In this document: positions 1 through 64,000 of the stretch, in pieces | Numbering within the stretch: the first letter of the stretch is position 1 | How the letters are laid out: each line of letters starts with the position of its first letter | NCBI GenBank assembly: GCA_029262455.1 | Contig: JAJCZJ010000087.1 | Location: forward strand, 11,135-75,134 | Source: Deltaproteobacteria bacterium | GTDB taxonomy: Bacteria; Desulfobacterota; Binatia; HRBIN30; CADEER01 | Length of the DNA stretch: 64,000 bases | Reading direction: 5' to 3' | The notes under the pieces: generated by a model | The model's database searches: none | Seen by the model: only the letters and a program-made list of their open reading frames with translations | What the model was told of the DNA's origin: nothing | Program-made: the position numbers and the translations under genes

Positions 1-75
1 GGCGTAGTTCATCAGCCCAGGGCAACGCCCTGGGGTACGAGGCCACGTGGGCTAGCCCTGTAAGGGCGGAATTCG
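1..75 (-). repeat. REP-like palindromic unit, inverted relative to the array at 521-675
   Basis: Positions 8-35 (ttcatcagcccagggcaacgccctgggg) are the exact reverse complement of 563-590. Contains the hairpin cccaggg/ccctggg. The rest of the unit aligns imperfectly with the downstream units. Confidence 0.7.
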
Positions 76-100
76 AAAGTTACAATCACTGTCGAAGATC

Positions 101-523
101 TTGATTCACCTTGTGTTCAGCACGAAAAATCGCGAACGGACGATCCGGAAGGACCTCTGCCCGGAGCTGCATGCGTACATCGTAGGAACGCTCAAGGGTC
201 TGGGTTGTCCGTCAATCCAGACTGGTGGCACAGATGACCATGTACACACGTTGTTCTCGCTCGGCCGTTCGCGCTCGGTTGCCGACGTGGCGGAGGATGT
301 GAAGAAACGGTCGTCGAAGTGGATGAAGAGCAAGGGCGGCGCGAGTTTCAGCTGGCAAGCGGGCTATGGGGCTTTCTCGGTTAGCGAGTCCAATGTGGCG
401 GAAGTGGTTCGCTACATCGAGCGCCAAGAGGAGCATCATAGCAAGATGACGTTTAAGGAAGAGCTCGTCTTGTTGCTGGAGCGTCACCGCGTGAAGTTTG
501 ACAACCGGTACCTGTGGGATTGA
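101..523 (+). mobile_element. REP-associated tyrosine transposase (RAYT, IS200/Y1-transposase-like)
   Basis: 140-aa ORF with HLVFSTKNR, an HUH-type DDHVHTLFSL motif and WQAGYGAFSVS (catalytic Tyr region). The only in-frame start is TTG, just 2 codons before the conserved first strand. Flanked by inverted REP units. Confidence 0.85.
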
Positions 524-675
524 ACTACGCCCTTTCAGGGCTAAGTGTGGCGGGGGCCCGTGCCCCAGGGCGTTGCCCTGGGCTGATGAATTGCGCCCCT
601 TCGGGGCTGGTGGCGGGGGCCCGTGCCCCAGGGCGTTGGCCTGGGCTGATGAATTGCGCCCCTTCAGGGCTGGTG
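521..675 (+). repeat. Tandem REP-like array (about 2.5 units of about 62 bp)
   Basis: The unit ggcgggggcccgtgccccagggcgtt(g/c)ccctgggctgatgaattgcgcccctt(c)(g/a)gggctggt is repeated head-to-tail. Each unit carries two GC hairpins: cccagggc-gtt-gccctggg and gcccc-ttc-ggggc. Confidence 0.8.
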
Positions 676-771
676 TCCTGGATCAATGGCTGCATCCCCT
701 TGGTTGCCAAGACGAAGATGCCCCCTACCTAAGACGCGGAGGACTTCACTCGAGTCATCTCGCGGCCTCGC

Positions 772-1089
772 CTAGCGCCGCAGAAAACCGAGAACAGCCC
801 GCGCAACCTGCTCGGGCTGTTCCGGTAGCATTGCATCCCCCGCGTTGGTGATCGTAACGACTTCGACGCGATCGGGAAAATCCCGCAGCAGCAACTGTGA
901 AGAAATCTCGGCCGGTGCGGTGCGGTCCATATCCGCTTGAGCGACAAACATCGGCACGACGCCACCACCCGGCACCCAATCGGAGAATGGAGTCGTGACG
1001 TTGGCAAGTTGAATCGTGCCGGCAATCCGCATCCCAACCGGGCGATAATCCGATGCCCGCAACTCTGGACAGACTCGACACTTTCTCAA
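772..1089 (-). pseudogene. C-terminal remnant of an alpha/beta-hydrolase
   Basis: The 105-aa ORF matches only the last ~85 aa of alpha/beta-fold hydrolases (VPMFVAQADMD...EVVTITNAGDAMLPEQPEQVARAVLGFL). The usual catalytic His position reads Asp. There is no room for the N-terminal two thirds, because the metH stop is at 1135. Confidence 0.45.
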
Positions 1090-1134
1090 ATCCTTCGCGA
1101 TAACCAGGCATTGCAGGGCACAACCGGCCCCGCC

Positions 1135-4100
1135 CTACCGATCGTCCGGGTCGTAGCCGAGGCTCGACTGCAGCCATCGCTCGGCTTCGGCTACCTTGAG
1201 ACCGACACGCGGCGCGTAGTCTACAACCTGGTCACGACCGATGCTGCCGACACTGAAGTAGCGTGCCTCCGGGTGGCCAATGTAGAGACCACTCACACTC
1301 GCCGCCGGCGTCATGGCATAGCTTTCCGTCAGATCGATACCGACGTCGCGCGCACTGAGCAGATCGAACAAACGGCCCTTTGGCGTATGATCGGGGCAGG
1401 CCGGATAGCCAAAGGCCGGTCGGATACCCCGATACTCTTCCGCGATCAGCGAGTCGTTCGACAGCTTGCCTGACGCAGCCTCGTGGCCCCAGGCCAGCCG
1501 CGCGCGCTGGTGCATCATTTCGGCGAGCGCCTCGGCGAGACGATCCGCCAGGGCCTTGACCATGATCGCATTGTAGTCGTCGTTGTCACGTTCGAACTTC
1601 GCCACAAGCTCGTCTGCGCCGATCCCAGTCGTCACCGCAAAGGCTCCAACCCAATCCTCGACACCCGACTCGACCGGCGCAATATAATCGGCCAGCGAGC
1701 GGTTCGGGCGCGTCCCGGGCGGCACGCCTTGATGCCGCAACATTGGGAACCGTACCAATTCCTTGTTTCGTTCGCCGTCACTCCAAAGCACGATGTCGTC
1801 ACCTTCAGAATTCGCCGGCCAAAAGCCCGCGACGGCGTTTGCCGTCAACGAGCCGTCCCGCACGATTGTCTCCAACAACTCGCGCCCGTTGTCGTAGAGT
1901 TCTCGCGCAGCCTCGCCGTAGGTCGGGTGATTGAGAATCTTCGGAAACTTCCCTTTGAGCTCCCAAGCGGTGAAGAAAAACGTCCAATCGATGTATTCGA
2001 CAATTTCGGCGAGGGGGATATCCCGCCACTCACGTCCGCCGACCCACGCGCTGTCCGGCACGGCGATCGAGTCGAATTCGACCTGGGCTCGATTCTTACG
2101 CGCATCGGCCAAGGAACGCAGCTTCTTGCCACCACCGCTCGCGTGAACCTCGACCAACCGAGCCTGATCCTTGCGATTCTGCTCGTCGAGGACGCTTTTT
2201 CGCCCCGGGTCGAGTAAATCCGAAACGACCCCAACCGCGCGCGACGCATCGTGCACGTGAACGACGCTCTCCGCGTAGTGCGGAGCGATCTTCACAGCAG
2301 TATGCTGCTTGCTGGTCGTCGCGCCGCCAATCAGCAGCGGAAGCTCCAGCCCCTTGCGTTTCATCTCCTTGGCGACGTGCACCATCTCATCGAGCGAGGG
2401 CGTAATGAGACCCGACAGCCCGATCAAGTTGCACTTCTCATCGATCGCCGTCTGCAAGATCTTCTCGGCCGGCACCATGACGCCAAGATCAACCACCTGG
2501 TAGTTGTTGCAGCCGAGCACCACACCCACGATATTCTTACCGATATCGTGCACGTCGCCCTTGACCGTAGCCATGACGATTTTGCCCTGCGTGCTGCCCT
2601 CCTCTTTCTCCCGGTCCATGTATGGCTCCAGGTAGGCAACCGCCTTTTTCATCGCACGGGCACTCTTCACCACCTGCGGCAAAAACATCTTTCCCGCTCC
2701 GAAGAGATCGCCAACGACCTTCATCCCGTCCATCAAGGGCCCTTCGATCACATCGAGTGGCTTGGGAAGCTTTTGGCGAGCCTCTTCCGTGTCCGCCTCG
2801 ATGAAGTCGATGACGCCGTGCACGAGGGAGTGCGACAGCCGCTGCTCAACGGTCGATTCACGCCAGCTGAGATCGAGCTCTCTCTTCTTGCCGCTGCCTC
2901 GAACCCTCTCGGCAAATTCGACCATGCGCTCAGTCGCATCCGGCCGGCGCGCAAAGATGATGTCTTCTACATGTTCGAGAAGGTCCTTCGGGATGTCCTC
3001 GTAGACACCGAGCTGTCCGGCATTGACGATCCCCATATCCATCCCGGCCTGAGTCGCATGGTAGAGGAAAGCCGTGTGGATCGCTTCGCGAACCAGATCA
3101 TTGCCGCGAAAGGAAAAGGACAAGTTCGAGACACCACCGGATATATGCACGCCCGGGCAGCGCGCCTTGATCTCACCCGCAGCCTCGATGAACGCCTTGG
3201 CGTATTCGTCGTGTTCCTCAATACCCGTCGCAATCGCCAGAATGTTCGGATCGAAGATGATGTCCTCGGGCGGGAAGTCGGCTTTCTCGACCAGCAGTTT
3301 GTAAGCGCGCTCGCAGATCTCGACTTTGCGCTTCGCGGTATCGGCCTGGCCAACTTCGTCGAAAGCCATCACGACGGCCCCGGCGCCGTAGCGGCGAATC
3401 TTGCGCGCCTTGGCGAGAAAGTCCTCTTCGCCTTCCTTCAGCGAGATCGAGTTCACGACACCCTTGCCCTGAACGCACTTCAGGCCCGCTTCGAGCACTT
3501 CCCACTTCGACGAGTCGATGACGATAGGGATGCGCGAGATCTCGGGCTCCGATGCGATCAGGTTCAGAAACGTTTGCATGCACGCAACACTGTCGAGCAA
3601 GCCCTCATCCATATTTACGTCGAGGAGATTCGCGCCACCGCGCACCTGATCCAACGCCACTTCGAGAGCTGTATCGAGATCGTCGTTTTTGATGAGTTTT
3701 CGAAAGCGCGCCGAACCTGTAACGTTTGTGCGCTCGCCGATCATCTGAAAGTTCGAGTCGGCGCGAATCGCCGTCGTCTCGAGACCGCTATAGAAGGACA
3801 CGCCCGTCGGCGGCTCCGGCACACGACGCGGCTCCACCCCTTCCACCGCTTTGGCGATCTCCGCGATGTGATCCGGCGTAGTACCGCAACAACCACCGAC
3901 GATGTTGACCAAACCGCTGGTGGCAAACTCGCCCACGAGCCCGCCCGTCGTCGGCGGTTCTTCGTCATACTCGCCAAACGCGTTTGGCAGCCCCGCGTTC
4001 GGATAACTCGACACCAAACAGTTCGCGATCTTCGCAAACTCCGCGACATAAGGGCGCATCTCGGTCGCGCCGAGCGAGCAATTGACCCCGACAGACAACG

Positions 4101-4830
4101 GCCGTGCATGCGCAATGGACCGGAAGAATGCGTCGACAGTCTGCCCCGAGAGCGTCCGCCCACTGGCATCGGTAATCGCCACCGAGATGGAAAGCGGAAG
4201 GTTGGTTCCGCGCTCCTCCTGGACATCGGCAATCGCCACCAATGCCGCCTTCGCATTGAGCGTGTCGAAGATTGTCTCGACGAGGAGAAGATCGACGCCG
4301 CCGTCGAGCAACCCATGCGCCTGCTCAGCATAGGCCTCGCGCAGCTGATCAAACGTCAGCGTGCGAAAGGCCGGGTCATTCACGTCGGGAGAAAGTGACA
4401 ACGTCTTCGGAGTCGGCCCGAGAGCGCCGGCGACGAAACGCGGCTTGTCGGGAGTCTTGGCCGTCCAGCGGTCGACGGCGGCACGAGCGATGCGCGCCGA
4501 CTCGGCGTTCAGCTCACGGCAGAAAGCCTCCGTCCCGTAGTCCGACTGCGCAATCGAGTTGCTGCCAAATGTATTCGTCTCGACGATATCCGCGCCGGCC
4601 GCCAAGAAGGCATCGTGAATTTCATCGATGACGTCGGGCCGCGTCAGCGATAGCAGCTCGTTGTCGCCCTTGAGCTCACTCGGATGATCGGTGAATCGGT
4701 TGCCGCGAAAATCGGCTTCCTCGAGGCCATAGCCCTGAATCATCGTGCCCATCGCACCATCGATCACGAGGATACGGGCCTCCAACTGCGCTTCTAGCGC
4801 GGAGCGATTTGGGCTCTTCTCTTGGCTCAT
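1135..4830 (-). CDS. metH: Cobalamin-dependent methionine synthase
   Basis: 1231-aa ORF with homocysteine S-methyltransferase, pterin-binding, B12-binding ([14 protein letters not shown]) and AdoMet-activation modules in canonical order. Confidence 0.97.
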
Positions 4831-5052
4831 CGATGTTTACTCCCAGGAAAACAGTCAATAAAACACCCGACCGAGCCAATATCTAGCCCGCCGGATTCCT
4901 CAGTCGACGAGCGTGCAATATCCCTTTGTGACCGATACGTGGCGAATCGCTATTGCTCCGGGACGGCCACAACAGGAAGAGAAAGTCCGTCCCGCTCGCC
5001 GCCGAACGCGGAGGATGTTATTCCGGCAAAAACGCAGTGTTGTCTCGTCCCG

Positions 5053-6438
5053 ATGTCCATTCGATCTATCGCCAGAGTCCTAGTCGCACTTGTCCCAGTC
5101 TTGGGGATCAGTGTCGCTCAGGCTCGCGCAGCTCCACTTTGTGGGGACGTCACCAGTGGGTGGTGCGTGGCCCGGAGGATCATCTCGACCGAGCGGCGCG
5201 GCGAGCTTGGATTTCGCTTCGGCGAACCGCTCGATGTCGACGGTGACGGCAAGGCGGACATCGCCGCCGGTGCCCGATTCAAGGAACGCGAACTGCACCA
5301 GGACGGCATGGCAGCCGTGTGGTCTGGAGAGACCGGCGAACAAATCCGCGCCTGGGACGGTGTCCTCCAAGACGGTCTCTTCGGCCACTCGGTACTGCCG
5401 TTGGCAGACCTGGACGGCGACGGGCTCGCCGACCTGGTGATCTCAGCCCCCAATGCGAAACGCGACGGCGCTGGACACGGAATGATCGTTGCCCGCTCGC
5501 CGGCGACCAACAAGGTGCTCTGGCAACGCTACGGTAAACGAGGCGAGAACTTCGGTTGGGATCTCGCGAGCGCCGGCGACCAGGATGGTGACGGTGTCGC
5601 TGACTTCTTCGTCGGAGCCCCGGCGCACGACGAAGGACGCGCCTATCTCGTGAGCGGTCACGACGGCAACCCCATCCGAGAATTCTCACCACAATCCGAT
5701 ACACCGACATTCGGCTGGTACGTTGCGCGCCTCGACGATTTGGACGGCGACGGATCCGCCGATCTCGTCGCCGGCTCGTACCTAGCGAGCGGGCCGGCCG
5801 GGCCATTCGCCGGCGCTGCGCACGTCTTTTCGTCAGCCACCGGAAAGATACTTCACCACTGGCAAGGACCTGAGGACCGATCCGGCTTCGGCGAAGTCGT
5901 CGAAGGGATCGGTGATCTCGACGGCGACGGCCGCGGCGACGTGGTGGTCGCGGCGCCTCGGACAAACGACCACTCTCACAAGCTTCCGGGTGACGTCTAC
6001 GTCTACTCCGGCGCAACCGGAGAGGAGACCCGACACTGGCAAGGAAAGCAGTCCGGCGAGCTCTACGGCCGAATGATCGCAGCAGCGGGCGATGTGGACG
6101 GTGACAGCGTCGAAGACCTGGCGATCGGGTCTCCGTGGTACCGTACACCGCTCGGCCGACGAGTCGGCCGCTTCGAGCTGCGCTCCGGCAGGACCGGCGC
6201 CATCATCGCCAACTTCCTAGGATCAGTAGCTGACGGGTGGTTCGGTTGGCACATTACCCGCGCGCCCGATCCCGACGGACTTGGACGCGCCGCACTGTTG
6301 ATCAGCACCTTGCGCCACCCGGCCGGCCTTGAAACCGGCACCGGGATTCTCGAGCTGTATGTGCTCTCCGAGCGGGCCGCTACCGAGCAGACCAATCCTC
6401 CACCCGCGTTGAGTCGCGATCGCGTCGAACAGCGGTAG
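5053..6438 (+). CDS. Secreted FG-GAP (integrin-alpha-like) repeat protein
   Basis: At least six DxDGDGxxDhhhGA(P) calcium-loop repeats (DVDGDGKADIAAGA, DLDGDGLADLVISAP, DQDGDGVADFFVGAP and others). Start moved to the ATG at 5053, giving the signal peptide MSIRSIARVLVALVPVLGISVAQA. Confidence 0.85.
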   Translation: MSIRSIARVLVALVPVLGISVAQARAAPLCGDVTSGWCVARRIISTERRGELGFRFGEPLDVDGDGKADIAAGARFKERELHQDGMAAVWSGETGEQIRAWDGVLQDGLFGHSVLPLADLDGDGLADLVISAPNAKRDGAGHGMIVARSPATNKVLWQRYGKRGENFGWDLASAGDQDGDGVADFFVGAPAHDEGRAYLVSGHDGNPIREFSPQSDTPTFGWYVARLDDLDGDGSADLVAGSYLASGPAGPFAGAAHVFSSATGKILHHWQGPEDRSGFGEVVEGIGDLDGDGRGDVVVAAPRTNDHSHKLPGDVYVYSGATGEETRHWQGKQSGELYGRMIAAAGDVDGDSVEDLAIGSPWYRTPLGRRVGRFELRSGRTGAIIANFLGSVADGWFGWHITRAPDPDGLGRAALLISTLRHPAGLETGTGILELYVLSERAATEQTNPPPALSRDRVEQR

Positions 6439-6494
6439 TCACCTGTCCGGAAAACCAATCGAACGAGCAAGCCCCGCCTGCGGCTGTTCCAGCT

Positions 6495-6599
6495 TCAAGA
6501 AAGGGCAGACTCGATAATCACCCGTTGGCCAGCTCGCACCTGTCGTAAAAGCTCCGAGAACTTGGCCTTGGCTTCGTACGTCGAATACCTCTTCGCCAT
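6495..6599 (-). pseudogene. Truncated Phd/YefM-like antitoxin N-terminus (34 codons)
   Basis: MAKRYSTYEAKAKFSELLRQVRAGQRVIIESALS* matches the conserved antitoxin N-terminus (STYEAKAKLSELLRxVxxGexViI). It stops prematurely and no toxin gene follows. Confidence 0.5.
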
Positions 6600-6643
6600 G
6601 ACGAATGCCGTAGTCCACTAGTCAGACTAGTCAAGTTAGGAAT

Positions 6644-8221
6644 TTACGGAATCATCAGGCGCGGCTGGCGCCGCATCGACATCAGATAGACCCGCAAAGC
6701 GCCCTTTTCATGCATCGACAAGCCTGCAAACGCATCGCGGGCGGCGGCAGCCTCGCCGTCATGACCGGCGATCGCATAGTCGAAACTCGGGGCACGACCG
6801 TCGTGTAGATACGGCGCCGAGTCGGCTACGCCCCAAAGCCTCGGCGTCATGTAGTGATCTTTGCCGACACCGCGCTGCTCATGGAGCGCCCGGTTCGCTG
6901 GCCCCATGTCGTGGCGCTTGAGATCGCTAAACAACCAGACCGGGTAGCCGTCGAGACTGGGCTCGTAGCGCAAACCCGGCTGCCGCATCGACGCCGCCAA
7001 ATCGATTGAGGGTAAACCCTCGAGCTCGAGGATAGGGCTCTTCAGTACCAACATCGGCCGATGACACTCGGCGCAACCAAGCTCGTGAAACGACTTGCGG
7101 CCACGCTGGAAATCGTCCAAAAAACTGGTAGTCGTCGGCCCGAGCAATCCGCTCGCGGCCGGCCCCAACTCTTCGCGCTGAATCAGCGGCTCGACAATCG
7201 GCATCTCCAAGAGAGCCAGGTGGACGATCATTGCGGACAACGGGCCATCCGCTAGTTCCGCCATCACACCATCGGAATCGGGATCCTGCGGATCGTCGCC
7301 GCCTCCGACCGCGTCAGCTGAGGCGATTCTGAGTAGCGCGTCACTCTGGACTCCCATGTGAACCTGCAAAGCATCGATCGCGAAGTCTGCAATGTCTATG
7401 AAGTTGCCTTTCCATCCAAACGGTTTGACGACCAAGTCCGCATCGACACCGCGAACCTCCGCGAGATCGAGGGAGCCGTCATCGGTAAGTCGCAACACGC
7501 CAAAGTCGACGCCCTTCGAGATCAATCGCACCTCGCCGGAGCCTTCGCGCAGCAAGTCAGAGCCAACCTGTTGTAGCTCGACGGTCATTTCACGCGCCAA
7601 CGCGACCACCACTCCGAGTCCCATCAAAGCCTGCGGATTGCGAGCGTCGCCACTCTCGACCGACTCACCATCGCCATTGAGAAACGCGTTGTCGAGTTCC
7701 GAACCAGCACCGTTCGGCCCCCCGACCCAGTGACAGGACGTGCACGAGATGGTTTCCGGGCCGCCGAACGCACCTCCGTGAACTCTTCTAAACGGACCGT
7801 TCGGGCTCTTCGCCGAACCCCCAGCACCCAAGCCGTCGGCAAAACCGTACTCGTGCTCGAAAATCATTCGGCCCAAATCCGCGACTGTTGCTAAGCAAAT
7901 ACCTCCGGTTGATAGAGTCGCCGCATCTACAAGTGTGTGAGCCTCGCGCAAAAAGGTCCCGGGCACTGCGGCCTCACGGAGTCTCTTCGCCCGTCGAATC
8001 TCCGCCCATCGGTGCGCATCGCGGGCCGCCTCCAAACTCAATGGAAGCGCTCGGCGCATCGGCGGACAATCAACCGGCCAATGAGCGGCGACCGGCTCGA
8101 CGTCGACAACCGGTGCACTTCGGCAAGCGCCCGACAGCGCTCCAGCAATCACCAGGCACGCGACCACTACCGGACTTCCGACACATCGAATCGTCCGAAT
8201 CGTCCGAATCGTCCGAATCAT
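6644..8221 (-). CDS. DUF1111-type di-haem oxidoreductase (putative peroxidase/thiol oxidoreductase), paralog A
   Basis: Two CxxCH haem motifs (CTSCH, CAECH) plus FSDLKRHDMGP and APYLHDGRA. Its ATG overlaps the upstream paralog stop as ATGA. Confidence 0.8.
   Translation of the reverse strand: MIRTIRTIRTIRCVGSPVVVACLVIAGALSGACRSAPVVDVEPVAAHWPVDCPPMRRALPLSLEAARDAHRWAEIRRAKRLREAAVPGTFLREAHTLVDAATLSTGGICLATVADLGRMIFEHEYGFADGLGAGGSAKSPNGPFRRVHGGAFGGPETISCTSCHWVGGPNGAGSELDNAFLNGDGESVESGDARNPQALMGLGVVVALAREMTVELQQVGSDLLREGSGEVRLISKGVDFGVLRLTDDGSLDLAEVRGVDADLVVKPFGWKGNFIDIADFAIDALQVHMGVQSDALLRIASADAVGGGDDPQDPDSDGVMAELADGPLSAMIVHLALLEMPIVEPLIQREELGPAASGLLGPTTTSFLDDFQRGRKSFHELGCAECHRPMLVLKSPILELEGLPSIDLAASMRQPGLRYEPSLDGYPVWLFSDLKRHDMGPANRALHEQRGVGKDHYMTPRLWGVADSAPYLHDGRAPSFDYAIAGHDGEAAAARDAFAGLSMHEKGALRVYLMSMRRQPRLMIP
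8187..8221 (-). repeat. 9-bp tandem repeat (cgaatcgtc, about 3.8 copies) encoding M(IRT)x4 at the 5' end of paralog A
   Basis: Read directly from the sequence: atcgaatcgtccgaatcgtccgaatcgtccgaatcat. In frame, it lies in the n-region of the signal peptide. Confidence 0.8.
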
Positions 8222-9768
8222 GGCAGGAACAATTTGGGCTGGCGGGACAGAGAGGCAAGAAAAACCCGAATGCTCGCTCGCTCGCCCTCGTCGAGAGCCA
8301 GGTACGCATCCCGGACAGGTGCTGCCGCACCGCCGTGTAGGACGATCGCATCGTGAACCGTCGGCGCCCGGCCATCGTGCAAATAGGGCGCAGTGTCCGC
8401 CAATCCCCAGAGCGGGCGCGTCAGAAAATGGCGCGCTGGGACACCTCCTTGTTCAGACCGGCTCGCCAGAGCAGGCCCCATGTCGTGCCGCTTCAGATCG
8501 CTGAACAGGTGCACCAAAAACGGTGTCGTCTTCGAAGCGTACTTTGGTTCCACCTTGGGCCCATCACCGTCGCGGGCAACGTCGACGACAAACCGCGGCC
8601 GTTCATCGGTCGTCCCGACATTCATCCTGGGATCGGCGATTTCCAACGTTGGGACATGACAACCCGCGCAGCCAATCACCTCGAAGGAGCTACGCCCGGC
8701 TGCAAACGCGTCGAGCAACCCACTATCTATCGGCGGCCGCAAGATCGGTGCCTCGAGTTGCGCCAGGTACCCGACCATTGTCGCCAACATCCCAGCATCG
8801 ACTTCTAGCGTGACGCCGTCATCGTCGAGATCGAACCAACGCTTTCCATCACCGTACGGCTGCCCATCCAATTCGCCATCGCGCACCTTTTCCTGAATCG
8901 GTAGCGACAACATACCCTGGTGAATGTGAAACGACTCTTCGATCATGCCGCGTAGGGTCGCTTGATGCCCCTTCCATCCAAACGGACGGACGACGAGATC
9001 CTCGGCAACCCCTTCAACGGCGGCGCGATCGAGCGATCCGTCTGGATGCCCCACGATGCGACCAAAAGACACCCCCTTGGCGCTCAGGGCCTGCTCGATG
9101 TCTCGCCCCTTTTCGCTTGCCTTCTCTGCGGTTTGCGCAGCTTGCGCCTGCAGCTCGTTAGTCATTTCAGCCGCCAGCACCGCAATCGGCCCGAGGCCCA
9201 AGAGGTGCGGCGGGTTGCGCTCGTCGGCACTACTGAGACGCCCGCCGTCGCCTAAGAGAAAGGCATTTTGTGTCTGCATCCCGGCACCGTCCGGCCCACC
9301 TTTGGAATGGCAACCAAAACATCCGAAAGCATCGGGTCCGCCTGCCGTTCCCCGATGCACGCGTCCGAGACGCGGCGTGTATCCAGGCGTCTTGCGGCCG
9401 TCCCGAGCCCCCCAGCCGTTTTCAGGACGCAATAACAACCCAAAGAGTTCATCGCCGACGACAAACAGAGTTTCCTTGGTAATCGGACGGTGATCGAAAT
9501 CGACCGTCGTCAGGGTTGCATGCTCAATGAGCTCTCCCGGGTCCCGGGCATCGAGCATGCGGTCAAAGTCTTCGCGCCGACGCAGCTCAACCGCCTCCCC
9601 CACTTGAACGAGAAGTGCTTCATCGCTGGGGATCACCATCTCGTCGGCCAATATCCCACCGAGCCATGTATCCTCGCGCGCTACTCCGGGGATCGCGACG
9701 ACGGCACCCAGGAGCGCAGCCGCCGCTCCGAAGCGGAGACCCGTACGATGGTTTGTCAGGCGGATCAT
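8218..9768 (-). CDS. DUF1111-type di-haem oxidoreductase, paralog B
   Basis: CFGCH and CAGCH haem motifs, FSDLKRHDMGP and APYLHDGRAPT. ATG at 9768 (MIRLTNHRTGLRFGAAAALLG..., SD-like GGTGGA) is preferred over the GTG at 9831. Confidence 0.8.
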   Translation of the reverse strand: MIRLTNHRTGLRFGAAAALLGAVVAIPGVAREDTWLGGILADEMVIPSDEALLVQVGEAVELRRREDFDRMLDARDPGELIEHATLTTVDFDHRPITKETLFVVGDELFGLLLRPENGWGARDGRKTPGYTPRLGRVHRGTAGGPDAFGCFGCHSKGGPDGAGMQTQNAFLLGDGGRLSSADERNPPHLLGLGPIAVLAAEMTNELQAQAAQTAEKASEKGRDIEQALSAKGVSFGRIVGHPDGSLDRAAVEGVAEDLVVRPFGWKGHQATLRGMIEESFHIHQGMLSLPIQEKVRDGELDGQPYGDGKRWFDLDDDGVTLEVDAGMLATMVGYLAQLEAPILRPPIDSGLLDAFAAGRSSFEVIGCAGCHVPTLEIADPRMNVGTTDERPRFVVDVARDGDGPKVEPKYASKTTPFLVHLFSDLKRHDMGPALASRSEQGGVPARHFLTRPLWGLADTAPYLHDGRAPTVHDAIVLHGGAAAPVRDAYLALDEGERASIRVFLASLSRQPKLFLP

Positions 9769-10027
9769 TTCCACCCAACCTGCACAATTCAACCGCCGTA
9801 GGAAAGCCCAACCCAACCCTTCGGGACGCACAGCGCAGCCATGTCAATTCATCGGCTCGGACAAAGCCCCAAACCGGAGCAGCCGAAGTCTAGCCGTCCG
9901 GGGTCGTTCTTTTCAACGGACTGCCGGCCCCCGGAGGAATTCTCACTGGGGTGACCGATACTTTGCCGCAAGAAATCGGATCGAGTCAGCTCACCGGATA
10001 CATAGGCCCAGACAATCAAACTCGTCG

Positions 10028-11401
10028 TTATGAGGCCTTCTTCACGTGGATGAGTTTCTTGTTCACGAACTCCAGGATTCCCAAATGCGACAGCTCCCGC
10101 CCGTAGCCGGAATTCTTCGTACCGCCGAACGGCAACTCGGCCTGCGATCTCGTCGGCTGGTTGATAAACATCATTCCGGTATCGATCTGTTCGGCGAATC
10201 GCCGAGCACGTTCGATGTCTTTCGTGTACACCGAGCCGCCAAGACCATACGAAGAGTCGTTCGCAAGCTCGATCGCCGCGGCTTCATCCTTAACGACGTA
10301 AACGCTCGCGACCGGGCCAAATAGCTCCTGGTCATAGGTGGGCATGTCCGGCTCGATGTCGGTCAAAATTGTGGGGTTGAAGTAGGCGCCCTCGCGATCC
10401 GGGCGACCGCCGCCGAGGACCACAGTCGCGCCAGCATCAATCGTCTTCTGAACCAACGCCGCCAACCGCACAGCCGCATCTTCAGACGATAGAGGTCCAA
10501 CGTCGGTGTCCTCGTTCATCGGGTCGCCCATTTTCATTGCAGACAATTTGGAAGCAAAGGCGGATAGAAACTCCTCCGCGACCGCCTCGACGACGATGAA
10601 TCTCTTCGAGGCGACACAGGACTGTCCGGTGTTGACCATCCGTCCCTTGATCGCCATTTCGACGACGTTGTCCATGTCGGCGTCTTCGAGCACGACGAAC
10701 GCATCGTTGCCGCCGAGTTCGAGCACCGAACGTTTCAAGTTCTTACCAGCAGTGCCGGCGACCGCACCACCCGCCTTTTCGCTACCGGTCAGAGAAACGC
10801 CCCGAATCGACTTGTGCTCAATGATCGAATCGACAAATTCAACCGGAATGAACAGGTTCGTATAGACTCCCTGCGGCAGTCCGGACGTGTCGAACAATGT
10901 CTGTATCGCTTCTGCGCACTGAGGCACGATGCCCGCGTGTTTCACCAAGACGGTGTTGCCGGCCATGATGTTCGGAGCGGCGAAGCGAATTACCTGATAG
11001 AAGGGGAAATTCCAGGGCATCACGCCCAACAGAGCTCCGATCGGAGCGAAGTGCAGGTACGCGTCGGCGTCCGCTACGTCGAGTTTTTGATCGGCGAGAA
11101 ACGATTCCGCACCGCGTGCGTAATACTCGGCGATCTCCGCGCAATAGACGATCTCGCGCCGACTCTCCTCAATCCGCTTGCCCATTTCCAGAGTGATGAT
11201 CTTGGCGAATTCGTCGGTACGATCACGAAGCTCGCCGGCAACGTTAAGCATGACCGCCGCGCGATCTGCGAACGTCGATCTGCGCCACTGACCGAAGGCA
11301 TCGTGAGCCTTCTCGACTGCCTCGATGGTCTGGTCCTTGGTCAGCGGAATAAACGTCTTCACTTCCTCATTCGTGGCCGGGTTCACACTGCGGATTGACA
11401 T
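10028..11401 (-). CDS. NAD(P)-dependent aldehyde dehydrogenase (succinate-semialdehyde dehydrogenase-like)
   Basis: 457 aa with ALDH-family signatures (VLELGGND; FINQPT...PFGGTKNSGYGRE). GAGGA sits 7 nt before the ATG. Confidence 0.9.
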   Translation of the reverse strand: MSIRSVNPATNEEVKTFIPLTKDQTIEAVEKAHDAFGQWRRSTFADRAAVMLNVAGELRDRTDEFAKIITLEMGKRIEESRREIVYCAEIAEYYARGAESFLADQKLDVADADAYLHFAPIGALLGVMPWNFPFYQVIRFAAPNIMAGNTVLVKHAGIVPQCAEAIQTLFDTSGLPQGVYTNLFIPVEFVDSIIEHKSIRGVSLTGSEKAGGAVAGTAGKNLKRSVLELGGNDAFVVLEDADMDNVVEMAIKGRMVNTGQSCVASKRFIVVEAVAEEFLSAFASKLSAMKMGDPMNEDTDVGPLSSEDAAVRLAALVQKTIDAGATVVLGGGRPDREGAYFNPTILTDIEPDMPTYDQELFGPVASVYVVKDEAAAIELANDSSYGLGGSVYTKDIERARRFAEQIDTGMMFINQPTRSQAELPFGGTKNSGYGRELSHLGILEFVNKKLIHVKKAS

Positions 11402-11430
11402 TTAGGATCCTCAAGTTTTGTGATTTTGCT

Positions 11431-11515
11431 GGGAGACATTCCGCGATTCTAACGTGCTCAGTTAGCGCAAGATGCGTGCCGAGCCCGAGCCAGCCGGATT
11501 TCGAACCCGTCTCCC
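11431..11515. other. 85-nt structured element closed by a perfect 7-bp helix; tRNA-like features but not a tRNA
   Basis: gggagac (11431-37) pairs with gtctccc (11509-15). Internal hairpins: ctaac-N7-gttag (11449-65), gcgca-aga-tgcgt (11466-78) and a T-arm-like GGGTTCGAAATCC on the minus strand (11498-11510). Lies about 30 nt upstream of the ALDH start on the minus strand. Confidence 0.4.
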
Positions 11516-11731
11516 CCTCTCCAACACGTCGGTTGGGCAAGATCGGGCTGATGAGAGCGAACTCAACGGCGATCATTGTAAAAACGACAGCGGTCCCACG
11601 CACTCCCCCGGCCGGAGCGACTGGAGTTCGCATCGCACCGGACACTTCACTTTGTAGAATCCCCCACCGAGCCGGGGAAGAACTTTCACACAGCCCCATG
11701 CCGACGACAAGGGAGCCTACAACGACCCCAT

Positions 11732-11747
11732 TGGCATACGCCTTGCT
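11732..11747 (+). promoter_or_regulatory. Candidate sigma54 promoter (-24/-12) for the PRC-barrel/BON unit
   Basis: TGGCATacgccTTGCT with GG-N10-GC spacing, about 80 nt upstream of the ATG at 11827. Confidence 0.55.
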
Positions 11748-11826
11748 CACTACAGGTGGACCGAACCGGTTGGCCGGGCCGTAACGGAGCCCGGGATCTA
11801 CTGGCTCCGAAGAGGAGGATAGCGCC

Positions 11827-12177
11827 ATGTCCAAGGCAAATGTACTTTCAGGCAGCAGTGTCACCGGCGACGATGTCGTCAATGGCGCCGGCGAAAACCT
11901 GGGAAGCATCTACGATCTGATGCTCGACGTCGAAAGCGGGATCATCGCGTACGCGGTACTGTCGTTCGGTGGATTTCTCGGAATGGGAGACAAGCTTTTC
12001 GCGGTCCCCTGGGGCGCCCTGCGCCTCGACCAAGCGAAGAAGCGATTTGTCCTGAACGTTCCCAAGGAAACCCTCGAAAAGGCCCCGGGCTTCAACAAAG
12101 ACGATTGGCCCGACTTCGCAGATCGCGATCTCGGAGCCAGCCTCTACAGCTACTACGGAACCAAAGCCTATTGGTAA
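11827..12177 (+). CDS. PRC-barrel domain protein
   Basis: 116 aa with VVNGAGENLGSIYDLMLDVESGIIAYAVLSFGGFLGMGDKLFAVPW, typical of the PRC-barrel family. Confidence 0.8.
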   Translation: MSKANVLSGSSVTGDDVVNGAGENLGSIYDLMLDVESGIIAYAVLSFGGFLGMGDKLFAVPWGALRLDQAKKRFVLNVPKETLEKAPGFNKDDWPDFADRDLGASLYSYYGTKAYW

Positions 12178-12226
12178 TTGAAGAAGCGGCGGCCGATACA
12201 ACCGCCGCGTCGGAAGGAGTCATATC

Positions 12227-13561
12227 ATGAAAAATTTCCGCAGGACTTTCCGGCAGGTGCTCGGCTCAACACTGGCCGCCAGCATCTTCCTATGTAGCGC
12301 CGCTTCGGGCGCTGCCGAAACTAAGGCAACCTGGCGCCCAGACGCTTGGGTAACAGCAAAGACAAAGATGTCACTCGCAACCGACCGCGAAGTCGGTTTC
12401 ACGTACATCAATGTCGACACGGTCAACGGTCGCGTCACTCTCCACGGCAAGGTGTACGACGAGGCCGAGCGGGTTCGCGCCGAAGAGGTCGCCGTCGGCG
12501 TCGAGGGCGCCGTCGAAGTGCGCAACCTACTCCAGGTCGTTCCCAAACCAAAGATGGATCGAGTCAAACAGGTCGACGCGAAAGTCTCTACCGCCGTCAC
12601 GGCAGCTCTCGACGCCAACACAGAACTCGAAGACAGCTCCATCCAGGTGCAGTCAGTCAACGACGGCGTCGTCCTTTTGGCTGGACAGGCGAGTTCACTG
12701 CTGGCACACCTCGAGGCGATTCGGACCGCGAGTCGAGTCGACGGAGTCCGCGATGTAGCTACCGAGATCGAAACTGGCGACCGCCTCTACGACGACAGAC
12801 TCTGGCATGACTCGCCCGCGGCAAGCGAGATCGACGTCGTGGTGGCAGCAGACGACGCCGAAGCGCGTGCAGAAAGCCTGACCAAAAAGACTGTGGATTC
12901 TGTGAAGAAAACAGGTGCCGCCGTCGCCCAAGGCACAAAAGACATGGGCTCCCGCGCCGCAGCTTCAATGAAGAACGCCGGAAAAGCGACGAAGGACTTG
13001 GCCGTCCGGGCGAAGGATGCAACCGTCGAAGCCGCCAGCGACATGGCTGACGCGACTGGCAATGCCGCGTCCACGACGTATGGCGCGGTCAGCGACGCGT
13101 GGATCACATCTGCCACCAAGACGAAGATGCTCGCTGATTCAGACGTTCCGGCGCTGTGGATCAACGTCGACACGTCAGACGGAATCGTGACCCTCTTCGG
13201 CACAGTGGCCTCAGAAAACCAACGGGATGCCGCGGTTCGGATCGCCGGCGATGTCAACGGCGTCGTCAAAGTCAACGACGCTCTCCAGGTCGATACATCG
13301 CTGGCCACGAAAACCGCTGGGGAAGACCGGAAAGACGATCAAATCCAACAGGACATTCGCGACGCGCTCGCAAAACAGTCGCGATTCTCGACGGCGAAAA
13401 TTGATGTGACCGTGGACTCTGGTCAAGTTGAGCTCAGCGGGACAGCGCCAAACTCAGAGGTCAAGATGGCCGCCGCCGTCACCACACGGGCGGTCGATGG
13501 CGTGAGAGCCGTGCGCAACAAGATTCGCGTCAAAGCTAGCGCGGCGGGCGATCAGGGCTAA
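12227..13561 (+). CDS. Secreted multi-BON-domain protein (OsmY-like)
   Basis: Signal peptide plus four BON-like units (VDTVNGRVTLHGKV, VQSVNDGVVLLAGQASS, VDTSDGIVTLFGTVAS, VTVDSGQVELSGTAPN). GGAAGGAG ribosome-binding site. Confidence 0.85.
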   Translation: MKNFRRTFRQVLGSTLAASIFLCSAASGAAETKATWRPDAWVTAKTKMSLATDREVGFTYINVDTVNGRVTLHGKVYDEAERVRAEEVAVGVEGAVEVRNLLQVVPKPKMDRVKQVDAKVSTAVTAALDANTELEDSSIQVQSVNDGVVLLAGQASSLLAHLEAIRTASRVDGVRDVATEIETGDRLYDDRLWHDSPAASEIDVVVAADDAEARAESLTKKTVDSVKKTGAAVAQGTKDMGSRAAASMKNAGKATKDLAVRAKDATVEAASDMADATGNAASTTYGAVSDAWITSATKTKMLADSDVPALWINVDTSDGIVTLFGTVASENQRDAAVRIAGDVNGVVKVNDALQVDTSLATKTAGEDRKDDQIQQDIRDALAKQSRFSTAKIDVTVDSGQVELSGTAPNSEVKMAAAVTTRAVDGVRAVRNKIRVKASAAGDQG

Positions 13562-13582
13562 CGGCTTCGCCTTCGCAACAGG

Positions 13583-13600
13583 CGGCAGCTTCGGCTGCCG
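13583..13600 (+). terminator. Hairpin after the BON gene
   Basis: cggcagc-ttcg-gctgccg (7-bp stem, tetraloop) followed by tt; the U-tract is weak. Confidence 0.4.
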
Positions 13601-13832
13601 TTGGGATCGGGTGCCAGTCGAGCGTCGTCGTAACGAATGTGGGTTCGACAAGTGGCTGGTGGTGGTGGATTGTTCGACGGAAGGACAACTGGCGCCCGCC
13701 CCACCTCCAGCCGCGTTGCGGCGGAGAAAGAAAAAGATTCGCGAACGATGGCGTTGCCGAGCCTCGACCTGCAACGCGAACCTCGACCAGCCGGCTACGT
13801 CCCGAGAGCGCGCTCAAACTGAACCGCCCAGG

Positions 13833-15176
13833 TCAAATCCCCTCTGCCTCGTACAAGTTCAGGCGGTTGTAGAGAGTTTTCAAACTGATCCCGAGAACCT
13901 CCGCCGCTTTTTTCTTGTCTCCGTCGAGGTCATCCAGGGTCGCCAGGATGAGATTGCGTTCGACATCGGCGATGGTTCTGCCGACCTCCAGAGCAGGACC
14001 GGCGGAAGGTTCGTGAGTCGGCGCATCACTGAACAGCTCGGCACCGATTTCATCATCGGCTAGGATGGCCACGCGTTCGATCATGTTTTTGAGTTCCCGG
14101 ACATTTCCGGGCCACGGCAGTTCGGAAAGCCGGCGCTGTGCCTCCTCGGTCATGCGCTTGGCCGAGCCCTCCCGCGCGTTGATCTGGTTCAGAAAATGCT
14201 CGCCCAGTTGCAGGACATCCGGCCCCCGCTCACGAAGCGGCGGCAGTGCGATCGGGAAGACATTCAATCGATAAAACAGATCCTCCCGCAACTTACCTTC
14301 TTCGATCGCTTCGGCAGGGTCTCGATTCGATGCACTCACGACGCGCACATCGACGTCGACGGGTGTTGTGGCGCCGAGCCGGACCACCTCGCCCGCCTCG
14401 AGAGCACGCAGCAGCTTTACCTGCAACTCGATCGGCATCTCTGTAATCTCATCGAGAAAAAGAGTGCCGCCATTGGCAACTTCGAAGTACCCTTGGCGAC
14501 GACTGTCCGCGCCGGTGAAACTGCCTTTCTCGTGGCCGAATAATTCGCTCTCGATGAGGCTTGCCGAAACCGCGCCACAATTGAGAGCGACAAACGGGTG
14601 GTCACGGCGTTTGCTGAGATTGTGAACCGTCTGCGCCACGAGCTCTTTGCCGGTCCCACTTTCGCCGGTGACGAAGACGGAGCTCTGCGTTGGCGCCACA
14701 CGCGAAATGAGATCATAGACTTGCTGCATCGGCGCCGATCGCCCCACCATCTCGCCGAATCGGCCGAGGCCGCGCAGCTCGTCGCGCAGGGACGATACGT
14801 CGCGCCGGAGACCGCGCGTACGCGCGACGTTCATCAGCACGGTTTTCAAGCGAGCACGATCGACCGGCTTCGACAGGTAATCCAGGGCGCCTTTCCGAAG
14901 CGCAGCGACAGCGCTCTCGACCGCTACGTGGCCGGTCATCACAACGAATTCCGTATCCCGCGCCAGTTCTTCGTCTGACAGAAGTTCGAGCCCCTCGCCG
15001 TCCGGCAATACGAGATCGAGAAGAACGACGTCCGGCGCTTGCTCCTCGATTTCACGACGCGCCGCAGCGAGACTATCTGCTTGACGCGTTAGAAACCCTT
15101 CTCGCTCGACCAACATGGCAACACTGGCTCGCAAGTCCTCGTCGTCCTCGACGATCAGTGCCAACAGTTCAGTCAT
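13833..15176 (-). CDS. Sigma54-dependent response regulator (NtrC family bEBP), copy 1
   Basis: Receiver domain (LLDLVLPDGEG), AAA+ domain with GESGTGKE and the sigma54-contact loop GSFTGA, and a C-terminal Fis-type HTH. ATGA overlap with the upstream RR gene. Confidence 0.93.
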   Translation of the reverse strand: MTELLALIVEDDEDLRASVAMLVEREGFLTRQADSLAAARREIEEQAPDVVLLDLVLPDGEGLELLSDEELARDTEFVVMTGHVAVESAVAALRKGALDYLSKPVDRARLKTVLMNVARTRGLRRDVSSLRDELRGLGRFGEMVGRSAPMQQVYDLISRVAPTQSSVFVTGESGTGKELVAQTVHNLSKRRDHPFVALNCGAVSASLIESELFGHEKGSFTGADSRRQGYFEVANGGTLFLDEITEMPIELQVKLLRALEAGEVVRLGATTPVDVDVRVVSASNRDPAEAIEEGKLREDLFYRLNVFPIALPPLRERGPDVLQLGEHFLNQINAREGSAKRMTEEAQRRLSELPWPGNVRELKNMIERVAILADDEIGAELFSDAPTHEPSAGPALEVGRTIADVERNLILATLDDLDGDKKKAAEVLGISLKTLYNRLNLYEAEGI

Positions 15177-15619
15177 ACGGTCGCCGCCTTCGCAGTCTTG
15201 TTCAGCTCAGTCCAGTAACGCGCCGCCTCGGCGTAGTACACACCCGGTCCGCGTGGGTCGAAGCGCTTTAACAGGAAGCTGTTGGCTCCGAGCGCATAGC
15301 TCCGCTCGATATCCTCGGTCCGATCAGAGCTCGAGAGCACGACAACCGGCAGCATCGCCGTGCGCGGATCACTCCGGAGGCGAACTAAGACTTCCCAGCC
15401 GTCAACCCGCGGCATTTTGAGATCCAAGAACACCACTTGCGGCAAGCGCGGCTGCGACACTCGATCCGGCGGCTCCAAGCCCACCGCCTCGAGCGCGCCC
15501 TGACCGTCTACCGCGACCTCCACTTTGACGTCGAGCCCGGAACGACGGAGTGCTCGAAGAGCGACATCGATTTCGTCGCGATCGTCCTCTACGATTAGAA
15601 TCTCTGGAGACCTCTTCAC
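15173..15619 (-). CDS. Single-domain response regulator (CheY-like receiver)
   Basis: EILIVEDDRDEIDVALRAL...VVFLDLKMPRVDGWEVL. GTG at 15619 overlaps the HK stop (GTGA) and is preferred over the ATG at 15685, which would overlap the HK by 70 nt. Confidence 0.85.
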   Translation of the reverse strand: MKRSPEILIVEDDRDEIDVALRALRRSGLDVKVEVAVDGQGALEAVGLEPPDRVSQPRLPQVVFLDLKMPRVDGWEVLVRLRSDPRTAMLPVVVLSSSDRTEDIERSYALGANSFLLKRFDPRGPGVYYAEAARYWTELNKTAKAATV

Positions 15620-17259
15620 GATGATTGTCCTCTCGGTACGGTAAAAGAAAAGCGAGCGCCGGCACCGGGACGGCCAACCGCCCAAACCCGACCGCCGTGG
15701 CGCTTGATGATGCGCGCGACGACGGCCAAACCCACCCCGGCACCCTTGGCACGGTCCGCGGGGTCGATCCGCTCGAAGAGCTCAAACATTTTGGCGGCGA
15801 AGCGGTCTTCAAAACCCCTTCCCGTATCCGATACCTCATACAAGCAGCGATCTTCTTCGATTCGACCACTGACGGTGATCTTCCTCTCGTCGCACCCCCG
15901 TGTATACTTGATGGCGTTACTGAAAAGGTTGACGAAAACGTTTGCCAAGAGCGTCTGATCTCCGATCGCCTCCGGTAGCTCTTCGATGGACAGCTCCACG
16001 TCGGATTGTTCTTCCAACTCTTCGGCGGAACGAGCGTGGACGAACGCGCCGCGCGCCACTTCCGTCATATCGACCGGCTCGCGGGCCAACGCCTCACTGC
16101 CGAGCCGCGAGAACTGCAGAAGACTTTCCAGCAGATCAGTCGCACGCAATGCACTGCGACGGATTCGACCGAGCATCTCCAAGCCTTCGGCGTCCACAAC
16201 CTTATTCTCATAATCCTCCACAAAGATCGCCTCAAAGTTGAGGATCGCACTGAGCGGTGACCGGAGATCGTGAGACACCGTGTAGTTGAAGGCTTTCAAA
16301 TCCCCGACGGCGTCTTCCAACGACGCCGTTCGCTCAGCGATCTTCGATTCGAGCTCGGCCCCACGATCCTCCAGAGCCAGATTGGTCGCCGCCAAGAACC
16401 GGGACTGCTGCAAAATGATGCGCAGCTGGTGGGCGACGATCGCCGACCCAACGGAGAGCAAGAGACCGGCCGCCAACAAATAGTGCGGCAGAGGCGTCAA
16501 CTGCCGCGTCGCCAACGACTTCGTCGGACGGAGCGTCAGCATCCAAGCACCCCCGTGCGGCAAAGAGACAGTCTCGGTGACACTCCACCAGCCTTGCGAT
16601 GGGTCGATCGAGGGCGTCCCGCGCGAATAGATCGGCTCGCCATTCCAACCTACGACCAATGCATAACCGACCGCGCGGGCGCGGAGTGTTGACTTCAGAA
16701 ACGGCTCGACGGCAAAACGAGCCGCCAAGCGCCCCGTTTTCCTCTCCGTAGAATGAACAGGCAGGACGACCCAGTAAGAATAGTCGCCGCTCTCGTCGCG
16801 TTCCGGGGCCAACACGTGTGGCTCTTTGAGGTCGGCAGGCAAACCCTTCAAATCGTCAATTTCTTGGGGTCGGGTCTGTTCTTCCGCTACCACCCAACGG
16901 AGCCTCTGTCCGCCGGTCTGCCAGGCGACGTAATCGAGGCCCGGCAGTCGATCCACGCGGTTATCAAGGAGACTTTGCCACTCCTCTTGAGACCTGCTGA
17001 CGAGCATGCTCGAAAGATCGCCTACCAACTGTAGGTTCCCGATCTGCAGATCCAGCTGCGATTTCAGCGCGTTCGTCGTGTGCGAGGCGACAACGGATGT
17101 TGACTTGAGGAGCCGCTCCCTGCGATCGGTGACCATTCGCACCCAAACGGTAGTCGAGAGAACAACCCCTGCCAGCCCAACGATCAAGGGGAGCCAAGCC
17201 CCCCGCCCGAGCCTGGGCAAAAGGTCCTCTCGCCCACCTCGTTTCTTCGATTGCCTCAT
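15616..17259 (-). CDS. Membrane sensor histidine kinase with a large extracytoplasmic domain
   Basis: N-terminal TM helix, about 230-aa periplasmic region, second TM helix, HisKA H-box (VSHDLRSPL) and HATPase_c (GAGVGLAVV). ATG at 17259; an alternative TTG lies at 17292. Confidence 0.88.
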   Translation of the reverse strand: MRQSKKRGGREDLLPRLGRGAWLPLIVGLAGVVLSTTVWVRMVTDRRERLLKSTSVVASHTTNALKSQLDLQIGNLQLVGDLSSMLVSRSQEEWQSLLDNRVDRLPGLDYVAWQTGGQRLRWVVAEEQTRPQEIDDLKGLPADLKEPHVLAPERDESGDYSYWVVLPVHSTERKTGRLAARFAVEPFLKSTLRARAVGYALVVGWNGEPIYSRGTPSIDPSQGWWSVTETVSLPHGGAWMLTLRPTKSLATRQLTPLPHYLLAAGLLLSVGSAIVAHQLRIILQQSRFLAATNLALEDRGAELESKIAERTASLEDAVGDLKAFNYTVSHDLRSPLSAILNFEAIFVEDYENKVVDAEGLEMLGRIRRSALRATDLLESLLQFSRLGSEALAREPVDMTEVARGAFVHARSAEELEEQSDVELSIEELPEAIGDQTLLANVFVNLFSNAIKYTRGCDERKITVSGRIEEDRCLYEVSDTGRGFEDRFAAKMFELFERIDPADRAKGAGVGLAVVARIIKRHGGRVWAVGRPGAGARFSFTVPRGQSS

Positions 17260-17548
17260 GTCTCTGGAGTCGTGCAACACGGCCTTCGTCAATCCGCTAG
17301 GCGAGTCTCAAAAGTCTCAGTGGTTGGCCCATGCCATCGAACGAGACATTCTCGAGAACTCAAACACTACCAAATCCCGTGCTCCATATGCTCGATCGAG
17401 GCCTGCGACTGGTGCGTTTGCGTGCTCTCTTTCAACACTCCTACACCCACGGCCTCCTCGAACCTTCCCATTCGCACAAAATGCAAAAGGAAGTTCAACA
17501 GGATCCCAAGACTGGAAGCAGCAACCCCAAACACAACTATAAAATGGC

Positions 17549-17564
17549 TGGCACACAATATGCT
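17549..17564 (+). promoter_or_regulatory. Candidate sigma54 promoter upstream of the SRPBCC gene
   Basis: TGGCACacaatATGCT with GG-N10-GC spacing. It lies very close to the annotated GTG at 17579, so the true start may be the TTG at 17603. Confidence 0.4.
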
Positions 17565-17578
17565 GCCGATAGCGGGAC

Positions 17579-18088
17579 GTGGGTTGTTCCAACGAAAACA
17601 CATTGCAATTTTCGTCAGCACTCAGAGAGTCCGTCATCGTCGACGCGCCCATTGAGGCGGCCTTTGCAAGCTGGCAAGAATACGCGGAATTGCCTTCCAA
17701 AATGGAAAGTGTGAGCCAAGTGAAGCTCATCACTCCCACTTGGTTGCTCTGGGAACTCAACATCGCTGGATACCAGCTCCTCTGGGAGGCAGAGATCACG
17801 TCCACAACGCATCCCCGTCGAATCATTTGGGAGGGCCGCAGAGGCGCTCGGCACGCCGGCGAAGTCCGCTTCGACGAAGTCGCGCCATCGCGCACTCGAG
17901 TCACCGTCAGCATCTCCTACAACCCAAGCACTCTCGCCCAGCTCGGGCTCGCTCGCCTCGGCGCAGTAGACCTGTGCGTCCGCCGAAACCTGATCTGCTT
18001 TCAGCGATCGCTCGAGCGCAACCGAAAGACCGGCATCTTGGCAATCACCCTCCTGTCGCATAGCGATCGATCGGCCCACGGCGCCTAG
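17579..18088 (+). CDS. SRPBCC (polyketide cyclase/dehydrase-like) domain protein
   Basis: RESVIVDAPIEAAFASWQEYAELPSKMESV...IIWEGRRGARHAGEVRFDEVAPSRTRVTV, the typical SRPBCC layout. Confidence 0.7.
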   Translation: MGCSNENTLQFSSALRESVIVDAPIEAAFASWQEYAELPSKMESVSQVKLITPTWLLWELNIAGYQLLWEAEITSTTHPRRIIWEGRRGARHAGEVRFDEVAPSRTRVTVSISYNPSTLAQLGLARLGAVDLCVRRNLICFQRSLERNRKTGILAITLLSHSDRSAHGA

Positions 18089-18711
18089 AACCGCGACGCG
18101 ACTTCTTGGGTCGGTTGCAGAACCCCACAACCAAATCGTTTGCCCGCTCCGCCGCTCGGATTGCTGCTGTGGTCGTCGGTTCCCTGGTGAACGACGACCG
18201 CTGCGCCGTCGTCATCGAGCAAGCGACGCTCTCCCTCGCACACGTTGAGCCAAGGGGCAAAAAATTCTACCGCGACCGCTCCGCTCTCGGGGACGTGTAA
18301 GTTCGGCAAATCTCCATAATGGAAACCTGCCGTGTTTCGGTATCCATGCTCCACATCGGTGGGATTGAAATGCCCTCCGGAAGCAGAGAAATCGGGAGCG
18401 CACACGCCCTTCTCGTGGATGTGAAAACCGTGAACCCCAGCCGACAGACCTCTCAGCCGGGCCCGAACGATCACACCGTTCGGACCGTCCGCAATCACAA
18501 CATTACCGACGTCCTCGTTAGCCGAATTGCGCACCACGGCGGTCGCCGTACACTCCAGCGACTCGCCAACATCCGCCGACAGATGAGACATCAGGAAAAT
18601 ACTCACCCCGCCCGCCACAACCGCGATCGTGACCACTCGCAGTATGGCAGTGATGAGCGTTCGACCCATCGATCCGCGAAAAGAGTCCCCGATCGTCGAT
18701 TCTAGCCGCAT
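18085..18711 (-). CDS. sodC: Periplasmic Cu/Zn superoxide dismutase
   Basis: GVHGFHIHEKGVC, GGHFNP, GDLPNL and HQGTDDHSSNPSGGAGKRFGCGVL. ATG at 18711 with GGGAG 7 nt upstream; a longer GTG ORF extends to 18729. Confidence 0.92.
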   Translation of the reverse strand: MRLESTIGDSFRGSMGRTLITAILRVVTIAVVAGGVSIFLMSHLSADVGESLECTATAVVRNSANEDVGNVVIADGPNGVIVRARLRGLSAGVHGFHIHEKGVCAPDFSASGGHFNPTDVEHGYRNTAGFHYGDLPNLHVPESGAVAVEFFAPWLNVCEGERRLLDDDGAAVVVHQGTDDHSSNPSGGAGKRFGCGVLQPTQEVASRF

Positions 18712-18851
18712 CGCACTACTCCCGCCCACGGATTGGGCACATTGTGAAGAAGGTACACACTCAGCAATAAAAGATTCATTGTTCTCCCTGCATTCAAGTT
18801 CGAGACCACTCTACATATCACAGAGGCAAGGCCGAGTATTTCCCCACGATG

Positions 18852-18867
18852 AGCAGCGACCGTGCCC
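18852..18867 (-). promoter_or_regulatory. Candidate sigma54 promoter for sodC
   Basis: Minus strand reads GGGCACggtcgCTGCT with GG-N10-GC spacing, about 125-140 nt upstream of the sodC start. Confidence 0.4.
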
Positions 18868-18960
18868 AGAATTGCAATGCGGCCTGAAAATCTTAGAAAA
18901 CTCCGGCGGGCTTTACGCTTTTAGAGAAAAGAACCACACGAGGCATTGCCCGACAATTGA

Positions 18961-18976
18961 CGGCATCCATCTTGCT
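18961..18976 (+). promoter_or_regulatory. Candidate sigma54 promoter for the metallothionein ORF
   Basis: CGGCATccatcTTGCT with GG-N10-GC spacing, about 120 nt upstream of the ATG at 19098. Confidence 0.45.
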
Positions 18977-18987
18977 TCAATGTTCAG

Positions 18988-19059
18988 CCAGCGACGGAGA
19001 GTCGCCTCGAGAACCCGCGCCCGAACGTCGCCTCGAGCACCAGCGACGGAGAGTCGCCT
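18988..19059 (+). promoter_or_regulatory. Two exact 20-bp direct repeats, each containing the palindrome GCGAC-N5-GTCGC (candidate operator)
   Basis: ccagcgacggagagtcgcct occurs at 18988-19007 and again at 19040-19059. gtcgcctcgag also recurs at 19001 and 19027. The repeats lie between the candidate promoter and the metallothionein start. Confidence 0.5.
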
Positions 19060-19097
19060 GAAGCCCTACGAAACCAGGACGCCAAAAGGAGATGCCG

Positions 19098-19250
19098 ATG
19101 GAAGTTCAAACCTGCGAACACCCTGCCTGCTCTTGCCAGGTCAAAGACGGTCAAAAGTTCTGCACTGACGGCTGCGAAGCCGCCTCGCGCGACGTCGCAA
19201 AAAACGACCTCTGCAAATGCGGGCACGCATCATGCGGCAGCAAGTCGTAG
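19098..19250 (+). CDS. Bacterial metallothionein (SmtA/BmtA-like), 50 aa; too short for the ORF track
   Basis: MEVQTCEHPACSCQVKDGQKFCTDGCEAASRDVAKNDLCKCGHASCGSKS has 8 Cys and 2 His. The pattern CxHxxCxCxV...FCxxxC...CxCGHxxC parallels SmtA (CACEPCLCNV...YCSEAC...CGHTGC). AAGGAG sits 6 nt before the ATG. Confidence 0.75.
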   Translation: MEVQTCEHPACSCQVKDGQKFCTDGCEAASRDVAKNDLCKCGHASCGSKS

Positions 19251-19274
19251 TCGTTCGATACTTGTTCTTGCGAT

Positions 19275-19311
19275 GGTAGGCGGCCGTTCACAGAAGGCCG
19301 CGCGTCCTACC
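19275..19311. terminator. Composite hairpin between the convergent metallothionein and PLD genes
   Basis: ggtaggcggcc-N10-ggccg(cgcgt)cctacc: outer 6-bp and inner 5-bp stems. Confidence 0.4.
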
Positions 19312-19361
19312 GCCAAAGCAGCGCCCGCGATTTGCACGCTCGAGTGCGTCACCGAACGTCG

Positions 19362-20867
19362 CTAGACTAGCGACCAGAGCAGCGCCGCAGCCGCCGCGGC
19401 GAGCGCCGAGCCAACCATTAGTCGGCGCGCCAAACGGCGGCGCGGCGCCGCGCTACCTTCTCGATCCGAATCCAAGTCGGGCGGAGATCCCGCGGGCATT
19501 TCCGGGTCGAGCAGAGCCGACGCCGGCAAGATGGCGTTTTCCCACTCGATCTTGGCAGGTGGCAACGGCACTAGCCGCCGCTCCACGCTTGGAGCGGCGG
19601 CAATAACCGCGCGCAGCGAACCTGTTTCGTCGAGGATTCGTGCAACTTCATCAGACGCCTGGCCTGTGTGTTCGCCAACCAGCCTATATAAGATCCCCAA
19701 AACCGTGGCCGACATGTCGGGATCATCCTTGGCTTCGATGAGGACCGCGCACTCGGAATCCAGGGTCATCGATCGGTTGCTCAGGTTCGCAGAGCCAATC
19801 ACGACGAGCGAGTCGTCGTAGATCGATATCTTCGAGTGAACGTCGATCTCCGTCGAACCAATCTGGGGGCAACGGACGTCGAGGCGGCGATACCGATCGG
19901 CTTCGCGCAGGCGCTTCAGCAGCTTGGCGCGCAACGTACCCACGACATTGTCCTCGAGCCAACCGCCGGCAGACTGCCGCAAGACAAGGACCACCTCGGG
20001 CCCGTCTTCGGTCTTCAGACTCTCGCACAGGGCATCCCCGATGACGCTCGCCGTGAGGTACTGGTCCTCCATGTAGATCCAACGCGACGCACTGGAAATG
20101 GCTGCAGCCAAGGCGTCGCGAATTTCGGTTACGCACTCGTCGCCGTCGTATTTTGGTTTCGTCCTGGCGATCGCAACCTCACCCGCACCATCGCAACGCC
20201 AATGCGTCGGCCAGATGTCTCGCGCTTCAGCGAGCGGGACATCGTCTCCGGTCGAGACCCGCCACCGCTCGCGGACTAGATCACCGACGCAGCGGGCGGC
20301 ATCTCCGGACAGCGCGATCTGGATATCGTGGAATGGCCTGTAGGTGTTCCCGTCAGGGTCGACACGCCGCGGTTCGTCGACCTTGTGCTCTGACGTGTCC
20401 CAGCGCTGCGCCCCAAAATCCATACCGCCAACAAAGGCAATGCTGTCATCGATGACCACGATCTTCTGATGATGCGAGCCAGTCGGCGGACAGCAATCGT
20501 CCAGGCGAAACTCAATGCGTGGGTGGGCGCGCCAATCTTGCCGGAAGCTTGGCAACAACTCCCGATCAAGCATGTAGGGGAAAGGGTAGTCCCAATCGAG
20601 AATGCGAATCGTCAGCGATTCCCGCCGCTCGGCCAATTCGTTGAGAAAGTCGCCCACCGCCGGCGGAAGACCGTCTGGCGGCTCGTCCCGCCACAGTCGG
20701 ACGGCACCGTTGAAGTCCCATCCAACGATCACAATCGACTTCTCAGCGAGAAGAGCCGCTTCTGTGAACGCCTCGAAGTACTCGGACATGTCGACCAAGA
20801 ACCGCATCTCCGAGGCAAAAGCGCGGCGCCAATAGGTTACGCCCTCTTCAAGAATCGTCATGGACAT
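19362..20867 (-). CDS. Phospholipase D / cardiolipin-synthase-like protein (two HKD motifs)
   Basis: HHQKIVVIDDSIAFVGGMDF and DVHSKISIYDDSLVVIGSANLSNRS. Start set at MSMTILEE (ATG at 20867 or 20861, AGGAG upstream) rather than 20954, which overlaps the upstream gene by 106 nt. Confidence 0.88.
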   Translation of the reverse strand: MSMTILEEGVTYWRRAFASEMRFLVDMSEYFEAFTEAALLAEKSIVIVGWDFNGAVRLWRDEPPDGLPPAVGDFLNELAERRESLTIRILDWDYPFPYMLDRELLPSFRQDWRAHPRIEFRLDDCCPPTGSHHQKIVVIDDSIAFVGGMDFGAQRWDTSEHKVDEPRRVDPDGNTYRPFHDIQIALSGDAARCVGDLVRERWRVSTGDDVPLAEARDIWPTHWRCDGAGEVAIARTKPKYDGDECVTEIRDALAAAISSASRWIYMEDQYLTASVIGDALCESLKTEDGPEVVLVLRQSAGGWLEDNVVGTLRAKLLKRLREADRYRRLDVRCPQIGSTEIDVHSKISIYDDSLVVIGSANLSNRSMTLDSECAVLIEAKDDPDMSATVLGILYRLVGEHTGQASDEVARILDETGSLRAVIAAAPSVERRLVPLPPAKIEWENAILPASALLDPEMPAGSPPDLDSDREGSAAPRRRLARRLMVGSALAAAAAALLWSLV

Positions 20868-21600
20868 CACTCCTACAAACTTCCGCGCCGTCGTGTCGAA
20901 CAAGCGCCTCCGGGAACGTAATCTCGGCGCACAACGGGAGGTGGTCGGAAGCAACCCGGGTCAAAGGATTGCGCACGGCGGTCAGCCGACTGGCACCCAG
21001 ATGACCCGCCACCCACACATGATCGAGCCCAACCGTCGGCCAGCGTGCCGGGAAGGTCGCGACACGGGCCTGCACGCCAAAGATTTTCCGCAAAGGTCTC
21101 AAACTCACAACGCCCGGAGCCCAGTCATTGAGGTCGCCAGCGAGGATTCGGAGATCGACATCGAACGACTCGAACTCGGTCGCAAGAACACGTGCTTGTC
21201 GGTACCGCTCGCGAAGCGCCAAACCCAAGTGGGTCGCAACGATCCCCACTCGAATCCCATCGTGTAAAAAGGTGGCAGAAACCGCGCTACGCGGCTCCCG
21301 CCCGCGGCGCACTGGCAAGATGACACGACGGACAGTCTCTGGCTCTCCGCGATGAAGCAAACCGTTGGAATACTCGCTCGCGGCGTCCGTCCGCGTCGGC
21401 CCGCGGAGGTAGGAGTACCCCCCGCGTTTTGCCAAAAACGCCAGCTGGTCGGTGCCACCGCGAGCCAGGCGGTTGCTCAACTCCTGAAGAGCCACGACAT
21501 CACAGTCAAGCTCCTCAACGACCCCGGCGACGCGGTCAAGATCATACCGACCATCGCCTCCAATACACCTGTGGACGTTATAACTCGCTACTCGGTACAT
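20848..21600 (-). CDS. Endonuclease/exonuclease/phosphatase (EEP) family protein
   Basis: MYRVASYNVHRCIGGDG...DVVALQEL...SDHLPL. The EEP gene upstream of a PLD gene resembles the E. coli ybhP-clsB arrangement. Confidence 0.85.
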   Translation of the reverse strand: MYRVASYNVHRCIGGDGRYDLDRVAGVVEELDCDVVALQELSNRLARGGTDQLAFLAKRGGYSYLRGPTRTDAASEYSNGLLHRGEPETVRRVILPVRRGREPRSAVSATFLHDGIRVGIVATHLGLALRERYRQARVLATEFESFDVDLRILAGDLNDWAPGVVSLRPLRKIFGVQARVATFPARWPTVGLDHVWVAGHLGASRLTAVRNPLTRVASDHLPLCAEITFPEALVRHDGAEVCRSDVHDDS

Positions 21601-21706
21601 CGTTCAAGCACTCAAACCGAGCCTTCCAGGCAACCCGCATCACGAGAGCACCGACAGAAATCACCGCTCTGCACACCGAGGTGAACGCAGGCTGCAGCCA
21701 GGCTGC

Positions 21707-22156
21707 TCACCCGGCCCCCTGAAGCTCTTTTTCCTTTTCACGGCGAAAATCTTCCGCGGATTCCGTCTTTTCCGCTGCAGACAAGACGCGGCCTCCGAGC
21801 TGAAAAACCCCATGTTCTTCCTCTTCCAGGTGATGCTCGACCTTCTCGCGGAGCTCGGAGAACTTGCGTATCCAGTTCGGGTTCGTGAACTCCATCTCCT
21901 CGAGTTCTTTGACCCTGTCGTCCATCTCCTTGTGCTCGGCGACACTGTGCCGAGACTTGTCTTGGCTGAGGACATTCGACATTAAACGCGAGTAAAAGCT
22001 CCGCTCTTCGGCATCTGCGTGAGCGCGCAGCTCTCCAAATAATCGCGGCACCAATTCTCGGCGGCCTTCGGAATCGCCAGATGTCTTGGCGACCAGTTCC
22101 AAAAGAGTTCTCTGCTTGTCGTGATCTTCACGAAGTTCTTCAAATATGTTCACCAC
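21707..22156 (-). CDS. Hemerythrin-like (HHE cation-binding) domain protein
   Basis: Spaced His/Glu ligand pattern (EDHDKQ, HADAEE, AEHKEMDD, VEHHLEEEEHGVF). GTG start with an AAAGGGGA ribosome-binding site. Confidence 0.8.
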   Translation of the reverse strand: MVNIFEELREDHDKQRTLLELVAKTSGDSEGRRELVPRLFGELRAHADAEERSFYSRLMSNVLSQDKSRHSVAEHKEMDDRVKELEEMEFTNPNWIRKFSELREKVEHHLEEEEHGVFQLGGRVLSAAEKTESAEDFRREKEKELQGAG

Positions 22157-22189
22157 ATTCCCCTTTCAATCTGAGTTTGACACACACCC

Positions 22190-22205
22190 GGCAAGAACCA
22201 TGCCG
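22190..22205 (-). promoter_or_regulatory. Candidate sigma54 promoter for the hemerythrin gene
   Basis: Minus strand reads CGGCATggttcTTGCC with GG-N10-GC spacing, about 35-50 nt upstream of the start codon. Confidence 0.45.
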
Positions 22206-22434
22206 CCCTCGCGCCCGCTCTCGGCTTACTGCTTGCCGCGCATCGGGCCTCCCGCCACTTGAAAGAGTTGCGTCGCAACGACCTCGACAAATGTAAGATT
22301 CGAGAAGGACGAGGACCGAACGGTCTCCCATTCATGCGGCCTCACGAAACTCTTACAATCTGGCGGTACCCCTTACAGAGCGAGCAATCGATTCCGACCA
22401 CAAGTTCGATTGGGTCCGGCACACTGAAACGCGT

Positions 22435-22450
22435 TGGCACACAGCTTGCG
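22435..22450 (+). promoter_or_regulatory. Candidate sigma54 promoter for the DUF4112 gene
   Basis: TGGCACacagcTTGCG, a near-consensus TGGCAC-N5-TTGC, about 90 nt upstream of the ATG at 22537. Confidence 0.6.
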
Positions 22451-22536
22451 CTCCTCGACTGCAAAATCTCACGAGCGGCCCGGCAAAAACGTTCGACGGG
22501 CTGCAGGACCCGCAGCGGTCAGAAAGCGTAGCGTGT

Positions 22537-22968
22537 ATGTCGAGTAACGAATTGACCGTACCTCTCAATCTCGCCCAGGACGAAATCGATTCCAGCCAAC
22601 GGCTTGTACAGAGGGCGCGCGCCCTTGCACGCCTACAACGGCTTTCGCGACTCTTGGACTATTCGTTCCGCGTGCCGGGAACCCGGATCCGAGGCGGTAT
22701 CGATCCCATCATCGGATTGATTCCCGGCATCGGCGACGCAGTCGGCGCCGCACTATCGGCGTACGTTATCTCCGAGGCTGCGCGTTTAGGGACCTCACGT
22801 CGCACCTTGGCGCGCATGGTTGGCAACGCGGCTCTCGAGGCTGTGGTCGGGGTCATTCCCCTCGTAGGCGACGCATTCGACTTCGCTTTCAAGGCGAATC
22901 GCCGCAATATCAGGCTCCTGCATCGAGAGCTGAGCGGACAATACACAGCGCCCGCTGGCGATGCCTGA
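22537..22968 (+). CDS. DUF4112 membrane protein
   Basis: IDPIIGLIPGIGDAVGAALSAYVI and VIPLVGDAFDFAFKANRRN motifs. Confidence 0.75.
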   Translation: MSSNELTVPLNLAQDEIDSSQRLVQRARALARLQRLSRLLDYSFRVPGTRIRGGIDPIIGLIPGIGDAVGAALSAYVISEAARLGTSRRTLARMVGNAALEAVVGVIPLVGDAFDFAFKANRRNIRLLHRELSGQYTAPAGDA

Positions 22969-23050
22969 CAACTCCCAGCGAATTGTAAGATCTGCGCACT
23001 TCGATTCGATTCGAACCCCTGTTCGTCTGCATACCCTTCGCGCAGTGCCC

Positions 23051-23066
23051 TGGCACGCGAATTGCG
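23051..23066 (+). promoter_or_regulatory. Candidate sigma54 promoter for the Rho_N-domain protein gene
   Basis: TGGCACgcgaaTTGCG, near-consensus, about 150 nt upstream of the GTG at 23218. Confidence 0.6.
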
Positions 23067-23217
23067 TTTTGTAAGCAGACACAAAGTGAGTCCCTCCAGG
23101 ATCGAGCGGCCCTTAGCTTGCTCCGCTGGGCGGGAGCTGTCGTGAAGGATTTCGGATCAACCCGACGCCGGAGAGCTTTCAACGCCTTCGACGTTACAAG
23201 AACAAGGAGTTTCCAAA

Positions 23218-23811
23218 GTGAACAATACCGCAGACTCAATGGCCTTCGAAACGATCAATGACGCAGTCCACGAATCGACGCAGAATAGCCGCCAGGCATT
23301 CTCGCGGGTGAGCGACTTCGCCACCCGGGTTCCGTATGCGACCCTCGGTGCCGCGGCTTTGAGCTTGCGCAGCACCTACCGCGCCGCCACATGGGCGGCT
23401 TCCTTGCCGGGACAGGCAGTCGATTCTACGCTCGATGCTCCGCGCCAAGCGCTTCGAGCGATCGGAAATCTTCCCGAACGTCTGGCGGAAGCTTTCGGTC
23501 GCAGCGAGCACGAAGGCAGATTGGCGGTCGAACGGGTCTCGGGTCGTGAAGCTCTGACGACTGCGAAGACCCGACTACGCTCAGCAAAAGCGCAGGCGAA
23601 ATCGACGAAGACGAGCGTGACGCGCGCGGCGTCCGCATCCAAAGCAGCCGTAGAATCAGTTGCCGAGGCGATCGTCGATCCCCGCGATACGCGCGCCTAC
23701 GAGGAACGCACGCGCGAGGAACTTTACGACCTCGCCTGCGAACGCGAAGTCACGGGCCGATCCGCGATGAACAAGGCAGAGCTCATCGGAGCTTTGCGCA
23801 ACTCTCGCTAG
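23218..23811 (+). CDS. Hypothetical stress-type protein with a C-terminal Rho_N/SAP-like helix-hairpin
   Basis: C-terminus EELYDLACEREVTGRSAMNKAELIGALR matches the Rho N-terminal-domain motif. GTG start with AAGGAG 8 nt upstream. Confidence 0.6.
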   Translation: MNNTADSMAFETINDAVHESTQNSRQAFSRVSDFATRVPYATLGAAALSLRSTYRAATWAASLPGQAVDSTLDAPRQALRAIGNLPERLAEAFGRSEHEGRLAVERVSGREALTTAKTRLRSAKAQAKSTKTSVTRAASASKAAVESVAEAIVDPRDTRAYEERTREELYDLACEREVTGRSAMNKAELIGALRNSR

Positions 23812-23823
23812 CCACCACGAATC

Positions 23824-23849
23824 TGGGGTGGGCGGTACGCCGCCCACCC
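23824..23849 (+). terminator. Strong GC hairpin after 23218..23811
   Basis: ggggtgggcgg-tacg-ccgcccacccc: perfect 11-bp stem and tetraloop, with no clear U-tract. Confidence 0.55.
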
Positions 23850-23914
23850 CTCAATCGAACCTACGTAGAGCGTTCACCACGCGCCGTGCGCAGGCTCGAA
23901 AGAAAGGATGACTC

Positions 23915-24100
23915 ATGGATCTCCTTCGAATCGTTCTCTCGATCCTCCTCCCGCCGGTCGGGGTTTTTCTCCAGGTCGGCCTGACGACACAATTTTGGAT
24001 CAACATCGTCCTAACGCTGCTCGGGTATCTACCCGGAGTCGTCCATGCAGTCTGGATCATCGCACGGACGCCGGAGACGGCCGCTCTATCACAACACTGA
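23915..24100 (+). CDS. Pmp3/YqaE-family small membrane proteolipid
   Basis: LLPPVGVFLQVGLTTQFWINIVLTLLGYLPGVVHAVWII is the UPF0057 signature. Confidence 0.85.
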   Translation: MDLLRIVLSILLPPVGVFLQVGLTTQFWINIVLTLLGYLPGVVHAVWIIARTPETAALSQH

Positions 24101-24264
24101 TGCAGCAAGCTTGATCCACCGCCATTTGCGCCCCGCCCGACGCAAGCGAGCATCCCACTTTCAAAGCCCCCCGCGCTCCGGAATGCCCCCGAGACATTCC
24201 TCAATACCGCGCTGCACAGGGGGACCAAAGGACCCGGCGCGTCCAACGAAGGCGAACGACGGTA

Positions 24265-25722
24265 ATGCAAGAGCTGGCTGGCATCGACGCGGCGTTTCTC
24301 TACATGGAAACGACTACCGCGCACATGCACGTAATGGGCACCGTGATTCTCGAGAGCGATGGTGAGCCATTCGACTTCGACCGGCTCAAGCGAAAAATCG
24401 CGTCGCGCCTGCCCAGAGTTCCACCGTTCCGGCGCCGCCTAGTCCAGGTGCCGCTTCGACTCGGCCATCCTGTCTGGATCGATGACCCGGATTTTCGGAT
24501 CGGGGCTCATCTACATCGTATTGCCCTTCCGCGCCCGGGATCGATGCGCGAACTCGCCAATCTGGTATCCCACCTCGCGAGCATACCGTTGGACCGCCAC
24601 CGACCGCTCTGGGATCTCTGGGCGGTCGAAGGGCTACGCGGCGGTCGCACCGCACTCATTTGCAAGTTTCATCACGCCGCCATCGACGGCGTTAGCGGCG
24701 CGGAACTGATGCAGCACCTGTTTGATTTAGAACCCGACGCCCCTGACGACGAGCCCGCGGAGACACAATGGTCGCCAGACGGGCCCCCCTCGGACCTTCT
24801 TCTTCTGACGAACGCTCTCAAGGATTTCGCCTTGCAACCGGCTCGCCTGCTCCGCATCGCCGGAAGAACAGCGGTTGTCATGGCCGACGTGGCCGCCGCG
24901 TACATCAACCCAAAGTCGGACGTCAACAATCCGGCCTTACCGATGGCGTCGCCGAATACGCTGGTCAACACCTCGATCTCAGCCGATCGCGCGACCGCCT
25001 TCGGCCGAGTGTCTCTGCGCGACATAAAGGACATCAAAAACGCCCTCGGACTGACCGTAAACGATGTCATCCTGGCGGCTTGCAGTCTTGCTCTGCGCCG
25101 TTACCTCGAGAAGACAGGTACAATTCCCCAAGAGCCCCTCGTCGCTGCCGTACCCGTATCAACACATGCAGCGGGACAAGATGACTCCAACAACGCAATC
25201 TCCGCAATGTTCGTACGCCTGCCGACCCATCTGGAAAAACCAGAGGACCACCTCAGCTTCGTCCAAGCGGAGGCAATCGAGGCCAAAGCCCTTCACGCGT
25301 CTCCAAGGTTCTCCTTGTTAGCGGATTGGGCTGAGTTCGCGTCGCCAACCTGGTTCGCAGGTTTCATCAATCTGTACTCGAACTACAACCTCGCAGAGTC
25401 CCATGGTCCCCTGTTCAACCTCGTCGTTTCCAATGTCCCAGGCCCGCCACTTCCGCTCTACTGTGCCGGCAAACGGGTCACGCACTGCTATCCGATGGGA
25501 CCGATATTCGAAGGCGCAGCCGTCAACATCACGGTCATGAGCTACGTTGATCATGTCGACATCGGGGTTATTGCCTGCCCCGAGAGTGCGCCGGACATCT
25601 GGCTCATCACCGATGCTTTTGAAAGAGCCGTCCGGCGCTTGCTCGCGACGACCCGCACGCGTCGCAAGACTCCGACAACGGCCGCCCGCCAAAGGCCCAC
25701 GGCCAAGAAGCGACACCGATGA
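24265..25722 (+). CDS. Wax ester synthase/diacylglycerol acyltransferase (WS/DGAT)
   Basis: Catalytic HHAAIDGVSG (HHxxxDG), N-terminal DAAFLYME and C-terminal NVPGPPLPLYCAG. Confidence 0.9.
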   Translation: MQELAGIDAAFLYMETTTAHMHVMGTVILESDGEPFDFDRLKRKIASRLPRVPPFRRRLVQVPLRLGHPVWIDDPDFRIGAHLHRIALPRPGSMRELANLVSHLASIPLDRHRPLWDLWAVEGLRGGRTALICKFHHAAIDGVSGAELMQHLFDLEPDAPDDEPAETQWSPDGPPSDLLLLTNALKDFALQPARLLRIAGRTAVVMADVAAAYINPKSDVNNPALPMASPNTLVNTSISADRATAFGRVSLRDIKDIKNALGLTVNDVILAACSLALRRYLEKTGTIPQEPLVAAVPVSTHAAGQDDSNNAISAMFVRLPTHLEKPEDHLSFVQAEAIEAKALHASPRFSLLADWAEFASPTWFAGFINLYSNYNLAESHGPLFNLVVSNVPGPPLPLYCAGKRVTHCYPMGPIFEGAAVNITVMSYVDHVDIGVIACPESAPDIWLITDAFERAVRRLLATTRTRRKTPTTAARQRPTAKKRHR

Positions 25723-25904
25723 AGACCGCACCTTCAGGTCGCACACATCCGCACGGGACCAGATAGAGCGATACAGGGCCGGGCAGCAGTCCAATGTTCC
25801 CAAAATTGATTCACATACGGCCCGAACAGCGGCGAGCAGACCCGAACCCGAACGACAACCGACCCTGGCCCACGCTGCGCAGTCCGGCTATAGTGGCTGG
25901 TCCC

Positions 25905-27311
25905 ATGCCCCACGCCCTACTCGTAGACGATGACCATGAATCCCTCGACCTACTTTCCGAATGGGTCGGAAACGAGGGTTTCACGACGGCTAGTGCCGGA
26001 GACCTCGCCGAGGCGGGTGAGCTCCTACTAGCAAAAGCACCAGACCTCATCATCACCGACCTCATGCTGCCCGACGGACAGGGGTTGGACCTCTTGGCCC
26101 AAATCGAGCCGCCGCTTGATCCGCAGTTTGTGCTCATTACAGGACACGCTTCGGTCGCGACGGCTGTCGAGGCCCTTCGACTCGGATTTTCCGACTATCT
26201 CACAAAGCCGGTCGATCTAGATCGATTGCGGGCGGTGCTGTCACGCGTCGCGCGAGAGCACGAGCTGCGCTGGCAGGTCAACTCGCTGCGTAGCGAGCTT
26301 CGCCAACTGGGGCGATTCGGCAAGCTCATCGGCAGCTCGGAGGCAATGAACACATTGTACGACGTCATCGCCCGGGTCGCCCCAACTGATGCGACCGTGT
26401 TGATCAGTGGCGAGAGTGGTGTCGGCAAGGAACTCGTCGCACAAACATTACACGGACTGAGCAGACGCGCTAATGGCCCGTTCGTCGCGGTCAACTGCGG
26501 CGCCATGAGCCCGACGCTCGTCGAGTCGCAACTCTTCGGGCACGAGAAGGGAAGCTTCACCGGCGCCGAGACCGCCCATCGCGGTTACTTCGAGCAGGCG
26601 GCGGCGGGCACGCTCTTTCTCGACGAGATCACCGAAATGCCATCGGAGCTTCAAGTGAAACTTCTGCGCGCCCTCGAGGGTCGGGAGGTAACTCCGCTCG
26701 GCGGCGAGGCTCCGATGGCTGTCGACGTGAGGGTCATTGCGGCAACCAACAGAAATCTCGAAACCGCTGTAACAGAAGGAACCTTTCGGGAAGACTTGAT
26801 GTATCGGCTCAGTGTCTTCGAACTCGAGATTCCTCCGTTGCGAGAACGTGCCGCCGACATTCAAACTCTCGCCGAGTTCTTCATCACGCAAGCGCCTGGA
26901 CGAGCTGAGAAAACCCTGACCCTCTCACCCGCAGCGCTAGACGTGCTCAACAACTACACGTGGCCCGGCAACATACGCGAGCTCTCGAACGCAATTCAAC
27001 GGGCGGCAATCCTCTCGGATGGAGAGGTGCTTCCGGAACATCTCCCAAACCGAGTCTCCGATACGAGCAACGGCAATGGTCGTGATTCTGCCTCTGGCAA
27101 GACGAATCGAGACCTGCTGAAGGTCCCGATCGGTCTATCCATTGCCGACGCCGAACGCCTGATCATTCTAGCGACCCTCGATCATTGCAGCGGCGAGAAG
27201 CCAAGGGCTGCCGACATTCTCGGCGTGAGCTTGAAGACGCTCTACAACCGTCTCAACACATACAGCTCGAACGTCTCCGGGGGAGTGGGCGAAGGCGTAA
27301 AAGGGGAGTGA
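25905..27311 (+). CDS. Sigma54-dependent response regulator (NtrC family bEBP), copy 2, with no adjacent kinase
   Basis: Receiver domain (IITDLMLPDGQG), GESGVGKE, GSFTGA loop and Fis-type HTH. Closely paralogous to 13833..15176 across the AAA+ core. ATG at 25905 is preferred over the extended ORF start at 25794. Confidence 0.92.
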   Translation: MPHALLVDDDHESLDLLSEWVGNEGFTTASAGDLAEAGELLLAKAPDLIITDLMLPDGQGLDLLAQIEPPLDPQFVLITGHASVATAVEALRLGFSDYLTKPVDLDRLRAVLSRVAREHELRWQVNSLRSELRQLGRFGKLIGSSEAMNTLYDVIARVAPTDATVLISGESGVGKELVAQTLHGLSRRANGPFVAVNCGAMSPTLVESQLFGHEKGSFTGAETAHRGYFEQAAAGTLFLDEITEMPSELQVKLLRALEGREVTPLGGEAPMAVDVRVIAATNRNLETAVTEGTFREDLMYRLSVFELEIPPLRERAADIQTLAEFFITQAPGRAEKTLTLSPAALDVLNNYTWPGNIRELSNAIQRAAILSDGEVLPEHLPNRVSDTSNGNGRDSASGKTNRDLLKVPIGLSIADAERLIILATLDHCSGEKPRAADILGVSLKTLYNRLNTYSSNVSGGVGEGVKGE

Positions 27312-27540
27312 GTGGCCCGGGACATTCGCCCCGGACCACTCACGTACGTACTCGCTTCGGGTGTTAGCGAGTACGCTGTTGGGGCTTCGCTGGGCGGCTG
27401 CCCGGTGCCCGCCGCTTCAAAGGTTCTTCCCTTGGAGAGGACCCCGGCAGCCGAATGGGAGCTTCGTTGGGCTCACGATCCTCGCTCGGAGAATCTTCAA
27501 CCGTCGGAGCGTCTCTGCGCTTTGGACTCTCCATCCTGGA

Positions 27541-27912
27541 CTACGACTTCGGCGAGTCTTCGCCCGGATCCTGTTCGTAGTCTTTCTCGCCAGGAAGGTT
27601 GATATCGACGTCTGGATACGGAACCTTAAACGACTTCTTCTTCACTTCCACTTCCGGTAGATCGACTTCGTAGGCAGGGAGATTGCCGCCCTTGACGTCA
27701 ACATCTACACTTGGCAATCGCCCATCTTCTTTCTTGACTACGTCATAGTCCGGCAGCTTGCCCGCACTTCCCGAGACATCGACGTCAGGAAGCGACCCCT
27801 CCTCGGTCTTCTCGATGCGGCACCCGCCGTTCAACAACATTGTCGTCATAAACATCGCGATGACAATCGTCGATGCGACGAGTGAGCGACCCTCTTCCTC
27901 TTGCTTTTTCAT
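27541..27912 (-). CDS. Small repeat-containing putative lipoprotein
   Basis: MKKQEEEGRSLVASTIVIAMFMTTMLLNGGC, then 5-6 degenerate LP(D/S/A)(V/Y)(D/E)V repeats. GGAGGAG ribosome-binding site before the ATG at 27912. Confidence 0.6.
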   Translation of the reverse strand: MKKQEEEGRSLVASTIVIAMFMTTMLLNGGCRIEKTEEGSLPDVDVSGSAGKLPDYDVVKKEDGRLPSVDVDVKGGNLPAYEVDLPEVEVKKKSFKVPYPDVDINLPGEKDYEQDPGEDSPKS

Positions 27913-27951
27913 TTGCTCCTCCGATTGGTAAATTTCAGTAACCATTAACAT

Positions 27952-27967
27952 TGCAATCGACGTACCA
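27952..27967 (-). promoter_or_regulatory. Candidate sigma54 promoter for the repeat lipoprotein
   Basis: Minus strand reads TGGTACgtcgaTTGCA with GG-N10-GC spacing, about 40 nt upstream of the ATG. Confidence 0.5.
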
Positions 27968-28212
27968 AGTGCATCAGCTGTGGCTCTATGGCCGATGGTG
28001 CGTGATCTACAAGCCGACAAAGTCGCCGCTTACAAGGTGAGTAGAAGTTACAATCCGAAGTAAGACTCGCGTCGATCCACCCGTCGCATCGAAGGAATGG
28101 CCGCCAACGCGCAGCGGTGGAACGCGAAACCAATCGCCACCGACACCAAGCCCAGTCCACTTTTTCGGCATTTCCAAGGCTGCATTTCCGCACTGCGCTA
28201 GAATCTTCTGCG

Positions 28213-28590
28213 CTACCTCAGTGGAACGCGCTGCTCCAGATCATGCGCAGGCACCGCATCGTCCGGAACGCCCGGGTCGATATTCACGGTTGCGTCTGAA
28301 TCGAGGGGGTCCTCGTCGATGGGAATCTCGATCTGGGGGAACACCCCGACGGAGTCCGCGCCCGCACCGACAACGTCCTCGGACTCGAGTCGTAAGGCGT
28401 CGGAGTCGGGCGCGACCATCGCCTCGATGCGATCTTCAAGAACGTCCGCGTGCGGGCGCACGCACTCGGTGGGCATCGAGCCATCAATGGACGGAACACA
28501 TTCTGGCACGAGATCGATGTCGCCGGCGCTCATTGGCACCGACGACATCATGAGACCGGCGAGCGTGATTACAGCTCTAACAATGTGCAT
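28213..28590 (-). CDS. Secreted acidic hypothetical protein
   Basis: Signal peptide MHIVRAVITLAGLMMSSVPMSAG followed by a D/E-rich mature part. Begins 4 nt after the csbD-like stop, so it is probably co-transcribed. Confidence 0.5.
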   Translation of the reverse strand: MHIVRAVITLAGLMMSSVPMSAGDIDLVPECVPSIDGSMPTECVRPHADVLEDRIEAMVAPDSDALRLESEDVVGAGADSVGVFPQIEIPIDEDPLDSDATVNIDPGVPDDAVPAHDLEQRVPLR

Positions 28591-28594
28591 TTTG

Positions 28595-28792
28595 CTAGAT
28601 CTTGTCCGCCCATTCCTTCAACTGCCGTTCTGCTTCTTCCTTCGCGATGCCGTGCCGCTCCTGGATTTTCCCCAGCAGCTGATCACGCTTCCCCTCAACA
28701 ATGTCGAGGTCGTCATCCGTGAGCTTGCCCCACTTCTCCTGGACCTTCCCTTTGAATTGCACCCAGTTGCCTTCAACTTGATCCCAGTTCAT
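28595..28792 (-). CDS. CsbD-family general stress protein
   Basis: MNWDQVEGNWVQFKGKVQEKWGKLTDDDLDIVEGKRDQLLGKIQERHG is the CsbD signature. Confidence 0.9.
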   Translation of the reverse strand: MNWDQVEGNWVQFKGKVQEKWGKLTDDDLDIVEGKRDQLLGKIQERHGIAKEEAERQLKEWADKI

Positions 28793-28852
28793 GGCTACTC
28801 CTCCATGCCGCGTAAAACGCGGCGCTCAATCGTTGGTTGAGCCAAGAGGAAC

Positions 28853-28868
28853 TGCAATCTCCCTGCCA
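28853..28868 (-). promoter_or_regulatory. Candidate sigma54 promoter for the csbD-like unit
   Basis: Minus strand reads TGGCAGggagaTTGCA with GG-N10-GC spacing, about 60 nt upstream of the ATG. Confidence 0.55.
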
Positions 28869-28966
28869 ATGCGAGAGTGCCGGACTCGGGGAGCGATCCG
28901 GCGGATCGATTGTAGAAGAGTCACCGAGGCAGTTGCACCGGTTGCAACCTCAGGCGCAAACGCTCG

Positions 28967-30094
28967 TCACTTCCCGAGCACAGCGCCCACGACCTTCAGC
29001 GAATCAATGTTGTCGCAGAAGATCTTGATCGCTGCGAGTGTCGGTACAGCGATGATGGCGCCGGGAATGCCCCACAACCACGACCAAATCAGTAGGCTAG
29101 TAAAAACAGCGACCGGGCTCAGCGCCAGACTGCCGCCGAGAAGACTCGGAGTCAGCACCAGCCCCTCAAACGAAGAGAGGCCTGCGAACATCAAAGCCGG
29201 GACAGCCGCCTGTCCCAACGAGTCGAAATGGACTAATCCGACTGCGAACAAGATCAGCGTATTGGTGGCGCTTCCAAGCAGAGGAATGTAGTTCAGCACA
29301 GCGCCCATGACGCCCCAGAGCAGAGGGTTGGGCATTCCAATCGAATACATGGCCAGGGTCGTCGCCGTGCCCAATCCCAAGTTGATCGCCGAAATTGTCA
29401 GCAGGTAACGCGAAATCTCTGACTCTGTTTGTTGCAACAGCTCCGATGCCATCCGCTTGTCCGCGACCCGCGGCATGTTCTGCACGACCTTCTCGACAAA
29501 CGCGTTCCCCGAGGCGAGCAGGAAGTAAAGTAGAACGACCACTGTCGCGAACGTCGTAACCAGAGACTGCGCCTGACTTACGATCACTTCTGCCAGGTTG
29601 GACTCTCGCACCTCGACACTCTCGGAGGATTGCCCCATTCCGGCCATTGCTTCAACTTTATCCGCGGCCTCGATTACTTCCGCGATCGGGTCGCGGACGA
29701 CCCGCAACTTGCGCTCGATCTTTCGCAAGCTCGCGGGAAGCCGTTTCCCCCACTCCTGAGCCGGCTCCGCCAAAGACATCAAGCCACCGATGGTGATTCC
29801 GAGTACGCTCAATACGACGAGCGCCGCCCCGATCGGAACCGGAATACGCAGGCGCGACAGTCCTCTAACGATCGGCGTCAGCGAGAAATTCGTCAGTAAT
29901 GCGAAGAGAATCGGAAAGATAAGGCTTTCGGCAATCCGCAACGTATGGAACAGCATCAACAAGAACAGCCCGGTCAATGCAACGGAGCGGATATCAATCG
30001 GCTGCGGGCGGGGGTTTCCACTAGATGTCGCCACATCGGCCGTGCCCGGCTTCGTCTCGGCGTCACGCGCTGGTCGTTCATCGGGATTGGTCAT
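28967..30094 (-). CDS. AI-2E family transporter (PerM/UPF0118)
   Basis: Multi-TM protein ending in WSWLWGIPGAIIAVPTLAAIKIFCDNI. 4-nt overlap with the upstream gene. Confidence 0.85.
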   Translation of the reverse strand: MTNPDERPARDAETKPGTADVATSSGNPRPQPIDIRSVALTGLFLLMLFHTLRIAESLIFPILFALLTNFSLTPIVRGLSRLRIPVPIGAALVVLSVLGITIGGLMSLAEPAQEWGKRLPASLRKIERKLRVVRDPIAEVIEAADKVEAMAGMGQSSESVEVRESNLAEVIVSQAQSLVTTFATVVVLLYFLLASGNAFVEKVVQNMPRVADKRMASELLQQTESEISRYLLTISAINLGLGTATTLAMYSIGMPNPLLWGVMGAVLNYIPLLGSATNTLILFAVGLVHFDSLGQAAVPALMFAGLSSFEGLVLTPSLLGGSLALSPVAVFTSLLIWSWLWGIPGAIIAVPTLAAIKIFCDNIDSLKVVGAVLGK

Positions 30095-31380
30095 ACCGGG
30101 GCCGCCACTTCATCTGGGGTAGTCGAGCATCGATCGATAAAACGCTGAATCACCTCACGGCGGGACGCCAGCGTCGTTCTTTCGAGTAACTCGGAGAGGT
30201 TTCGGGACAGATGCGCGCACACCGCCAGGTCGCGTCTGGCATGCGGAATCAAAATTGTCAGCGTACCAGAGATTAAACCTTCAAAGGTGGTTGGTTCAGC
30301 CACAAGGCGGACAACCTCATCCGCATCCCAGCGGAGTGGTACCGCATCCTTGCGATCGGCAAACGCCTTGAATCCACTGATCAGCCAACTGATACAATCG
30401 AAGGCCGTATAGGGGTCATTGACACCCGGCGATAAGGCGCGCACGGCCATCTCCACCAACTCGTCAGCCGGAAACCGCACGTCCTGGAGGGCGGTTCGAG
30501 TCGCGCCGACAACGAACGCATTGCGGAACTCCGCAACACTATCTTCGCTTAGAGAGTCTGCTCCGTAGACCGTCAACAAGGCATCACCCGCACTCACGAA
30601 ATCCCCCGGTCTCCGCAATCCGCGGACGACGACGTCCGACTCCTTGGCCTGTTGAACCAATAGATCACCGCCCATGCTCTGGATGAATCCCGTCCACTCG
30701 CACTTGATCGTTGTCGCGATGCCGTCGGGCGGAGGCGTCCACGAGGCCTCAACTTCGCCGGGATCTCCGATTCTCTCTGGGAACAACGATTCAACATGTA
30801 CTTCCAACTCACGCCCGATGCCGGCGATTACATTCGAGACATGAATGCTGCGCGGCACGTGGTGGATAAAGAAGATCAGGACCGCAATGCTAGCAACAGC
30901 GAGAAAGAGCGCGACCAACACCGCGACGTGGGGAACGAATGCCCCGATTGCATCGATGTCTGCCGATGCCTCTTGTGCCGTACGCACGGTTCGCAGCACC
31001 AAGATGCAATAGAGAAACGTCGCAATAAAGGTTCCCAGCGTGACCTGGTTGCCACTATCCGCCATGAAGTTGGAAATCACTCGCGGTCCGTATTGTCCCG
31101 AGGCGTAAACAACCGACACGATCGTGATCGAGAACGTCACACCAGCTACGCCGATCATCGAGCCTGCAACTGTCGACAGCAGCGCGCGGGCCCCCGCTGG
31201 CTCGTTCTGGTACAGAAACCTGACCTCGCGAATCCACTGGTCGCCTGCCCATTGATCGAACCTGGTCGCCGCCAACGACAACGCCATTGCAGATATCGCC
31301 ATCACAGCGGGAACGAACCAGTAGCTCGACCGAAGCTGGTGCAAATACAAGCGTAACCGATCTCTCATCTCGCTCTCCAT
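30091..31380 (-). CDS. DUF2254-like membrane protein
   Basis: N-terminus LYLHQLRSSYWFVPAVMAISAMAL, four TM helices, then a soluble C-terminal domain. Assigned from recollection of the family. Confidence 0.6.
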   Translation of the reverse strand: MESEMRDRLRLYLHQLRSSYWFVPAVMAISAMALSLAATRFDQWAGDQWIREVRFLYQNEPAGARALLSTVAGSMIGVAGVTFSITIVSVVYASGQYGPRVISNFMADSGNQVTLGTFIATFLYCILVLRTVRTAQEASADIDAIGAFVPHVAVLVALFLAVASIAVLIFFIHHVPRSIHVSNVIAGIGRELEVHVESLFPERIGDPGEVEASWTPPPDGIATTIKCEWTGFIQSMGGDLLVQQAKESDVVVRGLRRPGDFVSAGDALLTVYGADSLSEDSVAEFRNAFVVGATRTALQDVRFPADELVEMAVRALSPGVNDPYTAFDCISWLISGFKAFADRKDAVPLRWDADEVVRLVAEPTTFEGLISGTLTILIPHARRDLAVCAHLSRNLSELLERTTLASRREVIQRFIDRCSTTPDEVAAPV

Positions 31381-31666
31381 GCCCAGGTCCCGGACGGTGG
31401 GTCAAGATAGGTGGATGAGAACCAACACGTCGTTCACGACGAATACAAACTTGCGACTGCTCAAAAAACACACGGTCTTTGGCTGTCTGGACTCTCCGTC
31501 ACCCGCAGGCAACGCAAGGTGCGCTGCGCCTCGTCATTGCCGATAATACTTCAAACCACCAGTGCGTGATGACCCGCATGAATCCGGATTCTGCAGGAGT
31601 TTGCAAATCTTACAGGAAATATTTTTCTCCCTCATTTAGCGATCGCGGCCGAAGCGCCCGAGGCAG

Positions 31667-31682
31667 TGGCCCAACTCTTGCA
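31667..31682 (+). promoter_or_regulatory. Candidate sigma54 promoter for the 31752-34653 operon
   Basis: TGGCCCaactcTTGCA with GG-N10-GC spacing, about 70 nt upstream of the ATG at 31752. Confidence 0.5.
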
Positions 31683-31751
31683 ATGTTTGGTGCTCGACTG
31701 ATCAATCCACATCCCGATTGCGGGATACCTGTTTACCAAGGGAGGGTCTCA

Positions 31752-31913
31752 ATGAAGATCGCACGAAGGGCACCATGGACTGGGCTACTCGCAACAGTCT
31801 TAGTAAGCACCACGCTCGCTGTTGCGGGATGCGACGACGACGATGGACTTATCGAGAACGCTGGCGAAGCAGTCGAGGATGTCGCCGACGATGTAAGCGA
31901 CGCCGTCGACTGA
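31752..31913 (+). CDS. Small acidic lipoprotein (53 aa)
   Basis: MKIARRAPWTGLLATVLVSTTLAVAGC has a canonical lipobox (VAGC), followed by a D/E-rich tail. GGAGGG ribosome-binding site. Confidence 0.65.
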   Translation: MKIARRAPWTGLLATVLVSTTLAVAGCDDDDGLIENAGEAVEDVADDVSDAVD

Positions 31914-31925
31914 TCGGAGCCTCCA

Positions 31926-32291
31926 ATGAACACGAGCCACGAAAGGCCGGGCCGTCAACCAGGACCGATCGAAGCATTCTCGGAGGTCGTCCAGTCGAGT
32001 CAGGACGTCGTCATGCGACGGATCGAAGTCCTGCGGCTCGAAACCTTGGAACGCTTCGAAACACTTCGCGGCGAAGTGATCAGCCTCATCGCGGCCGCCA
32101 TCTTAGCGGTTTCAGCATGGGCCCTATGCCTCGGCGGGGTGGTTATCTTACTGGCAAAGAGTATCGGGCTGGCCCCGGCATTGCTCGCGCTCGGGGCAAC
32201 TCTGACGATCCTCGCATTCGTCATTCTTCGCCTCCAGGCTGCGCCGGATCCCACGATCGCAACTGGCGACGCTGAAGTTGACTCTCGGTGA
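31926..32291 (+). CDS. YqjE/Holin-X-like (former DUF1469) two-TM membrane protein
   Basis: Amphipathic N-terminus and then two TM helices (LIAAAILAVSAWALCLGGVVILL; LAPALLALGATLTILAFVILRL). Confidence 0.5.
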   Translation: MNTSHERPGRQPGPIEAFSEVVQSSQDVVMRRIEVLRLETLERFETLRGEVISLIAAAILAVSAWALCLGGVVILLAKSIGLAPALLALGATLTILAFVILRLQAAPDPTIATGDAEVDSR

Positions 32292-32521
32292 CGAACCAAC
32301 CCAAGGGGCCAAAGATTGTGGACTTAGACGTTGAACTCGAACGCGCCAAAGAGGCCGCGGCCGATAGCGAGCGCGAACTGGCCGTAGCCTACAGTCGCTT
32401 TGATCAAGCCCTACGACAACCGCTCGGGATCGCGCAGCGAATACGCGACGACCCCGTCCGATGGATTGCCGGCGCATTCGCCGCCGGACTCATCGTAGCT
32501 CAGATCCGAAAAAGGGGATAA
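32288..32521 (+). CDS. Small tail-anchored hypothetical protein
   Basis: Coiled N-terminus and C-terminal WIAGAFAAGLIVAQI. GTGA overlap with the upstream gene. Confidence 0.45.
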   Translation: MTNQPKGPKIVDLDVELERAKEAAADSERELAVAYSRFDQALRQPLGIAQRIRDDPVRWIAGAFAAGLIVAQIRKRG

Positions 32522-32523
32522 GC

Positions 32524-32724
32524 ATGCCACAAGACACTTCGACAATGCTGGAGGACTTTGCGCGCGGTCGCATCTCTTCGGAGGAAGCGCAGGAGATCTT
32601 CTTGAAGAATGCGCGACTGGCCGAGCGACGGGCCCGGAGACTCGCTGTGCGGCGCCCATTCTTAGCTGTCGGGATCGCTGTCGCCACGGGGTACCTCGCT
32701 GGCCGATTGGTGACGCGATGGTAA
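32524..32724 (+). CDS. DUF883/ElaB-YqjD-like tail-anchored protein (66 aa)
   Basis: C-terminal RRPFLAVGIAVATGYLAGRLVTRW resembles the ElaB/YqjD membrane anchor. ATG at 32524. Confidence 0.5.
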   Translation: MPQDTSTMLEDFARGRISSEEAQEIFLKNARLAERRARRLAVRRPFLAVGIAVATGYLAGRLVTRW

Positions 32725-33035
32725 CAGACGCGAGCACGACCGATGGCCGAGGCCGTGGCGATCTAGTCGACGACGTGCGCCAAATGGCAGACGACGCGGG
32801 GCGCTTGGTGCAAAACGCCAAACAGTCCGGCATGGACGCCCGCGCCCTCATCTCAGAACACCCCTACGCCGCCTTGGCGACAGCCGCGACCGCAGGATTC
32901 GTTCTCGGTGGCGGGCTCTCACCCGCAATCGTGCGGGTGGCGATCGGTCTCGCCGGGCGAGCAGCCCTCGCAAGTCTCATTGGAACCGCAGCGGCAATCG
33001 TGAACCCCGACACCTCCGGCGAGTCGCAGCGGTAA
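32718..33035 (+). CDS. DUF883-like membrane-anchored protein
   Basis: EHPYAALATAATAGFVLGGGL anchor motif. Overlaps the upstream gene as ATGGTAA. Confidence 0.5.
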   Translation: MVTDASTTDGRGRGDLVDDVRQMADDAGRLVQNAKQSGMDARALISEHPYAALATAATAGFVLGGGLSPAIVRVAIGLAGRAALASLIGTAAAIVNPDTSGESQR

Positions 33036-33088
33036 TAATCCGGCCAGCCTAGGATGCTTTCGGATCCAGGCATGGGAAAGGAACAATC

Positions 33089-33355
33089 ATGGCATCAAAC
33101 GCAAACGAATTATTTGAGCAGTTGATCGCGCGAGCGAACGGCGGTTCTCGCGCGAGTAGTACCGATATGCTGCCTGGGCTCGCTGCCTTCGGCATCGGAG
33201 TTCTGGTCGGAGCCGGCGTAGCCCTCCTCTTCGCTCCGGCTAGCGGTGACGAACTTCGCGAGAATATATCCGAGCGACTCGACGACTTGAAAGATAGCGC
33301 CAGTCAAGCTCTCGGAACGCAGGACGACGAAGCAAAAGTCGGTCTTGAAACGTGA
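33089..33355 (+). CDS. YtxH-domain protein
   Basis: AAFGIGVLVGAGVALLFAPASGDELRENISERLDDLKD is the YtxH signature. Confidence 0.8.
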   Translation: MASNANELFEQLIARANGGSRASSTDMLPGLAAFGIGVLVGAGVALLFAPASGDELRENISERLDDLKDSASQALGTQDDEAKVGLET

Positions 33356-34653
33356 AACCGGGCCCCCTCTGGGCTGAGACGCCACCGGCTCGGCTCGGCC
33401 GGGCTCTGGCCTGCGCGCTGCTCAGCGTCTGTGCATTTGGCGCGCCGACCGCGTTCGCCGTAACGGACGGTGAGATCACCCGGCGCCTGAACACCGCCTA
33501 CGACACCGCAGAAGGGCTCGATAAGGTCGATGCCAAGGTGGTCCACGGAGCCGTCCGCCTGACCGGGGTAGTCTTGAGTTCGAGTGACAGCGAACGCGCG
33601 GTTGCCCTCGCAGAGGAGATGGAAGGCGTCACCGTCGTAAGCGACGAGCTCCGCGTCGAGAGAGGTGTGTCCGCGCGACTCGGCCCAGTGGTGAGTCGCC
33701 TGCGACAAAACCTCTACGACTTCTTGGCGTTCCTACCGCTTGTCGCGGTCGCGGCATTAGTCTTGGTGGTTTTCTGGGGGCTGTCGCGCCTGCTCAAGAA
33801 ACCGACTCGAATTTACAACCGCGTCGCAGGAAATTCGCTCTTGGGTGAGCTACTCGCACGCCTGGTGAGTGTTTCCTTCCTCGTGATCGGTGTTCTAATG
33901 GCGCTCGAGATCCTCGACGCGACGGCTTTGGTCAGCGCCGTCTTGGGGACCGCGGGCGTCGCTGGACTAGCCGTCGGCTTCGCTTTTCGCGACATCATGG
34001 AGAATTACGTTGCCGGTGTCCTTCTCAGCGTCCGCCAGCCTTTCGCGCCAAGCGATGTGGTGAAAATCGGGCCGGATACGGGGACGGTCATCCGCTTGAC
34101 ATCACGAGCAACCATTTTGATGACGGAAGAAGGCAACCATCTGCGGATCCCCAACGCCACCGTCTTCAAGGAAACGATCCTCAACTACACACGCAATCCG
34201 GAACGGCGCTTCGACTTCGGCGTTGGCGTCGGAATGCAAGAAAACCTTGTCGATGTCCGGGAGCTCGGGGCAAAGATTCTCGGCGACATGGAAGGCGTTC
34301 TCGCCAAACCAGAACCCACTTCACGCATCGAACCTCTGGGAGACTTCAGTGTCACCATCCGATTCTACGCCTGGGTCGACCAAGCACATCACGACTTCTT
34401 CAAGGTGCGAAGCGAGGCGATCCGTTTAGTCAAGCGCGCCTTTGACCACGCAGAAATCGAAATGCCGGAACCGATCCAACGGCTGCGGATCGAAGAAGCG
34501 CCAGGCCCCAACACTGAGACACAACCTTCAGGTGCGTCGACCGAAACAGCTGAAGCTACCGACGTCTCGCGAGATGCCGAGTTGGACCGCCGCATCGAAG
34601 AGGAACGAGCCGAAGAAGAAGACCTTCTGAACAAAGAGGCTCCGAAGGAGTGA
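33352..34653 (+). CDS. MscS-family mechanosensitive channel with an N-terminal periplasmic BON domain
   Basis: BON-like VHGAVRLTGVVLSSSDSERAVALAEEMEGVTVVSDEL, TM helices, and an MscS beta-domain (VRQPFAPSDVVKIGPDTGTVIRLTSRATILMTEEGNHLRIPNATV). Confidence 0.85.
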   Translation: MKPGPLWAETPPARLGRALACALLSVCAFGAPTAFAVTDGEITRRLNTAYDTAEGLDKVDAKVVHGAVRLTGVVLSSSDSERAVALAEEMEGVTVVSDELRVERGVSARLGPVVSRLRQNLYDFLAFLPLVAVAALVLVVFWGLSRLLKKPTRIYNRVAGNSLLGELLARLVSVSFLVIGVLMALEILDATALVSAVLGTAGVAGLAVGFAFRDIMENYVAGVLLSVRQPFAPSDVVKIGPDTGTVIRLTSRATILMTEEGNHLRIPNATVFKETILNYTRNPERRFDFGVGVGMQENLVDVRELGAKILGDMEGVLAKPEPTSRIEPLGDFSVTIRFYAWVDQAHHDFFKVRSEAIRLVKRAFDHAEIEMPEPIQRLRIEEAPGPNTETQPSGASTETAEATDVSRDAELDRRIEEERAEEEDLLNKEAPKE

Positions 34654-34726
34654 GCCATCTGTAGTAATTGCAGGACTTCGCCTAAGCCGGATCCCCGAAA
34701 CACAACGGAGATTACAGTCTTCGAGT

Positions 34727-34742
34727 TGGCATGCTTCTCGCT
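34727..34742 (+). promoter_or_regulatory. Candidate sigma54 promoter for the DUF1328 gene
   Basis: TGGCATgcttcTCGCT with GG-N10-GC spacing, about 70 nt upstream of the ATG at 34813. Confidence 0.45.
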
Positions 34743-34812
34743 TTTTCATCTCTGTAACATTGCAGAACTCAACCCCTTGTCGGGATTACAATATAATTCA
34801 GGAGGAGGACTC

Positions 34813-34980
34813 ATGCTCAATTGGTCGGTTACGTTTTTCGTCATCGCCCTGATCGCAGCTCTGTTGGGCTTCGGCGGTATCGCCGGCTCTGCGGTCGGAA
34901 TCGCCAAGATTCTGTTCTTAGTGTTCTTGGTCCTTTTTGTTGTGTCACTCGTCGTTCCGAAGATGCGGCCACCAACCTGA
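34813..34980 (+). CDS. DUF1328 (YtjA/UPF0391) small membrane protein
   Basis: [52 protein letters not shown] ribosome-binding site. Confidence 0.85.
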
Positions 34981-35009
34981 TCGAACCAATCATCCGGTAC
35001 AAGAAGTGA

Positions 35010-35041
35010 GGGCCGGGCGGCTAGAAGTAGCTGCCCGGCCC
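35010..35041. terminator. Bidirectional hairpin between the DUF1328 and sodB genes
   Basis: gggccgggcgg-N10-ctgcccggccc (11-bp stem including one G-U pair), followed by tttctcg on the plus strand. Confidence 0.6.
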
Positions 35042-35063
35042 TTTCTCGTTGCCGCCTCCGGCG

Positions 35064-35660
35064 CTACTTGTTGGCCACACTCTGAAAGTTCTCTTCCGCG
35101 AATTTCCAGTTCACCAGGTGATCGAGATAGGCTTCGATATACTTGCCCCTCTCATTCTGGAAATCGAGGTAGTACGCGTGCTCCCACACATCGAGAGTCA
35201 GCAGTGGAGTATGCCCTTGCCGCACTGGGGTGTCCGCATCCGAACTGCTCATGACCGCGAGGGACCCGTCGTTCTTGCATATCAACCATGCCCATCCTGA
35301 ACCAAACTCGCCTGCCGCAGCTTCGCTGAACGACTCCCGAAAACCGTCCACTCCACCGAGGTCGCGGTCGACCGCCTTCAAGAGTGCCCCGGCCGGTCCT
35401 CCCCCACCTTTGGGCGACAAACAGTCCCAGTAGAACGAGTGGTTCCAGATCTGGGCGGCAAAATTAAACACTTTCCCTTTGCGCGTTCGAATCATCTCCA
35501 AAAGGCTCAGATCCGCGGCATCGGTACCCTCGATCTCAGACTTGAGTTTATCCACATATCCTTTGTGATGCTTACCGTGGTGTATTTCGAGGGTCTTGGC
35601 ACTGATGTGCGGCTCCAGAGCGTCGGTCGAATAAGGTAGTTTTGTCAGCTCAATCTTCAT
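35064..35660 (-). CDS. sodB: Fe/Mn-family superoxide dismutase (Fe-type likely)
   Basis: LPYSTDALEPHISAKTLEIHHGKHH and DVWEHAYYLDFQNERGKYI. ATG at 35660 (MKIEL) with GGAGGAA upstream. Confidence 0.92.
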   Translation of the reverse strand: MKIELTKLPYSTDALEPHISAKTLEIHHGKHHKGYVDKLKSEIEGTDAADLSLLEMIRTRKGKVFNFAAQIWNHSFYWDCLSPKGGGGPAGALLKAVDRDLGGVDGFRESFSEAAAGEFGSGWAWLICKNDGSLAVMSSSDADTPVRQGHTPLLTLDVWEHAYYLDFQNERGKYIEAYLDHLVNWKFAEENFQSVANK

Positions 35661-35685
35661 CTGTTCCTCCATAGCCAACACGGCA

Positions 35686-35701
35686 CGCCATTATTGTGCC
35701 A
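35686..35701 (-). promoter_or_regulatory. Weak candidate sigma54 promoter for sodB
   Basis: Minus strand reads TGGCACaataaTGGCG with correct GG-N10-GC spacing. The -12 box is poor and the leader is very short. Confidence 0.35.
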
Positions 35702-35763
35702 TCGCGGACACGCCGTATTTCCCGAGCCGCGGGGGGAGGTTGCGATTGTAAAGACTACTCGAG

Positions 35764-37017
35764 CTACGCAGACGCCTCGGCCGGCAAGGTCACGACAAAC
35801 TCCGAGCCCACCCCAGGCTCGGACCTCGCTTTGACGCTACCCCCTAGGCTCTCGACACAATTGCGCACCAGGGCCAACCCTAGCCCGTATCCGTCCACCC
35901 CGTGGCGTGAGTCGAGATGCGAGTGGCCTCGAAAACCACGGTTGAAGATCTCAGGCAGGATATCGGCGTGAATGCCGAGACCGTTGTCCCTGATTCGCAG
36001 CTCGATCGCCCCATCGCGCTGCTTCGAAGCATCAACCCACACGCCGCGATCCGGTTTCGTAGGGTCGCAGTACTTGATGGCGTTGGCCACGAGGTTGACG
36101 AGCACGAGGTCGAGTTTGCCGATGTCCGTACTAAACTTGGGCATGGCCCCGGCAACGACAAAGTCCACACCGCGAGACTCAGCTACGTCCCTGAGCTGTC
36201 CGAGTGAATCCTCAACCAACGCTCGTAGATCGACCTCTTGCATGACAACCGAAGGCGTATCTTCATCAGAATTCGTGTCGGTGATGCTTTCCAGATCCTC
36301 GAGGATTCTTTGGGCACGGTTGACGCCAGATTGCACGAGCGCAATGACGCGCTCCTGATCGGTTCCCCTCTTGTCGTTAACTCCCGGCTCGAGCAAGCCG
36401 GCAGCGATCCGCAGCGTGTTCATGGGATTGCGGAGCTGATGGCTGAGCGCTTGATTAAAGCTGCGCAGACGAGCTCGCTGAGCCTCAATCGTCTGATCGT
36501 ATTCGGCGAGAAAAGTTTCCACCGTCGTCTGAACGAGGACGCGCACCGACCGCGCGATACGTTGCATCACCCAGAGCGACTCGATCGGATCTACTGCGTC
36601 TTGACTTTCCGCGATCAGGTCGCTGACAAACGACTCTAGAATCGACGCCAGAATATCGTACTCCCGAAGGATCTGGTGAACAGAAGCCCGCTGATCATGA
36701 CGCAGCCGCCCAAGCTCGCGCGCTTTCGCGCTCATCCGCGAACTCGCGACCACCTCATTGTCGTCAGGTTCGACGATGAACTCCGCGACCTCGAGCAGTA
36801 GGACCGGTACGTGGTCGAGCAGCGTCGCAGAGGGGAAAATGTCACGCTCGGCAACGGCGACGATATCGCTCAGTTGAGCAAGCCACAGTTCGCAAATCTC
36901 GACTCGGGATTCGCGAAGCCGCTCCCCCGCAAATTTCGCAAACGCACTCATTCGGGCGAGGTTACACGCAAGACTCTCCCTGGTACAAGCACCAGAAAAG
37001 CCAGTTAGCAGGTGCAA
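35764..37017 (-). CDS. Soluble sensor histidine kinase
   Basis: H-box LSHQLRNPMNTL and HATPase_c (DNGLGI...GYGLGLALV); no TM segments. The ATG at 36951 (MSAFAKF) is an alternative to the TTG at 37017. Confidence 0.85.
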   Translation of the reverse strand: MHLLTGFSGACTRESLACNLARMSAFAKFAGERLRESRVEICELWLAQLSDIVAVAERDIFPSATLLDHVPVLLLEVAEFIVEPDDNEVVASSRMSAKARELGRLRHDQRASVHQILREYDILASILESFVSDLIAESQDAVDPIESLWVMQRIARSVRVLVQTTVETFLAEYDQTIEAQRARLRSFNQALSHQLRNPMNTLRIAAGLLEPGVNDKRGTDQERVIALVQSGVNRAQRILEDLESITDTNSDEDTPSVVMQEVDLRALVEDSLGQLRDVAESRGVDFVVAGAMPKFSTDIGKLDLVLVNLVANAIKYCDPTKPDRGVWVDASKQRDGAIELRIRDNGLGIHADILPEIFNRGFRGHSHLDSRHGVDGYGLGLALVRNCVESLGGSVKARSEPGVGSEFVVTLPAEASA

Positions 37018-37150
37018 TCAGTCAGTGCGCCGCCCTGCCGCAACATCGCTCCGTGACACGTTCACATCATCTGCCAACCGGGCCAAGGCATCGCATGACC
37101 CGGTTACGATCGGCCGCAGAGAGAAAAAGAGCGGAAATTCGCCGGCGTTC

Positions 37151-38233
37151 TCAGGACGGGCTCGCACTCTCATACACTGCCACTTCAATCGGCTCGCGAC
37201 CGACCGCAACCTTGGCTACGACCTTGTTGGTCAGCGTGTCCCAAGTTACCAAGCTATCGGAATCTTCGTGTGGCACATACAAGTAGCGCCCCTCCGACCC
37301 AAACTGCGGGAAAGTCGGCCACGAGCCCGCGGAAAGCTTGGCGATCTCGGCCCCTGTATTTAAGTCAAGCACTTGAACGACATCGTCAAAGCTCTCACAA
37401 CTATAGGCAACGGGTTTCGTCGGGTGGATGGCGAGCCCCATCCCGGTTAGGGCCGGGTAGGTTGCCCGCACTTCGAGCGATCCAGTATCGATCACTGTAA
37501 TCGTGCTGTCGTCAAAACTCGTCGTCGCCAGCGTTTCTCCGTTGTTCCCAAGTGCCATCGCATCGGGGTGCCTGCCGACAGGAATCCTTGTCAGGATTTC
37601 CCTTGTGTTTGCGTCAAGTACGGCGACTGCTGCACCGCCTCCGCCCTCGGCCTGGCCGACGAGTAGAACGAAAATTCGCTCGCCCTTGCTGTCAGAAAGA
37701 ATGCGGCGTGGCTTCTTCTCAAACTTAATTGGCTCTCCCAGGCGTCGCATCGCCGCTACGTCAACAACTTGGAGATCAAAGCTCAGAGGGCTGATCACGA
37801 AGAGATGTTTACCATCGCGGCTAAAGACCAGATCCTGCGGACCGCGACTCGTCTCTACAAAACCTTTTTTCTCCAAAGACTTGGGATCAATCAGGGTAAC
37901 ACCAAACCCCGTCGAGTTGGCGACGGCCAGCAAAGGGGGCTTCGAAGTTCGGAGCGCCAACCCGTGTGGCGACTCTAGAGCGGCGATGGTTGCGACCTCG
38001 GCCCCAGGATTTCCCTCCACGACCGAAATCGAGTCCGATCGATAATTGGAGACAAAGATCCTCGCGCCGCCATCGCCAATGGGCGCAGTCGCCGACTGCT
38101 GCTCAGTGTGGGCAGGCGGAGCAATGGCGGTTTGGTCCGACTCGGCAACGTTGCATCCACCGGCAACCAACCCCACGATGACAGTAACAGTAACGGCAAC
38201 GGCAATACCTACTCGACTGATAGTCACAATCAA
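37151..38233 (-). CDS. YVTN-type beta-propeller repeat lipoprotein
   Basis: Lipobox LVAGGC and seven repeats of the (I/V)xV(I/L)D type (SISVVEG, VTLIDPKS, LQVVDVAA, VAVLDANT, ITVIDTGS, VQVLDLNT, LVTWDTLT). Confidence 0.75.
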   Translation of the reverse strand: MIVTISRVGIAVAVTVTVIVGLVAGGCNVAESDQTAIAPPAHTEQQSATAPIGDGGARIFVSNYRSDSISVVEGNPGAEVATIAALESPHGLALRTSKPPLLAVANSTGFGVTLIDPKSLEKKGFVETSRGPQDLVFSRDGKHLFVISPLSFDLQVVDVAAMRRLGEPIKFEKKPRRILSDSKGERIFVLLVGQAEGGGGAAVAVLDANTREILTRIPVGRHPDAMALGNNGETLATTSFDDSTITVIDTGSLEVRATYPALTGMGLAIHPTKPVAYSCESFDDVVQVLDLNTGAEIAKLSAGSWPTFPQFGSEGRYLYVPHEDSDSLVTWDTLTNKVVAKVAVGREPIEVAVYESASPS

Positions 38234-38387
38234 AATCCCCCTTCAACACTGGTTCCACTGGCGCCTGTGTCGTGGCCCAAACTCGTCAGACGAGGCCACA
38301 GACGATCGGAGATGAGTGCCGAGCAAAAGAAGCGCCGCATCATCCGATGCGGCGCTCCAATCACTCAGATGTTACGTCAGACTTCTA

Positions 38388-38987
38388 CTACTCGAGCAGA
38401 AGACCAGCGCGAAACGAAACGCCTGGGGCGCCTGTACGCTGCAAACCGACCCGCCCAATGATGAACTCACTGCGGTTTCCTGCAACCAATGCGCCAGGCA
38501 ATGAAGTGTTGACCGTAGTCTTGATCTTACATTTACCCTTTTGCACCGTGCAGCAGGCTACACCCAGCGGTAGGTCAGCCTGATCGACCGTCGTACACGG
38601 GTTGCCACTTGCACATGCGTCCGACGTAGTACGGACCGAGGCCAGAGCACAGATTGTCTCGCCCTCACAGCTCTGCACGCCTTCATTAATCAGCTTCGAA
38701 AGCTTGGCCTGCAACTTGATATCGTCCTTCGCCTTGGCGAGAACCTTACCTTGGCCTTTGTTGTCAAACAGACATCCCGGATCACTCGGCACCACAGGAT
38801 CGCAGGCCGGGGTACTGAGGAGTCCAGGTGCGGTTGTGTTCGAAGCAGTACATGCCTCAACGCCTTGAACGATCGTCGCTTGATACTTATTTGCCTTCTT
38901 GGGTGGGTTGCGCTGCCCCATTGCGGGGCCCGCGATCAATGCCATCCCCAAAATTGCTACTGCTGCCAATAGAGTTGTTCTTGCCAT
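38388..38987 (-). CDS. Secreted Cys-rich hypothetical protein
   Basis: Signal peptide MARTTLLAAVAILGMALIAGPAMG and about 14 Cys in the mature part. I recognise no family. Confidence 0.5.
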   Translation of the reverse strand: MARTTLLAAVAILGMALIAGPAMGQRNPPKKANKYQATIVQGVEACTASNTTAPGLLSTPACDPVVPSDPGCLFDNKGQGKVLAKAKDDIKLQAKLSKLINEGVQSCEGETICALASVRTTSDACASGNPCTTVDQADLPLGVACCTVQKGKCKIKTTVNTSLPGALVAGNRSEFIIGRVGLQRTGAPGVSFRAGLLLE

Positions 38988-39806
38988 GTCCTAGTCCTCT
39001 CCTCTCGCTCTACAATGAGAGCGTTCAGTGTTGTTTTCGATCACGCTTCCGTCACCCTAGATCTCTACGAACTACGGGGTGGTCCGTCCGATGATCGAGT
39101 CTCTCCTAGTTCTCCGCCCAGCTACGGGCACCACCTTGATTCCGGACCGATGGCTCCCCCTTTCTGCGAACCCTCGGAAAAAAAATTTTGAGCGCTGCGC
39201 TCTCTACACAAAGGAGAGCGCAAGCGATGTGCCAGTCCGAAAACACCAGACTTCCTCCAACGAACCGCACGGCGAGGGGGAGAACGGAGGAAGTTCCTTC
39301 AAAAATAATGAACGAACTTCAATCGATTCCGTTACGCAGCATACCGAAACGATCCCGACGGTGGGGACGACGAAGGCTTGTTCGCGCGTGCGCATCGACA
39401 CGAAAACTCTTGGGGACGGCTCGTTGATCGGGCCGCCCCCAAATTCGGCTGAGCAGTGGAAGACCGTTTTTTGCTCAGCCGGCCTTAGCGAATTAGTAGG
39501 AACCCATTCCACAAATTCTCATGCCGCAATGGTCGTGCCACGTGCGGGATCACCATTCCCACGCGGTACAGACCCGGAATGCTGCGGTGACAATGGAGTT
39601 ATCTTCAAATCAATTGAACAAGTCGCCTCAGGCAGCCAGCCATACCGTCTGATTAGACACGCCGGGCGGACGGATTGTTAAGCCGCAGCCAAGTGAGCGA
39701 AGGGATTCGCCGTCCCAAAGTTCGATCGGCAGCATCTCCACGACTGCAAATGTACGAGCAACCGCCTCCAACGCGGCTCGGGCTCGCCGCGCCCCTCGAT
39801 CGATCC

Positions 39807-40613
39807 CTACTCGCTCGTCGGGCCGTCGAAGTTCGGGCTCCGCTTTTCGCGCAGTGAGGCCAGGCCTTCCTGAACATCGGGCCCCCCGAAGCCATAGAAC
39901 TCGTAAGCCAACGAGGCATCGAACATCGGCCCCGCCTGCCGGTACCAATGGTTGAGGGTATGCTTAGTCCAACGAATCGCACTCTGCGCGCCGTTCGCCA
40001 ACGATCGTGCGACTTGCAGCGCACGCTCATGCACTTCTTCACGATCGACACACAACGAAACCAATCCTGCGCGCTCCGCATCCTCTCCCGTCAACGTTTC
40101 GCACGTCAGCAAGTAGTACTTCGCCTTTGCCATACCGCAAAGAAGCGGCCAACAGATTGCGGCGTGGTCCCCAGCAGCGACCCCGAGCCGGGTGTGGCCG
40201 TCGATGATTCGGGCATCGCGCGCAGCGACACTGACGTCAGCGAGTAGCGCAACAGCCAGGCCCGCACCCACCGCTGGTCCGTGAATCGCCGAAACGATCG
40301 GCTTCGAGCAATTGATCACATTCATGACGATGTCGCGTGCCTCACGCAGGATCTTTGTACGCGCGGCGTAGTCGTCGACCATTGCATCGATCAGCTCAAA
40401 GCTTCCTCCCGCCGAGAATCCTTTGCCGACACCCTGAATGAGAGCGACGCGCACCTCGGGATCGCGATCGATTTCCAACCAGACCTCGGCCAAGTCGCGA
40501 TGCATCCGAGGGCTAACCGAATTCAGTCCCGGCGCATCCAAGACGACGCGTAGGATCCCGTCCTCAGGGCGTTCGAACTTCAAACTCTCAAACGATTCGT
40601 ATCGATTGCTCAT
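39807..40613 (-). CDS. Enoyl-CoA hydratase/isomerase (crotonase) family protein
   Basis: [18 protein letters not shown]...[18 protein letters not shown], the crotonase fold signature. Confidence 0.88.
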
Positions 40614-40750
40614 CTAGACCTCCCCAAGGCACGAGTGCTGGCGCACTTCGCCAGCGATCATATCCGTGGCGCAAGTAGCGAACGCACGCAAGCCGGCCTA
40701 CTCGCTGATTCTCTCGTCACGTTCACAAGCAGTGCGACCCCTCATGGTAT

Positions 40751-40766
40751 TGGCACCGTCTATGCC
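40751..40766 (+). promoter_or_regulatory. Sigma54-like -24/-12 match outside the stress island
   Basis: TGGCACcgtctATGCC with GG-N10-GC spacing, about 80 nt upstream of the ATG at 40846. The inverted repeat AGGTAATA-N12-TATTACCT (40788-40815) lies between it and the start codon. Confidence 0.35.
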
Positions 40767-40845
40767 ATTGACCGGCGGTAATCGCCGAGGTAATAAAGTG
40801 CTCTCAATATTACCTTCATACCAGCCGCAGGATCGGGGGACGCAG

Positions 40846-41622
40846 ATGGGCGAAGTACGGGTCGACTCAGCCGCAGGCATCATGACCATCACCCTCGCGG
40901 ACGTCGAGAATCGCAACGCCCTCGGTGGTGCCCTGATTCGCGACACCCTAGACGGTCTAGCCGCCGCCAACGCAGATGCGAGTGTTCGCGCCGTAGTCAT
41001 GACCAACGAAGGCTCAACCTTCTGCGCCGGGGCCAATCTCAAGGAACGGTCGAGCGCGAAGGCCAAGGCCTCACGCTCGGGCGGTTTCGAAAATCTCCTC
41101 GAGGCCATCCTCGCCTCACCCACACCAGTCGTCGCACGCATCGCGGGCCACGTCGTCGGCGGCGGCAACGGCCTGGCATCAGCCTGCGATATCTCGATTG
41201 CGCAGGAAGATGTCCAATTCGGTTTCACCGAGGTCAGACTCGGCGTGATTCCCGCCATCATCTCGGTTGTTTGCCTACCGAAAATGCGACGCGGAGAGGC
41301 GATGGAAGCGTTTCTCCGCGGTCACCGCTTTCCCGCAAAGCGAGCCGCCGAGCTCGGTCTGATCAACCGCGCCGTCCCGGTCGCTGAACTCGACAGCGCC
41401 GTCGCCGAAGTCGTCGCTGATTTGCGCAAGGGGGGACCCAGCGCGCTCGGCAAAGCAAAGCGCCTCGTCTATGAGGTTCCGGAGATGGATCGGCGTGAGG
41501 CATTCAAGTGGACGGCAAAACTTTCCGGTGAGCTCTTCGCTGGGGAGGAGGCTGCCGAGGGCATGGCCGCCTTCCTCGGCAAGCGCAAACCGTCTTGGGC
41601 TACGGACGAGTCCGACAACTAA
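40846..41622 (+). CDS. Enoyl-CoA hydratase/isomerase family protein
   Basis: MGEVRVDSAAGIMTITLADVENRNAL...NEGSTFCAGANLKE...GHVVGGGNGLASACDI. The extended ORF from 40666 is rejected. Confidence 0.88.
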   Translation: MGEVRVDSAAGIMTITLADVENRNALGGALIRDTLDGLAAANADASVRAVVMTNEGSTFCAGANLKERSSAKAKASRSGGFENLLEAILASPTPVVARIAGHVVGGGNGLASACDISIAQEDVQFGFTEVRLGVIPAIISVVCLPKMRRGEAMEAFLRGHRFPAKRAAELGLINRAVPVAELDSAVAEVVADLRKGGPSALGKAKRLVYEVPEMDRREAFKWTAKLSGELFAGEEAAEGMAAFLGKRKPSWATDESDN

Positions 41623-41644
41623 GAGTGCAAAGGAGATCTGTCCA

Positions 41645-42436
41645 ATGCTGCAAGAAGGCCTAGACCTACGCGCCGAGGCAGACGACCTACACGCCTTTCT
41701 CGAAACTCTGAGCGAACAAGATTGGCAGGCGCCGACATCTTTCATGAAGTGGACGCCATGGGACGTCGTCGCGCATCTCCACTACTTCGACGAGGTGTCG
41801 ATGCTGTCGATGCAAGGTCTGGAAGCGTTCAAGCCGAAACGCGATTTCCTGATCGACGCGTACACCAAGGGACGGACCAACGCCGAGATCGCCCGCGCGG
41901 AATACGATGGAGTAGCGCCGCAGGCGCTACTCGAACGCTGGCGCGAGGTCGGCGAAGACATGGCCGCGCAATTGAGCGACTCCGACCCGAAGCGACGGCT
42001 ACCCTGGTTTGGCCCCGACATGGGCGTCCGAATGTTCACCACCGCTCGCTACATGGAGACTTGGGCACACGGCCAGGAAGTCTACGACCTCAAGAAGGTG
42101 GAACGACCAACCACCGACCGCATTAAGAACATCGCAACGATTGGCGTGAAGACCTACGGCTGGACTTTCGTAAACCGCAAACAAGAAGTGCCCGGCGATC
42201 CGCCCTATATTCGCCTCACGGCTCCGTCGGGCGCCATTTGGGAATGGGGCGAAGTCAACGACGACGCGCGCATCGAAGGTGCAGCCATCGACTTTTGTCG
42301 CGTGGTCACGCAGACACGGAATATTGCCGACACAGACCTCGCGGTCGTCGGCGACGTCGCCAACCAATGGATGGCTATCGCACAGTGCTTCGCAGGACCC
42401 GCCATCGATCCACCGAAGCCTGGGACACGCGGGTAG
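41645..42436 (+). CDS. TIGR03084-like DinB/MDMPI-fold metal-binding protein
   Basis: WTPWDVVAHLHYFD...ARYMETWAHGQEVYD. AAGGAG ribosome-binding site. Family assignment is from memory of the MDMPI_N pattern. Confidence 0.65.
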   Translation: MLQEGLDLRAEADDLHAFLETLSEQDWQAPTSFMKWTPWDVVAHLHYFDEVSMLSMQGLEAFKPKRDFLIDAYTKGRTNAEIARAEYDGVAPQALLERWREVGEDMAAQLSDSDPKRRLPWFGPDMGVRMFTTARYMETWAHGQEVYDLKKVERPTTDRIKNIATIGVKTYGWTFVNRKQEVPGDPPYIRLTAPSGAIWEWGEVNDDARIEGAAIDFCRVVTQTRNIADTDLAVVGDVANQWMAIAQCFAGPAIDPPKPGTRG

Positions 42437-42484
42437 TTGACTCCTCACCTTTCATCCTCGCCCACGTGCAATTCGGGAGAGGAG

Positions 42485-42606
42485 ATTCTTTGGGCTTTGC
42501 CCGTCAGTTCGAGAAAATCGACAGTCTCTGCAAATGAGAGATGTTCTGTTTGGGCTGCGCCCTGCACTTCACATCCACCGACAGTCTCATATCAAGGATA
42601 GGAAAC
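42485..42606 (+). repeat. Imperfect ~60-bp tandem duplication in the ACAD operon leader
   Basis: The exact 10-mer cgacagtctc occurs at 42519-42528 and 42579-42588, spaced exactly 60 nt. tttgggct(t/g)(t/c)gccc also occurs at about 42490 and about 42549. Confidence 0.55.
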
Positions 42607-42643
42607 AGCCAGAACTCTCAGAAGTCACCAGCAAAGGACCACC

Positions 42644-43840
42644 ATGGATCTAGAATACGGACAGCGATACAACGACTTCCGCGCCCAGGTACGGGCGTTC
42701 GTCGAGAAACACAAAGCGAGTCGGCCGATCACCAGCTACGATCCAAAGCTGCGCGAAAAGGTCGTGAAGTGGCTGTCCCTTCAGATCGACGCCGGTTACT
42801 GGGCCCGCACCATCCCCAAGGAGTACGGCGGATTCGGAGCTGAGCCCGATCTCCTCGAGACGGTCATCATGGACGAAGAGTTCAATCGCGCCGGCGTGAC
42901 CCGCGGCATGATGGCCCAAGGGCCGTCGATGCTCGTCCCGACCCTGCTCGAGCACGGTACCGAAGAGCAAAAGAGACAGTGGATCGGTCCGACGATGCGC
43001 GGCAAAGTGATGTGGTGCCAAGGCTACTCCGAGCCTGGGGCCGGTAGCGATCTCGCCAGTTTGCAGACAGCCGCACACCAAGACGGTGACGACTTCATTA
43101 TCAACGGTCAGAAAATTTGGACTAGCTCTGCCGACAAGTCGGATATGATGTTTGCTTTGGTTCGTACCGAACCCGATGCCGCCAAGCACTCCGGTATCAG
43201 CTACATCATCCTGCCCATGAACACTCCGGGCATCGAGGTGCAGCCCTTGCAAACGATGTCGGGAGATCTCGGTGAGAACTCGTTCAACCAGGTCTTCTTC
43301 ACCGACGTGCGGGTACCGCGGACGAATGTCGTCGGCCAACGCGGCAACGGCTGGGCAATCGCCAACACCACCCTCAAGCACGAACGCAACAGCCTCAACG
43401 CAAACGCCGAGGGTACTCTGTTTCGGCTTATGAAGCTGATGCGCGAGGAGACAATGAACGGTGTCTCGGCGATGGCAAGCCCCGTCTTCCGCGACCGCCT
43501 CATGCGCCTGCAAGCCCGCGCACTGTCGATGAAACACCACGGCATGCGAATGCTTACCTGCAGCCTCAAGAAGGAGTCGCCCGGCATCGCCGGATTGATC
43601 GTGAAAGTGCAGAACTGCCAACTCAACTTCGACATGTCGGCACTCGCCATCGACGTCATGGGCGAGCTGGGCGTGCTCTACGATCACACCAAGTACGAAC
43701 GCGACCGCGGCTACTGGCAGATTCATTCGATCTTTTCGCTCGGTCTGATCATCGGCGGCGGCACGGCGCAGATTCAGAAGAACATCATCGCCGAACGCGG
43801 CCTCGGTCTCCCCCGTGAGCCGAAGCCAGCGACGACGTAG
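42644..43840 (+). CDS. Acyl-CoA dehydrogenase family protein
   Basis: 398 aa with WCQGYSEPGAGSDLASL and a C-terminal GGGTAQIQKNIIAERGLGLP. Gly replaces the MCAD-type YEG catalytic Glu position. Confidence 0.9.
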   Translation: MDLEYGQRYNDFRAQVRAFVEKHKASRPITSYDPKLREKVVKWLSLQIDAGYWARTIPKEYGGFGAEPDLLETVIMDEEFNRAGVTRGMMAQGPSMLVPTLLEHGTEEQKRQWIGPTMRGKVMWCQGYSEPGAGSDLASLQTAAHQDGDDFIINGQKIWTSSADKSDMMFALVRTEPDAAKHSGISYIILPMNTPGIEVQPLQTMSGDLGENSFNQVFFTDVRVPRTNVVGQRGNGWAIANTTLKHERNSLNANAEGTLFRLMKLMREETMNGVSAMASPVFRDRLMRLQARALSMKHHGMRMLTCSLKKESPGIAGLIVKVQNCQLNFDMSALAIDVMGELGVLYDHTKYERDRGYWQIHSIFSLGLIIGGGTAQIQKNIIAERGLGLPREPKPATT

Positions 43841-43849
43841 GAGTGCATC

Positions 43850-44938
43850 GTGGATTTCGGACTATCGGAAGACCAACGTCTACTCGAGCAGAGTGTTCGC
43901 TCGTTCCTGAATCAGCAGGTGCCGATCGACCGTGTTCGCGAGCTGCGCGAACACGAGTGCGTCATCGACAGGAAGATTTGGAGAGCCCTCGCCGAGCTTG
44001 GCGTCACCGGTATCTTGATCGCTGAGGAACACGGCGGCAGTGGCCTCAATCTACTCGATGCGGCTCTGGTCTCCGAAGCAATCGGTGCTGCCTCGACCCC
44101 AACCCCATTCCTAAGCTCGGCGATCATGACCGCTGTGGGGTTGGCGGAAGTCGGCCGCGAACAAACCCACGCGTGGCTAAAGGGGATCGCTACGGGCGAG
44201 ATCATGTTTGGAACGGCCATCACCGAGGCGTTTTCGAAGCGCGAAGGGGCCGGCGTCAGCTCTGCGAACGGGACACTCAGCGGCAAGTCGATGATGGCAT
44301 CGGACGTCTGCACCGCGGATTTCATTCTTGTCGTCTGCGACGGCGACAAGCTCGCCGTAGTTCGACGCGACGCTCCCGGCATCAGCGTCACCAAACTGGT
44401 CACCATCGACAAGACACGCTGCACCACCGAAGTGCAGTTCGACAATGTCACGTGCGAGGCGGTCTTCGACGGATGCAGCCAGGCAATCGACCGCATGCTG
44501 CAAGCAGGTCGTATTGCACTGGCCGCAGACACGCTCGGCTGCTGCGAGACGATGGTCGAGATGGCGGTCGAGTACGCGAAAGAGCGCAAGCAATTCAATC
44601 GCGTCATCGGCTCCTTTCAGGCAGTCAAACACATGTGCGCCGAAATGATCGCCGAGATCGAGCCGGCTCGATCCCTGATGTGGTATGCGGCACACAGCTT
44701 CGACGCAGCACCGGATGAGGCGCCTTTGATGGCGTGCCACTCGCTCGCGCATATCGCCGAGATCGGCCGCGATATCGCCAGCATCGCCACCCAGGTGCAC
44801 GGCGGCACCGGATGGACCGATGAGCAGAACGTTCACTTTTGGTTCAAAAGAATCGCTAATGCTCGTCACTTACTCGGCGGCCCAGAGCTGCTTCGCAATC
44901 GAGCCGCGGAAGTCCAGGGATTGGCGGAGGCCTCATGA
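43850..44938 (+). CDS. Acyl-CoA dehydrogenase family protein (second subunit?)
   Basis: 362 aa with AKERKQFNRVIGSFQAVKH and HGGTGWTDEQNVHFWFKR. Lies 10 nt after the previous ACAD. Confidence 0.88.
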   Translation: MDFGLSEDQRLLEQSVRSFLNQQVPIDRVRELREHECVIDRKIWRALAELGVTGILIAEEHGGSGLNLLDAALVSEAIGAASTPTPFLSSAIMTAVGLAEVGREQTHAWLKGIATGEIMFGTAITEAFSKREGAGVSSANGTLSGKSMMASDVCTADFILVVCDGDKLAVVRRDAPGISVTKLVTIDKTRCTTEVQFDNVTCEAVFDGCSQAIDRMLQAGRIALAADTLGCCETMVEMAVEYAKERKQFNRVIGSFQAVKHMCAEMIAEIEPARSLMWYAAHSFDAAPDEAPLMACHSLAHIAEIGRDIASIATQVHGGTGWTDEQNVHFWFKRIANARHLLGGPELLRNRAAEVQGLAEAS

Positions 44939-46047
44939 GAACCCAAATCGCGAAAGATCTCGGTCTCGAGTTCCCGATCTTCGCCTTCACGCACTGCCGC
45001 GATGTAGCCGCGGCAGTTTCAAAAGCAGGTGGGCTCGGGGTGCTGGGCATCGCCGGCCACTCGGCAAAGGAGCTCTCGGTCGAGCTCGAATGGATCGAAA
45101 ACGAAATCGGTGACAAACCGTACGGCGTCGACCTACTGCTCCCGGCAAAGTACGTTGGCAGCAACACCGTACTCGACGAGGAGCAACTCGACGACAAAAT
45201 CCCGCCGGAGTACTACCAGTTTCTCGACGAGCTACTCGCAAAGCACGAGATCCCGGCCCTGCCAAAAGGCCAGAAGCTGCGTCGTGAAATCGCTGTTGGC
45301 TACGAACAGCAACGCGAGGTCATCGAACTCGTCTTCGAACACCGCATCAGCCTCATTGCCAGCGCCCTCGGACCGCCACCGAAGTGGATGATCGACCAAG
45401 GCCGGGCGAAAGGCATAAAGGTCGCAGCGCTCGCCGGCACCGTCGAACACGCGCGGCGCCACGTCGAAGCTGGCGTCGACATCGTCGTCGCCCAAGGCTA
45501 CGAAGCGGGCGGGCACACTGGAGAAATCTCGACCATGGTGTTGGTACCGGAAGTGGTCGACGCCGTAGCACCGACTCCAGTCTTGGCAGCTGGCGGCATC
45601 GGCAACGGGCGCCAGGTAACAGCCGCGCTGGCGCTTGGAGCCCAGGGGGTCTGGACCGGTTCGGTATGGCTAACCACGGCTGAAGCCGAAACCCACCCGG
45701 TCGTCAAAGAGAAGTTCCTCAAGGCCACGTCGAAAGACACCGTGCGCAGCCGATCCCTCACCGGCAAGCCGGCACGCCAATTGAAGAGCGCGTGGACCGA
45801 GGCATGGTCCGATCCTGCCAACCCCGATCCGCTGCCGATGCCTCTCCAACCGCGGCTGGTTCGAGAAGCCCTGGCGCGGATTCACCGAACCGCGCACAAG
45901 AACCCCGGCGCGGAACAATTGATCAACTACTACGTCGGCCAAATCGTCGGCTCTTTGAATCAGGTCAAATCCGTTCGCAGCGTCGTCGAAGAATTCGCAC
46001 AGGAATACGCCGAGACGATGGAGCGATTGGACGATTGGGCCGAATAG
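44935..46047 (+). CDS. Nitronate monooxygenase (NMO/2-nitropropane dioxygenase-like) family flavoprotein
   Basis: VAQGYEAGGHTGE and AAGGIGNGRQVTAALALGAQGVWTGS. ATGA overlap with the upstream ACAD. Confidence 0.85.
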   Translation: MRTQIAKDLGLEFPIFAFTHCRDVAAAVSKAGGLGVLGIAGHSAKELSVELEWIENEIGDKPYGVDLLLPAKYVGSNTVLDEEQLDDKIPPEYYQFLDELLAKHEIPALPKGQKLRREIAVGYEQQREVIELVFEHRISLIASALGPPPKWMIDQGRAKGIKVAALAGTVEHARRHVEAGVDIVVAQGYEAGGHTGEISTMVLVPEVVDAVAPTPVLAAGGIGNGRQVTAALALGAQGVWTGSVWLTTAEAETHPVVKEKFLKATSKDTVRSRSLTGKPARQLKSAWTEAWSDPANPDPLPMPLQPRLVREALARIHRTAHKNPGAEQLINYYVGQIVGSLNQVKSVRSVVEEFAQEYAETMERLDDWAE

Positions 46048-46083
46048 CTCGGCGCAGTCGGGTCGTAGCCAAACCGCTCAACG

Positions 46084-48000
46084 CTACTTGCGGTCTTGGA
46101 TCGCAGCCTCGTTTTTCGTTTCCAACTCTTCCCAGCGAAGAATCATCGCCTCGACCTCGCTCTTCGAGCTCTCGAGGTCCCGAGTCAGCTCGGCAACCTC
46201 GCCCCGTCGCTCGGCATAGGTAGCCGGGTCGGCGAGTAGCCGCTCGATCTCGGCAATCTGCGTTTCTTTCGCTTCGATCTGGTCCGGCAAGCCGGCTAGA
46301 TCCTTCTTCTCGCGGTAGCTTAGCTTGTCTGAACGAGCACCCCGCTTGCTCACTCCGACCGCTTGCACGTGTACCGGCTCCTGGCCGACTTCTTTGTCGA
46401 TTCCGCGCTGCGCCAAGTACGAAGAATAGGAACCATGAAACCTTCGCAGCGAACCATCGTCTTCGAAAGCCAAGATCGACGTGGCGATGCGGTCGAGGAA
46501 GTAGCGATCGTGTGTCACCACGATCGTCGTGCCGCCGAATTCCAGCAAAAAAGACTCGAGAGCGGCGAGCGTCGGAATGTCGAGATCGTTGGTCGGTTCA
46601 TCAAGGACCATCAGGTTCGCGGGTTGAACCAACATTGCTGCAAGCGCTACCCGCGCTCTTTCACCGCCCGACAACGTCGAAACGTACGAGCGCTGCGACT
46701 GTTCATCGAATAGAAATCGCTCCAAGTACGCTCGCGGCGTCAGCGTGAGGTCGCCGACGCGGACCGAGGCGAGGTCACCGATCACGTTCTCATAGACAGT
46801 CGCCGAATCGACTAGCCCGCCGCGCGATTGGTCGAGATAGGCGGCGCGCGTGTTCACGCCAAGGGTCACTTGTCCGGCCAGCGGTTCAAGTTCGCCGATC
46901 AACGTTCGCAACAAGGTGCTCTTGCCACAACCGTTCGGCCCCACGACGCCGATCCGCTCCCCCTGCGTCACATGGAGCTCAACCGAGCGAGCCAGGGTGG
47001 TCTGATCGCGGCCAACATCGACGCCCTCGAGCTCGAGAATCGTCTTGCCGGTCCGCGCCTCGGCGGCGGCAATCTGAACGATCGATTCTTCATCGAGGCC
47101 CTCCTGCGCTACCGCACCCTCAATGCGATGAATGCGCGCCTTCGACTTGCCCGTTCGCGCCTTCGGTTGGCGGCGCAGCCATTCCAGTTCTCGGCGCAAG
47201 AAGTTCTGGCGATTGCGCTCCGTCCGCTCCTCATGGGCGAAGCGTTCCGCGCGCGCCTGCAGGTAGGTTTCGTACCCACCTTCGTACGAAGTCACACCCC
47301 CTCGACCTACTTCGACAGTTCGCCGTGCAACCCGATCGAGCAAATAGCGATCGTGCGTGATCAACAGAACCGCGCCCTCGTACTCCTCGATCAGATGATG
47401 TTCTAACCAGGCGACCGTATCGACGTCGAGATGGTTCGTCGGTTCATCGAGTACGGCCAAATCGGGCTGGGCAATGAGCAGCCTCGCCAATGCGACGCGA
47501 CGTTGCTCGCCACCACTCATCTGGTCGACATCACGTTGCGACTCGACAATCCCGAGGTGGCCGAGGATCGACTCAGCTCGATGAACCAAGTCCCACCCGC
47601 CAAGCCGTTCCAAGTCGTCGGCAGCCGCCGCTTGCTCCATGGTTGCGGTTGCCAGACTCGCAGTAGCGGCCCCTTCGATCTGTCGGCCGGCCGCCTCGTA
47701 GCGTTGTCGTGCTGCACACCACGCTTCCAACCCAGAGAGGGCGACGTCACAAGCCGACGTGCCAGCAGGTAATCGCGGCGCTTGTTCGAGATAGATCAAA
47801 CTCGCGCCGCGCCGGTAGGTCACCGTCCCGCTATCGGCCTTCTCGACCCCGGCCAGGATCTTTCCTAGCGTACTCTTTCCAGCGCCGTTGGCACCGACCA
47901 CCCCTACCCGTTCGCCTCGATGGATCGTAACCGAAGCATCGACGAGGACGCGTGTCGTACCGTAGGCACGGGCGATCTTGGTGGCGGTGACGACTGGCAT
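46084..48000 (-). CDS. ABC-F family ATPase (Uup-like, C-terminal coiled coil)
   Basis: Two ABC cassettes (GANGAGKST / GPNGCGKST; LSGGEQRR / LSGGERAR), no TM domain, and a charged coiled-coil tail. Confidence 0.9.
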
Positions 48001-48069
48001 CAGGGCACGCTATCACGCAAGAGTCATCGGAACCGGCTACTCCCAAGCTCTGGCTCGACGCACTTGCTG

Positions 48070-50337
<2,268 letters not shown>

Positions 50338-50441
50338 CTAGCAGAACCACACCTCCGGCTCCACGCCCTCTGCACCCCAGGACCCAGGCAAAACCGAGTC
50401 AACCCAAAAAACTTACCCGACGAACGTTGCTCGAAGAGGAT

Positions 50442-51038
50442 TTACGGGACGAACAATCGGCTGACAAACTCCGCATGCGCGTCGATCGCCTTGCGCTTGG
50501 TCGGGTCCATGCCGGTCAGCCTTATACACTCAGGCGCCACCGCGAAGATCAACGACGCCGCGCCAGCAAGGGCATAGTGAACGTGCGGCATCAGCGCAGG
50601 ATCGGTGTCCGGGAGATACTCCCCCTGCAGCTGCTGAAAGCCGAGGTAGAGCGGCTTCATGTGTGTGTCGACCAACCACTGCATACGATCGTCGCCGCCC
50701 TTGCCCTCTTCGACCATGAATCGAAACAGCTCAGGGTGCGCTGCCGCGAATCGCACGTAGCGGCGAATCGCCTCGCGCGCCTGTTCCCGTGCGCCACCGG
50801 TCTCGTCGAGGGCAGGCCGTAACGCCGACGCGAGTTGTGAAAAGATCTGCTCTGCCGCCGCCTTCCAGAGCTCGTCCTTCGACCGAAAGTGGTACGTGAT
50901 CAACCCCTGATTCGCGCCGGCTCGCGCCGCTATCGCTCGTGTGCTCGCGCCGTAGAACCCCAGTTCGGAAAACGCCCCGACCGCCGCGTCGACGATGCGC
51001 CGTCGAGTTGCCTCGTACTGTTGTGCCCGTGTCGTCAT
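50442..51038 (-). CDS. TetR-family transcriptional regulator
   Basis: N-terminal HTH (FSELGFYGASTRAIAARAGANQGLITYHFRSKDELW). Divergent from the monooxygenase gene. Confidence 0.88.
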   Translation of the reverse strand: MTTRAQQYEATRRRIVDAAVGAFSELGFYGASTRAIAARAGANQGLITYHFRSKDELWKAAAEQIFSQLASALRPALDETGGAREQAREAIRRYVRFAAAHPELFRFMVEEGKGGDDRMQWLVDTHMKPLYLGFQQLQGEYLPDTDPALMPHVHYALAGAASLIFAVAPECIRLTGMDPTKRKAIDAHAEFVSRLFVP

Positions 51039-51055
51039 GGTTTTTCATTATTCGC

Positions 51056-51073
51056 TTGACAAGCCACTGTCAA
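51056..51073. promoter_or_regulatory. Candidate TetR operator
   Basis: Perfect inverted repeat TTGACA-agccac-TGTCAA in the divergent intergenic region, with a related half-site TGGTCAA at 51082. Confidence 0.45.
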
Positions 51074-51139
51074 CCTTCTACTGGTCAATCGAACAGCGAA
51101 AGATTGTGCGACGAAGACAGATCGAGGAGCCCGAAAAGC

Positions 51140-52867
51140 GTGGAAATTGTAGAAACAGATGTACTCGTTGTCGGCGCCGGCCCAGCCGGCCTGACCGCTT
51201 CGGCACTACTTACTCGGGAGGGAGTACCCAGCCTGACGGTGACGAAGTTTCGTGGCACCGCTGACTCGCCGCGCGCCCACATCACCAACCAGCGCGCCGT
51301 CGAGATCTTTCGTGACCTCGGTATCGAAGATCGGGTGATGCAACGCGCACTGCCCCAGGAGCTGATGGGCAAGCAAGTGTTCGCGACAGCGTTCGCCGGC
51401 AGAGAGTTCTCCAGGATGATGACATGGGGAACCGGGGACGACCGCCGCACCGACTACCAAACCGCCAGCCCATGCGAGATGTGCAACGCGCCCCAGCACA
51501 TACTCGAACCGATCCTCCTCGACTGCGCCCGTTCCATTGGCGCCGACATTCGCTTCAATCACGAGCTCATCGAAATCGAACAAACACCCGATGAAGTGAT
51601 CGCCCGCGTGCGTCAGCGACAGACGGGTTCGGAACTTGAAGTCCACGCGCTCTACGCCGTCGGCTGCGACGGCGCGCGGAGCACGGTCGCCGAGAGCGGC
51701 AACTTCGTCCTACAAGGTCAGAGTGGGTTGGCGAACGCCGTTACGGTATGGATCGAAGCCGATCTCGCTCGCTATACGCAATACCGTTCCGGCGCATTGT
51801 TCGTCGTATGTGCGCCGGGGAGCGAGGACATGGTCAGCGTATGGACTTGCGTCGAACCCTGGACCGAGTGGAGTACCATTTTTGCGCGACCCGGCGGTGC
51901 GCCCAGCGATCTTTCCGAGGAGAGTGTCTTGCCGCGCGTCCGTGCCGCAATCGGCGACCCGGACGTCGCAATCAAGATCAAGAAAATTAGCGAGTGGCAG
52001 GTGAATCACGTCGTCGCAGAGCAGTACCGTGACCGGCGGCTGTTTCTCGCCGGAGACGCGGCCCACCGACACCCACCAGCGAACGGCCTCGGTAGCAACA
52101 CCTCGATCCAAGACTCTTACAACCTCGCCTGGAAACTCGCCCTGGTCACAAAGGGACACGCAAGCGATAGCCTGCTCAACAGCTACAGTGAGGAACGTCA
52201 GCCGGTGGGCCGACAAGTCGTCGACCGGGCCAATAAGAGCATCTTCGAAATGTTGCAATTCTTCGAATTGGTAGGATTCACCGTTGATCAGCCACCAGAG
52301 CAAGCTGCGGAGATCCTCGACAAATTGCTCGGCCCAGGCAGCGAGCAGCAACGGCAAGAGCTGATGGACGGGTTGATACTAATGAATGGGCAGTTCAACG
52401 CACACGGTGTCGAGCTCGGCCAACGCTACGAGTCGTGCGCCACAATCGATGACGGCTATCCCTTCCCTCCCTACACGCGCGATCCCGAACTCTACTATCA
52501 CCCGACGACTCATCCCGGGGCCGCCCTCCCCCACGTTTGGCTGGAACACGACACCGACGCCTGCTCGACCCTCGACCTCTGTGCTTACAACCGTTTCACC
52601 TTGATCACCGGAATCGGCGGCGAAGCCTGGCACGAAGCAGCGGCAACCGTGTCCTCCTCTCTTGGCGTCACAATCAAACCTGTCTCACTTGGACTTGGTC
52701 AGCGACACAACGATGTCCTCGGACAGTGGACACAGACACGCGAGATGAGCGACAACGGCTGTCTGTTGATTCGACCGGATCGCTTCGTCGCCTGGCGTAG
52801 ACAAAATCTCGTGAAGGATCCGGTCGAAGCTCTGACAAGCGCGATGCGTCGAATCCTTCAAAAATAA
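51140..52867 (+). CDS. FAD-dependent aromatic-ring monooxygenase (PheA/TfdB phenol-hydroxylase type)
   Basis: DVLVVGAGPAGL, LAGDAAHRHPPANGLGSNTSIQDSYNLAWKLA and a thioredoxin-like C-terminal extension. GTG at 51140 is proposed; the extended ORF from 50939 overlaps the TetR gene. Confidence 0.85.
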   Translation: MEIVETDVLVVGAGPAGLTASALLTREGVPSLTVTKFRGTADSPRAHITNQRAVEIFRDLGIEDRVMQRALPQELMGKQVFATAFAGREFSRMMTWGTGDDRRTDYQTASPCEMCNAPQHILEPILLDCARSIGADIRFNHELIEIEQTPDEVIARVRQRQTGSELEVHALYAVGCDGARSTVAESGNFVLQGQSGLANAVTVWIEADLARYTQYRSGALFVVCAPGSEDMVSVWTCVEPWTEWSTIFARPGGAPSDLSEESVLPRVRAAIGDPDVAIKIKKISEWQVNHVVAEQYRDRRLFLAGDAAHRHPPANGLGSNTSIQDSYNLAWKLALVTKGHASDSLLNSYSEERQPVGRQVVDRANKSIFEMLQFFELVGFTVDQPPEQAAEILDKLLGPGSEQQRQELMDGLILMNGQFNAHGVELGQRYESCATIDDGYPFPPYTRDPELYYHPTTHPGAALPHVWLEHDTDACSTLDLCAYNRFTLITGIGGEAWHEAAATVSSSLGVTIKPVSLGLGQRHNDVLGQWTQTREMSDNGCLLIRPDRFVAWRRQNLVKDPVEALTSAMRRILQK

Positions 52868-52901
52868 CCCAACCACGCGACAGAACTGCAGGAGATTTCA
52901 C

Positions 52902-53837
52902 ATGGCATTGCACCGACTGCTAGGAATGAAGATCGGAACCCCGACGCCGGATACACTCGACGACTTCTATCGCGAAATCGGTCTCGAAGGCGGCAACGGC
53001 AAATGGGGAAGTGCGGCAGCGCCCGATCAAATCGTGATCACCGAGTCTCCGTACCGGCAGCTGCGCGAGATTCGCGTCGGCTGTGAGGACGAAGCCGACC
53101 TCGCGGCGATTGGCAAGCGCCTCGATCACCTCGGCGTGACCTACGATCTGAGCGGCGGGAAACTAAAGTTGGAAGACCCCTCCAATCACTGGAGCATTGA
53201 GATCGAACCGACAGAGCCGTTCGATGTACCCGCCCCCCCGGCGCGCGTCGGCAATCGGCCGGGCGATCGGCCGCGGCGCGGACAACGGGCCGACGTCATC
53301 GGCGAGTCTTCGCCGCGCCCACCACGTCGCCTCGGCCACGTCGTCGTCGGGACACCGGAGATCGAAAAAACCCGCGCACTATTCGTCGACGGGTTGGGTT
53401 TCCGCATCTCCGACAGCGTCGCCGGACTCGCCTTCTTCACACGCTGCTCCATGGACCACCACAATCTACTGATCAGCCCCGGCCCCGTACCCTACCTCAA
53501 TCACTACGCCTTGGAGCATGACGACATCGACTCCGTCGCACGCGCAGCAACCCTGTATCTTCGCGCCCACGAAGACGCCCAAATTGCCGGTCCGGGACGA
53601 CACATGATCGGCGGCAACATCTTCTGGTACATGCGCGACCCGAGTGGAACCTTCTTCGAGTACTTCGCCGACATGGACCTCATCGACGACGACCAGGCTT
53701 GGCAGCCGCGCGAAGACTGGCCCCTCGAGGATTCATGGTCCGTGTGGGGCGAAAAGGACCAGCCCGAAGTATTCTTCCAACCTCACGACATCGAGGACGT
53801 CATCGCCGGGTACCAGAAAGAGGATGAGACCCGCTAA
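52902..53837 (+). CDS. VOC-family extradiol ring-cleavage dioxygenase-like protein
   Basis: Two VOC modules; LGHVVVGTPEIEKTRALFVDGLGFRISD...MDHHNLLI...NHYALE. Confidence 0.75.
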   Translation: MALHRLLGMKIGTPTPDTLDDFYREIGLEGGNGKWGSAAAPDQIVITESPYRQLREIRVGCEDEADLAAIGKRLDHLGVTYDLSGGKLKLEDPSNHWSIEIEPTEPFDVPAPPARVGNRPGDRPRRGQRADVIGESSPRPPRRLGHVVVGTPEIEKTRALFVDGLGFRISDSVAGLAFFTRCSMDHHNLLISPGPVPYLNHYALEHDDIDSVARAATLYLRAHEDAQIAGPGRHMIGGNIFWYMRDPSGTFFEYFADMDLIDDDQAWQPREDWPLEDSWSVWGEKDQPEVFFQPHDIEDVIAGYQKEDETR

Positions 53838-53989
53838 CCCAGGGCGACACGGTTCCAAAGCAGGGCGAGGATCCTGCCGAGCCGTGGTCCCGACCTCCAG
53901 GCAGACGAACAGCCAAAACCACTTGGCCAGTATAATAGGATGAACACGGATCGAAGATGGCGCGATGGCGTACGCCGACTCGTGGGGAG

Positions 53990-54646
53990 CTACCCTTCGA
54001 ACAATTGCTTCAATCCATCTAGAAGACCGGGTGCGCAGATCGAGCCGAACGCTGGAGCCCCGCTGAACTCGTCACCGGTTAGATAGAGTTCGCCGACCGC
54101 GTCCGCCAAGACGCCGCCGGCGCCGGCGACAACGACCAGGCGTTCAGACACAAACGCAGGGAATGCCGTGGCCGGGTTGAGTTCCGCCCACCCGGTGTCG
54201 CGCATCACCAGCTGCCCGACCGGCGCGCCTCCGCTCGAGCGGCTCAACTCCGCAACCGTCGCCGCGGTAAAAGCCAAGACCGGACCTTCGGTGTCACACG
54301 GTTGATCGAAAGACTGGATGCCCGCAGCCGCTACTGGATTGCTGACGATACCTGAGTAAGCCGTCGCCTGGCCCACGACCGTCTCGCCGTCGGCGCTCGT
54401 GAAACGAATCTCGGCGGGTCCAACCACGAAGCACAAATTCTCGGACGGCGTGAACTGCAAATCCGCCAGCTTCGTCGCGGTCAACGCGTGAGTCGCTACC
54501 GTGCAGGCGGAATCACTGACCAGACGCACGTTCGCCAGCTCGACACTGGCACACTCGACCGCCGCCGGCGCCACGACGGCGCGCGCCCCATCGTCGGAAC
54601 CGCATCCATATAGAGCAAGGAAAAGAATGAACCCAAACCGCAACAT
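53990..54646 (-). CDS. Hypothetical lipoprotein
   Basis: MLRFGFILFLALYGCGSDDG (lipobox-like LYGC). No recognisable domain. Confidence 0.5.
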   Translation of the reverse strand: MLRFGFILFLALYGCGSDDGARAVVAPAAVECASVELANVRLVSDSACTVATHALTATKLADLQFTPSENLCFVVGPAEIRFTSADGETVVGQATAYSGIVSNPVAAAGIQSFDQPCDTEGPVLAFTAATVAELSRSSGGAPVGQLVMRDTGWAELNPATAFPAFVSERLVVVAGAGGVLADAVGELYLTGDEFSGAPAFGSICAPGLLDGLKQLFEG

Positions 54647-54700
54647 ACATCACCTCACTTTGCTGCAACTGCAATCTAGCAGTTGACCTGTGACTAGCAC

Positions 54701-55336
54701 TCAGGAATCTCCGACGTGATCAAGCAACAAACGGGCAAACCAGGCGCGAAAGCGGCTACGCACCTCCGGATCGCTTTCGTGCCCTGTCATGCAGTCGAGA
54801 AACGGAGCGAAGATTCCGTCGCCGAGCGCCGCCACGGCGGCCAGCCGCACGATGAATTCAGAGTCTTCACGCGCGCCCGGCGCTACTCCCGAAAACTCGA
54901 CGCGCCGCTTGTGCACCAGTTCCGTCAGATCGCGCAGAACCGGATTGTCGCGGTCTGTCTCATCCGGCCCGTCAGCCGTCAGGGCACTCCACGCCAATAG
55001 ACGCGCCAGTCCCGAGTCACCCAGCGCCCCGAAAATGCGACCTATCACTTCAACCCCCGTGTCCCCCAACGCCGGCTCCCCGTCGAGAACCTCTACGAGC
55101 TCGGCTTCAATCCGTTCCACCGCACGCGTTTGCAACGCCTGGATCAATCCGTCGCGATTCTCGAAATGGTGCAGAATCGTCGGGTGCGCGATGCCTACAT
55201 CACGAGCTAAATCCTGTAATCGAATCGCTTCGGGCCCGGCCTCCCGCAACCGCTTCTCCGCGGCGTCCAAGATCACTCGCCGCGCCTCCTCGGCGGTCCT
55301 GCGCTTCCGCACCGGCGCCTTCTTCGTCCCCGCCAT
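54701..55336 (-). CDS. TetR-family transcriptional regulator
   Basis: HTH IRLQDLARDVGIAHPTILHHFENRDGL. ATG at 55336 is preferred over the TTG at 55378. Confidence 0.88.
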   Translation of the reverse strand: MAGTKKAPVRKRRTAEEARRVILDAAEKRLREAGPEAIRLQDLARDVGIAHPTILHHFENRDGLIQALQTRAVERIEAELVEVLDGEPALGDTGVEVIGRIFGALGDSGLARLLAWSALTADGPDETDRDNPVLRDLTELVHKRRVEFSGVAPGAREDSEFIVRLAAVAALGDGIFAPFLDCMTGHESDPEVRSRFRAWFARLLLDHVGDS

Positions 55337-55389
55337 TAAGTTGCCCCACTCTTGTTTCGCCGATTTCTCTATTGACAATGCTGTCGACA

Positions 55390-55418
55390 GTGCTATCTAC
55401 AGCACTGTCAGTTACCCG
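55390..55418. promoter_or_regulatory. Candidate TetR operator (overlapping palindromes)
   Basis: The 10-bp palindrome ctgtcgacag (55390-99) overlaps the inverted repeat gacagtgct-N6-agcactgtc (55395-55418), between the divergent TetR and Coq4-like genes. Confidence 0.5.
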
Positions 55419-55445
55419 TTCAAGCCGAGGAAGGGAGAAATCGCA

Positions 55446-56162
55446 ATGACCGCCAAATTCCAGCCGACCGGACGGATCCAGCCACTCGTCGCACTTAGAG
55501 CACTGCGAGACCTCATTCGTGATCCTGACGACACCTCCCACGTCTTCGTGGTTATCGCTGCCCTGTCAAGCCGATCCGATACCCGGCTCTACAACCGCTT
55601 TCGCACCAGCCCCGCCGCATCCCGCCTACTGAAGGAGCGGCCGGCCCTCCTCGAGGTCTTATCGGATCGCGAGGCGCTGCTCGCCATGCCCGTCGGTACG
55701 CTCGGGCGCACCTACGGTGAGTTCATGAATCGCGAACAGATCTCCGCCGACGGGCTGGTCGAAGCGGATCGTTTCGAAGCCGACATCGACATGCCCGAAG
55801 AACGCCGATGGTTCGGAGAGCGCTTGCGCGACATGCACGACCTCTGGCACGTCGTCACCGGCTACAAACGTGACCTCGTCGGGGAGGCGTGTCTGCTCGC
55901 TTTCACATACGCACAGTTGCGCAACCCCGGCATCGGACTCATCGTCGCAGCAGCTTATTGGAAGGCCGGCTCGGATTTCTCCTACGCGCGCCCACTGATG
56001 CGCGACGCCTACCGTCGCGGAAAGTCCGCGCATTGGCTACCTGAGCAGCGCTGGGAAGAACTCCTCGCCAAGCCGTTGCTGGAGGTACGCCAACAACTCT
56101 GCGTCGGCGATCCACCCGAGTACGAGCAAGTCCGTTCCGACGGGGCGCCCGCCCTAGCCTGA
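55446..56162 (+). CDS. Coq4-family protein (bacterial homolog of ubiquinone biosynthesis COQ4)
   Basis: HDLWHVVTGYKRDLVGE fits the Coq4 HDxxH-x11-E metal motif; 238 aa. The long ORF-track extension from 54789 is antisense to the TetR gene and is rejected. Confidence 0.7.
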   Translation: MTAKFQPTGRIQPLVALRALRDLIRDPDDTSHVFVVIAALSSRSDTRLYNRFRTSPAASRLLKERPALLEVLSDREALLAMPVGTLGRTYGEFMNREQISADGLVEADRFEADIDMPEERRWFGERLRDMHDLWHVVTGYKRDLVGEACLLAFTYAQLRNPGIGLIVAAAYWKAGSDFSYARPLMRDAYRRGKSAHWLPEQRWEELLAKPLLEVRQQLCVGDPPEYEQVRSDGAPALA

Positions 56163-56376
56163 ACACACAGGGACTCGTCGCCGGAGAGGCGTTCGAGAAG
56201 ACCCTCGGCGCAAGAGCCTTGCCGGCGTCGAGTCGTATCACAGCTACCACCCGCCGGAGTTGTACGCGGCTCGGCGGCGCCTCTCCCTCCCGGTACCTGG
56301 CTGCTCCCGTCCGCTTCAATCGAAGTGAACCACCACCTAGGATGTTCCCGGTTGACTCCATCCAAGTTTTGGTGAG

Positions 56377-57375
56377 ATGCAATCGCAGGGAGAGATCAGT
56401 CAGGGCAAGTCCATTCTTGCCGCGCGTATCGCTAATGAGAAGAAGGATGTGGTCGTACTGATGGGCGGTAGGTGTGTCTCATTCACACTCCTCGACCGTC
56501 TCATCGTCGTCGAGTCTGAATCGGCTGGATTCATCTCGGACCTGCAGCGCTGCTTTGAAGACGTCGTAGCGCACTCGCCAGCCGGCAGCGCTTCGGCCGA
56601 CCTGTACGTTTCAGTCACCGCGGCCAAGGGCGCTGAGTCGATATACGAGGTCAAGTCGGCCCCGGAGCAAGTTCTGCAATTGCAAGCAGTTCGCGTGCAA
56701 GGCGCCGGGTGGACCGTAGGGCGCGCGCTCGTCCAGTGGGCTATCGACTCGGCGAGTCACCACTATGTGTTTCACTCGGGCTCGATCGCGCACGACGGTC
56801 ACGGCGTCCTACTGCCGGGCTCGTCTCACTCGGGCAAGTCCACCCTCACGGTCGCACTGGCACAACGCGGGTTCGACATCCTCTCGGACGAAGTCGGCGC
56901 GATCCGTGCCGATACGGGTCTGCAAACCGCCTTCGGCCGTTCTCTCTCGATCCGCTCGTCCGTCGTGCGCGATCTCGGACTCGCGTCTCAACTAGACGCC
57001 AAATGCCTAGTTGAAGACGCGTACATTCTCCAAACGAGCTCGCTGGGTCTGTCGCGCACATCGACGGCCCGTCTGTCCTTGGTCGTCTTCCCGACCTATT
57101 CCGAGCACGCGGCCACAGATCTTCAAGCAATACGACCCGCCGCGGCAGCCATGGCACTCTATGAGGCGTCTTGCTCGCAGGCGCGTTGGAAAGTGGCAGG
57201 ACTCGATTTCGTGATCGACCTCGCAAAAAGCATCCCATGCTTCGAGCTCACGTACTCGAACATGCACGACGCCGCCCGAGAGATCGCGAATACCCTTGCC
57301 GCTGTTTGTGCTTCGAAGTCCGAAGCCTCTCCCTTGCGAAATCGCGCTACTGAAAAGACGGCGTCGTCTCAATGA
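56377..57375 (+). CDS. HPr-kinase-like P-loop kinase (HprK-related)
   Basis: HSGSIAHDGHGVLLPGSSHSGKSTLTVALAQRGFDILSDEV, i.e. a Walker-A motif in an HprK C-terminal-domain-like context. The true start may be the ATG at 56461 (MGGRCVSF). Confidence 0.7.
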   Translation: MQSQGEISQGKSILAARIANEKKDVVVLMGGRCVSFTLLDRLIVVESESAGFISDLQRCFEDVVAHSPAGSASADLYVSVTAAKGAESIYEVKSAPEQVLQLQAVRVQGAGWTVGRALVQWAIDSASHHYVFHSGSIAHDGHGVLLPGSSHSGKSTLTVALAQRGFDILSDEVGAIRADTGLQTAFGRSLSIRSSVVRDLGLASQLDAKCLVEDAYILQTSSLGLSRTSTARLSLVVFPTYSEHAATDLQAIRPAAAAMALYEASCSQARWKVAGLDFVIDLAKSIPCFELTYSNMHDAAREIANTLAAVCASKSEASPLRNRATEKTASSQ

Positions 57376-57680
57376 AACGACCCGGGGAGCTTCGACCTCT
57401 AGGCAGAAACGACCTCTTGACCCGCGAATTGGACGGCGAGTTTTTTCTCTACGATCCGGTCACAGATCGGGTCGCGCTGATCAACCAGTCCGCCGCCGTA
57501 GTCTTCGACCTGTGTAACGGATCGCTCACAGAGGACGAAATCGTGGCAGAAGTGAAACGGCTGTACGCCGCGGGGGGCGAGCAAGTGGACAACGATGTTC
57601 GAGCCACCCTCGCGGACTTCGCCGCGCGTGGGCTCACTGTCCGTGCAACGGCGAGGGATCACCTAGAGTCGGACGAGTAG
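57372..57680 (+). CDS. Stand-alone PqqD-family protein (RiPP recognition element-like)
   Basis: LTRELDGEFFLYDPVTDRVALINQSAAVVFDLCNGSLTEDEIVAEV is the PqqD signature. ATGA overlap with the kinase stop. Confidence 0.8.
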   Translation: MKRPGELRPLGRNDLLTRELDGEFFLYDPVTDRVALINQSAAVVFDLCNGSLTEDEIVAEVKRLYAAGGEQVDNDVRATLADFAARGLTVRATARDHLESDE

Positions 57681-58937
57681 GTGGAATGGGCACCCGAAAT
57701 CCTCTCGGTAAACGACCGGCTGCTCTTGCTCGCCGTTTGCGACTCGGAATCCAGGGGCGAAGATGCAGCGACACTGCTTTCCCAGGAGCAAGTCGACTGG
57801 GAGCAACTGGGCCGGGATTCGGGAGGAAATCGTTGCGACTCGTTCGTCGCTGAGCTGCTCTCTCACCCCTCACTGCGATCTCATCTGGAGCCGGAGCGCG
57901 CAGCCGACTGGCGCGCGCGAGGAATGCTCAGCGTCTTCCGGATGGAAACGGCTCTCATGCGAGTCCGCGATCTGGGCAAAGCGTTTCACGCTGCAGGCAT
58001 CAGCATGTTGGCCTACAAGGGCGTAGACTTTCAGCTTCGATGTTACTCGAGTGAGCGGCCGCGCGGGTTTGGCGATATCGATATCCTCGTGGCCCCAAGC
58101 GACGCGGAACGAGCCGCCGCTTGCCTCGCTGCCGCGGGCTACCATCACGTCGATCGGCAGAAGCCGCTCGCCTACTACCGCAACTTTCACCTCCACGCCG
58201 TCTATCGGCACCCGCGCCAGCCTTGGCCGGTCGAGCTGCACTGGGCGCTCGACAGCCCATTCGCAGCCGGACTCGATCCCACGGCCCTCATCCTGCGCGC
58301 AGCCCGTTCGAGTGCCGAACTCGGTCCTTCCGTTCTACGCGCGAGCCCAATCGATGCACTGGCTCTGATGTGTATCCATCTCGACAAGCATCTAGGTCAT
58401 GCAGCTTGGCTGCCTGGCGCGAGCGTTCGACTCAAAGCAGTGCTCATCGAGTCGGGGCTCATCTGGCTGGTGGACATCGTTCGGTGGTTACAGCAACACT
58501 CCGCGCCTTATTCCCCCGACCAGATCGTCGAGCGGATGCGACAGCTCGGCGCCGAGCAGTCGTATATTGTTGCCCTGCGACTCGCCAGTGATCTCGAGCC
58601 GAAGACGCTGCCAACCTGGGTTGCGCAGCAGACTGCACGCATGCCGCGGCGCATACCGTTGATCGTACGACTGATTTATCCCGACCTCGCTCGTCGGCGG
58701 GCCGTCGACGGCGCAGCCGAGAAACGACGCATGCGACTACTGACCATGTCTCAACTCGGTGGGTTTCGACCACTTCGACTGCTGCAGTTTTTACTGCCGG
58801 CTGCACGTATCCCGCTCACACCGAGAACGCCGATCGCAGCTCGCGTCGTCGGTGCCGCCCGACGCGGCGGCCTTCTTCTTGCCAACACGTTGGCGCTCGC
58901 CCAAGCCACAGTGCGAGAGCGTTGGGGCCGACGGTAG
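57681..58937 (+). CDS. Nucleotidyltransferase family protein (NTP_transf_5-like)
   Basis: LAYKGVDFQLRCYSSERPRGFGDIDILVAPSDAERAAACL has a G-x-G...DxD pol-beta-type motif. The GTG start abuts the PqqD stop. Confidence 0.7.
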   Translation: MEWAPEILSVNDRLLLLAVCDSESRGEDAATLLSQEQVDWEQLGRDSGGNRCDSFVAELLSHPSLRSHLEPERAADWRARGMLSVFRMETALMRVRDLGKAFHAAGISMLAYKGVDFQLRCYSSERPRGFGDIDILVAPSDAERAAACLAAAGYHHVDRQKPLAYYRNFHLHAVYRHPRQPWPVELHWALDSPFAAGLDPTALILRAARSSAELGPSVLRASPIDALALMCIHLDKHLGHAAWLPGASVRLKAVLIESGLIWLVDIVRWLQQHSAPYSPDQIVERMRQLGAEQSYIVALRLASDLEPKTLPTWVAQQTARMPRRIPLIVRLIYPDLARRRAVDGAAEKRRMRLLTMSQLGGFRPLRLLQFLLPAARIPLTPRTPIAARVVGAARRGGLLLANTLALAQATVRERWGRR

Positions 58938-58982
58938 CCGAACGACCTCGCGCTCTTCCCCTTTTGTCGGTCGGCCCAACTC

Positions 58983-59003
58983 GTCTCGACATAGCCTCGA
59001 GAC
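58983..59003. terminator. Hairpin between the convergent NTase and GT-C genes
   Basis: gtctcga-N7-tcgagac, a perfect 7-bp stem without a U-tract. Confidence 0.35.
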
Positions 59004-59011
59004 CACTCCGC

Positions 59012-60514
59012 TCAATCCAGGAAGGGCTGGTAGTACAAGGGGATCAGCTGCGCGAACCACACGTATAGGTTGATCCCGATCATCGAGCATACGACCGCGT
59101 GCGGCAGATACCGTGCCGAGTGGGGCCCGAGCAGCAGGGACCACCCGGCTGTCCCGAGCAGACCGAGCGCACCAATCGAGGGAAACAGGTACCGGCCGTT
59201 GTAGCGACCGGACGCGAGCCCATTCTTCACCATGGCCAGGAACGCGAGAGCTGCCACGAGCCAAACGACTCTCCAACATCTGGAGCCACCTGGCGCGGCC
59301 CGTACATGTCTGCTCGACGACTGGTGGCCGAGCCACATCCAGGCGAGCAGCATGCAGACTGCGATTCGAAGATCGAGCCAAGCAGCAAACAACACCAGCA
59401 TCGCCTGTTCGACCGGCACAAGACCCCGGCGCCAGATGCCGTGCGATTCAGGGGCTTGAGCCAGGAGACGCAGGCTTGCGAACCAGCCGACACCCAGCAA
59501 GCCCGAGAGCAGCCAGGTCAGCGTCTTGGAGAATTCCGAAGATTGGGACCTGACGATGTCCCAGTAGCCCAGCGCGGCACGCCAGGCTTCCACGCGGGGC
59601 CCGCGATTTAGTCCCTGTGTGGAAAGAGCACGCGCGAGTGCGTTCTCCCATAAGGGCTGCGCGGCTTCCGAAGCGACGAGAGAAAACGCCAGGATTAGTC
59701 CCGTAGCGAGCACAGCTCCTGCGACCAGAAGAGCAGAGCGGCCTTTCAAGCACCACAGACGCCAGAACGCTGCCAGGAGGACGGCCAGCGCCATCGGCAA
59801 GACCGTCAACTTGACCAATACCGGAAGGCAGATTCCCGCTACCAGCATGAGCGCAGTCCGGCCGGTACCGACGCGTTCCACACCAATGCTGCTCAGAAGC
59901 CAGAAGAGATAGGCTCCGGCCAGGTGCGCGAGCGGGTCGTTGCTCACGATCGCATTGAAATGCAGGAAGCCGGGCGTCAGGCCAACTAGGGCCATCGTCG
60001 CCGGCGCTATCACAGTCGGCTCGGGGACGAAACGCAGAACCCCCTTGTAAATGAAATGGAGCGCCAAGCCCCCTAGGAGCAGATTGATCCAGCGCAGGAG
60101 ATGGGGTCCCAGTTCGAACTTGTAATTCTTCGCATTCCACAGAACGCGGGGGGCGCTCCCCCAGGGGGCCCTCTTGGGAAGCCGGTAGCCGCCCACAAGC
60201 GAGTGCCGCGACCACACCTCTATTTCACGCACCAGCTTCACGGGCCAGCCCGCTAGCCAATAGTACAATGGGGGCTGCCTCTGCTCCCAGTTCCGTGGCG
60301 ACATGTGCTGATCTAGGGCACGGCTCCGCACGACCAAGTAGTGCTGGCGCTCATCAACGGTATCCCAAAGAGGCCAGAGTACGCTGTACCCCACAGCGAA
60401 GAAAAAGTAGAGGCCCAAGATCAGGCGATACCAGTGCAAAGCGCTGCGCGGCGCGACCTCTTGCGGCTTCACACAAGTGCCCGGCGACACCGATCGGTTC
60501 TGCGATTTGTTCAT
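59012..60514 (-). CDS. GT-C-fold membrane glycosyltransferase (ArnT/PMT-like)
   Basis: 500 aa with about 12 TM helices. The first loop carries WDTVDERQHY, the DE motif typical of GT-C enzymes. Confidence 0.55.
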   Translation of the reverse strand: MNKSQNRSVSPGTCVKPQEVAPRSALHWYRLILGLYFFFAVGYSVLWPLWDTVDERQHYLVVRSRALDQHMSPRNWEQRQPPLYYWLAGWPVKLVREIEVWSRHSLVGGYRLPKRAPWGSAPRVLWNAKNYKFELGPHLLRWINLLLGGLALHFIYKGVLRFVPEPTVIAPATMALVGLTPGFLHFNAIVSNDPLAHLAGAYLFWLLSSIGVERVGTGRTALMLVAGICLPVLVKLTVLPMALAVLLAAFWRLWCLKGRSALLVAGAVLATGLILAFSLVASEAAQPLWENALARALSTQGLNRGPRVEAWRAALGYWDIVRSQSSEFSKTLTWLLSGLLGVGWFASLRLLAQAPESHGIWRRGLVPVEQAMLVLFAAWLDLRIAVCMLLAWMWLGHQSSSRHVRAAPGGSRCWRVVWLVAALAFLAMVKNGLASGRYNGRYLFPSIGALGLLGTAGWSLLLGPHSARYLPHAVVCSMIGINLYVWFAQLIPLYYQPFLD

Positions 60515-60653
60515 CGATGCCCGGACTCCAGCTTCGCGATGGGCGTTCTCGTGCCGCCTCTATTTAGTGCGCTACACGGCTCGCTCTGGCAAGGCTGTGG
60601 TCTCGCGCTACTGAGCTTCCGGAGCGGCGCTCCGGATGTAGCCAACCCCGATG

Positions 60654-60698
60654 GGGAGCATCCCGATTAGGGAGCATCCTGATAGGGAACATCCTGGA
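60654..60698. repeat. Three tandem 15-16-bp direct repeats upstream of the GT-C gene
   Basis: gggagcatcccgatta / gggagcatcctgata / gggaacatcctgga, lying 140-185 nt upstream of the start at 60514. Confidence 0.7.
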
Positions 60699-60829
60699 AT
60701 CCGTGACGCTGGGCGCTTCTAGTTGCGAGACCCGATCGTCTCTGGACGCCACTCGGGGGCGCAGTCATCCGAAGCAGAAAATCGGTTGCCTTGGACCGAG
60801 AGCGGTGATCGGCCGGTGATGCCCTGGCG

Positions 60830-61393
60830 TCAAGGGCACGAAGCTGAGTTGCAATTGCAATCGACTTTACCGGCTGAGCAAGTATGAACCGTGGTCGTCG
60901 TACCAGGGATCTTGAAGTCAATCCAAGTAGCGAGACGAAACGGACCCCTTCCCGGCTGAGGGACCGGGCAGTTGTTAGAGACCTCGTTGAGGATGGCGAG
61001 GGGTATTGGATCGCATAGCGGGTTCTCGAAACATGAGGGTTGATTCAGCACCACATTGGTCACGAGATTATGGATTGGACAGGAGACTCCGGGCCCCTCG
61101 AACGATTCCGCTACCCAAACGAAGTGGACATCGACATTCGGCTCACCCCCCGGAACCTTCCCCAAAACACAGAGCTCCGTGCCGGGCCCTAACGGGCACG
61201 GCGCAAGGTAGCATAACAGAGAATCTAGCGGCGGTGAACATTCTCCGGCAGCAGACGCGACTCCTCGAATCGAGGGTGCGAAGGTGAGACCTAGGGTCGC
61301 TCCTCCTATCAACGCGGTACGCCGCGTCACGGCTGCTGAGTCAGTCTCTGCAGCTTGTCGCGGGCGGTGAAGGGCGTTCTTCCGGTCAGACAT
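60830..61393 (-). CDS. Tat-signal Cys-rich secreted hypothetical protein
   Basis: TRRTALIGGATLGLTFAPSIRGVASAAG is a twin-arginine signal. The mature part has about 13 Cys, including a C-terminal CSAGKVDCNCNSASCP. Confidence 0.55.
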   Translation of the reverse strand: MSDRKNALHRPRQAAETDSAAVTRRTALIGGATLGLTFAPSIRGVASAAGECSPPLDSLLCYLAPCPLGPGTELCVLGKVPGGEPNVDVHFVWVAESFEGPGVSCPIHNLVTNVVLNQPSCFENPLCDPIPLAILNEVSNNCPVPQPGRGPFRLATWIDFKIPGTTTTVHTCSAGKVDCNCNSASCP

Positions 61394-61642
61394 GTTGCAC
61401 CTCCGATAAATCGATCGTGCGATAGGGGCTCATCAGGCGGCTCGGCGCAACCATCCAACGTCGTCTCGTGCCATGTCAAGCCCTAGTACCCCGACCGAAG
61501 TTTCGGCACAGACCCAACACATTCCTAAACAAGTCAGATTGCCGGCATTCAGAATTCACCAACACGCAGCGGCAGGCGCCTCCGTTGGGCTTTGATCCTC
61601 GTCGCCTTCCAATACAATCTGGAGACGGGCTAAGCTCGACGC

Positions 61643-62851
61643 ATGCCATACATCGAGAACCGAGTCGTCCACGACGCCGACGCGCACATCATGGAAACTC
61701 CGTACTGGCTGAGCGACTATGCTGATCCTTCCATCCGCAAGAAGATCGCTCCTCCGGTCTACGTCAACGAGTTGAAGCAAACTAATGACACCGGAACCTC
61801 CGCGTCGGACATCGAAGCAACTTTTGCTCGCATCGCCGCGAAACACGCTTCCGATGAGTATCGCACCGTCGAAGCTGCCGAGATCATGAACCGCAAGAAC
61901 TTCGCCGCCACCGGGGCGTTCCTTCGAGAAGATCGCGGCCGCGCCCTCGACCTCATCGGCGTCCGCAGCCAACTCGTCTTCAACACGTTTCACAACACCC
62001 GCTTGCACGATTGGGAACACACCGGCGATCTCGAGCTGGCTTACGGTGTCGCACGCGCACACAACCGCGGCATGATCGACTTCTGCGCTGCAGACGAACG
62101 CCTCCTGCCGACATGCTACGTCCCGCTCGCCGACTTCGATCTCGCCAAATCAATGGCTGTCGATTCGCTCGAAGCGGGAGCGGCTGCACTTCTCGTCGCA
62201 TCGGGCTGCCCAAAAGGACACTCGCCGAGCCATGTCGGCCTCGACCCGGTATGGGCGACCGCTCAAGAAGCCGGCATCCCCATCGTCTTCCATGTCGGCG
62301 GCACGGGCACGCTGATCGACCCAAACTACTTCAACAACGGACTTCCCATTCCTCCAGACTTTCACGGCGGCAATGAGAACTTTCGGTCCGTCGACTACAT
62401 GGGAATCCCGGGCCCGCCGATGCAAACCCTGGCGACGATGATCTTCGACGGGGTCCTCGAGCGCTTCCCAAGGCTGCGCATCGGCGTCATCGAGCAAGGC
62501 GCAATTTGGTTGCCGAGCTGGCTGCGGCAAATGGAATCCGCCGTGGAAGCGTTCGGACGACACGAAGAGCGGCTCGCCAAGCTATCGCTACGGCCCACTG
62601 AGTACGTCCAACGACAGGTTCGGGTCACGCCCTACCCAACCGAAGACGTCGGTTGGATCACGGAACATGTCGGCCCCGACATCTGCATGTTCTCAACCGA
62701 CTACCCCCACGTCGAGGGCGGAAGACGTCCGTTCGAACGATTCGAACGGAGCCTCGCCGACGCAACCGAACCTGTGCGCGAGAGTTTTTACGCCACGAAC
62801 TTCGTCGACCTGATGGGACAGGCCCTGCCCACCGCCGTCATGGCCTCGTAG
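61643..62851 (+). CDS. Amidohydrolase_2 (ACMSD-like metal-dependent hydrolase/decarboxylase) family protein
   Basis: N-terminal VHDADAHIME and C-terminal FSTDYPHVEG metal-ligand motifs. Confidence 0.8.
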   Translation: MPYIENRVVHDADAHIMETPYWLSDYADPSIRKKIAPPVYVNELKQTNDTGTSASDIEATFARIAAKHASDEYRTVEAAEIMNRKNFAATGAFLREDRGRALDLIGVRSQLVFNTFHNTRLHDWEHTGDLELAYGVARAHNRGMIDFCAADERLLPTCYVPLADFDLAKSMAVDSLEAGAAALLVASGCPKGHSPSHVGLDPVWATAQEAGIPIVFHVGGTGTLIDPNYFNNGLPIPPDFHGGNENFRSVDYMGIPGPPMQTLATMIFDGVLERFPRLRIGVIEQGAIWLPSWLRQMESAVEAFGRHEERLAKLSLRPTEYVQRQVRVTPYPTEDVGWITEHVGPDICMFSTDYPHVEGGRRPFERFERSLADATEPVRESFYATNFVDLMGQALPTAVMAS

Positions 62852-62901
62852 ATTTCGCGCCTTCAACCTGAAGATAGCACCTGCACATTAGGGGAACGAA
62901 G

Positions 62902-64000
62902 ATGCCTGACTATGACCTCGTCCTGCGCAACGGCACGATCTATGACGGCAACGGATCGGAGCCGATCGACGGTTCGATTGGGATCCGTGATGGCAAGATC
63001 GCTGCGGTCGGAGAGCTTCACGATGTCGACGACTTCACAGGACAGGAATCGATCGATTGCCACGGCATGGCAATCGCGCCCGGGTTCATTGATATGCACT
63101 CGCACAGCGATTGGGTCCTGCCGCAACCCGACCACGGCAAGACCCTGGCACCGCTACTCGAGCAGGGAATCACGACCTTGGTCGCAGGCAATTGCGGCTG
63201 CACGCCCGCGCCACTGACGCAGCTCAACGAGCGACTGGTCCCACGGCTCGGCCGACTCTTGCATGACGAAACGCTCGACTATCGCTGGCGCGACATGGGG
63301 GAGTTCCTCTCTCACCTAGAGTGCCAAGGTCTCGCCCTCAACTGTGCTCAACTGGTCGGGCACGGCTCCCTGCGCGCTGCGGTAAAAGGGATCGACTCCA
63401 GTCCCGCCGACGAGCAAGAACTCGCGGCAATGTCCGACCTGGCCCGCCAAGCACTCGACCAGGGAGCCATCGGCATCTCGACCGGCCTCGGCTACGCCCC
63501 CGGCATCTTTGCCGATCAACGCGAATTGATCGCTGTCACAGCGCCGCTGGCCGAACGCGGCGGCATCTACACCTCGCACGCGCGCAGCTACGTCGCTCTG
63601 ACGACAGGGCGAGACGACAGCGCCGACCCATCCAACGTATCGGCATTGGACGAAACCGCCGCGGTCTTCCGCGCTCACGGGGTCAAAGTACAACACTCTC
63701 ACCTGATCTTCGTCGGCGACACCACCTGGCCGACGACGGATCGCGCCCTCGAGCACTTCGAATCATTGATTGACGAGGGAGTCGACATCGCCTGCGACGC
63801 CTTCCCCTACGTTGGCGGCAACACCACCCTGATCGTCTTTCTCCCGGCTTGGGCCCTCGCCAATCCGCGCGCCGCCATCCAGGACCCAGTCAAACGAGAC
63901 AAACTCGCTACTTCGCTCCAGCGGATGCAGCACCTCTTCGGGATGCGTTGGGAAGACACACAGATCCTCTGGGTACCGGACAGCCGCTACCGATCCTACG
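62902..64000 (+). CDS. N-acyl-D-amino-acid deacylase (D-aminoacylase) family amidohydrolase, 3'-truncated by the window edge
   Basis: My own translation from the ATG at 62902 reads MPDYDLVLRNGTIYDGNGSEPIDGSIGIRDGKIAAVG...APGFIDMHSHSD...GITTLVAGNCG. The frame stays open to the window end. It is absent from the ORF track, presumably because no stop codon lies inside the window. Confidence 0.8.
   Translation, partial: MPDYDLVLRNGTIYDGNGSEPIDGSIGIRDGKIAAVGELHDVDDFTGQESIDCHGMAIAPGFIDMHSHSDWVLPQPDHGKTLAPLLEQGITTLVAGNCGCTPAPLTQLNERLVPRLGRLLHDETLDYRWRDMGEFLSHLECQGLALNCAQLVGHGSLRAAVKGIDSSPADEQELAAMSDLARQALDQGAIGISTGLGYAPGIFADQRELIAVTAPLAERGGIYTSHARSYVALTTGRDDSADPSNVSALDETAAVFRAHGVKVQHSHLIFVGDTTWPTTDRALEHFESLIDEGVDIACDAFPYVGGNTTLIVFLPAWALANPRAAIQDPVKRDKLATSLQRMQHLFGMRWEDTQILWVPDSRYRSY

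Follow-up and report, generated by a model that had tools for sequence, protein, structure and literature searches.

The window, by which we mean the whole 64-kb stretch of DNA that was analysed, carries between ~11.4 and 39.8 kb what its sequence supports as a chromosomal cluster of stress-protection genes, ~28 kb long, encoding envelope and osmotic protectants, small membrane stress proteins, oxidative-stress enzymes and a storage-lipid synthase. The initial annotation had described a block of ~24 kb; its observation of stress genes lying behind sigma-54 sites stands, whereas its extent has to be enlarged by an interval holding two further strong sites. The reading of the block as a mobile ‘island’ is not supported, the GC content being near that of the flanks and no mobility genes being seen. 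Most of the original gene calls are confirmed by Pfam (PRC, 4xBON, SRPBCC, SodC, hemerythrin, DUF4112, CsbD, YtxH, MscS+BON, DUF1328, SodB and two bEBPs), while ‘Rho_N’, ‘DUF883’ and ‘YqjE’ are matches below threshold and the ‘metallothionein’, an ORF of 52 amino acids with nine cysteines, gave no match in the Pfam search. Sigma-54 sites are scored here with an approximate, Barrios-type PWM (maximum 18.6 bits) modelled on the published consensus and not derived from a curated matrix. Candidate enhancer sites (UAS) are scored with a PWM from a search that was seeded by a motif first noticed in the window and then trained on foreign DNA only.

The leftmost strong promoter, TGGCATACGCCTTGCT (11732..11747, plus strand, 17.7 bits, intergenic), is predicted to drive an operon of a PRC-barrel protein (11827-12177; PF05239 at 6e-17) and an OsmY-like protein with four BON domains (12227-13561; PF04972 at 7e-58), both on the plus strand; the predicted leader is ~70 nt. 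A candidate UAS, cATTGTAAAAACGACAg (11574..11592, 13.8 bits), lies 158 nt upstream of this promoter and 93 nt upstream of a weak divergent site at 11466-11481. The SRPBCC gene (17603-18088) is preceded by an intergenic promoter at 17549..17564 (plus strand, 15.2 bits). Further along, two divergent sigma-54-like sites within 18852..18976 score 11.0 and 11.5 bits, the level of the genic background: 18852-18867 on the minus strand precedes sodC and 18961-18976 on the plus strand precedes the Cys-rich 52-aa ORF (19092-19250). A UAS-like match at 18882 (11.4 bits) lies beside them, and their assignment as sigma-54 promoters is uncertain. A weak site at 22190..22205 (minus strand, 10.9 bits) precedes a probable operon of hemerythrin (21707-22156), EEP (20848-21600) and PLD (19362-20954), and has UAS matches 52 and 137 nt upstream; in the foreign loci L002, L005, L007 and L012, hemerythrin and PLD homologues lie behind sites scoring 15-15.6 bits.

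These two UAS copies within 22257..22360, at 22257-22275 (cTTGAAAGAGTTGCg, 10.7 bits) and at 22342-22360 on the minus strand (ATTGTAAGAGTTTCg, 14.3 bits), are common to the divergent hemerythrin and DUF4112 promoters, the latter at 22435..22450 (plus strand, 14.9 bits) before DUF4112 itself (22537-22968; PF13430 at 4e-35). The UAS ATTGTAAGATCTGCG (22981..22999, plus strand, 13.7 bits) lies 70 nt upstream of the promoter at 23051..23066 (plus strand, 15.3 bits), which precedes a Rho_N-like protein (23218-23811) and Pmp3 (23915-24100; PF01679 at 1e-22). To judge from the shared strand, this transcript may continue through WS/DGAT (24265-25722; match at 3e-71) into bEBP2. Two minus-strand promoters follow: 27952..27967 (16.2 bits), before a repeat lipoprotein (ATG ~27912, end 27541), and 28853..28868 (15.6 bits), before CsbD (28595-28792; PF05532 at 2e-20) and orf125 (28213-28590); five of ten foreign CsbD homologues likewise lie behind sites of at least 13 bits. 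The best UAS of the window, CTGTAAGATTTGCAA (31599..31617, minus strand, 15.7 bits), is placed 68 nt upstream of the promoter at 31667..31682 (plus strand, 14.4 bits) of a seven-gene operon (31752-34653) whose genes were assigned by Pfam: a small lipoprotein, a YqjE-like protein, two small ORFs, a DUF883-like protein, YtxH and MscS+BON. Similarly, the UAS CTGTAGTAATTGCAG (34657..34675, plus strand, 11.5 bits) lies 70 nt upstream of the promoter at 34727..34742 (plus strand, 14.2 bits) of DUF1328/YtjA (34813-34980, by Pfam and NCBIfam), and each of the five DUF1328 homologues from foreign loci is preceded by a site (11.7-18.6 bits). The last unit of this stretch, sodB (ATG ~35660), is preceded on the minus strand (35686..35762) by a weak site, TGGCACAATAATGGCG (35686-35701, 10.6 bits), with a UAS of 13.4 bits 43 nt upstream at 35744-35762; no sigma-54 site precedes any of the three SodB homologues from foreign loci, and the site in the window is a possible sigma-54 promoter.

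The two strong sites that extend the cluster are both on the minus strand. One (39219..39234, 14.9 bits) is separated by 222 nt from the downstream gene of a secreted, Cys-rich protein of 199 amino acids (38388-38987); a terminator-like hairpin (39190-39202) is found within its leader. The other (39525..39540, 15.3 bits) has no ORF downstream in the region, which is predicted to adopt a two-hairpin fold (z = -3.0), and may specify a small RNA of ~115 nt.

Ten sites in the window score 14 bits or more, where 200 dinucleotide shuffles lead one to expect 0.79 (maximum 4). All ten are intergenic, in a window where intergenic DNA makes up 15% and where shuffled intergenic DNA would give 0.135 such sites, and all ten are directed downstream toward a gene, though 39525-39540 has no ORF behind it. 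The leaders behind the strong sites span 16-222 nt and contain Shine-Dalgarno sequences, and the PWM scan found no site of this strength in 1-11.4 kb or 40-64 kb. A separate pattern search returned 13 matches against 2.9 expected, a number reached in none of 100 shuffles. The impression by eye that the initial annotation gave of TGGCA[CT] copies is borne out by counting, a TGC at the right spacing following 8 of 13 intergenic copies versus none of 42 genic ones. Its 12 listed strings are all present where it placed them; eight are strong at 14.2-17.7 bits (11732+, 17549+, 22435+, 23051+, 27967-, 28868-, 31667+ and 34727+), whereas four, at 10.6-11.5 bits (18867-, 18961+, 22205- and 35701-), are not individually significant because genic matches score in the same range (33407, 11.2 bits; 32170, 12.3 bits). 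The hemerythrin and sodB sites are partly rescued by their enhancer sites or by comparative data. The PWM scan found no sigma-54 site for the AI-2E/DUF2254 operon or for the operon of bEBP1, and sodC is likewise without a convincing one. Outside the cluster, the match at 40751, which had been noted as similar, is a perfect palindrome (TGGCA-N7-TGCCA) flanked by divergent genes for enoyl-CoA hydratase; it resembles an operator rather than a promoter.

The cluster also encodes candidate regulators of these promoters. A minus-strand operon (13833..17292, by Pfam) comprises HK1 (15616-17292), a membrane histidine kinase with a large extracytoplasmic domain, a stand-alone receiver (15173-15619) and bEBP1 (13833-15176), while a second NtrC-class response regulator, bEBP2 (25905..27311, plus strand; REC, Sigma54_activat and HTH_8 domains), is 52% identical to the first. 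The two activators with GSFTGA that had been reported are both intact, each with REC, AAA+ and HTH_8 domains, Walker A, the GSFTGA loop, Walker B and the arginine finger. They are paralogous, with near-identical DNA-recognition helices (LGISLKTLYNRL in bEBP1, LGVSLKTLYNRL in bEBP2), and the helix LG[IV]SLKTLYNRL is shared by both and by at least 59 of 80 orthologues. Neither reaches the cutoff of any named NCBIfam family, bEBP2 scoring under all equivalog cutoffs. A soluble histidine kinase (35764..37017, minus strand; HisKA, HATPase_c) may be the partner of bEBP2, which is an orphan. The presence of sigma-54 in the source organism rests on the two bEBPs, since no rpoN was found within the 64-kb window.

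Both the activators and the promoters can be compared with 80 loci, each taken around a homologue of bEBP2 (49-56% identity), from Burkholderiales, Binatia, Acidobacteriota and Eisenbacteria. These loci hold 167 sigma-54 sites against 29 in shuffles, counts that are not phylogenetically independent as many of the loci come from related Burkholderiales. Of 44 homologues of the cluster families in these loci, 13 have an upstream site scoring 12 bits or more, the rate among 1,969 control ORFs being 5.3% (p = 5.5e-7). The bEBP relatives adjoin sigma-54 sites that precede CsbD, DUF1328, BON, DUF883, hemerythrin, PLD, OtsA and DJ-1, and in the Burkholderiales loci a second rpoN also lies behind such a site. 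By Pfam, the genes behind the foreign sites include OtsA and sigma-54 (nine each), CsbD, BON, DUF1328 and HisKA (five each), DJ-1 and DUF883 (three each) and hemerythrin and PLD (two each); catalase-C was also seen in the relatives’ loci. The nearest database relatives reach 58% identity at most.

The same loci provide the candidate enhancer, TGTA-N5-T(A/G)C. The 36.3 kb of DNA upstream of foreign sigma-54 sites contain the heptamer TGTAA[AG]A 32 times, with a peak 60-110 nt upstream, versus once in 41.6 kb of GC-matched non-coding control DNA. With the foreign-trained PWM, five of the six best matches in the window lie 43-158 nt upstream of sigma-54-type sites, and of the seven intergenic matches scoring 11 bits or more, every one lies within zones that account for 16% of the intergenic DNA (p = 3e-6). 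The same PWM found no good match for the strong promoters 17549 (best 6.7 bits), 39219 and 39525, and degenerate cores are all that precede 27952 (three TTGTAR cores 40-81 nt upstream; best score 8.4 bits) and 28853.

Taken together, these data support the original proposal of a stress-type gene cluster under enhancer-dependent sigma-54 control along five independent lines: the sites are enriched, exclusively intergenic and correctly oriented; two intact NtrC-class bEBPs are encoded within the cluster; sigma-70 consensus promoters are absent from its intergenic regions; in other phyla, genes of these families have sigma-54 sites before them in the neighbourhood of homologous bEBPs; and an enhancer-like motif learned from foreign DNA falls upstream of the sigma-54 sites of the window. 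We therefore consider it likely that at least ten transcription units lie behind predicted -24/-12 promoters, and we hold the same confidence in the explanation as a whole, namely that sigma-54, the cluster’s own bEBPs and the enhancer drive this stress-protection cluster. We propose that a stress signal would lead to autophosphorylation of a kinase and phosphorylation of the bEBP receiver domain, upon which the bEBP would oligomerise on TGTA-N5-T(A/G)C enhancers ~45-160 nt upstream of the -24 box. ATP hydrolysis, acting via the GSFTGA loop, would then remodel the closed sigma-54 holoenzyme complex into the open complex and co-induce all units. What the sequence data show directly are the promoter-like sites, the intact domains of the bEBPs, the enhancer motif with its position next to the promoters, and the return of this module in other phyla. 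Sigma-54 dependence in vivo, the pairing of bEBPs with promoters, the signals and the generality of the response are points that we infer, and induction by multiple stresses, the defining property of a general stress response, is suggested by gene content.

Many sigma-54 activators serve development in Myxococcota, a group in which dormancy-type programmes are common. The same promoters and enhancers could serve a single purpose (osmotic stress or desiccation) or a dormancy or developmental programme rather than general stress, a reading that we regard as rather unlikely. The closest taxon-labelled IDH homologues do come from Myxococcota and Deltaproteobacteria MAGs, the gene content is biased toward envelope, osmotic and storage functions (BON, MscS, Pmp3, DUF1328 and WS/DGAT, with OtsA in relatives) and just two sensor kinases suggest few inputs. 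However, oxidative-stress genes are present too (hemerythrin and the nearby SodB and SodC, with DJ-1 and catalase-C in relatives), and RpoN2 of B. pseudomallei reportedly affects katE under starvation and oxidative stress (PMC6004011). The module is, moreover, also found in non-developmental Burkholderiales and Acidobacteriota.

It is considerably less probable that the -24/-12 matches are real but mostly not the main promoters, with a sigma-70-family or ECF factor driving the genes and few units truly dependent on sigma-54. In its favour, the sigma-70 scan, which found no such promoter in the intergenic DNA of the cluster, covered the E. coli-type consensus only, four of the listed sites score at background, and the gene families elsewhere depend on other sigma factors. 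Against this stand the ten strong sites, oriented and exclusively intergenic beyond chance, their co-occurrence with an independently learned enhancer motif and two cluster-encoded bEBPs, and the recurrence of the same families behind sigma-54 sites in other phyla. Hardly credible is the notion that an unrelated DNA-binding protein uses TGGCAC-N5-TTGC as its operator: the palindromy at 40751 is typical of operators, but the cluster sites are asymmetric, always directed toward genes and match every conserved position of the sigma-54 consensus, and in relatives such sites adjoin bEBPs and precede rpoN paralogues.

Control by sigma-54 and the cluster’s own activators thus remains our preferred reading, and the arrangement is, judged by its sequence, not peculiar to the source organism but recurs across phyla. 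No earlier description appears to exist of the regulon, of the activator family or of the enhancer, nor of the same arrangement in the other phyla. The mechanism itself is standard bEBP/sigma-54 activation, and the same gene families are controlled by sigma-S, sigma-B or EcfG in proteobacteria, firmicutes and alphaproteobacteria.

The stress-protection genes between about 11.4 and 39.8 kb of the window are preceded by −24/−12 sequences far in excess of chance. Both strands were scored with an approximate sigma-54 position weight matrix (PWM; TGGCACG-N4-TTGCW, frequencies approximating those of the Barrios compilation, top score 18.6 bits). Ten sites in the window reached 14 bits or more, whereas 200 dinucleotide-preserving shuffles averaged 0.79 and never exceeded 4. 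The ten lie without exception in intergenic DNA, which makes up 15% of the window and yields 0.135 such sites when shuffled, and each faces a downstream gene, apart from one that faces a structured non-coding stretch; at nine of them an ORF begins 16–222 nt beyond the predicted start. A separate pattern search gave 13 matches against 2.9 expected. With GG and GC exactly 10 nt apart in a TGGCAC-N5-TTGCW context, the sites have the spacing, context, upstream position and orientation of the sigma-54 promoter class. The metabolic genes on either flank (1–11.4 kb and 40–64 kb) are without any site of at least 14 bits. The by-eye impression that intergenic copies of TGGCA[CT], as opposed to genic ones, carry the second element is borne out by counting: of 13 intergenic copies, 8 have TGC at the required distance, and of 42 genic copies none does.

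The twelve sites listed in the initial annotation are all found in the sequence, and eight belong to the ten strong ones. The other four, before sodC (18867), the Cys-rich ORF (18961), hemerythrin (22205) and sodB (35701), score only 10.6–11.5 bits, the level of genic matches; the proposed comparison with shuffled DNA sets the ten strong sites far above background. The block proposed at 11402–35763 is likewise real but was closed too early, as two strong minus-strand sites at 39219–39234 and 39525–39540 were missed, and because these fall beyond it we place the end of the cluster at about 39.8 kb. A similar match at 40751, cited as evidence that the pattern also occurs outside the cluster, is present, but it forms a perfect palindrome, TGGCA-N7-TGCCA (40751–40767), amid divergent enoyl-CoA hydratase genes (39807–40613, −; 40846–41622, +), and probably acts as an operator for a repressor or activator rather than as a sigma-54 promoter.

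The site at 39525–39540 (−) has no ORF downstream. Instead, the approximately 115 nt past its predicted start (about 39515) have a stable two-hairpin fold (z = −3.0) with a short U-run after the second hairpin (region 39400–39540); the stretch has no match in Rfam and, judged by its position and fold, could be a sigma-54-dependent small RNA within the regulon. Almost directly after the 39219 promoter (region 39190–39234, −), a terminator-like hairpin formed by GAGCGCAGCGCTC and AAAATTTTTT at 39190–39202 sits in the 222-nt leader of the gene for a secreted Cys-rich protein. This hairpin may serve as an attenuator; alternatively, a longer RNA begun at the 39525 promoter may end here.

The gene map was built from a codon-usage model together with Pfam; it replaces GC3-based and greedy longest-ORF calls, which had several genes wrong and had, for example, lost the PRC-barrel gene. 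From left to right, the cluster encodes a PRC-barrel protein and a 4xBON protein (11827–13561, +), an operon of membrane kinase, stand-alone receiver and the enhancer-binding response regulator bEBP1 (13833–17292, −), an SRPBCC protein (17603–18088, +), SodC (18085–18729, −), a 52-aa ORF with nine cysteines (19092–19250, +), hemerythrin, EEP and PLD proteins (19362–22156, −) and DUF4112 (22537–22968, +). It continues with a Rho_N-like protein, Pmp3, WS/DGAT and the second regulator, bEBP2, on one strand throughout (23218–27311, +), a repeat lipoprotein (27541–about 27912, −), CsbD with orf125 (28213–28792, −), AI-2E with DUF2254 (28967–31380, −) and a seven-gene operon whose last genes encode YtxH and an MscS-BON channel (31752–34653, +). 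The right end holds DUF1328 (34813–34980, +), SodB (35064–about 35660, −), a soluble histidine kinase (35764–37017, −), a beta-propeller protein (37151–38233, −) and the secreted Cys-rich protein (38388–38987, −). The presence of BON, CsbD, DUF1328, YtxH, Pmp3, PRC, SodC and DUF883-like proteins gives the cluster the content of a general stress regulon. The WS/DGAT gene (24265–25722, +) has the sigma-54-driven Rho_N-like and Pmp3 genes on one side and bEBP2 on the other, all co-oriented, an arrangement by which storage-lipid synthesis and bEBP2 itself may be co-induced by read-through. A mobile genomic island was considered and rejected, as there are no mobility genes among the Pfam-scanned ORFs and the composition is near that of the flanks; nor does Rfam find any known RNA within the cluster. 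Just left of it, two tandem paralogous di-haem oxidoreductase/peroxidase-like genes (DHOR domain; 525 and 537 aa; 6644–9831, −) have no associated sigma-54 site in the window scan.

Both activators, bEBP1 (13833–15176, −) and bEBP2 (25905–27311, +), are intact group I (NtrC-class) proteins. Each carries a receiver, a sigma-54-interaction AAA+ domain and a Fis-type HTH (PF00072, PF00158, PF02954), with Walker A (GESGxGK), Walker B (LFLDE) and arginine finger (REDLxYRL) motifs preserved and a GSFTGA loop, the Ala to Ser variant of GAFTGA, confirming the initial annotation in this respect. The two are 52% identical to each other, and neither reaches the curated cutoff of any named NCBIfam equivalog (NtrC, AtoC, ZraR, GlrR, LuxO, PspF, NorR and others): their best scores are 387–412 bits against cutoffs of 559–800, with individual values of 387/559 for NtrC, 412/714 for AtoC, 333/760 for ZraR and 280/444 for PspF. 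What they do have in common with at least 59 of 80 orthologues is the recognition helix LG[IV]SLKTLYNRL, as a shared enhancer would predict. No rpoN or Sigma54-domain protein is encoded among the ORFs of the 64-kb window; a sigma-54 gene in the genome is implied by two intact activators.

The lineage is sparsely sampled, and there are no near relatives for promoter footprinting. The nearest homologues are 56% identical for bEBP2 (GTDB genomes), 58% for DUF2254 (metagenomes) and 55% for the 4xBON protein (a set of 5.8 billion proteins), and the only other record of the window DNA is a 5.5-kb Logan contig. For the monomeric isocitrate dehydrogenase, the closest taxon-labelled homologues come from Myxococcota and ‘Deltaproteobacteria’ MAGs (77–82% identity). 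Two tandem copies of Acido-Lenti-1 RNA (Rfam RF01687; 564–608 and 627–671, +; 47 and 38 bits), far outside the cluster, would not be expected in a Myxococcota-like organism, the affiliation that these homologues suggest; any taxonomic placement is thus tentative.

Comparison was made with 80 loci around bEBP2 homologues (49–56% identity) in one-per-species genomes of Burkholderiales, Binatia, Acidobacteriota, Eisenbacteria and others, and the arrangement recurs across these phyla. At a threshold of 13.5 bits the loci hold 167 sigma-54 sites, and their shuffled versions 29. Among homologues of the cluster's own families, 13 of 44 follow a site scoring 12 bits or more by no more than 400 nt, compared with 5.3% of 1,969 control ORFs (odds ratio 7.4, p = 5.5e-7); the signal comes from CsbD, DUF1328, hemerythrin and PLD, while AI-2E and SodB give none, as in the window. 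Counting Pfam families in an unbiased way across the 130 ORFs behind foreign sites gives a textbook general-stress set: trehalose-6-P synthase (OtsA) and sigma-54 itself (9 each), CsbD, BON, DUF1328 and histidine kinases (HisKA; 5 each), DJ-1/PfpI and DUF883 (3 each), and hemerythrin, PLD, DUF2383 and Catalase-C (2 each, the last in two loci). The neighbourhoods of two Binatia loci (L002, L005) resemble that of the window, with CsbD, SRPBCC, YtxH, bEBP, PLD, EEP and DUF1328. In Caballeronia/Paraburkholderia loci, OtsA (Glyco_transf_20) begins 48–60 nt downstream of a sigma-54 site at about 12.3–12.7 kb (L024, L027, L029, L030, L033–L036, L040, L044, L051, L055, L056, L059), and a small proline-rich ORF (..PEPxxPPxPP..) lies directly 3′ of the bEBP gene, with a conserved sigma-54 site (about 13.8 bits) ahead of it.

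A candidate enhancer accompanies these promoters. A TTGTA(A/G) core, recognised by eye and then by k-mer statistics, is repeated upstream of the window promoters, with 15 of its 16 intergenic copies inside the cluster; the window-only enrichment of ATTGTAA (p = 4e-5, uncorrected) would alone fail multiple-testing correction. One-site-per-sequence EM on ten window upstream regions over-fitted, choosing differing weak sites in some regions, and we therefore preferred a PWM trained on foreign DNA only and then applied to the window. The 36.3 kb upstream of the foreign sigma-54 sites contain 32 copies of TGTAA[AG]A, where GC-matched control non-coding DNA has a single copy in 41.6 kb. The copies stand in both orientations and peak 60–110 nt upstream of the −24 box; with its flanking positions the motif reads TGTA-N5-T(A/G)C(A/G), as in GTGTAAAAACTGCG before Caballeronia rpoN2. 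Five of the six best window matches to this model (at least 13 bits) are located 43–158 nt upstream of sigma-54-type sites, namely those of PRC-BON, the shared DUF4112–hemerythrin region, the Rho_N-like gene, the YqjE operon and sodB. Every one of the seven intergenic matches that score 11 bits or more lies in a zone 30–170 nt upstream of a promoter; these zones occupy 16% of intergenic DNA (p = 3e-6).

Promoters 27952 and 28853 have degenerate cores only, and the foreign-trained model finds no good match at promoters 17549, 39219 and 39525. Upstream of these last three, GAAGTTC/GAACTTC-like words are seen by eye (17470–17500, 39286–39330 and 39590–39620), such as the dyad GAAGTTC-N17-GAACTTC before 39219, and could represent a second enhancer type. 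At the left edge, a weak sigma-54-like site, CGGCACGCATCTTGCG (11466–11481, −; 11.0 bits), lies 55–80 nt upstream of an aldehyde dehydrogenase gene (10028–11401) and 93 nt from the enhancer at 11574 that belongs to the divergent PRC-BON promoter; given this proximity, the regulon may reach one gene further left.

In several foreign loci, a second rpoN gene with Sigma54 AID, CBD and DBD domains and the N terminus MPPSLELRTKQ..LTPRLQQSV.LLQLS is found a few kb from the bEBP homologues (L024, L027, L029, L030, L033–L036, L040 and L043 from Caballeronia and Trinickia; L011 and L017 from Ralstonia; L015, L077, L063, L069). A sigma-54 site close to consensus (up to 18.4 bits) stands before it, with the GTGTAAAAACTGCG element about 92 nt upstream, implying that this dedicated sigma-54 is positively autoregulated. 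We know of no regulon, enhancer or stress role described for the Ralstonia activators Rsp1667/Rsp1668, and published rpoN2 mutants reportedly show little phenotype in the conditions tried. Rsp1667/Rsp1668 are the closest described relatives of the window bEBPs: in R. solanacearum GMI1000 their function was left unassigned, and their predicted targets comprised only the EBP gene and rpoN2 (Rsp1671) (Lundgren et al. 2015, PMC4676750). The two Ralstonia loci L011 and L017 are arranged in this way: they carry two divergent bEBPs, 52–58% identical to those of the window and of the LG[IV]SLKTLYNRL helix family, and both the bEBP gene and rpoN2 stand behind strong sigma-54 sites accompanied by an upstream element of the TGTAAAAATTAC type. 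They differ in the number of linked target operons (2–4 per 20 kb, against at least ten in the window) and in the adjacent rpoN paralogue, which is absent from the window ORFs scanned, whereas a Sigma54 protein is encoded in nine foreign loci. A sigma-54-linked stress function is also on record for B. pseudomallei, in an organism group whose loci share this bEBP family: passages in PMC6004011 and PMC13192269 describe RpoN2 (BPSS2218, chromosome 2), a second sigma-54, as a positive regulator of katE (catalase E) in starvation and oxidative stress, tracing the report to Diep et al. 2015 (PMC4745423), in which the words enhancer, activator and consensus do not appear.

Taken together, the strong intergenic sites, the two bEBPs, the co-located enhancers and the foreign loci support the original proposal that clustered general-stress genes are under sigma-54 control, and the arrangement is apparently a recurrent, undescribed module and not an oddity of one organism. 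The best-supported mechanism is of a known kind, a standard bEBP/sigma-54 circuit driving an unusual regulon, with regulon, activator family and enhancer all apparently new. In this model, two two-component inputs would phosphorylate the paralogous activators, one consisting of the membrane kinase (15616–17292), with its large extracytoplasmic domain, and the stand-alone receiver, the other possibly of the soluble kinase at 35764–37017. The activators would then bind the TGTA-N5-T(A/G)C enhancers and use ATP to convert closed sigma-54 complexes into open ones at no fewer than ten promoters. From the sequence we infer that the cluster promoters depend on sigma-54 in vivo; any allocation of promoters to one or the other bEBP, the signals sensed by the kinases and the breadth of inducing stresses are putative in the same way.

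More tentatively, the LG[IV]SLKTLYNRL activator family, its enhancer and sigma-54 might constitute a widespread, unrecognised general stress pathway, with a dedicated autoregulated RpoN2 in Burkholderiales, a suggestion that we consider possible but somewhat doubtful. If true, it would be a fourth solution beside sigma-S, sigma-B and EcfG, available to lineages without them, e.g., Myxococcota-like bacteria, Binatia and Acidobacteriota, and would explain what the orphan rpoN2 and Rsp1667/Rsp1668 genes do in Ralstonia, Caballeronia and Paraburkholderia. To our knowledge, it is largely unknown how general stress responses are coordinated outside Proteobacteria, Firmicutes and Alphaproteobacteria. 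For such poorly studied phyla, this candidate pathway offers one activator family, one enhancer motif and predictable targets (CsbD, DUF1328, BON/OsmY, DUF883, OtsA, DJ-1, hemerythrin and PLD). It also offers a testable role for RpoN2 and the adjoining uncharacterised activators, directly so since Ralstonia and Caballeronia/Paraburkholderia are genetically tractable.

General stress regulons are governed by sigma-S in E. coli, sigma-B in B. subtilis and EcfG in Alphaproteobacteria, and the membership of OsmY/BON, CsbD and related families in them is established. The window overlaps with their content in OsmY/BON, YjbJ/CsbD, ElaB-YqjD/DUF883, YqjE, YtjA/DUF1328, YtxH, Pmp3/YqaE, SodC and PRC-barrel proteins, and its foreign relatives add OtsA, DJ-1 and catalase. 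Those regulons rely on sigma-70-family factors under proteolysis, partner switching or anti-sigma control, whereas the cluster has −24/−12 promoters, whose activation would take a distantly bound, ATP-dependent activator. These promoters do not fit control by an alternative sigma-70-family factor, and a scan for the E. coli-type sigma-70 consensus found no promoter in the intergenic DNA of the cluster; its two matches in 28 kb, against about six expected, are both genic. Compared with sigma-competition systems, an enhancer-dependent stress regulon would be ATP-gated, free of basal leak and open to two-component input.

Several stress roles of sigma-54 are on record, and Myxococcota use the factor heavily; the open-access literature yielded no account of a sigma-54/bEBP regulon built from these families, although absence there is not proof. 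The cluster enhancer, TGT-N7-AC, is unlike that of NifA (TGT-N10-ACA), and its two-component input is akin to ZraSR or NtrBC. With PspF, ZraR, NorR, RtcR and the Myxococcus Nla proteins, the cluster shares an AAA+ activator, an upstream enhancer, the sigma-54 holoenzyme and a link to stress, but these systems control one or a few operons of specific function, whereas the cluster brings together a broad set of general-stress type.

Follow-up and report, generated by a model that had tools for sequence, protein, structure and literature searches.

Introduction

To our knowledge, the tailoring of short lasso peptides is the only role known for PqqD-type recognition elements, HprK-like kinases and PF14907 enzymes. 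The HprK-like kinases PsmK and PadeK phosphorylate a serine of the lasso precursor, and PsmN, a member of the same uncharacterised nucleotidyltransferase family as the enzyme described here, is needed for the +162 Da hexose on that phosphate (PMC6993621, PMC9266682). The HPr-rel-A families (TIGR04352 and TIGR04353) are uncharacterised in function, and no paper mentions them in the literature searched. Here we analysed a 64-kb stretch of DNA (the window, meaning the whole stretch) that carries a kinase, a PqqD domain and a nucleotidyltransferase with intact catalytic motifs, and we propose that this triad forms one five-gene unit (56377-61393) with the genes for a GT-C glycosyltransferase and for TATC, a protein with a predicted twin-arginine signal.

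The kinase, PqqD and nucleotidyltransferase genes

The triad lies on the + strand and comprises an HprK-like P-loop kinase (56377-57375, 332 aa; open reading frame (ORF) list and profile searches), a stand-alone PqqD or RiPP-recognition-element domain (57372-57680, 102 aa; PF05402 profile match) and a pol-beta-type nucleotidyltransferase of PF14907 (NTP_transf_5; 57681-58937, 418 aa; profile match). The kinase stop and the PqqD start share the sequence ATGA at 57372-57375, and the PqqD stop codon TAG (57678-57680) is followed directly by the GTG start of the nucleotidyltransferase at 57681, which bears out the translational coupling claimed in a preliminary description of this DNA. The motifs quoted there were located (GSSHSGKST at 56818-56844 and GFGDIDILV at 58065-58091) and profile searches agree with its three domain assignments; its starting point for the triad, 56163, adds only the end of an upstream Coq4-family gene. 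For the kinase start, an alignment of homologues favours ATG 56461 (304 aa) over ATG 56377 (332 aa). The immediate neighbours of the triad (two TetR genes, an FAD hydroxylase, a glyoxalase-family gene, Coq4 and an amidohydrolase) are unrelated to it.

The best NCBIfam match of the kinase was TIGR04352 (HprK-related kinase A; 97.2 bits, E = 9e-28, model positions 12-278 of 280), below the curated cut-off of 200 bits and compared with 332 bits for a true member (L013). The PqqD domain exceeded the gathering score of PF05402 (40.3 versus 23.4 bits), and its top NCBIfam match was TIGR03859 PqqD (28.3 bits), slightly over TIGR04353 in second place (26.1 bits, cut-off 35). In the kinase tree the window proteins form a clade separate from the true TIGR04352 member. 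The link to the HPr-rel-A families raised in the preliminary description holds in the ranking of matches, with both scores under the curated cut-offs; judged by profile scores, the window kinase and PqqD domain are relatives of these families, not members.

In the homologue alignment, H133, K154 and D171-E172 of the kinase are the same in every family member, and the kinase profile matches the solved HPr kinases 3tqf and 1jb1 in their catalytic core, over the P-loop core only. A genuine HPr kinase/phosphorylase in carbon catabolite control would have that P-loop core alone in common with the window kinase, as reflected in matches to TIGR00679 (20.6 bits) and PF07475 (21.1 bits), but both scores lie far under the cut-offs (240 and 33.3, respectively), no HPr or PTS family match was found among the scanned window ORFs, and the kinase gene is tightly coupled to the PqqD and nucleotidyltransferase genes. 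The preliminary description had named this reading, should family HMM searches bear it out, as a refutation; the TIGR00679 score rules it out, and we assign it practically no weight.

The nucleotidyltransferase scored 108.2 bits against PF14907 (gathering score 31.2) and carries the pol-beta motif G-x-G-D-I-D at 58065-58091, with K113, G114, R128, D132, D134, E185 and H187 invariant in nine relatives (alignment A7); a solved relative was not found by sequence. In two homologues, P0007 and P0009, the kinase is fused to PqqD. Because the kinase is fused there to a peptide-binding domain, we argue for a peptide or protein substrate, and the peptide- or protein-tailoring module envisaged in the preliminary description fits both these fusions and the PsmK/PsmN precedent (PMC6993621). 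The loci show the co-occurrence of the genes and the fusions; in a RiPP pathway in the broad sense, the recognition element would in addition bind a leader and the attached core would be modified.

The triad might instead be one piece of an ordinary split lasso cluster (paeninodin/pseudomycoidin type) whose genes for the cyclase, the B2 protease and the precursor lie at another site. Lasso clusters do combine a kinase, PqqD and a PF14907 enzyme: in L014, NTP_transf_5, an HprK-like kinase and a lasso-type PqqD stand together with two Asn_synthase genes, and L025 has an Asn_synthase gene, an ORF of 37 aa and an HprK-like kinase ~8 kb from a GT-C homologue. The lasso-type kinases, however, match TIGR04352 at the P-loop only (34-40 bits), in contrast to the full-length match of the window kinase (97 bits), and they fall outside the window's clade in the kinase tree. 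The absence of a lasso cyclase, already reported in the preliminary description, was confirmed, with no Asn_synthase (PF00733) match among 20 large ORFs of the 64-kb window and the scanned neighbours, nor among the called genes of the Pfam-annotated clade loci, the other clade loci having been screened by the cassette queries only. No precursor with a C-terminal serine and no B2 protease were recognised either: no conserved small ORF was seen in the intergenic regions, and the flanking genes belong to other families or gave no match, the B2 model having been run on part of the small ORFs at most. We consider a split lasso cluster highly improbable.

The GT-C glycosyltransferase and the twin-arginine-signal protein

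Convergent with the triad, across a gap of 74 bp, lies the gene for a polytopic membrane protein (59012-60514, - strand, 500 aa), assigned as a GT-C-fold glycosyltransferase from its AlphaFold2 fold and its homologues, and beyond it the gene for TATC (60830-61393, - strand, 187 aa; ORF and homologues). The preliminary description, which ended at 58937 and called the triad an orphan with no precursor and its substrate unknown, missed both genes, although they stand directly downstream.

Pfam returned no match to the GT-C protein itself even at E up to 1 (PMT, PMT_2 and DUF2142 included); PF13231 or PF09913 is present in homologues that are 41-42% identical to it, and more remote ones are named glycosyltransferase family 39. 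In a Foldseek comparison of its AlphaFold2 model (pLDDT 78, pTM 0.84) with the PDB, the top 20 matches were all GT-C enzymes, ArnT, ALG9, AftB, Pmt4, Emb, AglB and PglB included, with a probability of 1.00, E only ~1e-3 and TM at most 0.51. The first loop holds a conserved P-x-W-x(3-5)-D-E-x(2)-H-Y motif, of which P48, D54, E55 and H58 are invariant. With its polytopic helical core and this acidic first-loop motif, the modelled protein is a predicted GT-C-fold enzyme. A GT-C gene adjoins the cassette in 8 loci, the fold having been checked for the window's protein; the GT-C genes of different loci could not be aligned with each other by BLAST, and GT-C homologues are also found without the triad (L026 and L027).

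TATC has 12 cysteines and ends in S-C-P. Its AlphaFold2 model predicts a beta-sandwich core (residues ~56-187), for which no fold match was found in the PDB. The leader (residues 1-49; 61247-61393, - strand), delimited from the sequence, a leader alignment and a leave-one-locus-out HMM, contains T-R-R-T-A-L-I (RR codons at 61319-61324), followed by GGATLGLTFAPSIRGV and then by an A-S-A cleavage-type site, and it also holds an F-A-P-S-I motif. The RR motif, the hydrophobic stretch and the A-x-A site together make this a predicted Tat signal. The leader aligns with those of other cassette-linked proteins in a nine-protein leader alignment. When each locus was left out in turn, the left-out leaders scored 14.6-36 bits, each on its own model of 7-8 sequences; the signals of E. 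coli HyaA and FdnG scored 18-21 bits on the leader HMM, values not strictly comparable with the left-out range, and the model is largely a generic Tat detector. Control DNA of ~190 kb gave no comparable Tat-leader match with this HMM.

Two sites in TATC are candidates for modification. Ser53 (61235-61237, - strand), the proposed phosphorylation site, was put forward from its spacing to the leader proline and sits in a disordered linker ahead of the folded core (pLDDT below 50). A serine stands 12-13 residues past the leader proline in all ten cassette-linked Tat-signal proteins, a motif defined post hoc, after the sequences had been inspected. The alternative site would be the C-terminal S-C-P (60833-60841, - strand), chosen from the family alignment, in which every TATC family member ends in [S/T]-C-P.

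Linkage across genomes

The three genes of the triad recur as a set in ~15 loci and in at least five gene orders (K-P-N, K-N-P, P-K-N, N-P-K, and P on the opposite strand), which is more than a chance association. An exhaustive phmmer search of 1.84 billion (1.84e9) representative proteins returned three clear relatives of TATC and one marginal match, and TATC is 38% identical (E = 3e-30) to a protein encoded next to the cassette of a Planctomycetota genome (L005). The three clear relatives, the window and one Planctomycetota genome make up five independent TATC loci, in four of which TATC lies in or beside the kinase/PqqD/nucleotidyltransferase set. The gene order is X356-TATC-kinase-PqqD-NTase in L028, where successive genes overlap at their ends or are separated by 13 bp, and X344-TATC-PqqD-kinase-NTase-PqqD in L029/L030; in L005, a Planctomycetota metagenome-assembled genome (MAG), TATC has the cassette and the GT-C gene as neighbours. 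On the kinase tree the TATC loci fall at scattered positions, and a TATC-domain protein of 831 aa with a Sec-type signal (P0040) has no cassette nearby. For so rare a family beside a rare cassette, linkage in four of five loci is far beyond chance. The gene-neighbourhood comparison for a co-conserved partner, which the preliminary description had advised, yielded one. Because TATC shares an operon with the kinase, PqqD and nucleotidyltransferase genes in independent loci, it is the obvious candidate, on this genomic evidence, for the substrate of the set.

Tat-signal proteins, which are not all homologous to one another, are encoded less than 5 kb from the cassette in nine loci: the window, L001 (two such proteins), L003, L005, L009, L010, L028, L029 and L118. 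The closest cassette is that of L001, whose kinase is 58% identical to the window's; TATC was absent from the 14 kb of this locus, which holds other Tat-signal proteins only. Two out-of-sample triads from Holophagae genomes, L115 (a MAG) and L116 (Acanthopleuribacter pedis), had no Tat-signal protein, GT-C gene or TATC within 10 kb and carry a Maf-like (PF01973) protein instead, so the partnership with Tat-signal and GT-C genes is not universal. The cassette clade includes a cultured strain, Acanthopleuribacter pedis KCTC 12899, with the Maf-like variant and without TATC.

Several loci have further genes in company with these. In L009 a radical SAM gene is coupled to the gene of the Tat-signal protein, and a UbiA-family prenyltransferase gene accompanies the cassette; L010 has ORFs that read as GT4-like and sulfotransferase-like (by eye, with no profile scan); and L027, which lacks kinase and PqqD genes, combines NTP_transf_5 with a Polysacc_synt flippase and a GT-C gene.

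In the view taken in the preliminary description the triad is an orphan tailoring module; its substrate might then be encoded elsewhere or be a small unannotated peptide, which would leave TATC and the GT-C gene as merely co-located envelope genes. This would account for the triads of L115, L116 and the true TIGR04352 locus L013, which stand alone as regards Tat-signal and GT-C genes, for the position of TATC and the GT-C gene on the strand opposite to the triad in the window, and for GT-C homologues that occur without it. However, in L028 and L029/L030 TATC is itself a member of the operon, whose genes overlap or nearly abut, a protein with so few relatives among 1.84e9 is nevertheless found beside the rare cassette in most of its loci, and the window's intergenic regions hold no conserved small ORF. 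We judge the orphan module unlikely.

A second alternative concerns the kind of substrate. Activated sugars are classically made by a kinase together with a nucleotidyltransferase, and the kinase here might phosphorylate a sugar or lipid from which the nucleotidyltransferase makes an NDP-sugar-like donor, with GT-C transferring the sugar to an envelope polymer and PqqD acting only as a scaffold. The glycan genes found with the cassette in L009 (UbiA-family) and L010 (the two readings given above) are in keeping with this, as is the gene set of L027. Set against it, the kinase core aligns to HprK-type protein kinases, the closest characterised kinase relatives phosphorylate peptides (PMC9266682), PqqD domains bind peptides and, in P0007 and P0009, the domain forms a single protein with the kinase, and the linkage of TATC would be left unexplained. 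Sugar activation therefore appears to us distinctly improbable.

Discussion

Our preferred reading, which we hold with about even confidence, is that the five-gene unit modifies an exported protein and not a small peptide, PqqD guiding the kinase and the nucleotidyltransferase to a Tat-exported protein; TATC as the substrate, the modified residue and every chemical step are what we infer from the genes and their linkage. TATC would be synthesised with its twin-arginine leader, which PqqD would bind in the manner of a RiPP recognition element, thereby recruiting the HprK-like kinase. The kinase would then phosphorylate a serine, preferably Ser53 just past the signal cleavage site or, alternatively, that of the C-terminal [S/T]-C-P, and the PF14907 enzyme would extend the phosphate with a hexose or a nucleotide, comparable to the action of PsmN on phosphorylated pseudomycoidin. 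Modified and folded, TATC would leave through the Tat pathway, and on the outward-facing side of the membrane the GT-C enzyme might work on TATC or the glycan it carries, with a polyprenyl-phosphate-linked sugar as donor. Several observations sit uneasily with this proposal: the triads of L013, L115 and L116 have no such partners, L001 has no TATC in its 14 kb, P0040 has no cassette, GT-C homologues occur without the triad, and the known lasso kinases target a C-terminal serine, whereas TATC ends in proline.

A broader version, which we offer only tentatively and consider unlikely, is that otherwise unrelated passengers are marked by a shared Tat leader and, at a constant spacing of 12-13 residues past its proline, a serine, such that PqqD reads the leader in the cytoplasm, the serine is phosphorylated and extended by PF14907 before export, and a GT-C enzyme (in other lineages a Maf-like one) either finishes a glycan linked through a phosphodiester or joins the protein to a glycan of the envelope. 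If so, this would be a signal for protein sorting or decoration, with a logic like that of lipoprotein or sortase signals and built from RiPP-type parts. Should full-length Tat-exported proteins prove to be what the clade acts on, leader recognition of the RiPP kind would also serve protein modification coupled to secretion, the orphan families would gain a testable substrate in the form of one named protein with two candidate residues, and bacterial protein phospho-glycosylation with a GT-C enzyme, of which none is described in the literature searched, would come into view.

Among known systems, the SynChlorMet cassette (ScmC, ScmD and radical SAM enzymes) likewise pairs an HprK-like protein with a PqqD-like protein, homologues carry faint or weak precomputed matches to PF27840 'ScmC', and the related locus L009 has its radical SAM gene. 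Unlike that cassette, the window has no radical SAM/SPASM genes, and its ScmC and ScmD scores are negligible, with 18 bits for TIGR04248 (cut-off 100) and TIGR04249 missing from the matches of the window kinase. With the GT-C protein glycosyltransferases (PMT/GT39 O-mannosyltransferases, PglB/AglB and ArnT-type enzymes), the window's GT-C protein shares the predicted fold, the acidic first-loop motif and a gene position beside that of an exported protein; unlike the PMT and OST enzymes, it has neither a Pfam match of its own nor a large periplasmic domain, and it is tied to genes for a cytoplasmic kinase, a recognition element and a nucleotidyltransferase, a coupling not described for PMT or OST systems. 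The HPr-rel-A set (TIGR04352/TIGR04353) is closer, as the window kinase also neighbours PqqD and a PF14907 enzyme, and the true member L013 has the same three types in the arrangement PqqD-kinase-NTP_transf_5, but L013 differs from the window in having no Tat-signal or GT-C neighbours.

The likeness to PsmK/PadeK, PsmN and B1/PqqD of pseudomycoidin and paeninodin lies in the HprK-like kinase with its His/Lys/acidic-pair core, the PqqD-type domain and the PF14907-type enzyme with D-x-D. The window differs from these lasso systems in having no cyclase, B2 protease, short precursor or ABC exporter, and its kinase belongs to a different clade from PsmK/PadeK, with D-E as the acidic pair where the lasso kinases have D-D. 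Where the lasso enzymes act on a peptide of ~40 aa ending in serine, the candidate substrate here is a folded Tat-signal protein of 187 aa ending in proline, and the window system, unlike PsmK/PadeK-PsmN, is accompanied by a GT-C membrane glycosyltransferase.

The three-gene cassette and its protein families

All three coupled open reading frames of the preliminary description were confirmed on one strand of the window, encoding an HprK-like kinase (56377-57375, +, 332 aa), a PqqD domain protein (57372-57680, +, 102 aa) and a nucleotidyltransferase (57681-58937, +, 418 aa). Their coupling was likewise as described, with an ATGA start/stop overlap at 57372-57375 and the GTG at 57681 directly after the TAG of the PqqD gene, and the motifs GSSHSGKST (56818-56844) and GFGDIDILV (58065-58091) lay where they had been placed. 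The left edge of the unit, given as 56163, is merely the base after the stop of an upstream Coq4-family gene (PF05019), and an alignment with eleven homologues, which begin M-x-x-S-C-x-S-F, suggests the ATG at 56461 as the true kinase start. GC content was flat over the region at about 0.6. Searches of the unit returned no match to Rfam families, no sigma-70 promoter-like sites and only weak, unconvincing terminator-like sites, and none of the four intergenic regions yielded a conserved small ORF. Against the rival reading as a defence system, PADLOC gave no match.

Upstream of the unit, the listed 457-aa ORF at 54789-56162 (+) is a high-GC artefact whose 5' half overlaps an opposite-strand TetR gene (54701-55378, -); the real gene there probably encodes a 244-aa Coq4-family protein from 55428 (PF05019, 82 bits), an unusual neighbour for a TetR regulator in a bacterium. 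Elsewhere in the window, two adjacent paralogous di-haem oxidoreductase genes (DHOR, PF06537; ~530 aa each) occupy 6644-9831 (-).

The best NCBIfam match of the kinase was TIGR04352, "HprK-related kinase A" (97.2 bits, E 9e-28, model positions 12-278 of 280; curated cut-off 200), while the middle protein is a PqqD domain (PF05402, 40.3 bits, over the gathering score) that reached 26.1 bits against TIGR04353, "HPr-rel-A system PqqD" (cut-off 35). The TIGRFAM system named in the preliminary description was a good lead, TIGR04352 being the best kinase match, but because these scores fall under the curated cut-offs, the window proteins are relatives of the two families and not members. That the enzyme is a genuine HprK/P is practically excluded by its 20.6 bits against TIGR00679, for which the cut-off is 240; with the solved HPr kinases 3tqf and 1jb1, only the catalytic core (His, G-x-x-G-K-S P-loop, acidic pair) aligned with the kinase-family profile. 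The third protein matched PF14907 (NTP_transf_5) at 108 bits, and K113, G114, R128, D132, D134, E185 and H187 were invariant among nine relatives; the nine-sequence alignment was too diverse for use in scanning, and sequence searches detected no solved relative. In the window subfamily, residues ~305-418 of the nucleotidyltransferase (57681-58937) form an Arg-rich, partly hydrophobic C-terminal extension of ~110 residues past the Pfam domain, which is shorter or missing in the subfamily of L003, L005 and L009.

Conservation of the cassette

The triad is strongly conserved. Every locus fetched after word-indexed and pattern-based searches was mapped with tblastn and HMMs. Kinase (K), PqqD (P) and nucleotidyltransferase (N) genes occurred together wherever the contig was long enough (window, L001/2/8, L003/4, L005, L009, L010/11, L012, L028, L029/30, L115, L116, L118, L119, L120 and the P0011 contig), in the orders K-P-N, K-N-P, P-K-N and N-P-K and also with P on the opposite strand, and in two homologues, P0007 and P0009, kinase and PqqD form a single polypeptide. 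Such rearrangement with retention, together with fusion, is the classical signature of cooperating proteins, and the union of a kinase with a peptide-binding domain suggests that the substrate is a peptide or a protein. Genome scans with kinase and TATC patterns (TATC being the Tat-signal protein treated below) drew nearly all their returns from one Planctomycetota MAG.

A rough neighbour-joining tree of the kinases placed all triad loci in one clade, apart from the true TIGR04352 member L013 (332 bits); the lasso-type kinases of L014 and L025 also fell outside it, their TIGR04352 match being confined to the surroundings of the P-loop (34-40 bits). This distinct clade argues against the triad being one part of a split lasso cluster, a highly improbable reading, since Asn_synthase was absent both among the window ORFs scanned and among the called genes of annotated clade loci, and such clusters were seen only with lasso-type kinases (L014, L025).

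A GT-C membrane protein and a rare Tat-signal protein adjoin the cassette

The preliminary description missed two further genes downstream of the triad. The first (59012-60514, -), convergent with the triad over a 74-bp gap, encodes a 500-aa polytopic membrane protein. The window protein itself had no Pfam match; PF13231 (PMT_2) or PF09913 (DUF2142) is present in homologues 41-42% identical to it, and distant homologues are annotated as glycosyltransferase family 39. The AlphaFold2 model (17-sequence alignment; pLDDT 78, pTM 0.84) was compared with the PDB using Foldseek, and its 20 best matches were all GT-C glycosyltransferases (ArnT, ALG9, AftB, Pmt4, EmbA/B/C, AglB, PglB, STT3) at a probability of 1.00, yet with E values of only ~1e-3 and TM scores of at most 0.51. 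An acidic pair in the first loop, D54-E55, is invariant. A GT-C-type gene adjoins the cassette at eight loci (window, L001, L003, L005, L009, L010/11, L028 and L119), of which L009 was assigned by sequence reading alone, L028 has an N-terminal fragment and L119 a C-terminal fragment; PMT_2 scores were 26.9 bits in L003 and 40.5 bits in L005. GT-C proteins from different loci are too diverged for BLAST to align, as was the case for those of L003, L005 and the window.

Two further loci carry homologues of the window GT-C gene. At L025:11621-13358, some 8 kb away from a close homologue, lies a lasso-like set that comprises Asn_synthase, an ORF of 37 aa and an HprK-like/ScmC-like kinase, and two sulfatases and another PMT-family gene are in the vicinity. 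In a Chloroflexota MAG, L027:1297-6201 has NTP_transf_5, a Polysacc_synt flippase and a window-GT-C homologue in a row, with neither kinase nor PqqD, which hints that PF14907 and GT-C enzymes are able to cooperate alone in a glycan pathway. Sugar activation or a glycan pathway with no protein substrate would suit this arrangement, and also the kinase and nucleotidyltransferase as a classical sugar-activating pair and the cassette-linked glycan genes of L009 (UbiA family) and L010 (ORFs that merely read as GT4-like and sulfotransferase-like); it is nonetheless improbable for the cassette, whose kinase belongs to the HprK type of protein kinases and, in two homologues, is fused to a peptide-binding domain.

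The second gene (60830-61393, -), upstream of the GT-C gene on the same strand, encodes TATC, a 187-aa protein with a T-R-R-T-A-L-I twin-arginine signal, a hydrophobic stretch and then A-S-A, 12 cysteines and a C-terminal S-C-P; [S/T]-C-P ends every member of the family. Because a word-indexed homologue search returned the query alone, an exhaustive search was needed, and phmmer against 1.84 billion representatives found no more than P0039 and P0041, P0040 through its C-terminal domain, and a single marginal sequence. The family is extremely rare. In L005, a Planctomycetota MAG, a 38%-identical TATC (E 3e-30), also of 187 aa and with 12 cysteines, adjoins a GT-C gene and the cassette. P0039 lies in L028 in the order X356 - TATC - kinase - PqqD - NTP_transf_5, with gene ends overlapping or 13 bp apart, and P0041 in L029/L030 in the order X344 - TATC - PqqD - kinase - NTP_transf_5 - PqqD, the gene identities at both having been confirmed by tblastn and HMM searches. 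The cassette is thus present at four of the five independent TATC loci, L031 being the exception. TATC-bearing loci were dispersed over the kinase tree with no clustering. The monomeric isocitrate dehydrogenase encoded in the window is 81% identical to the enzyme of a "Deltaproteobacteria bacterium" MAG, and Planctomycetota have TATC cassettes as well, so that these are patchily distributed over phyla.

For TATC, AlphaFold2 gave a moderate model (pLDDT 63), in which a disordered N-terminus precedes a predicted beta-sandwich core that starts near residue 56; Foldseek against the PDB returned generic beta-sandwich matches only, none significant (best E 0.02, TM at most 0.38). At L031:10001-12496 (GCA_028281765.1), the TATC domain forms the C-terminal 150 residues of P0040, a fusion of 831 aa that carries a Sec-type signal, and the neighbours are FGE-sulfatase, TIR and FG-GAP genes with no cassette nearby. 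The X344 family (~345 aa) lies directly upstream of TATC at L005:14686-15720 (-), L028:354-1424 (+) and L029:1004-2038 (+) and is missing from the window; it combines an N-domain that drew no assignment with a weak PqqD-like C-domain (PF05402, 22 bits). The idea that X344 is a degenerate kinase was rejected for lack of support (hhalign probability 1.3%).

Tat-signal neighbours share a spaced serine

Cassettes that lack TATC also have neighbours with Tat-type signals, in L001 (171 and 232 aa), L003 (318 aa), L010 (168 aa), L009 (212 aa, flanked by a GT-C/TPR gene and a radical SAM gene) and L118 (308 aa, separated by 26 bp from the kinase downstream). These proteins have no Pfam matches and are unrelated in their mature parts, whereas their N-termini can be aligned; the L003 protein, considered as a TATC homologue, proved not to be homologous. 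When a leader HMM was built leaving out one locus at a time, the omitted leader was always top among the non-training matches (14.6-36 bits), and nothing in ~190 kb of control DNA exceeded 13.4 bits. A specialised Tat leader was not upheld, however, as the signals of E. coli HyaA (21 bits) and FdnG (18 bits) score in a similar range against the nine-sequence model, although scores from that model and from the leave-one-out models are not strictly comparable. What the model detects is for the most part the Tat signal in general, and we therefore limit the claim to an enrichment of Tat-signal proteins and a post-hoc serine spacing.

One shared trait exceeds a general Tat signal: in 10/10 cassette-linked Tat-signal proteins, a serine lies 12-13 residues past the proline of [F/Y]-x-x-P-x-[I/V/M], a few residues beyond the predicted cleavage site. 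Across 290 kb this pattern matched the nine training proteins and one spurious frame, compared with 0.1 matches in shuffled sequence; as it was defined post hoc, the only out-of-sample case is L118, where the spaced serine is kept and the flanking residue differs from the pattern. The window's spaced serine is Ser53 of TATC (61235-61237), within the disordered linker of the model.

Further features accompany these neighbours. At L009:3146-5856 (-), the 212-aa Tat-signal gene ends directly where the gene of a radical SAM enzyme begins (PF04055; 690 aa), an enzyme with a B12-binding look by sequence reading, and at L009:9056-9970 (+) a UbiA-family prenyltransferase gene (PF01040) closely precedes the kinase gene. 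Downstream of L001, the closest cassette, the 171-aa Tat-signal protein (L001:10461-10976; no Pfam match) contains C-C-G-V-H-D-D-G-Y, a stretch similar by eye to the motif at the active site of secreted phospholipase A2.

Cassettes with other partners

A genome scan with the nucleotidyltransferase yielded two Holophagae loci, L115 (MAG) and L116 (the cultured Acanthopleuribacter pedis KCTC 12899), in the order PqqD-kinase-NTase. Within 10 kb, neither locus has TATC, a GT-C gene or any Tat-signal protein. This contradicts the prediction that a Tat-signal or GT-C neighbour accompanies each member of the clade. No cultured strain was found to have the TATC form. At L013, the true TIGR04352 locus, a Tat-signal, GT-C or Maf-like partner is likewise absent; the Tat/GT-C partnership therefore marks most of the window's clade, not all of it. 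At both Holophagae loci the triad is followed by a ~605-aa MptE-like/DUF115 protein (PF01973, 111-118 bits; L115:10861-12690 and L116:10915-12726), whose start in L116 overlaps the NTase stop. PF01973 is the domain of the Maf glycosyltransferases of flagellin (PMC3426422, PMC4065374). What the variants have in common is an enzyme of the protein-glycosylation type, in keeping with a substrate that is a protein.

Triads that stand alone (L013, L115, L116) would suit an orphan module to which the TATC and GT-C genes are bystanders, but we regard this as unlikely, since the vanishingly rare TATC lies inside the operon in L028 and L029.

Proposed mechanism and comparison with known systems

Gene linkage and motif conservation are observed; every chemical step is a proposal by analogy with pseudomycoidin. 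PqqD would bind the Tat leader of TATC and bring in the kinase, which would phosphorylate a serine, preferably Ser53, because it is the sole feature common to all linked proteins, with the C-terminal family-specific [S/T]-C-P as an alternative. The PF14907 enzyme would then extend the phosphate. The Tat pathway carries folded proteins, and would export the modified protein, on which the GT-C enzyme may act outside.

The literature searched had no mention of TIGR04352, TIGR04353 or an HPr-rel-A system, had PF14907 in an unrelated survey only and contained nothing relevant on Tat together with PqqD. The parts are of known kinds; as far as could be found, their combination, in which a recognition element, a kinase and a nucleotidyltransferase are linked to both a GT-C enzyme and a Tat-signal protein, is undescribed. 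We tentatively put forward, as a possible if doubtful reading, that the cassette is a new leader-guided protein-marking system.

Its closest precedent is the lasso peptide pseudomycoidin, in which the HprK-like kinase PsmK phosphorylates the C-terminal serine of the precursor and PsmN, an "uncharacterised nucleotidyltransferase" that is inactive as the D134A/D136A mutant, is required for the addition of one or two hexoses to that phosphate, either as the transferase itself or as the maker of an intermediate (PMC6993621; review PMC9266682). In the window kinase, H133, K154 and D171-E172, invariant in the family alignment, are the counterpart of the His-Lys-Asp-Asp motif essential in lasso-peptide kinases (PMC9266682).
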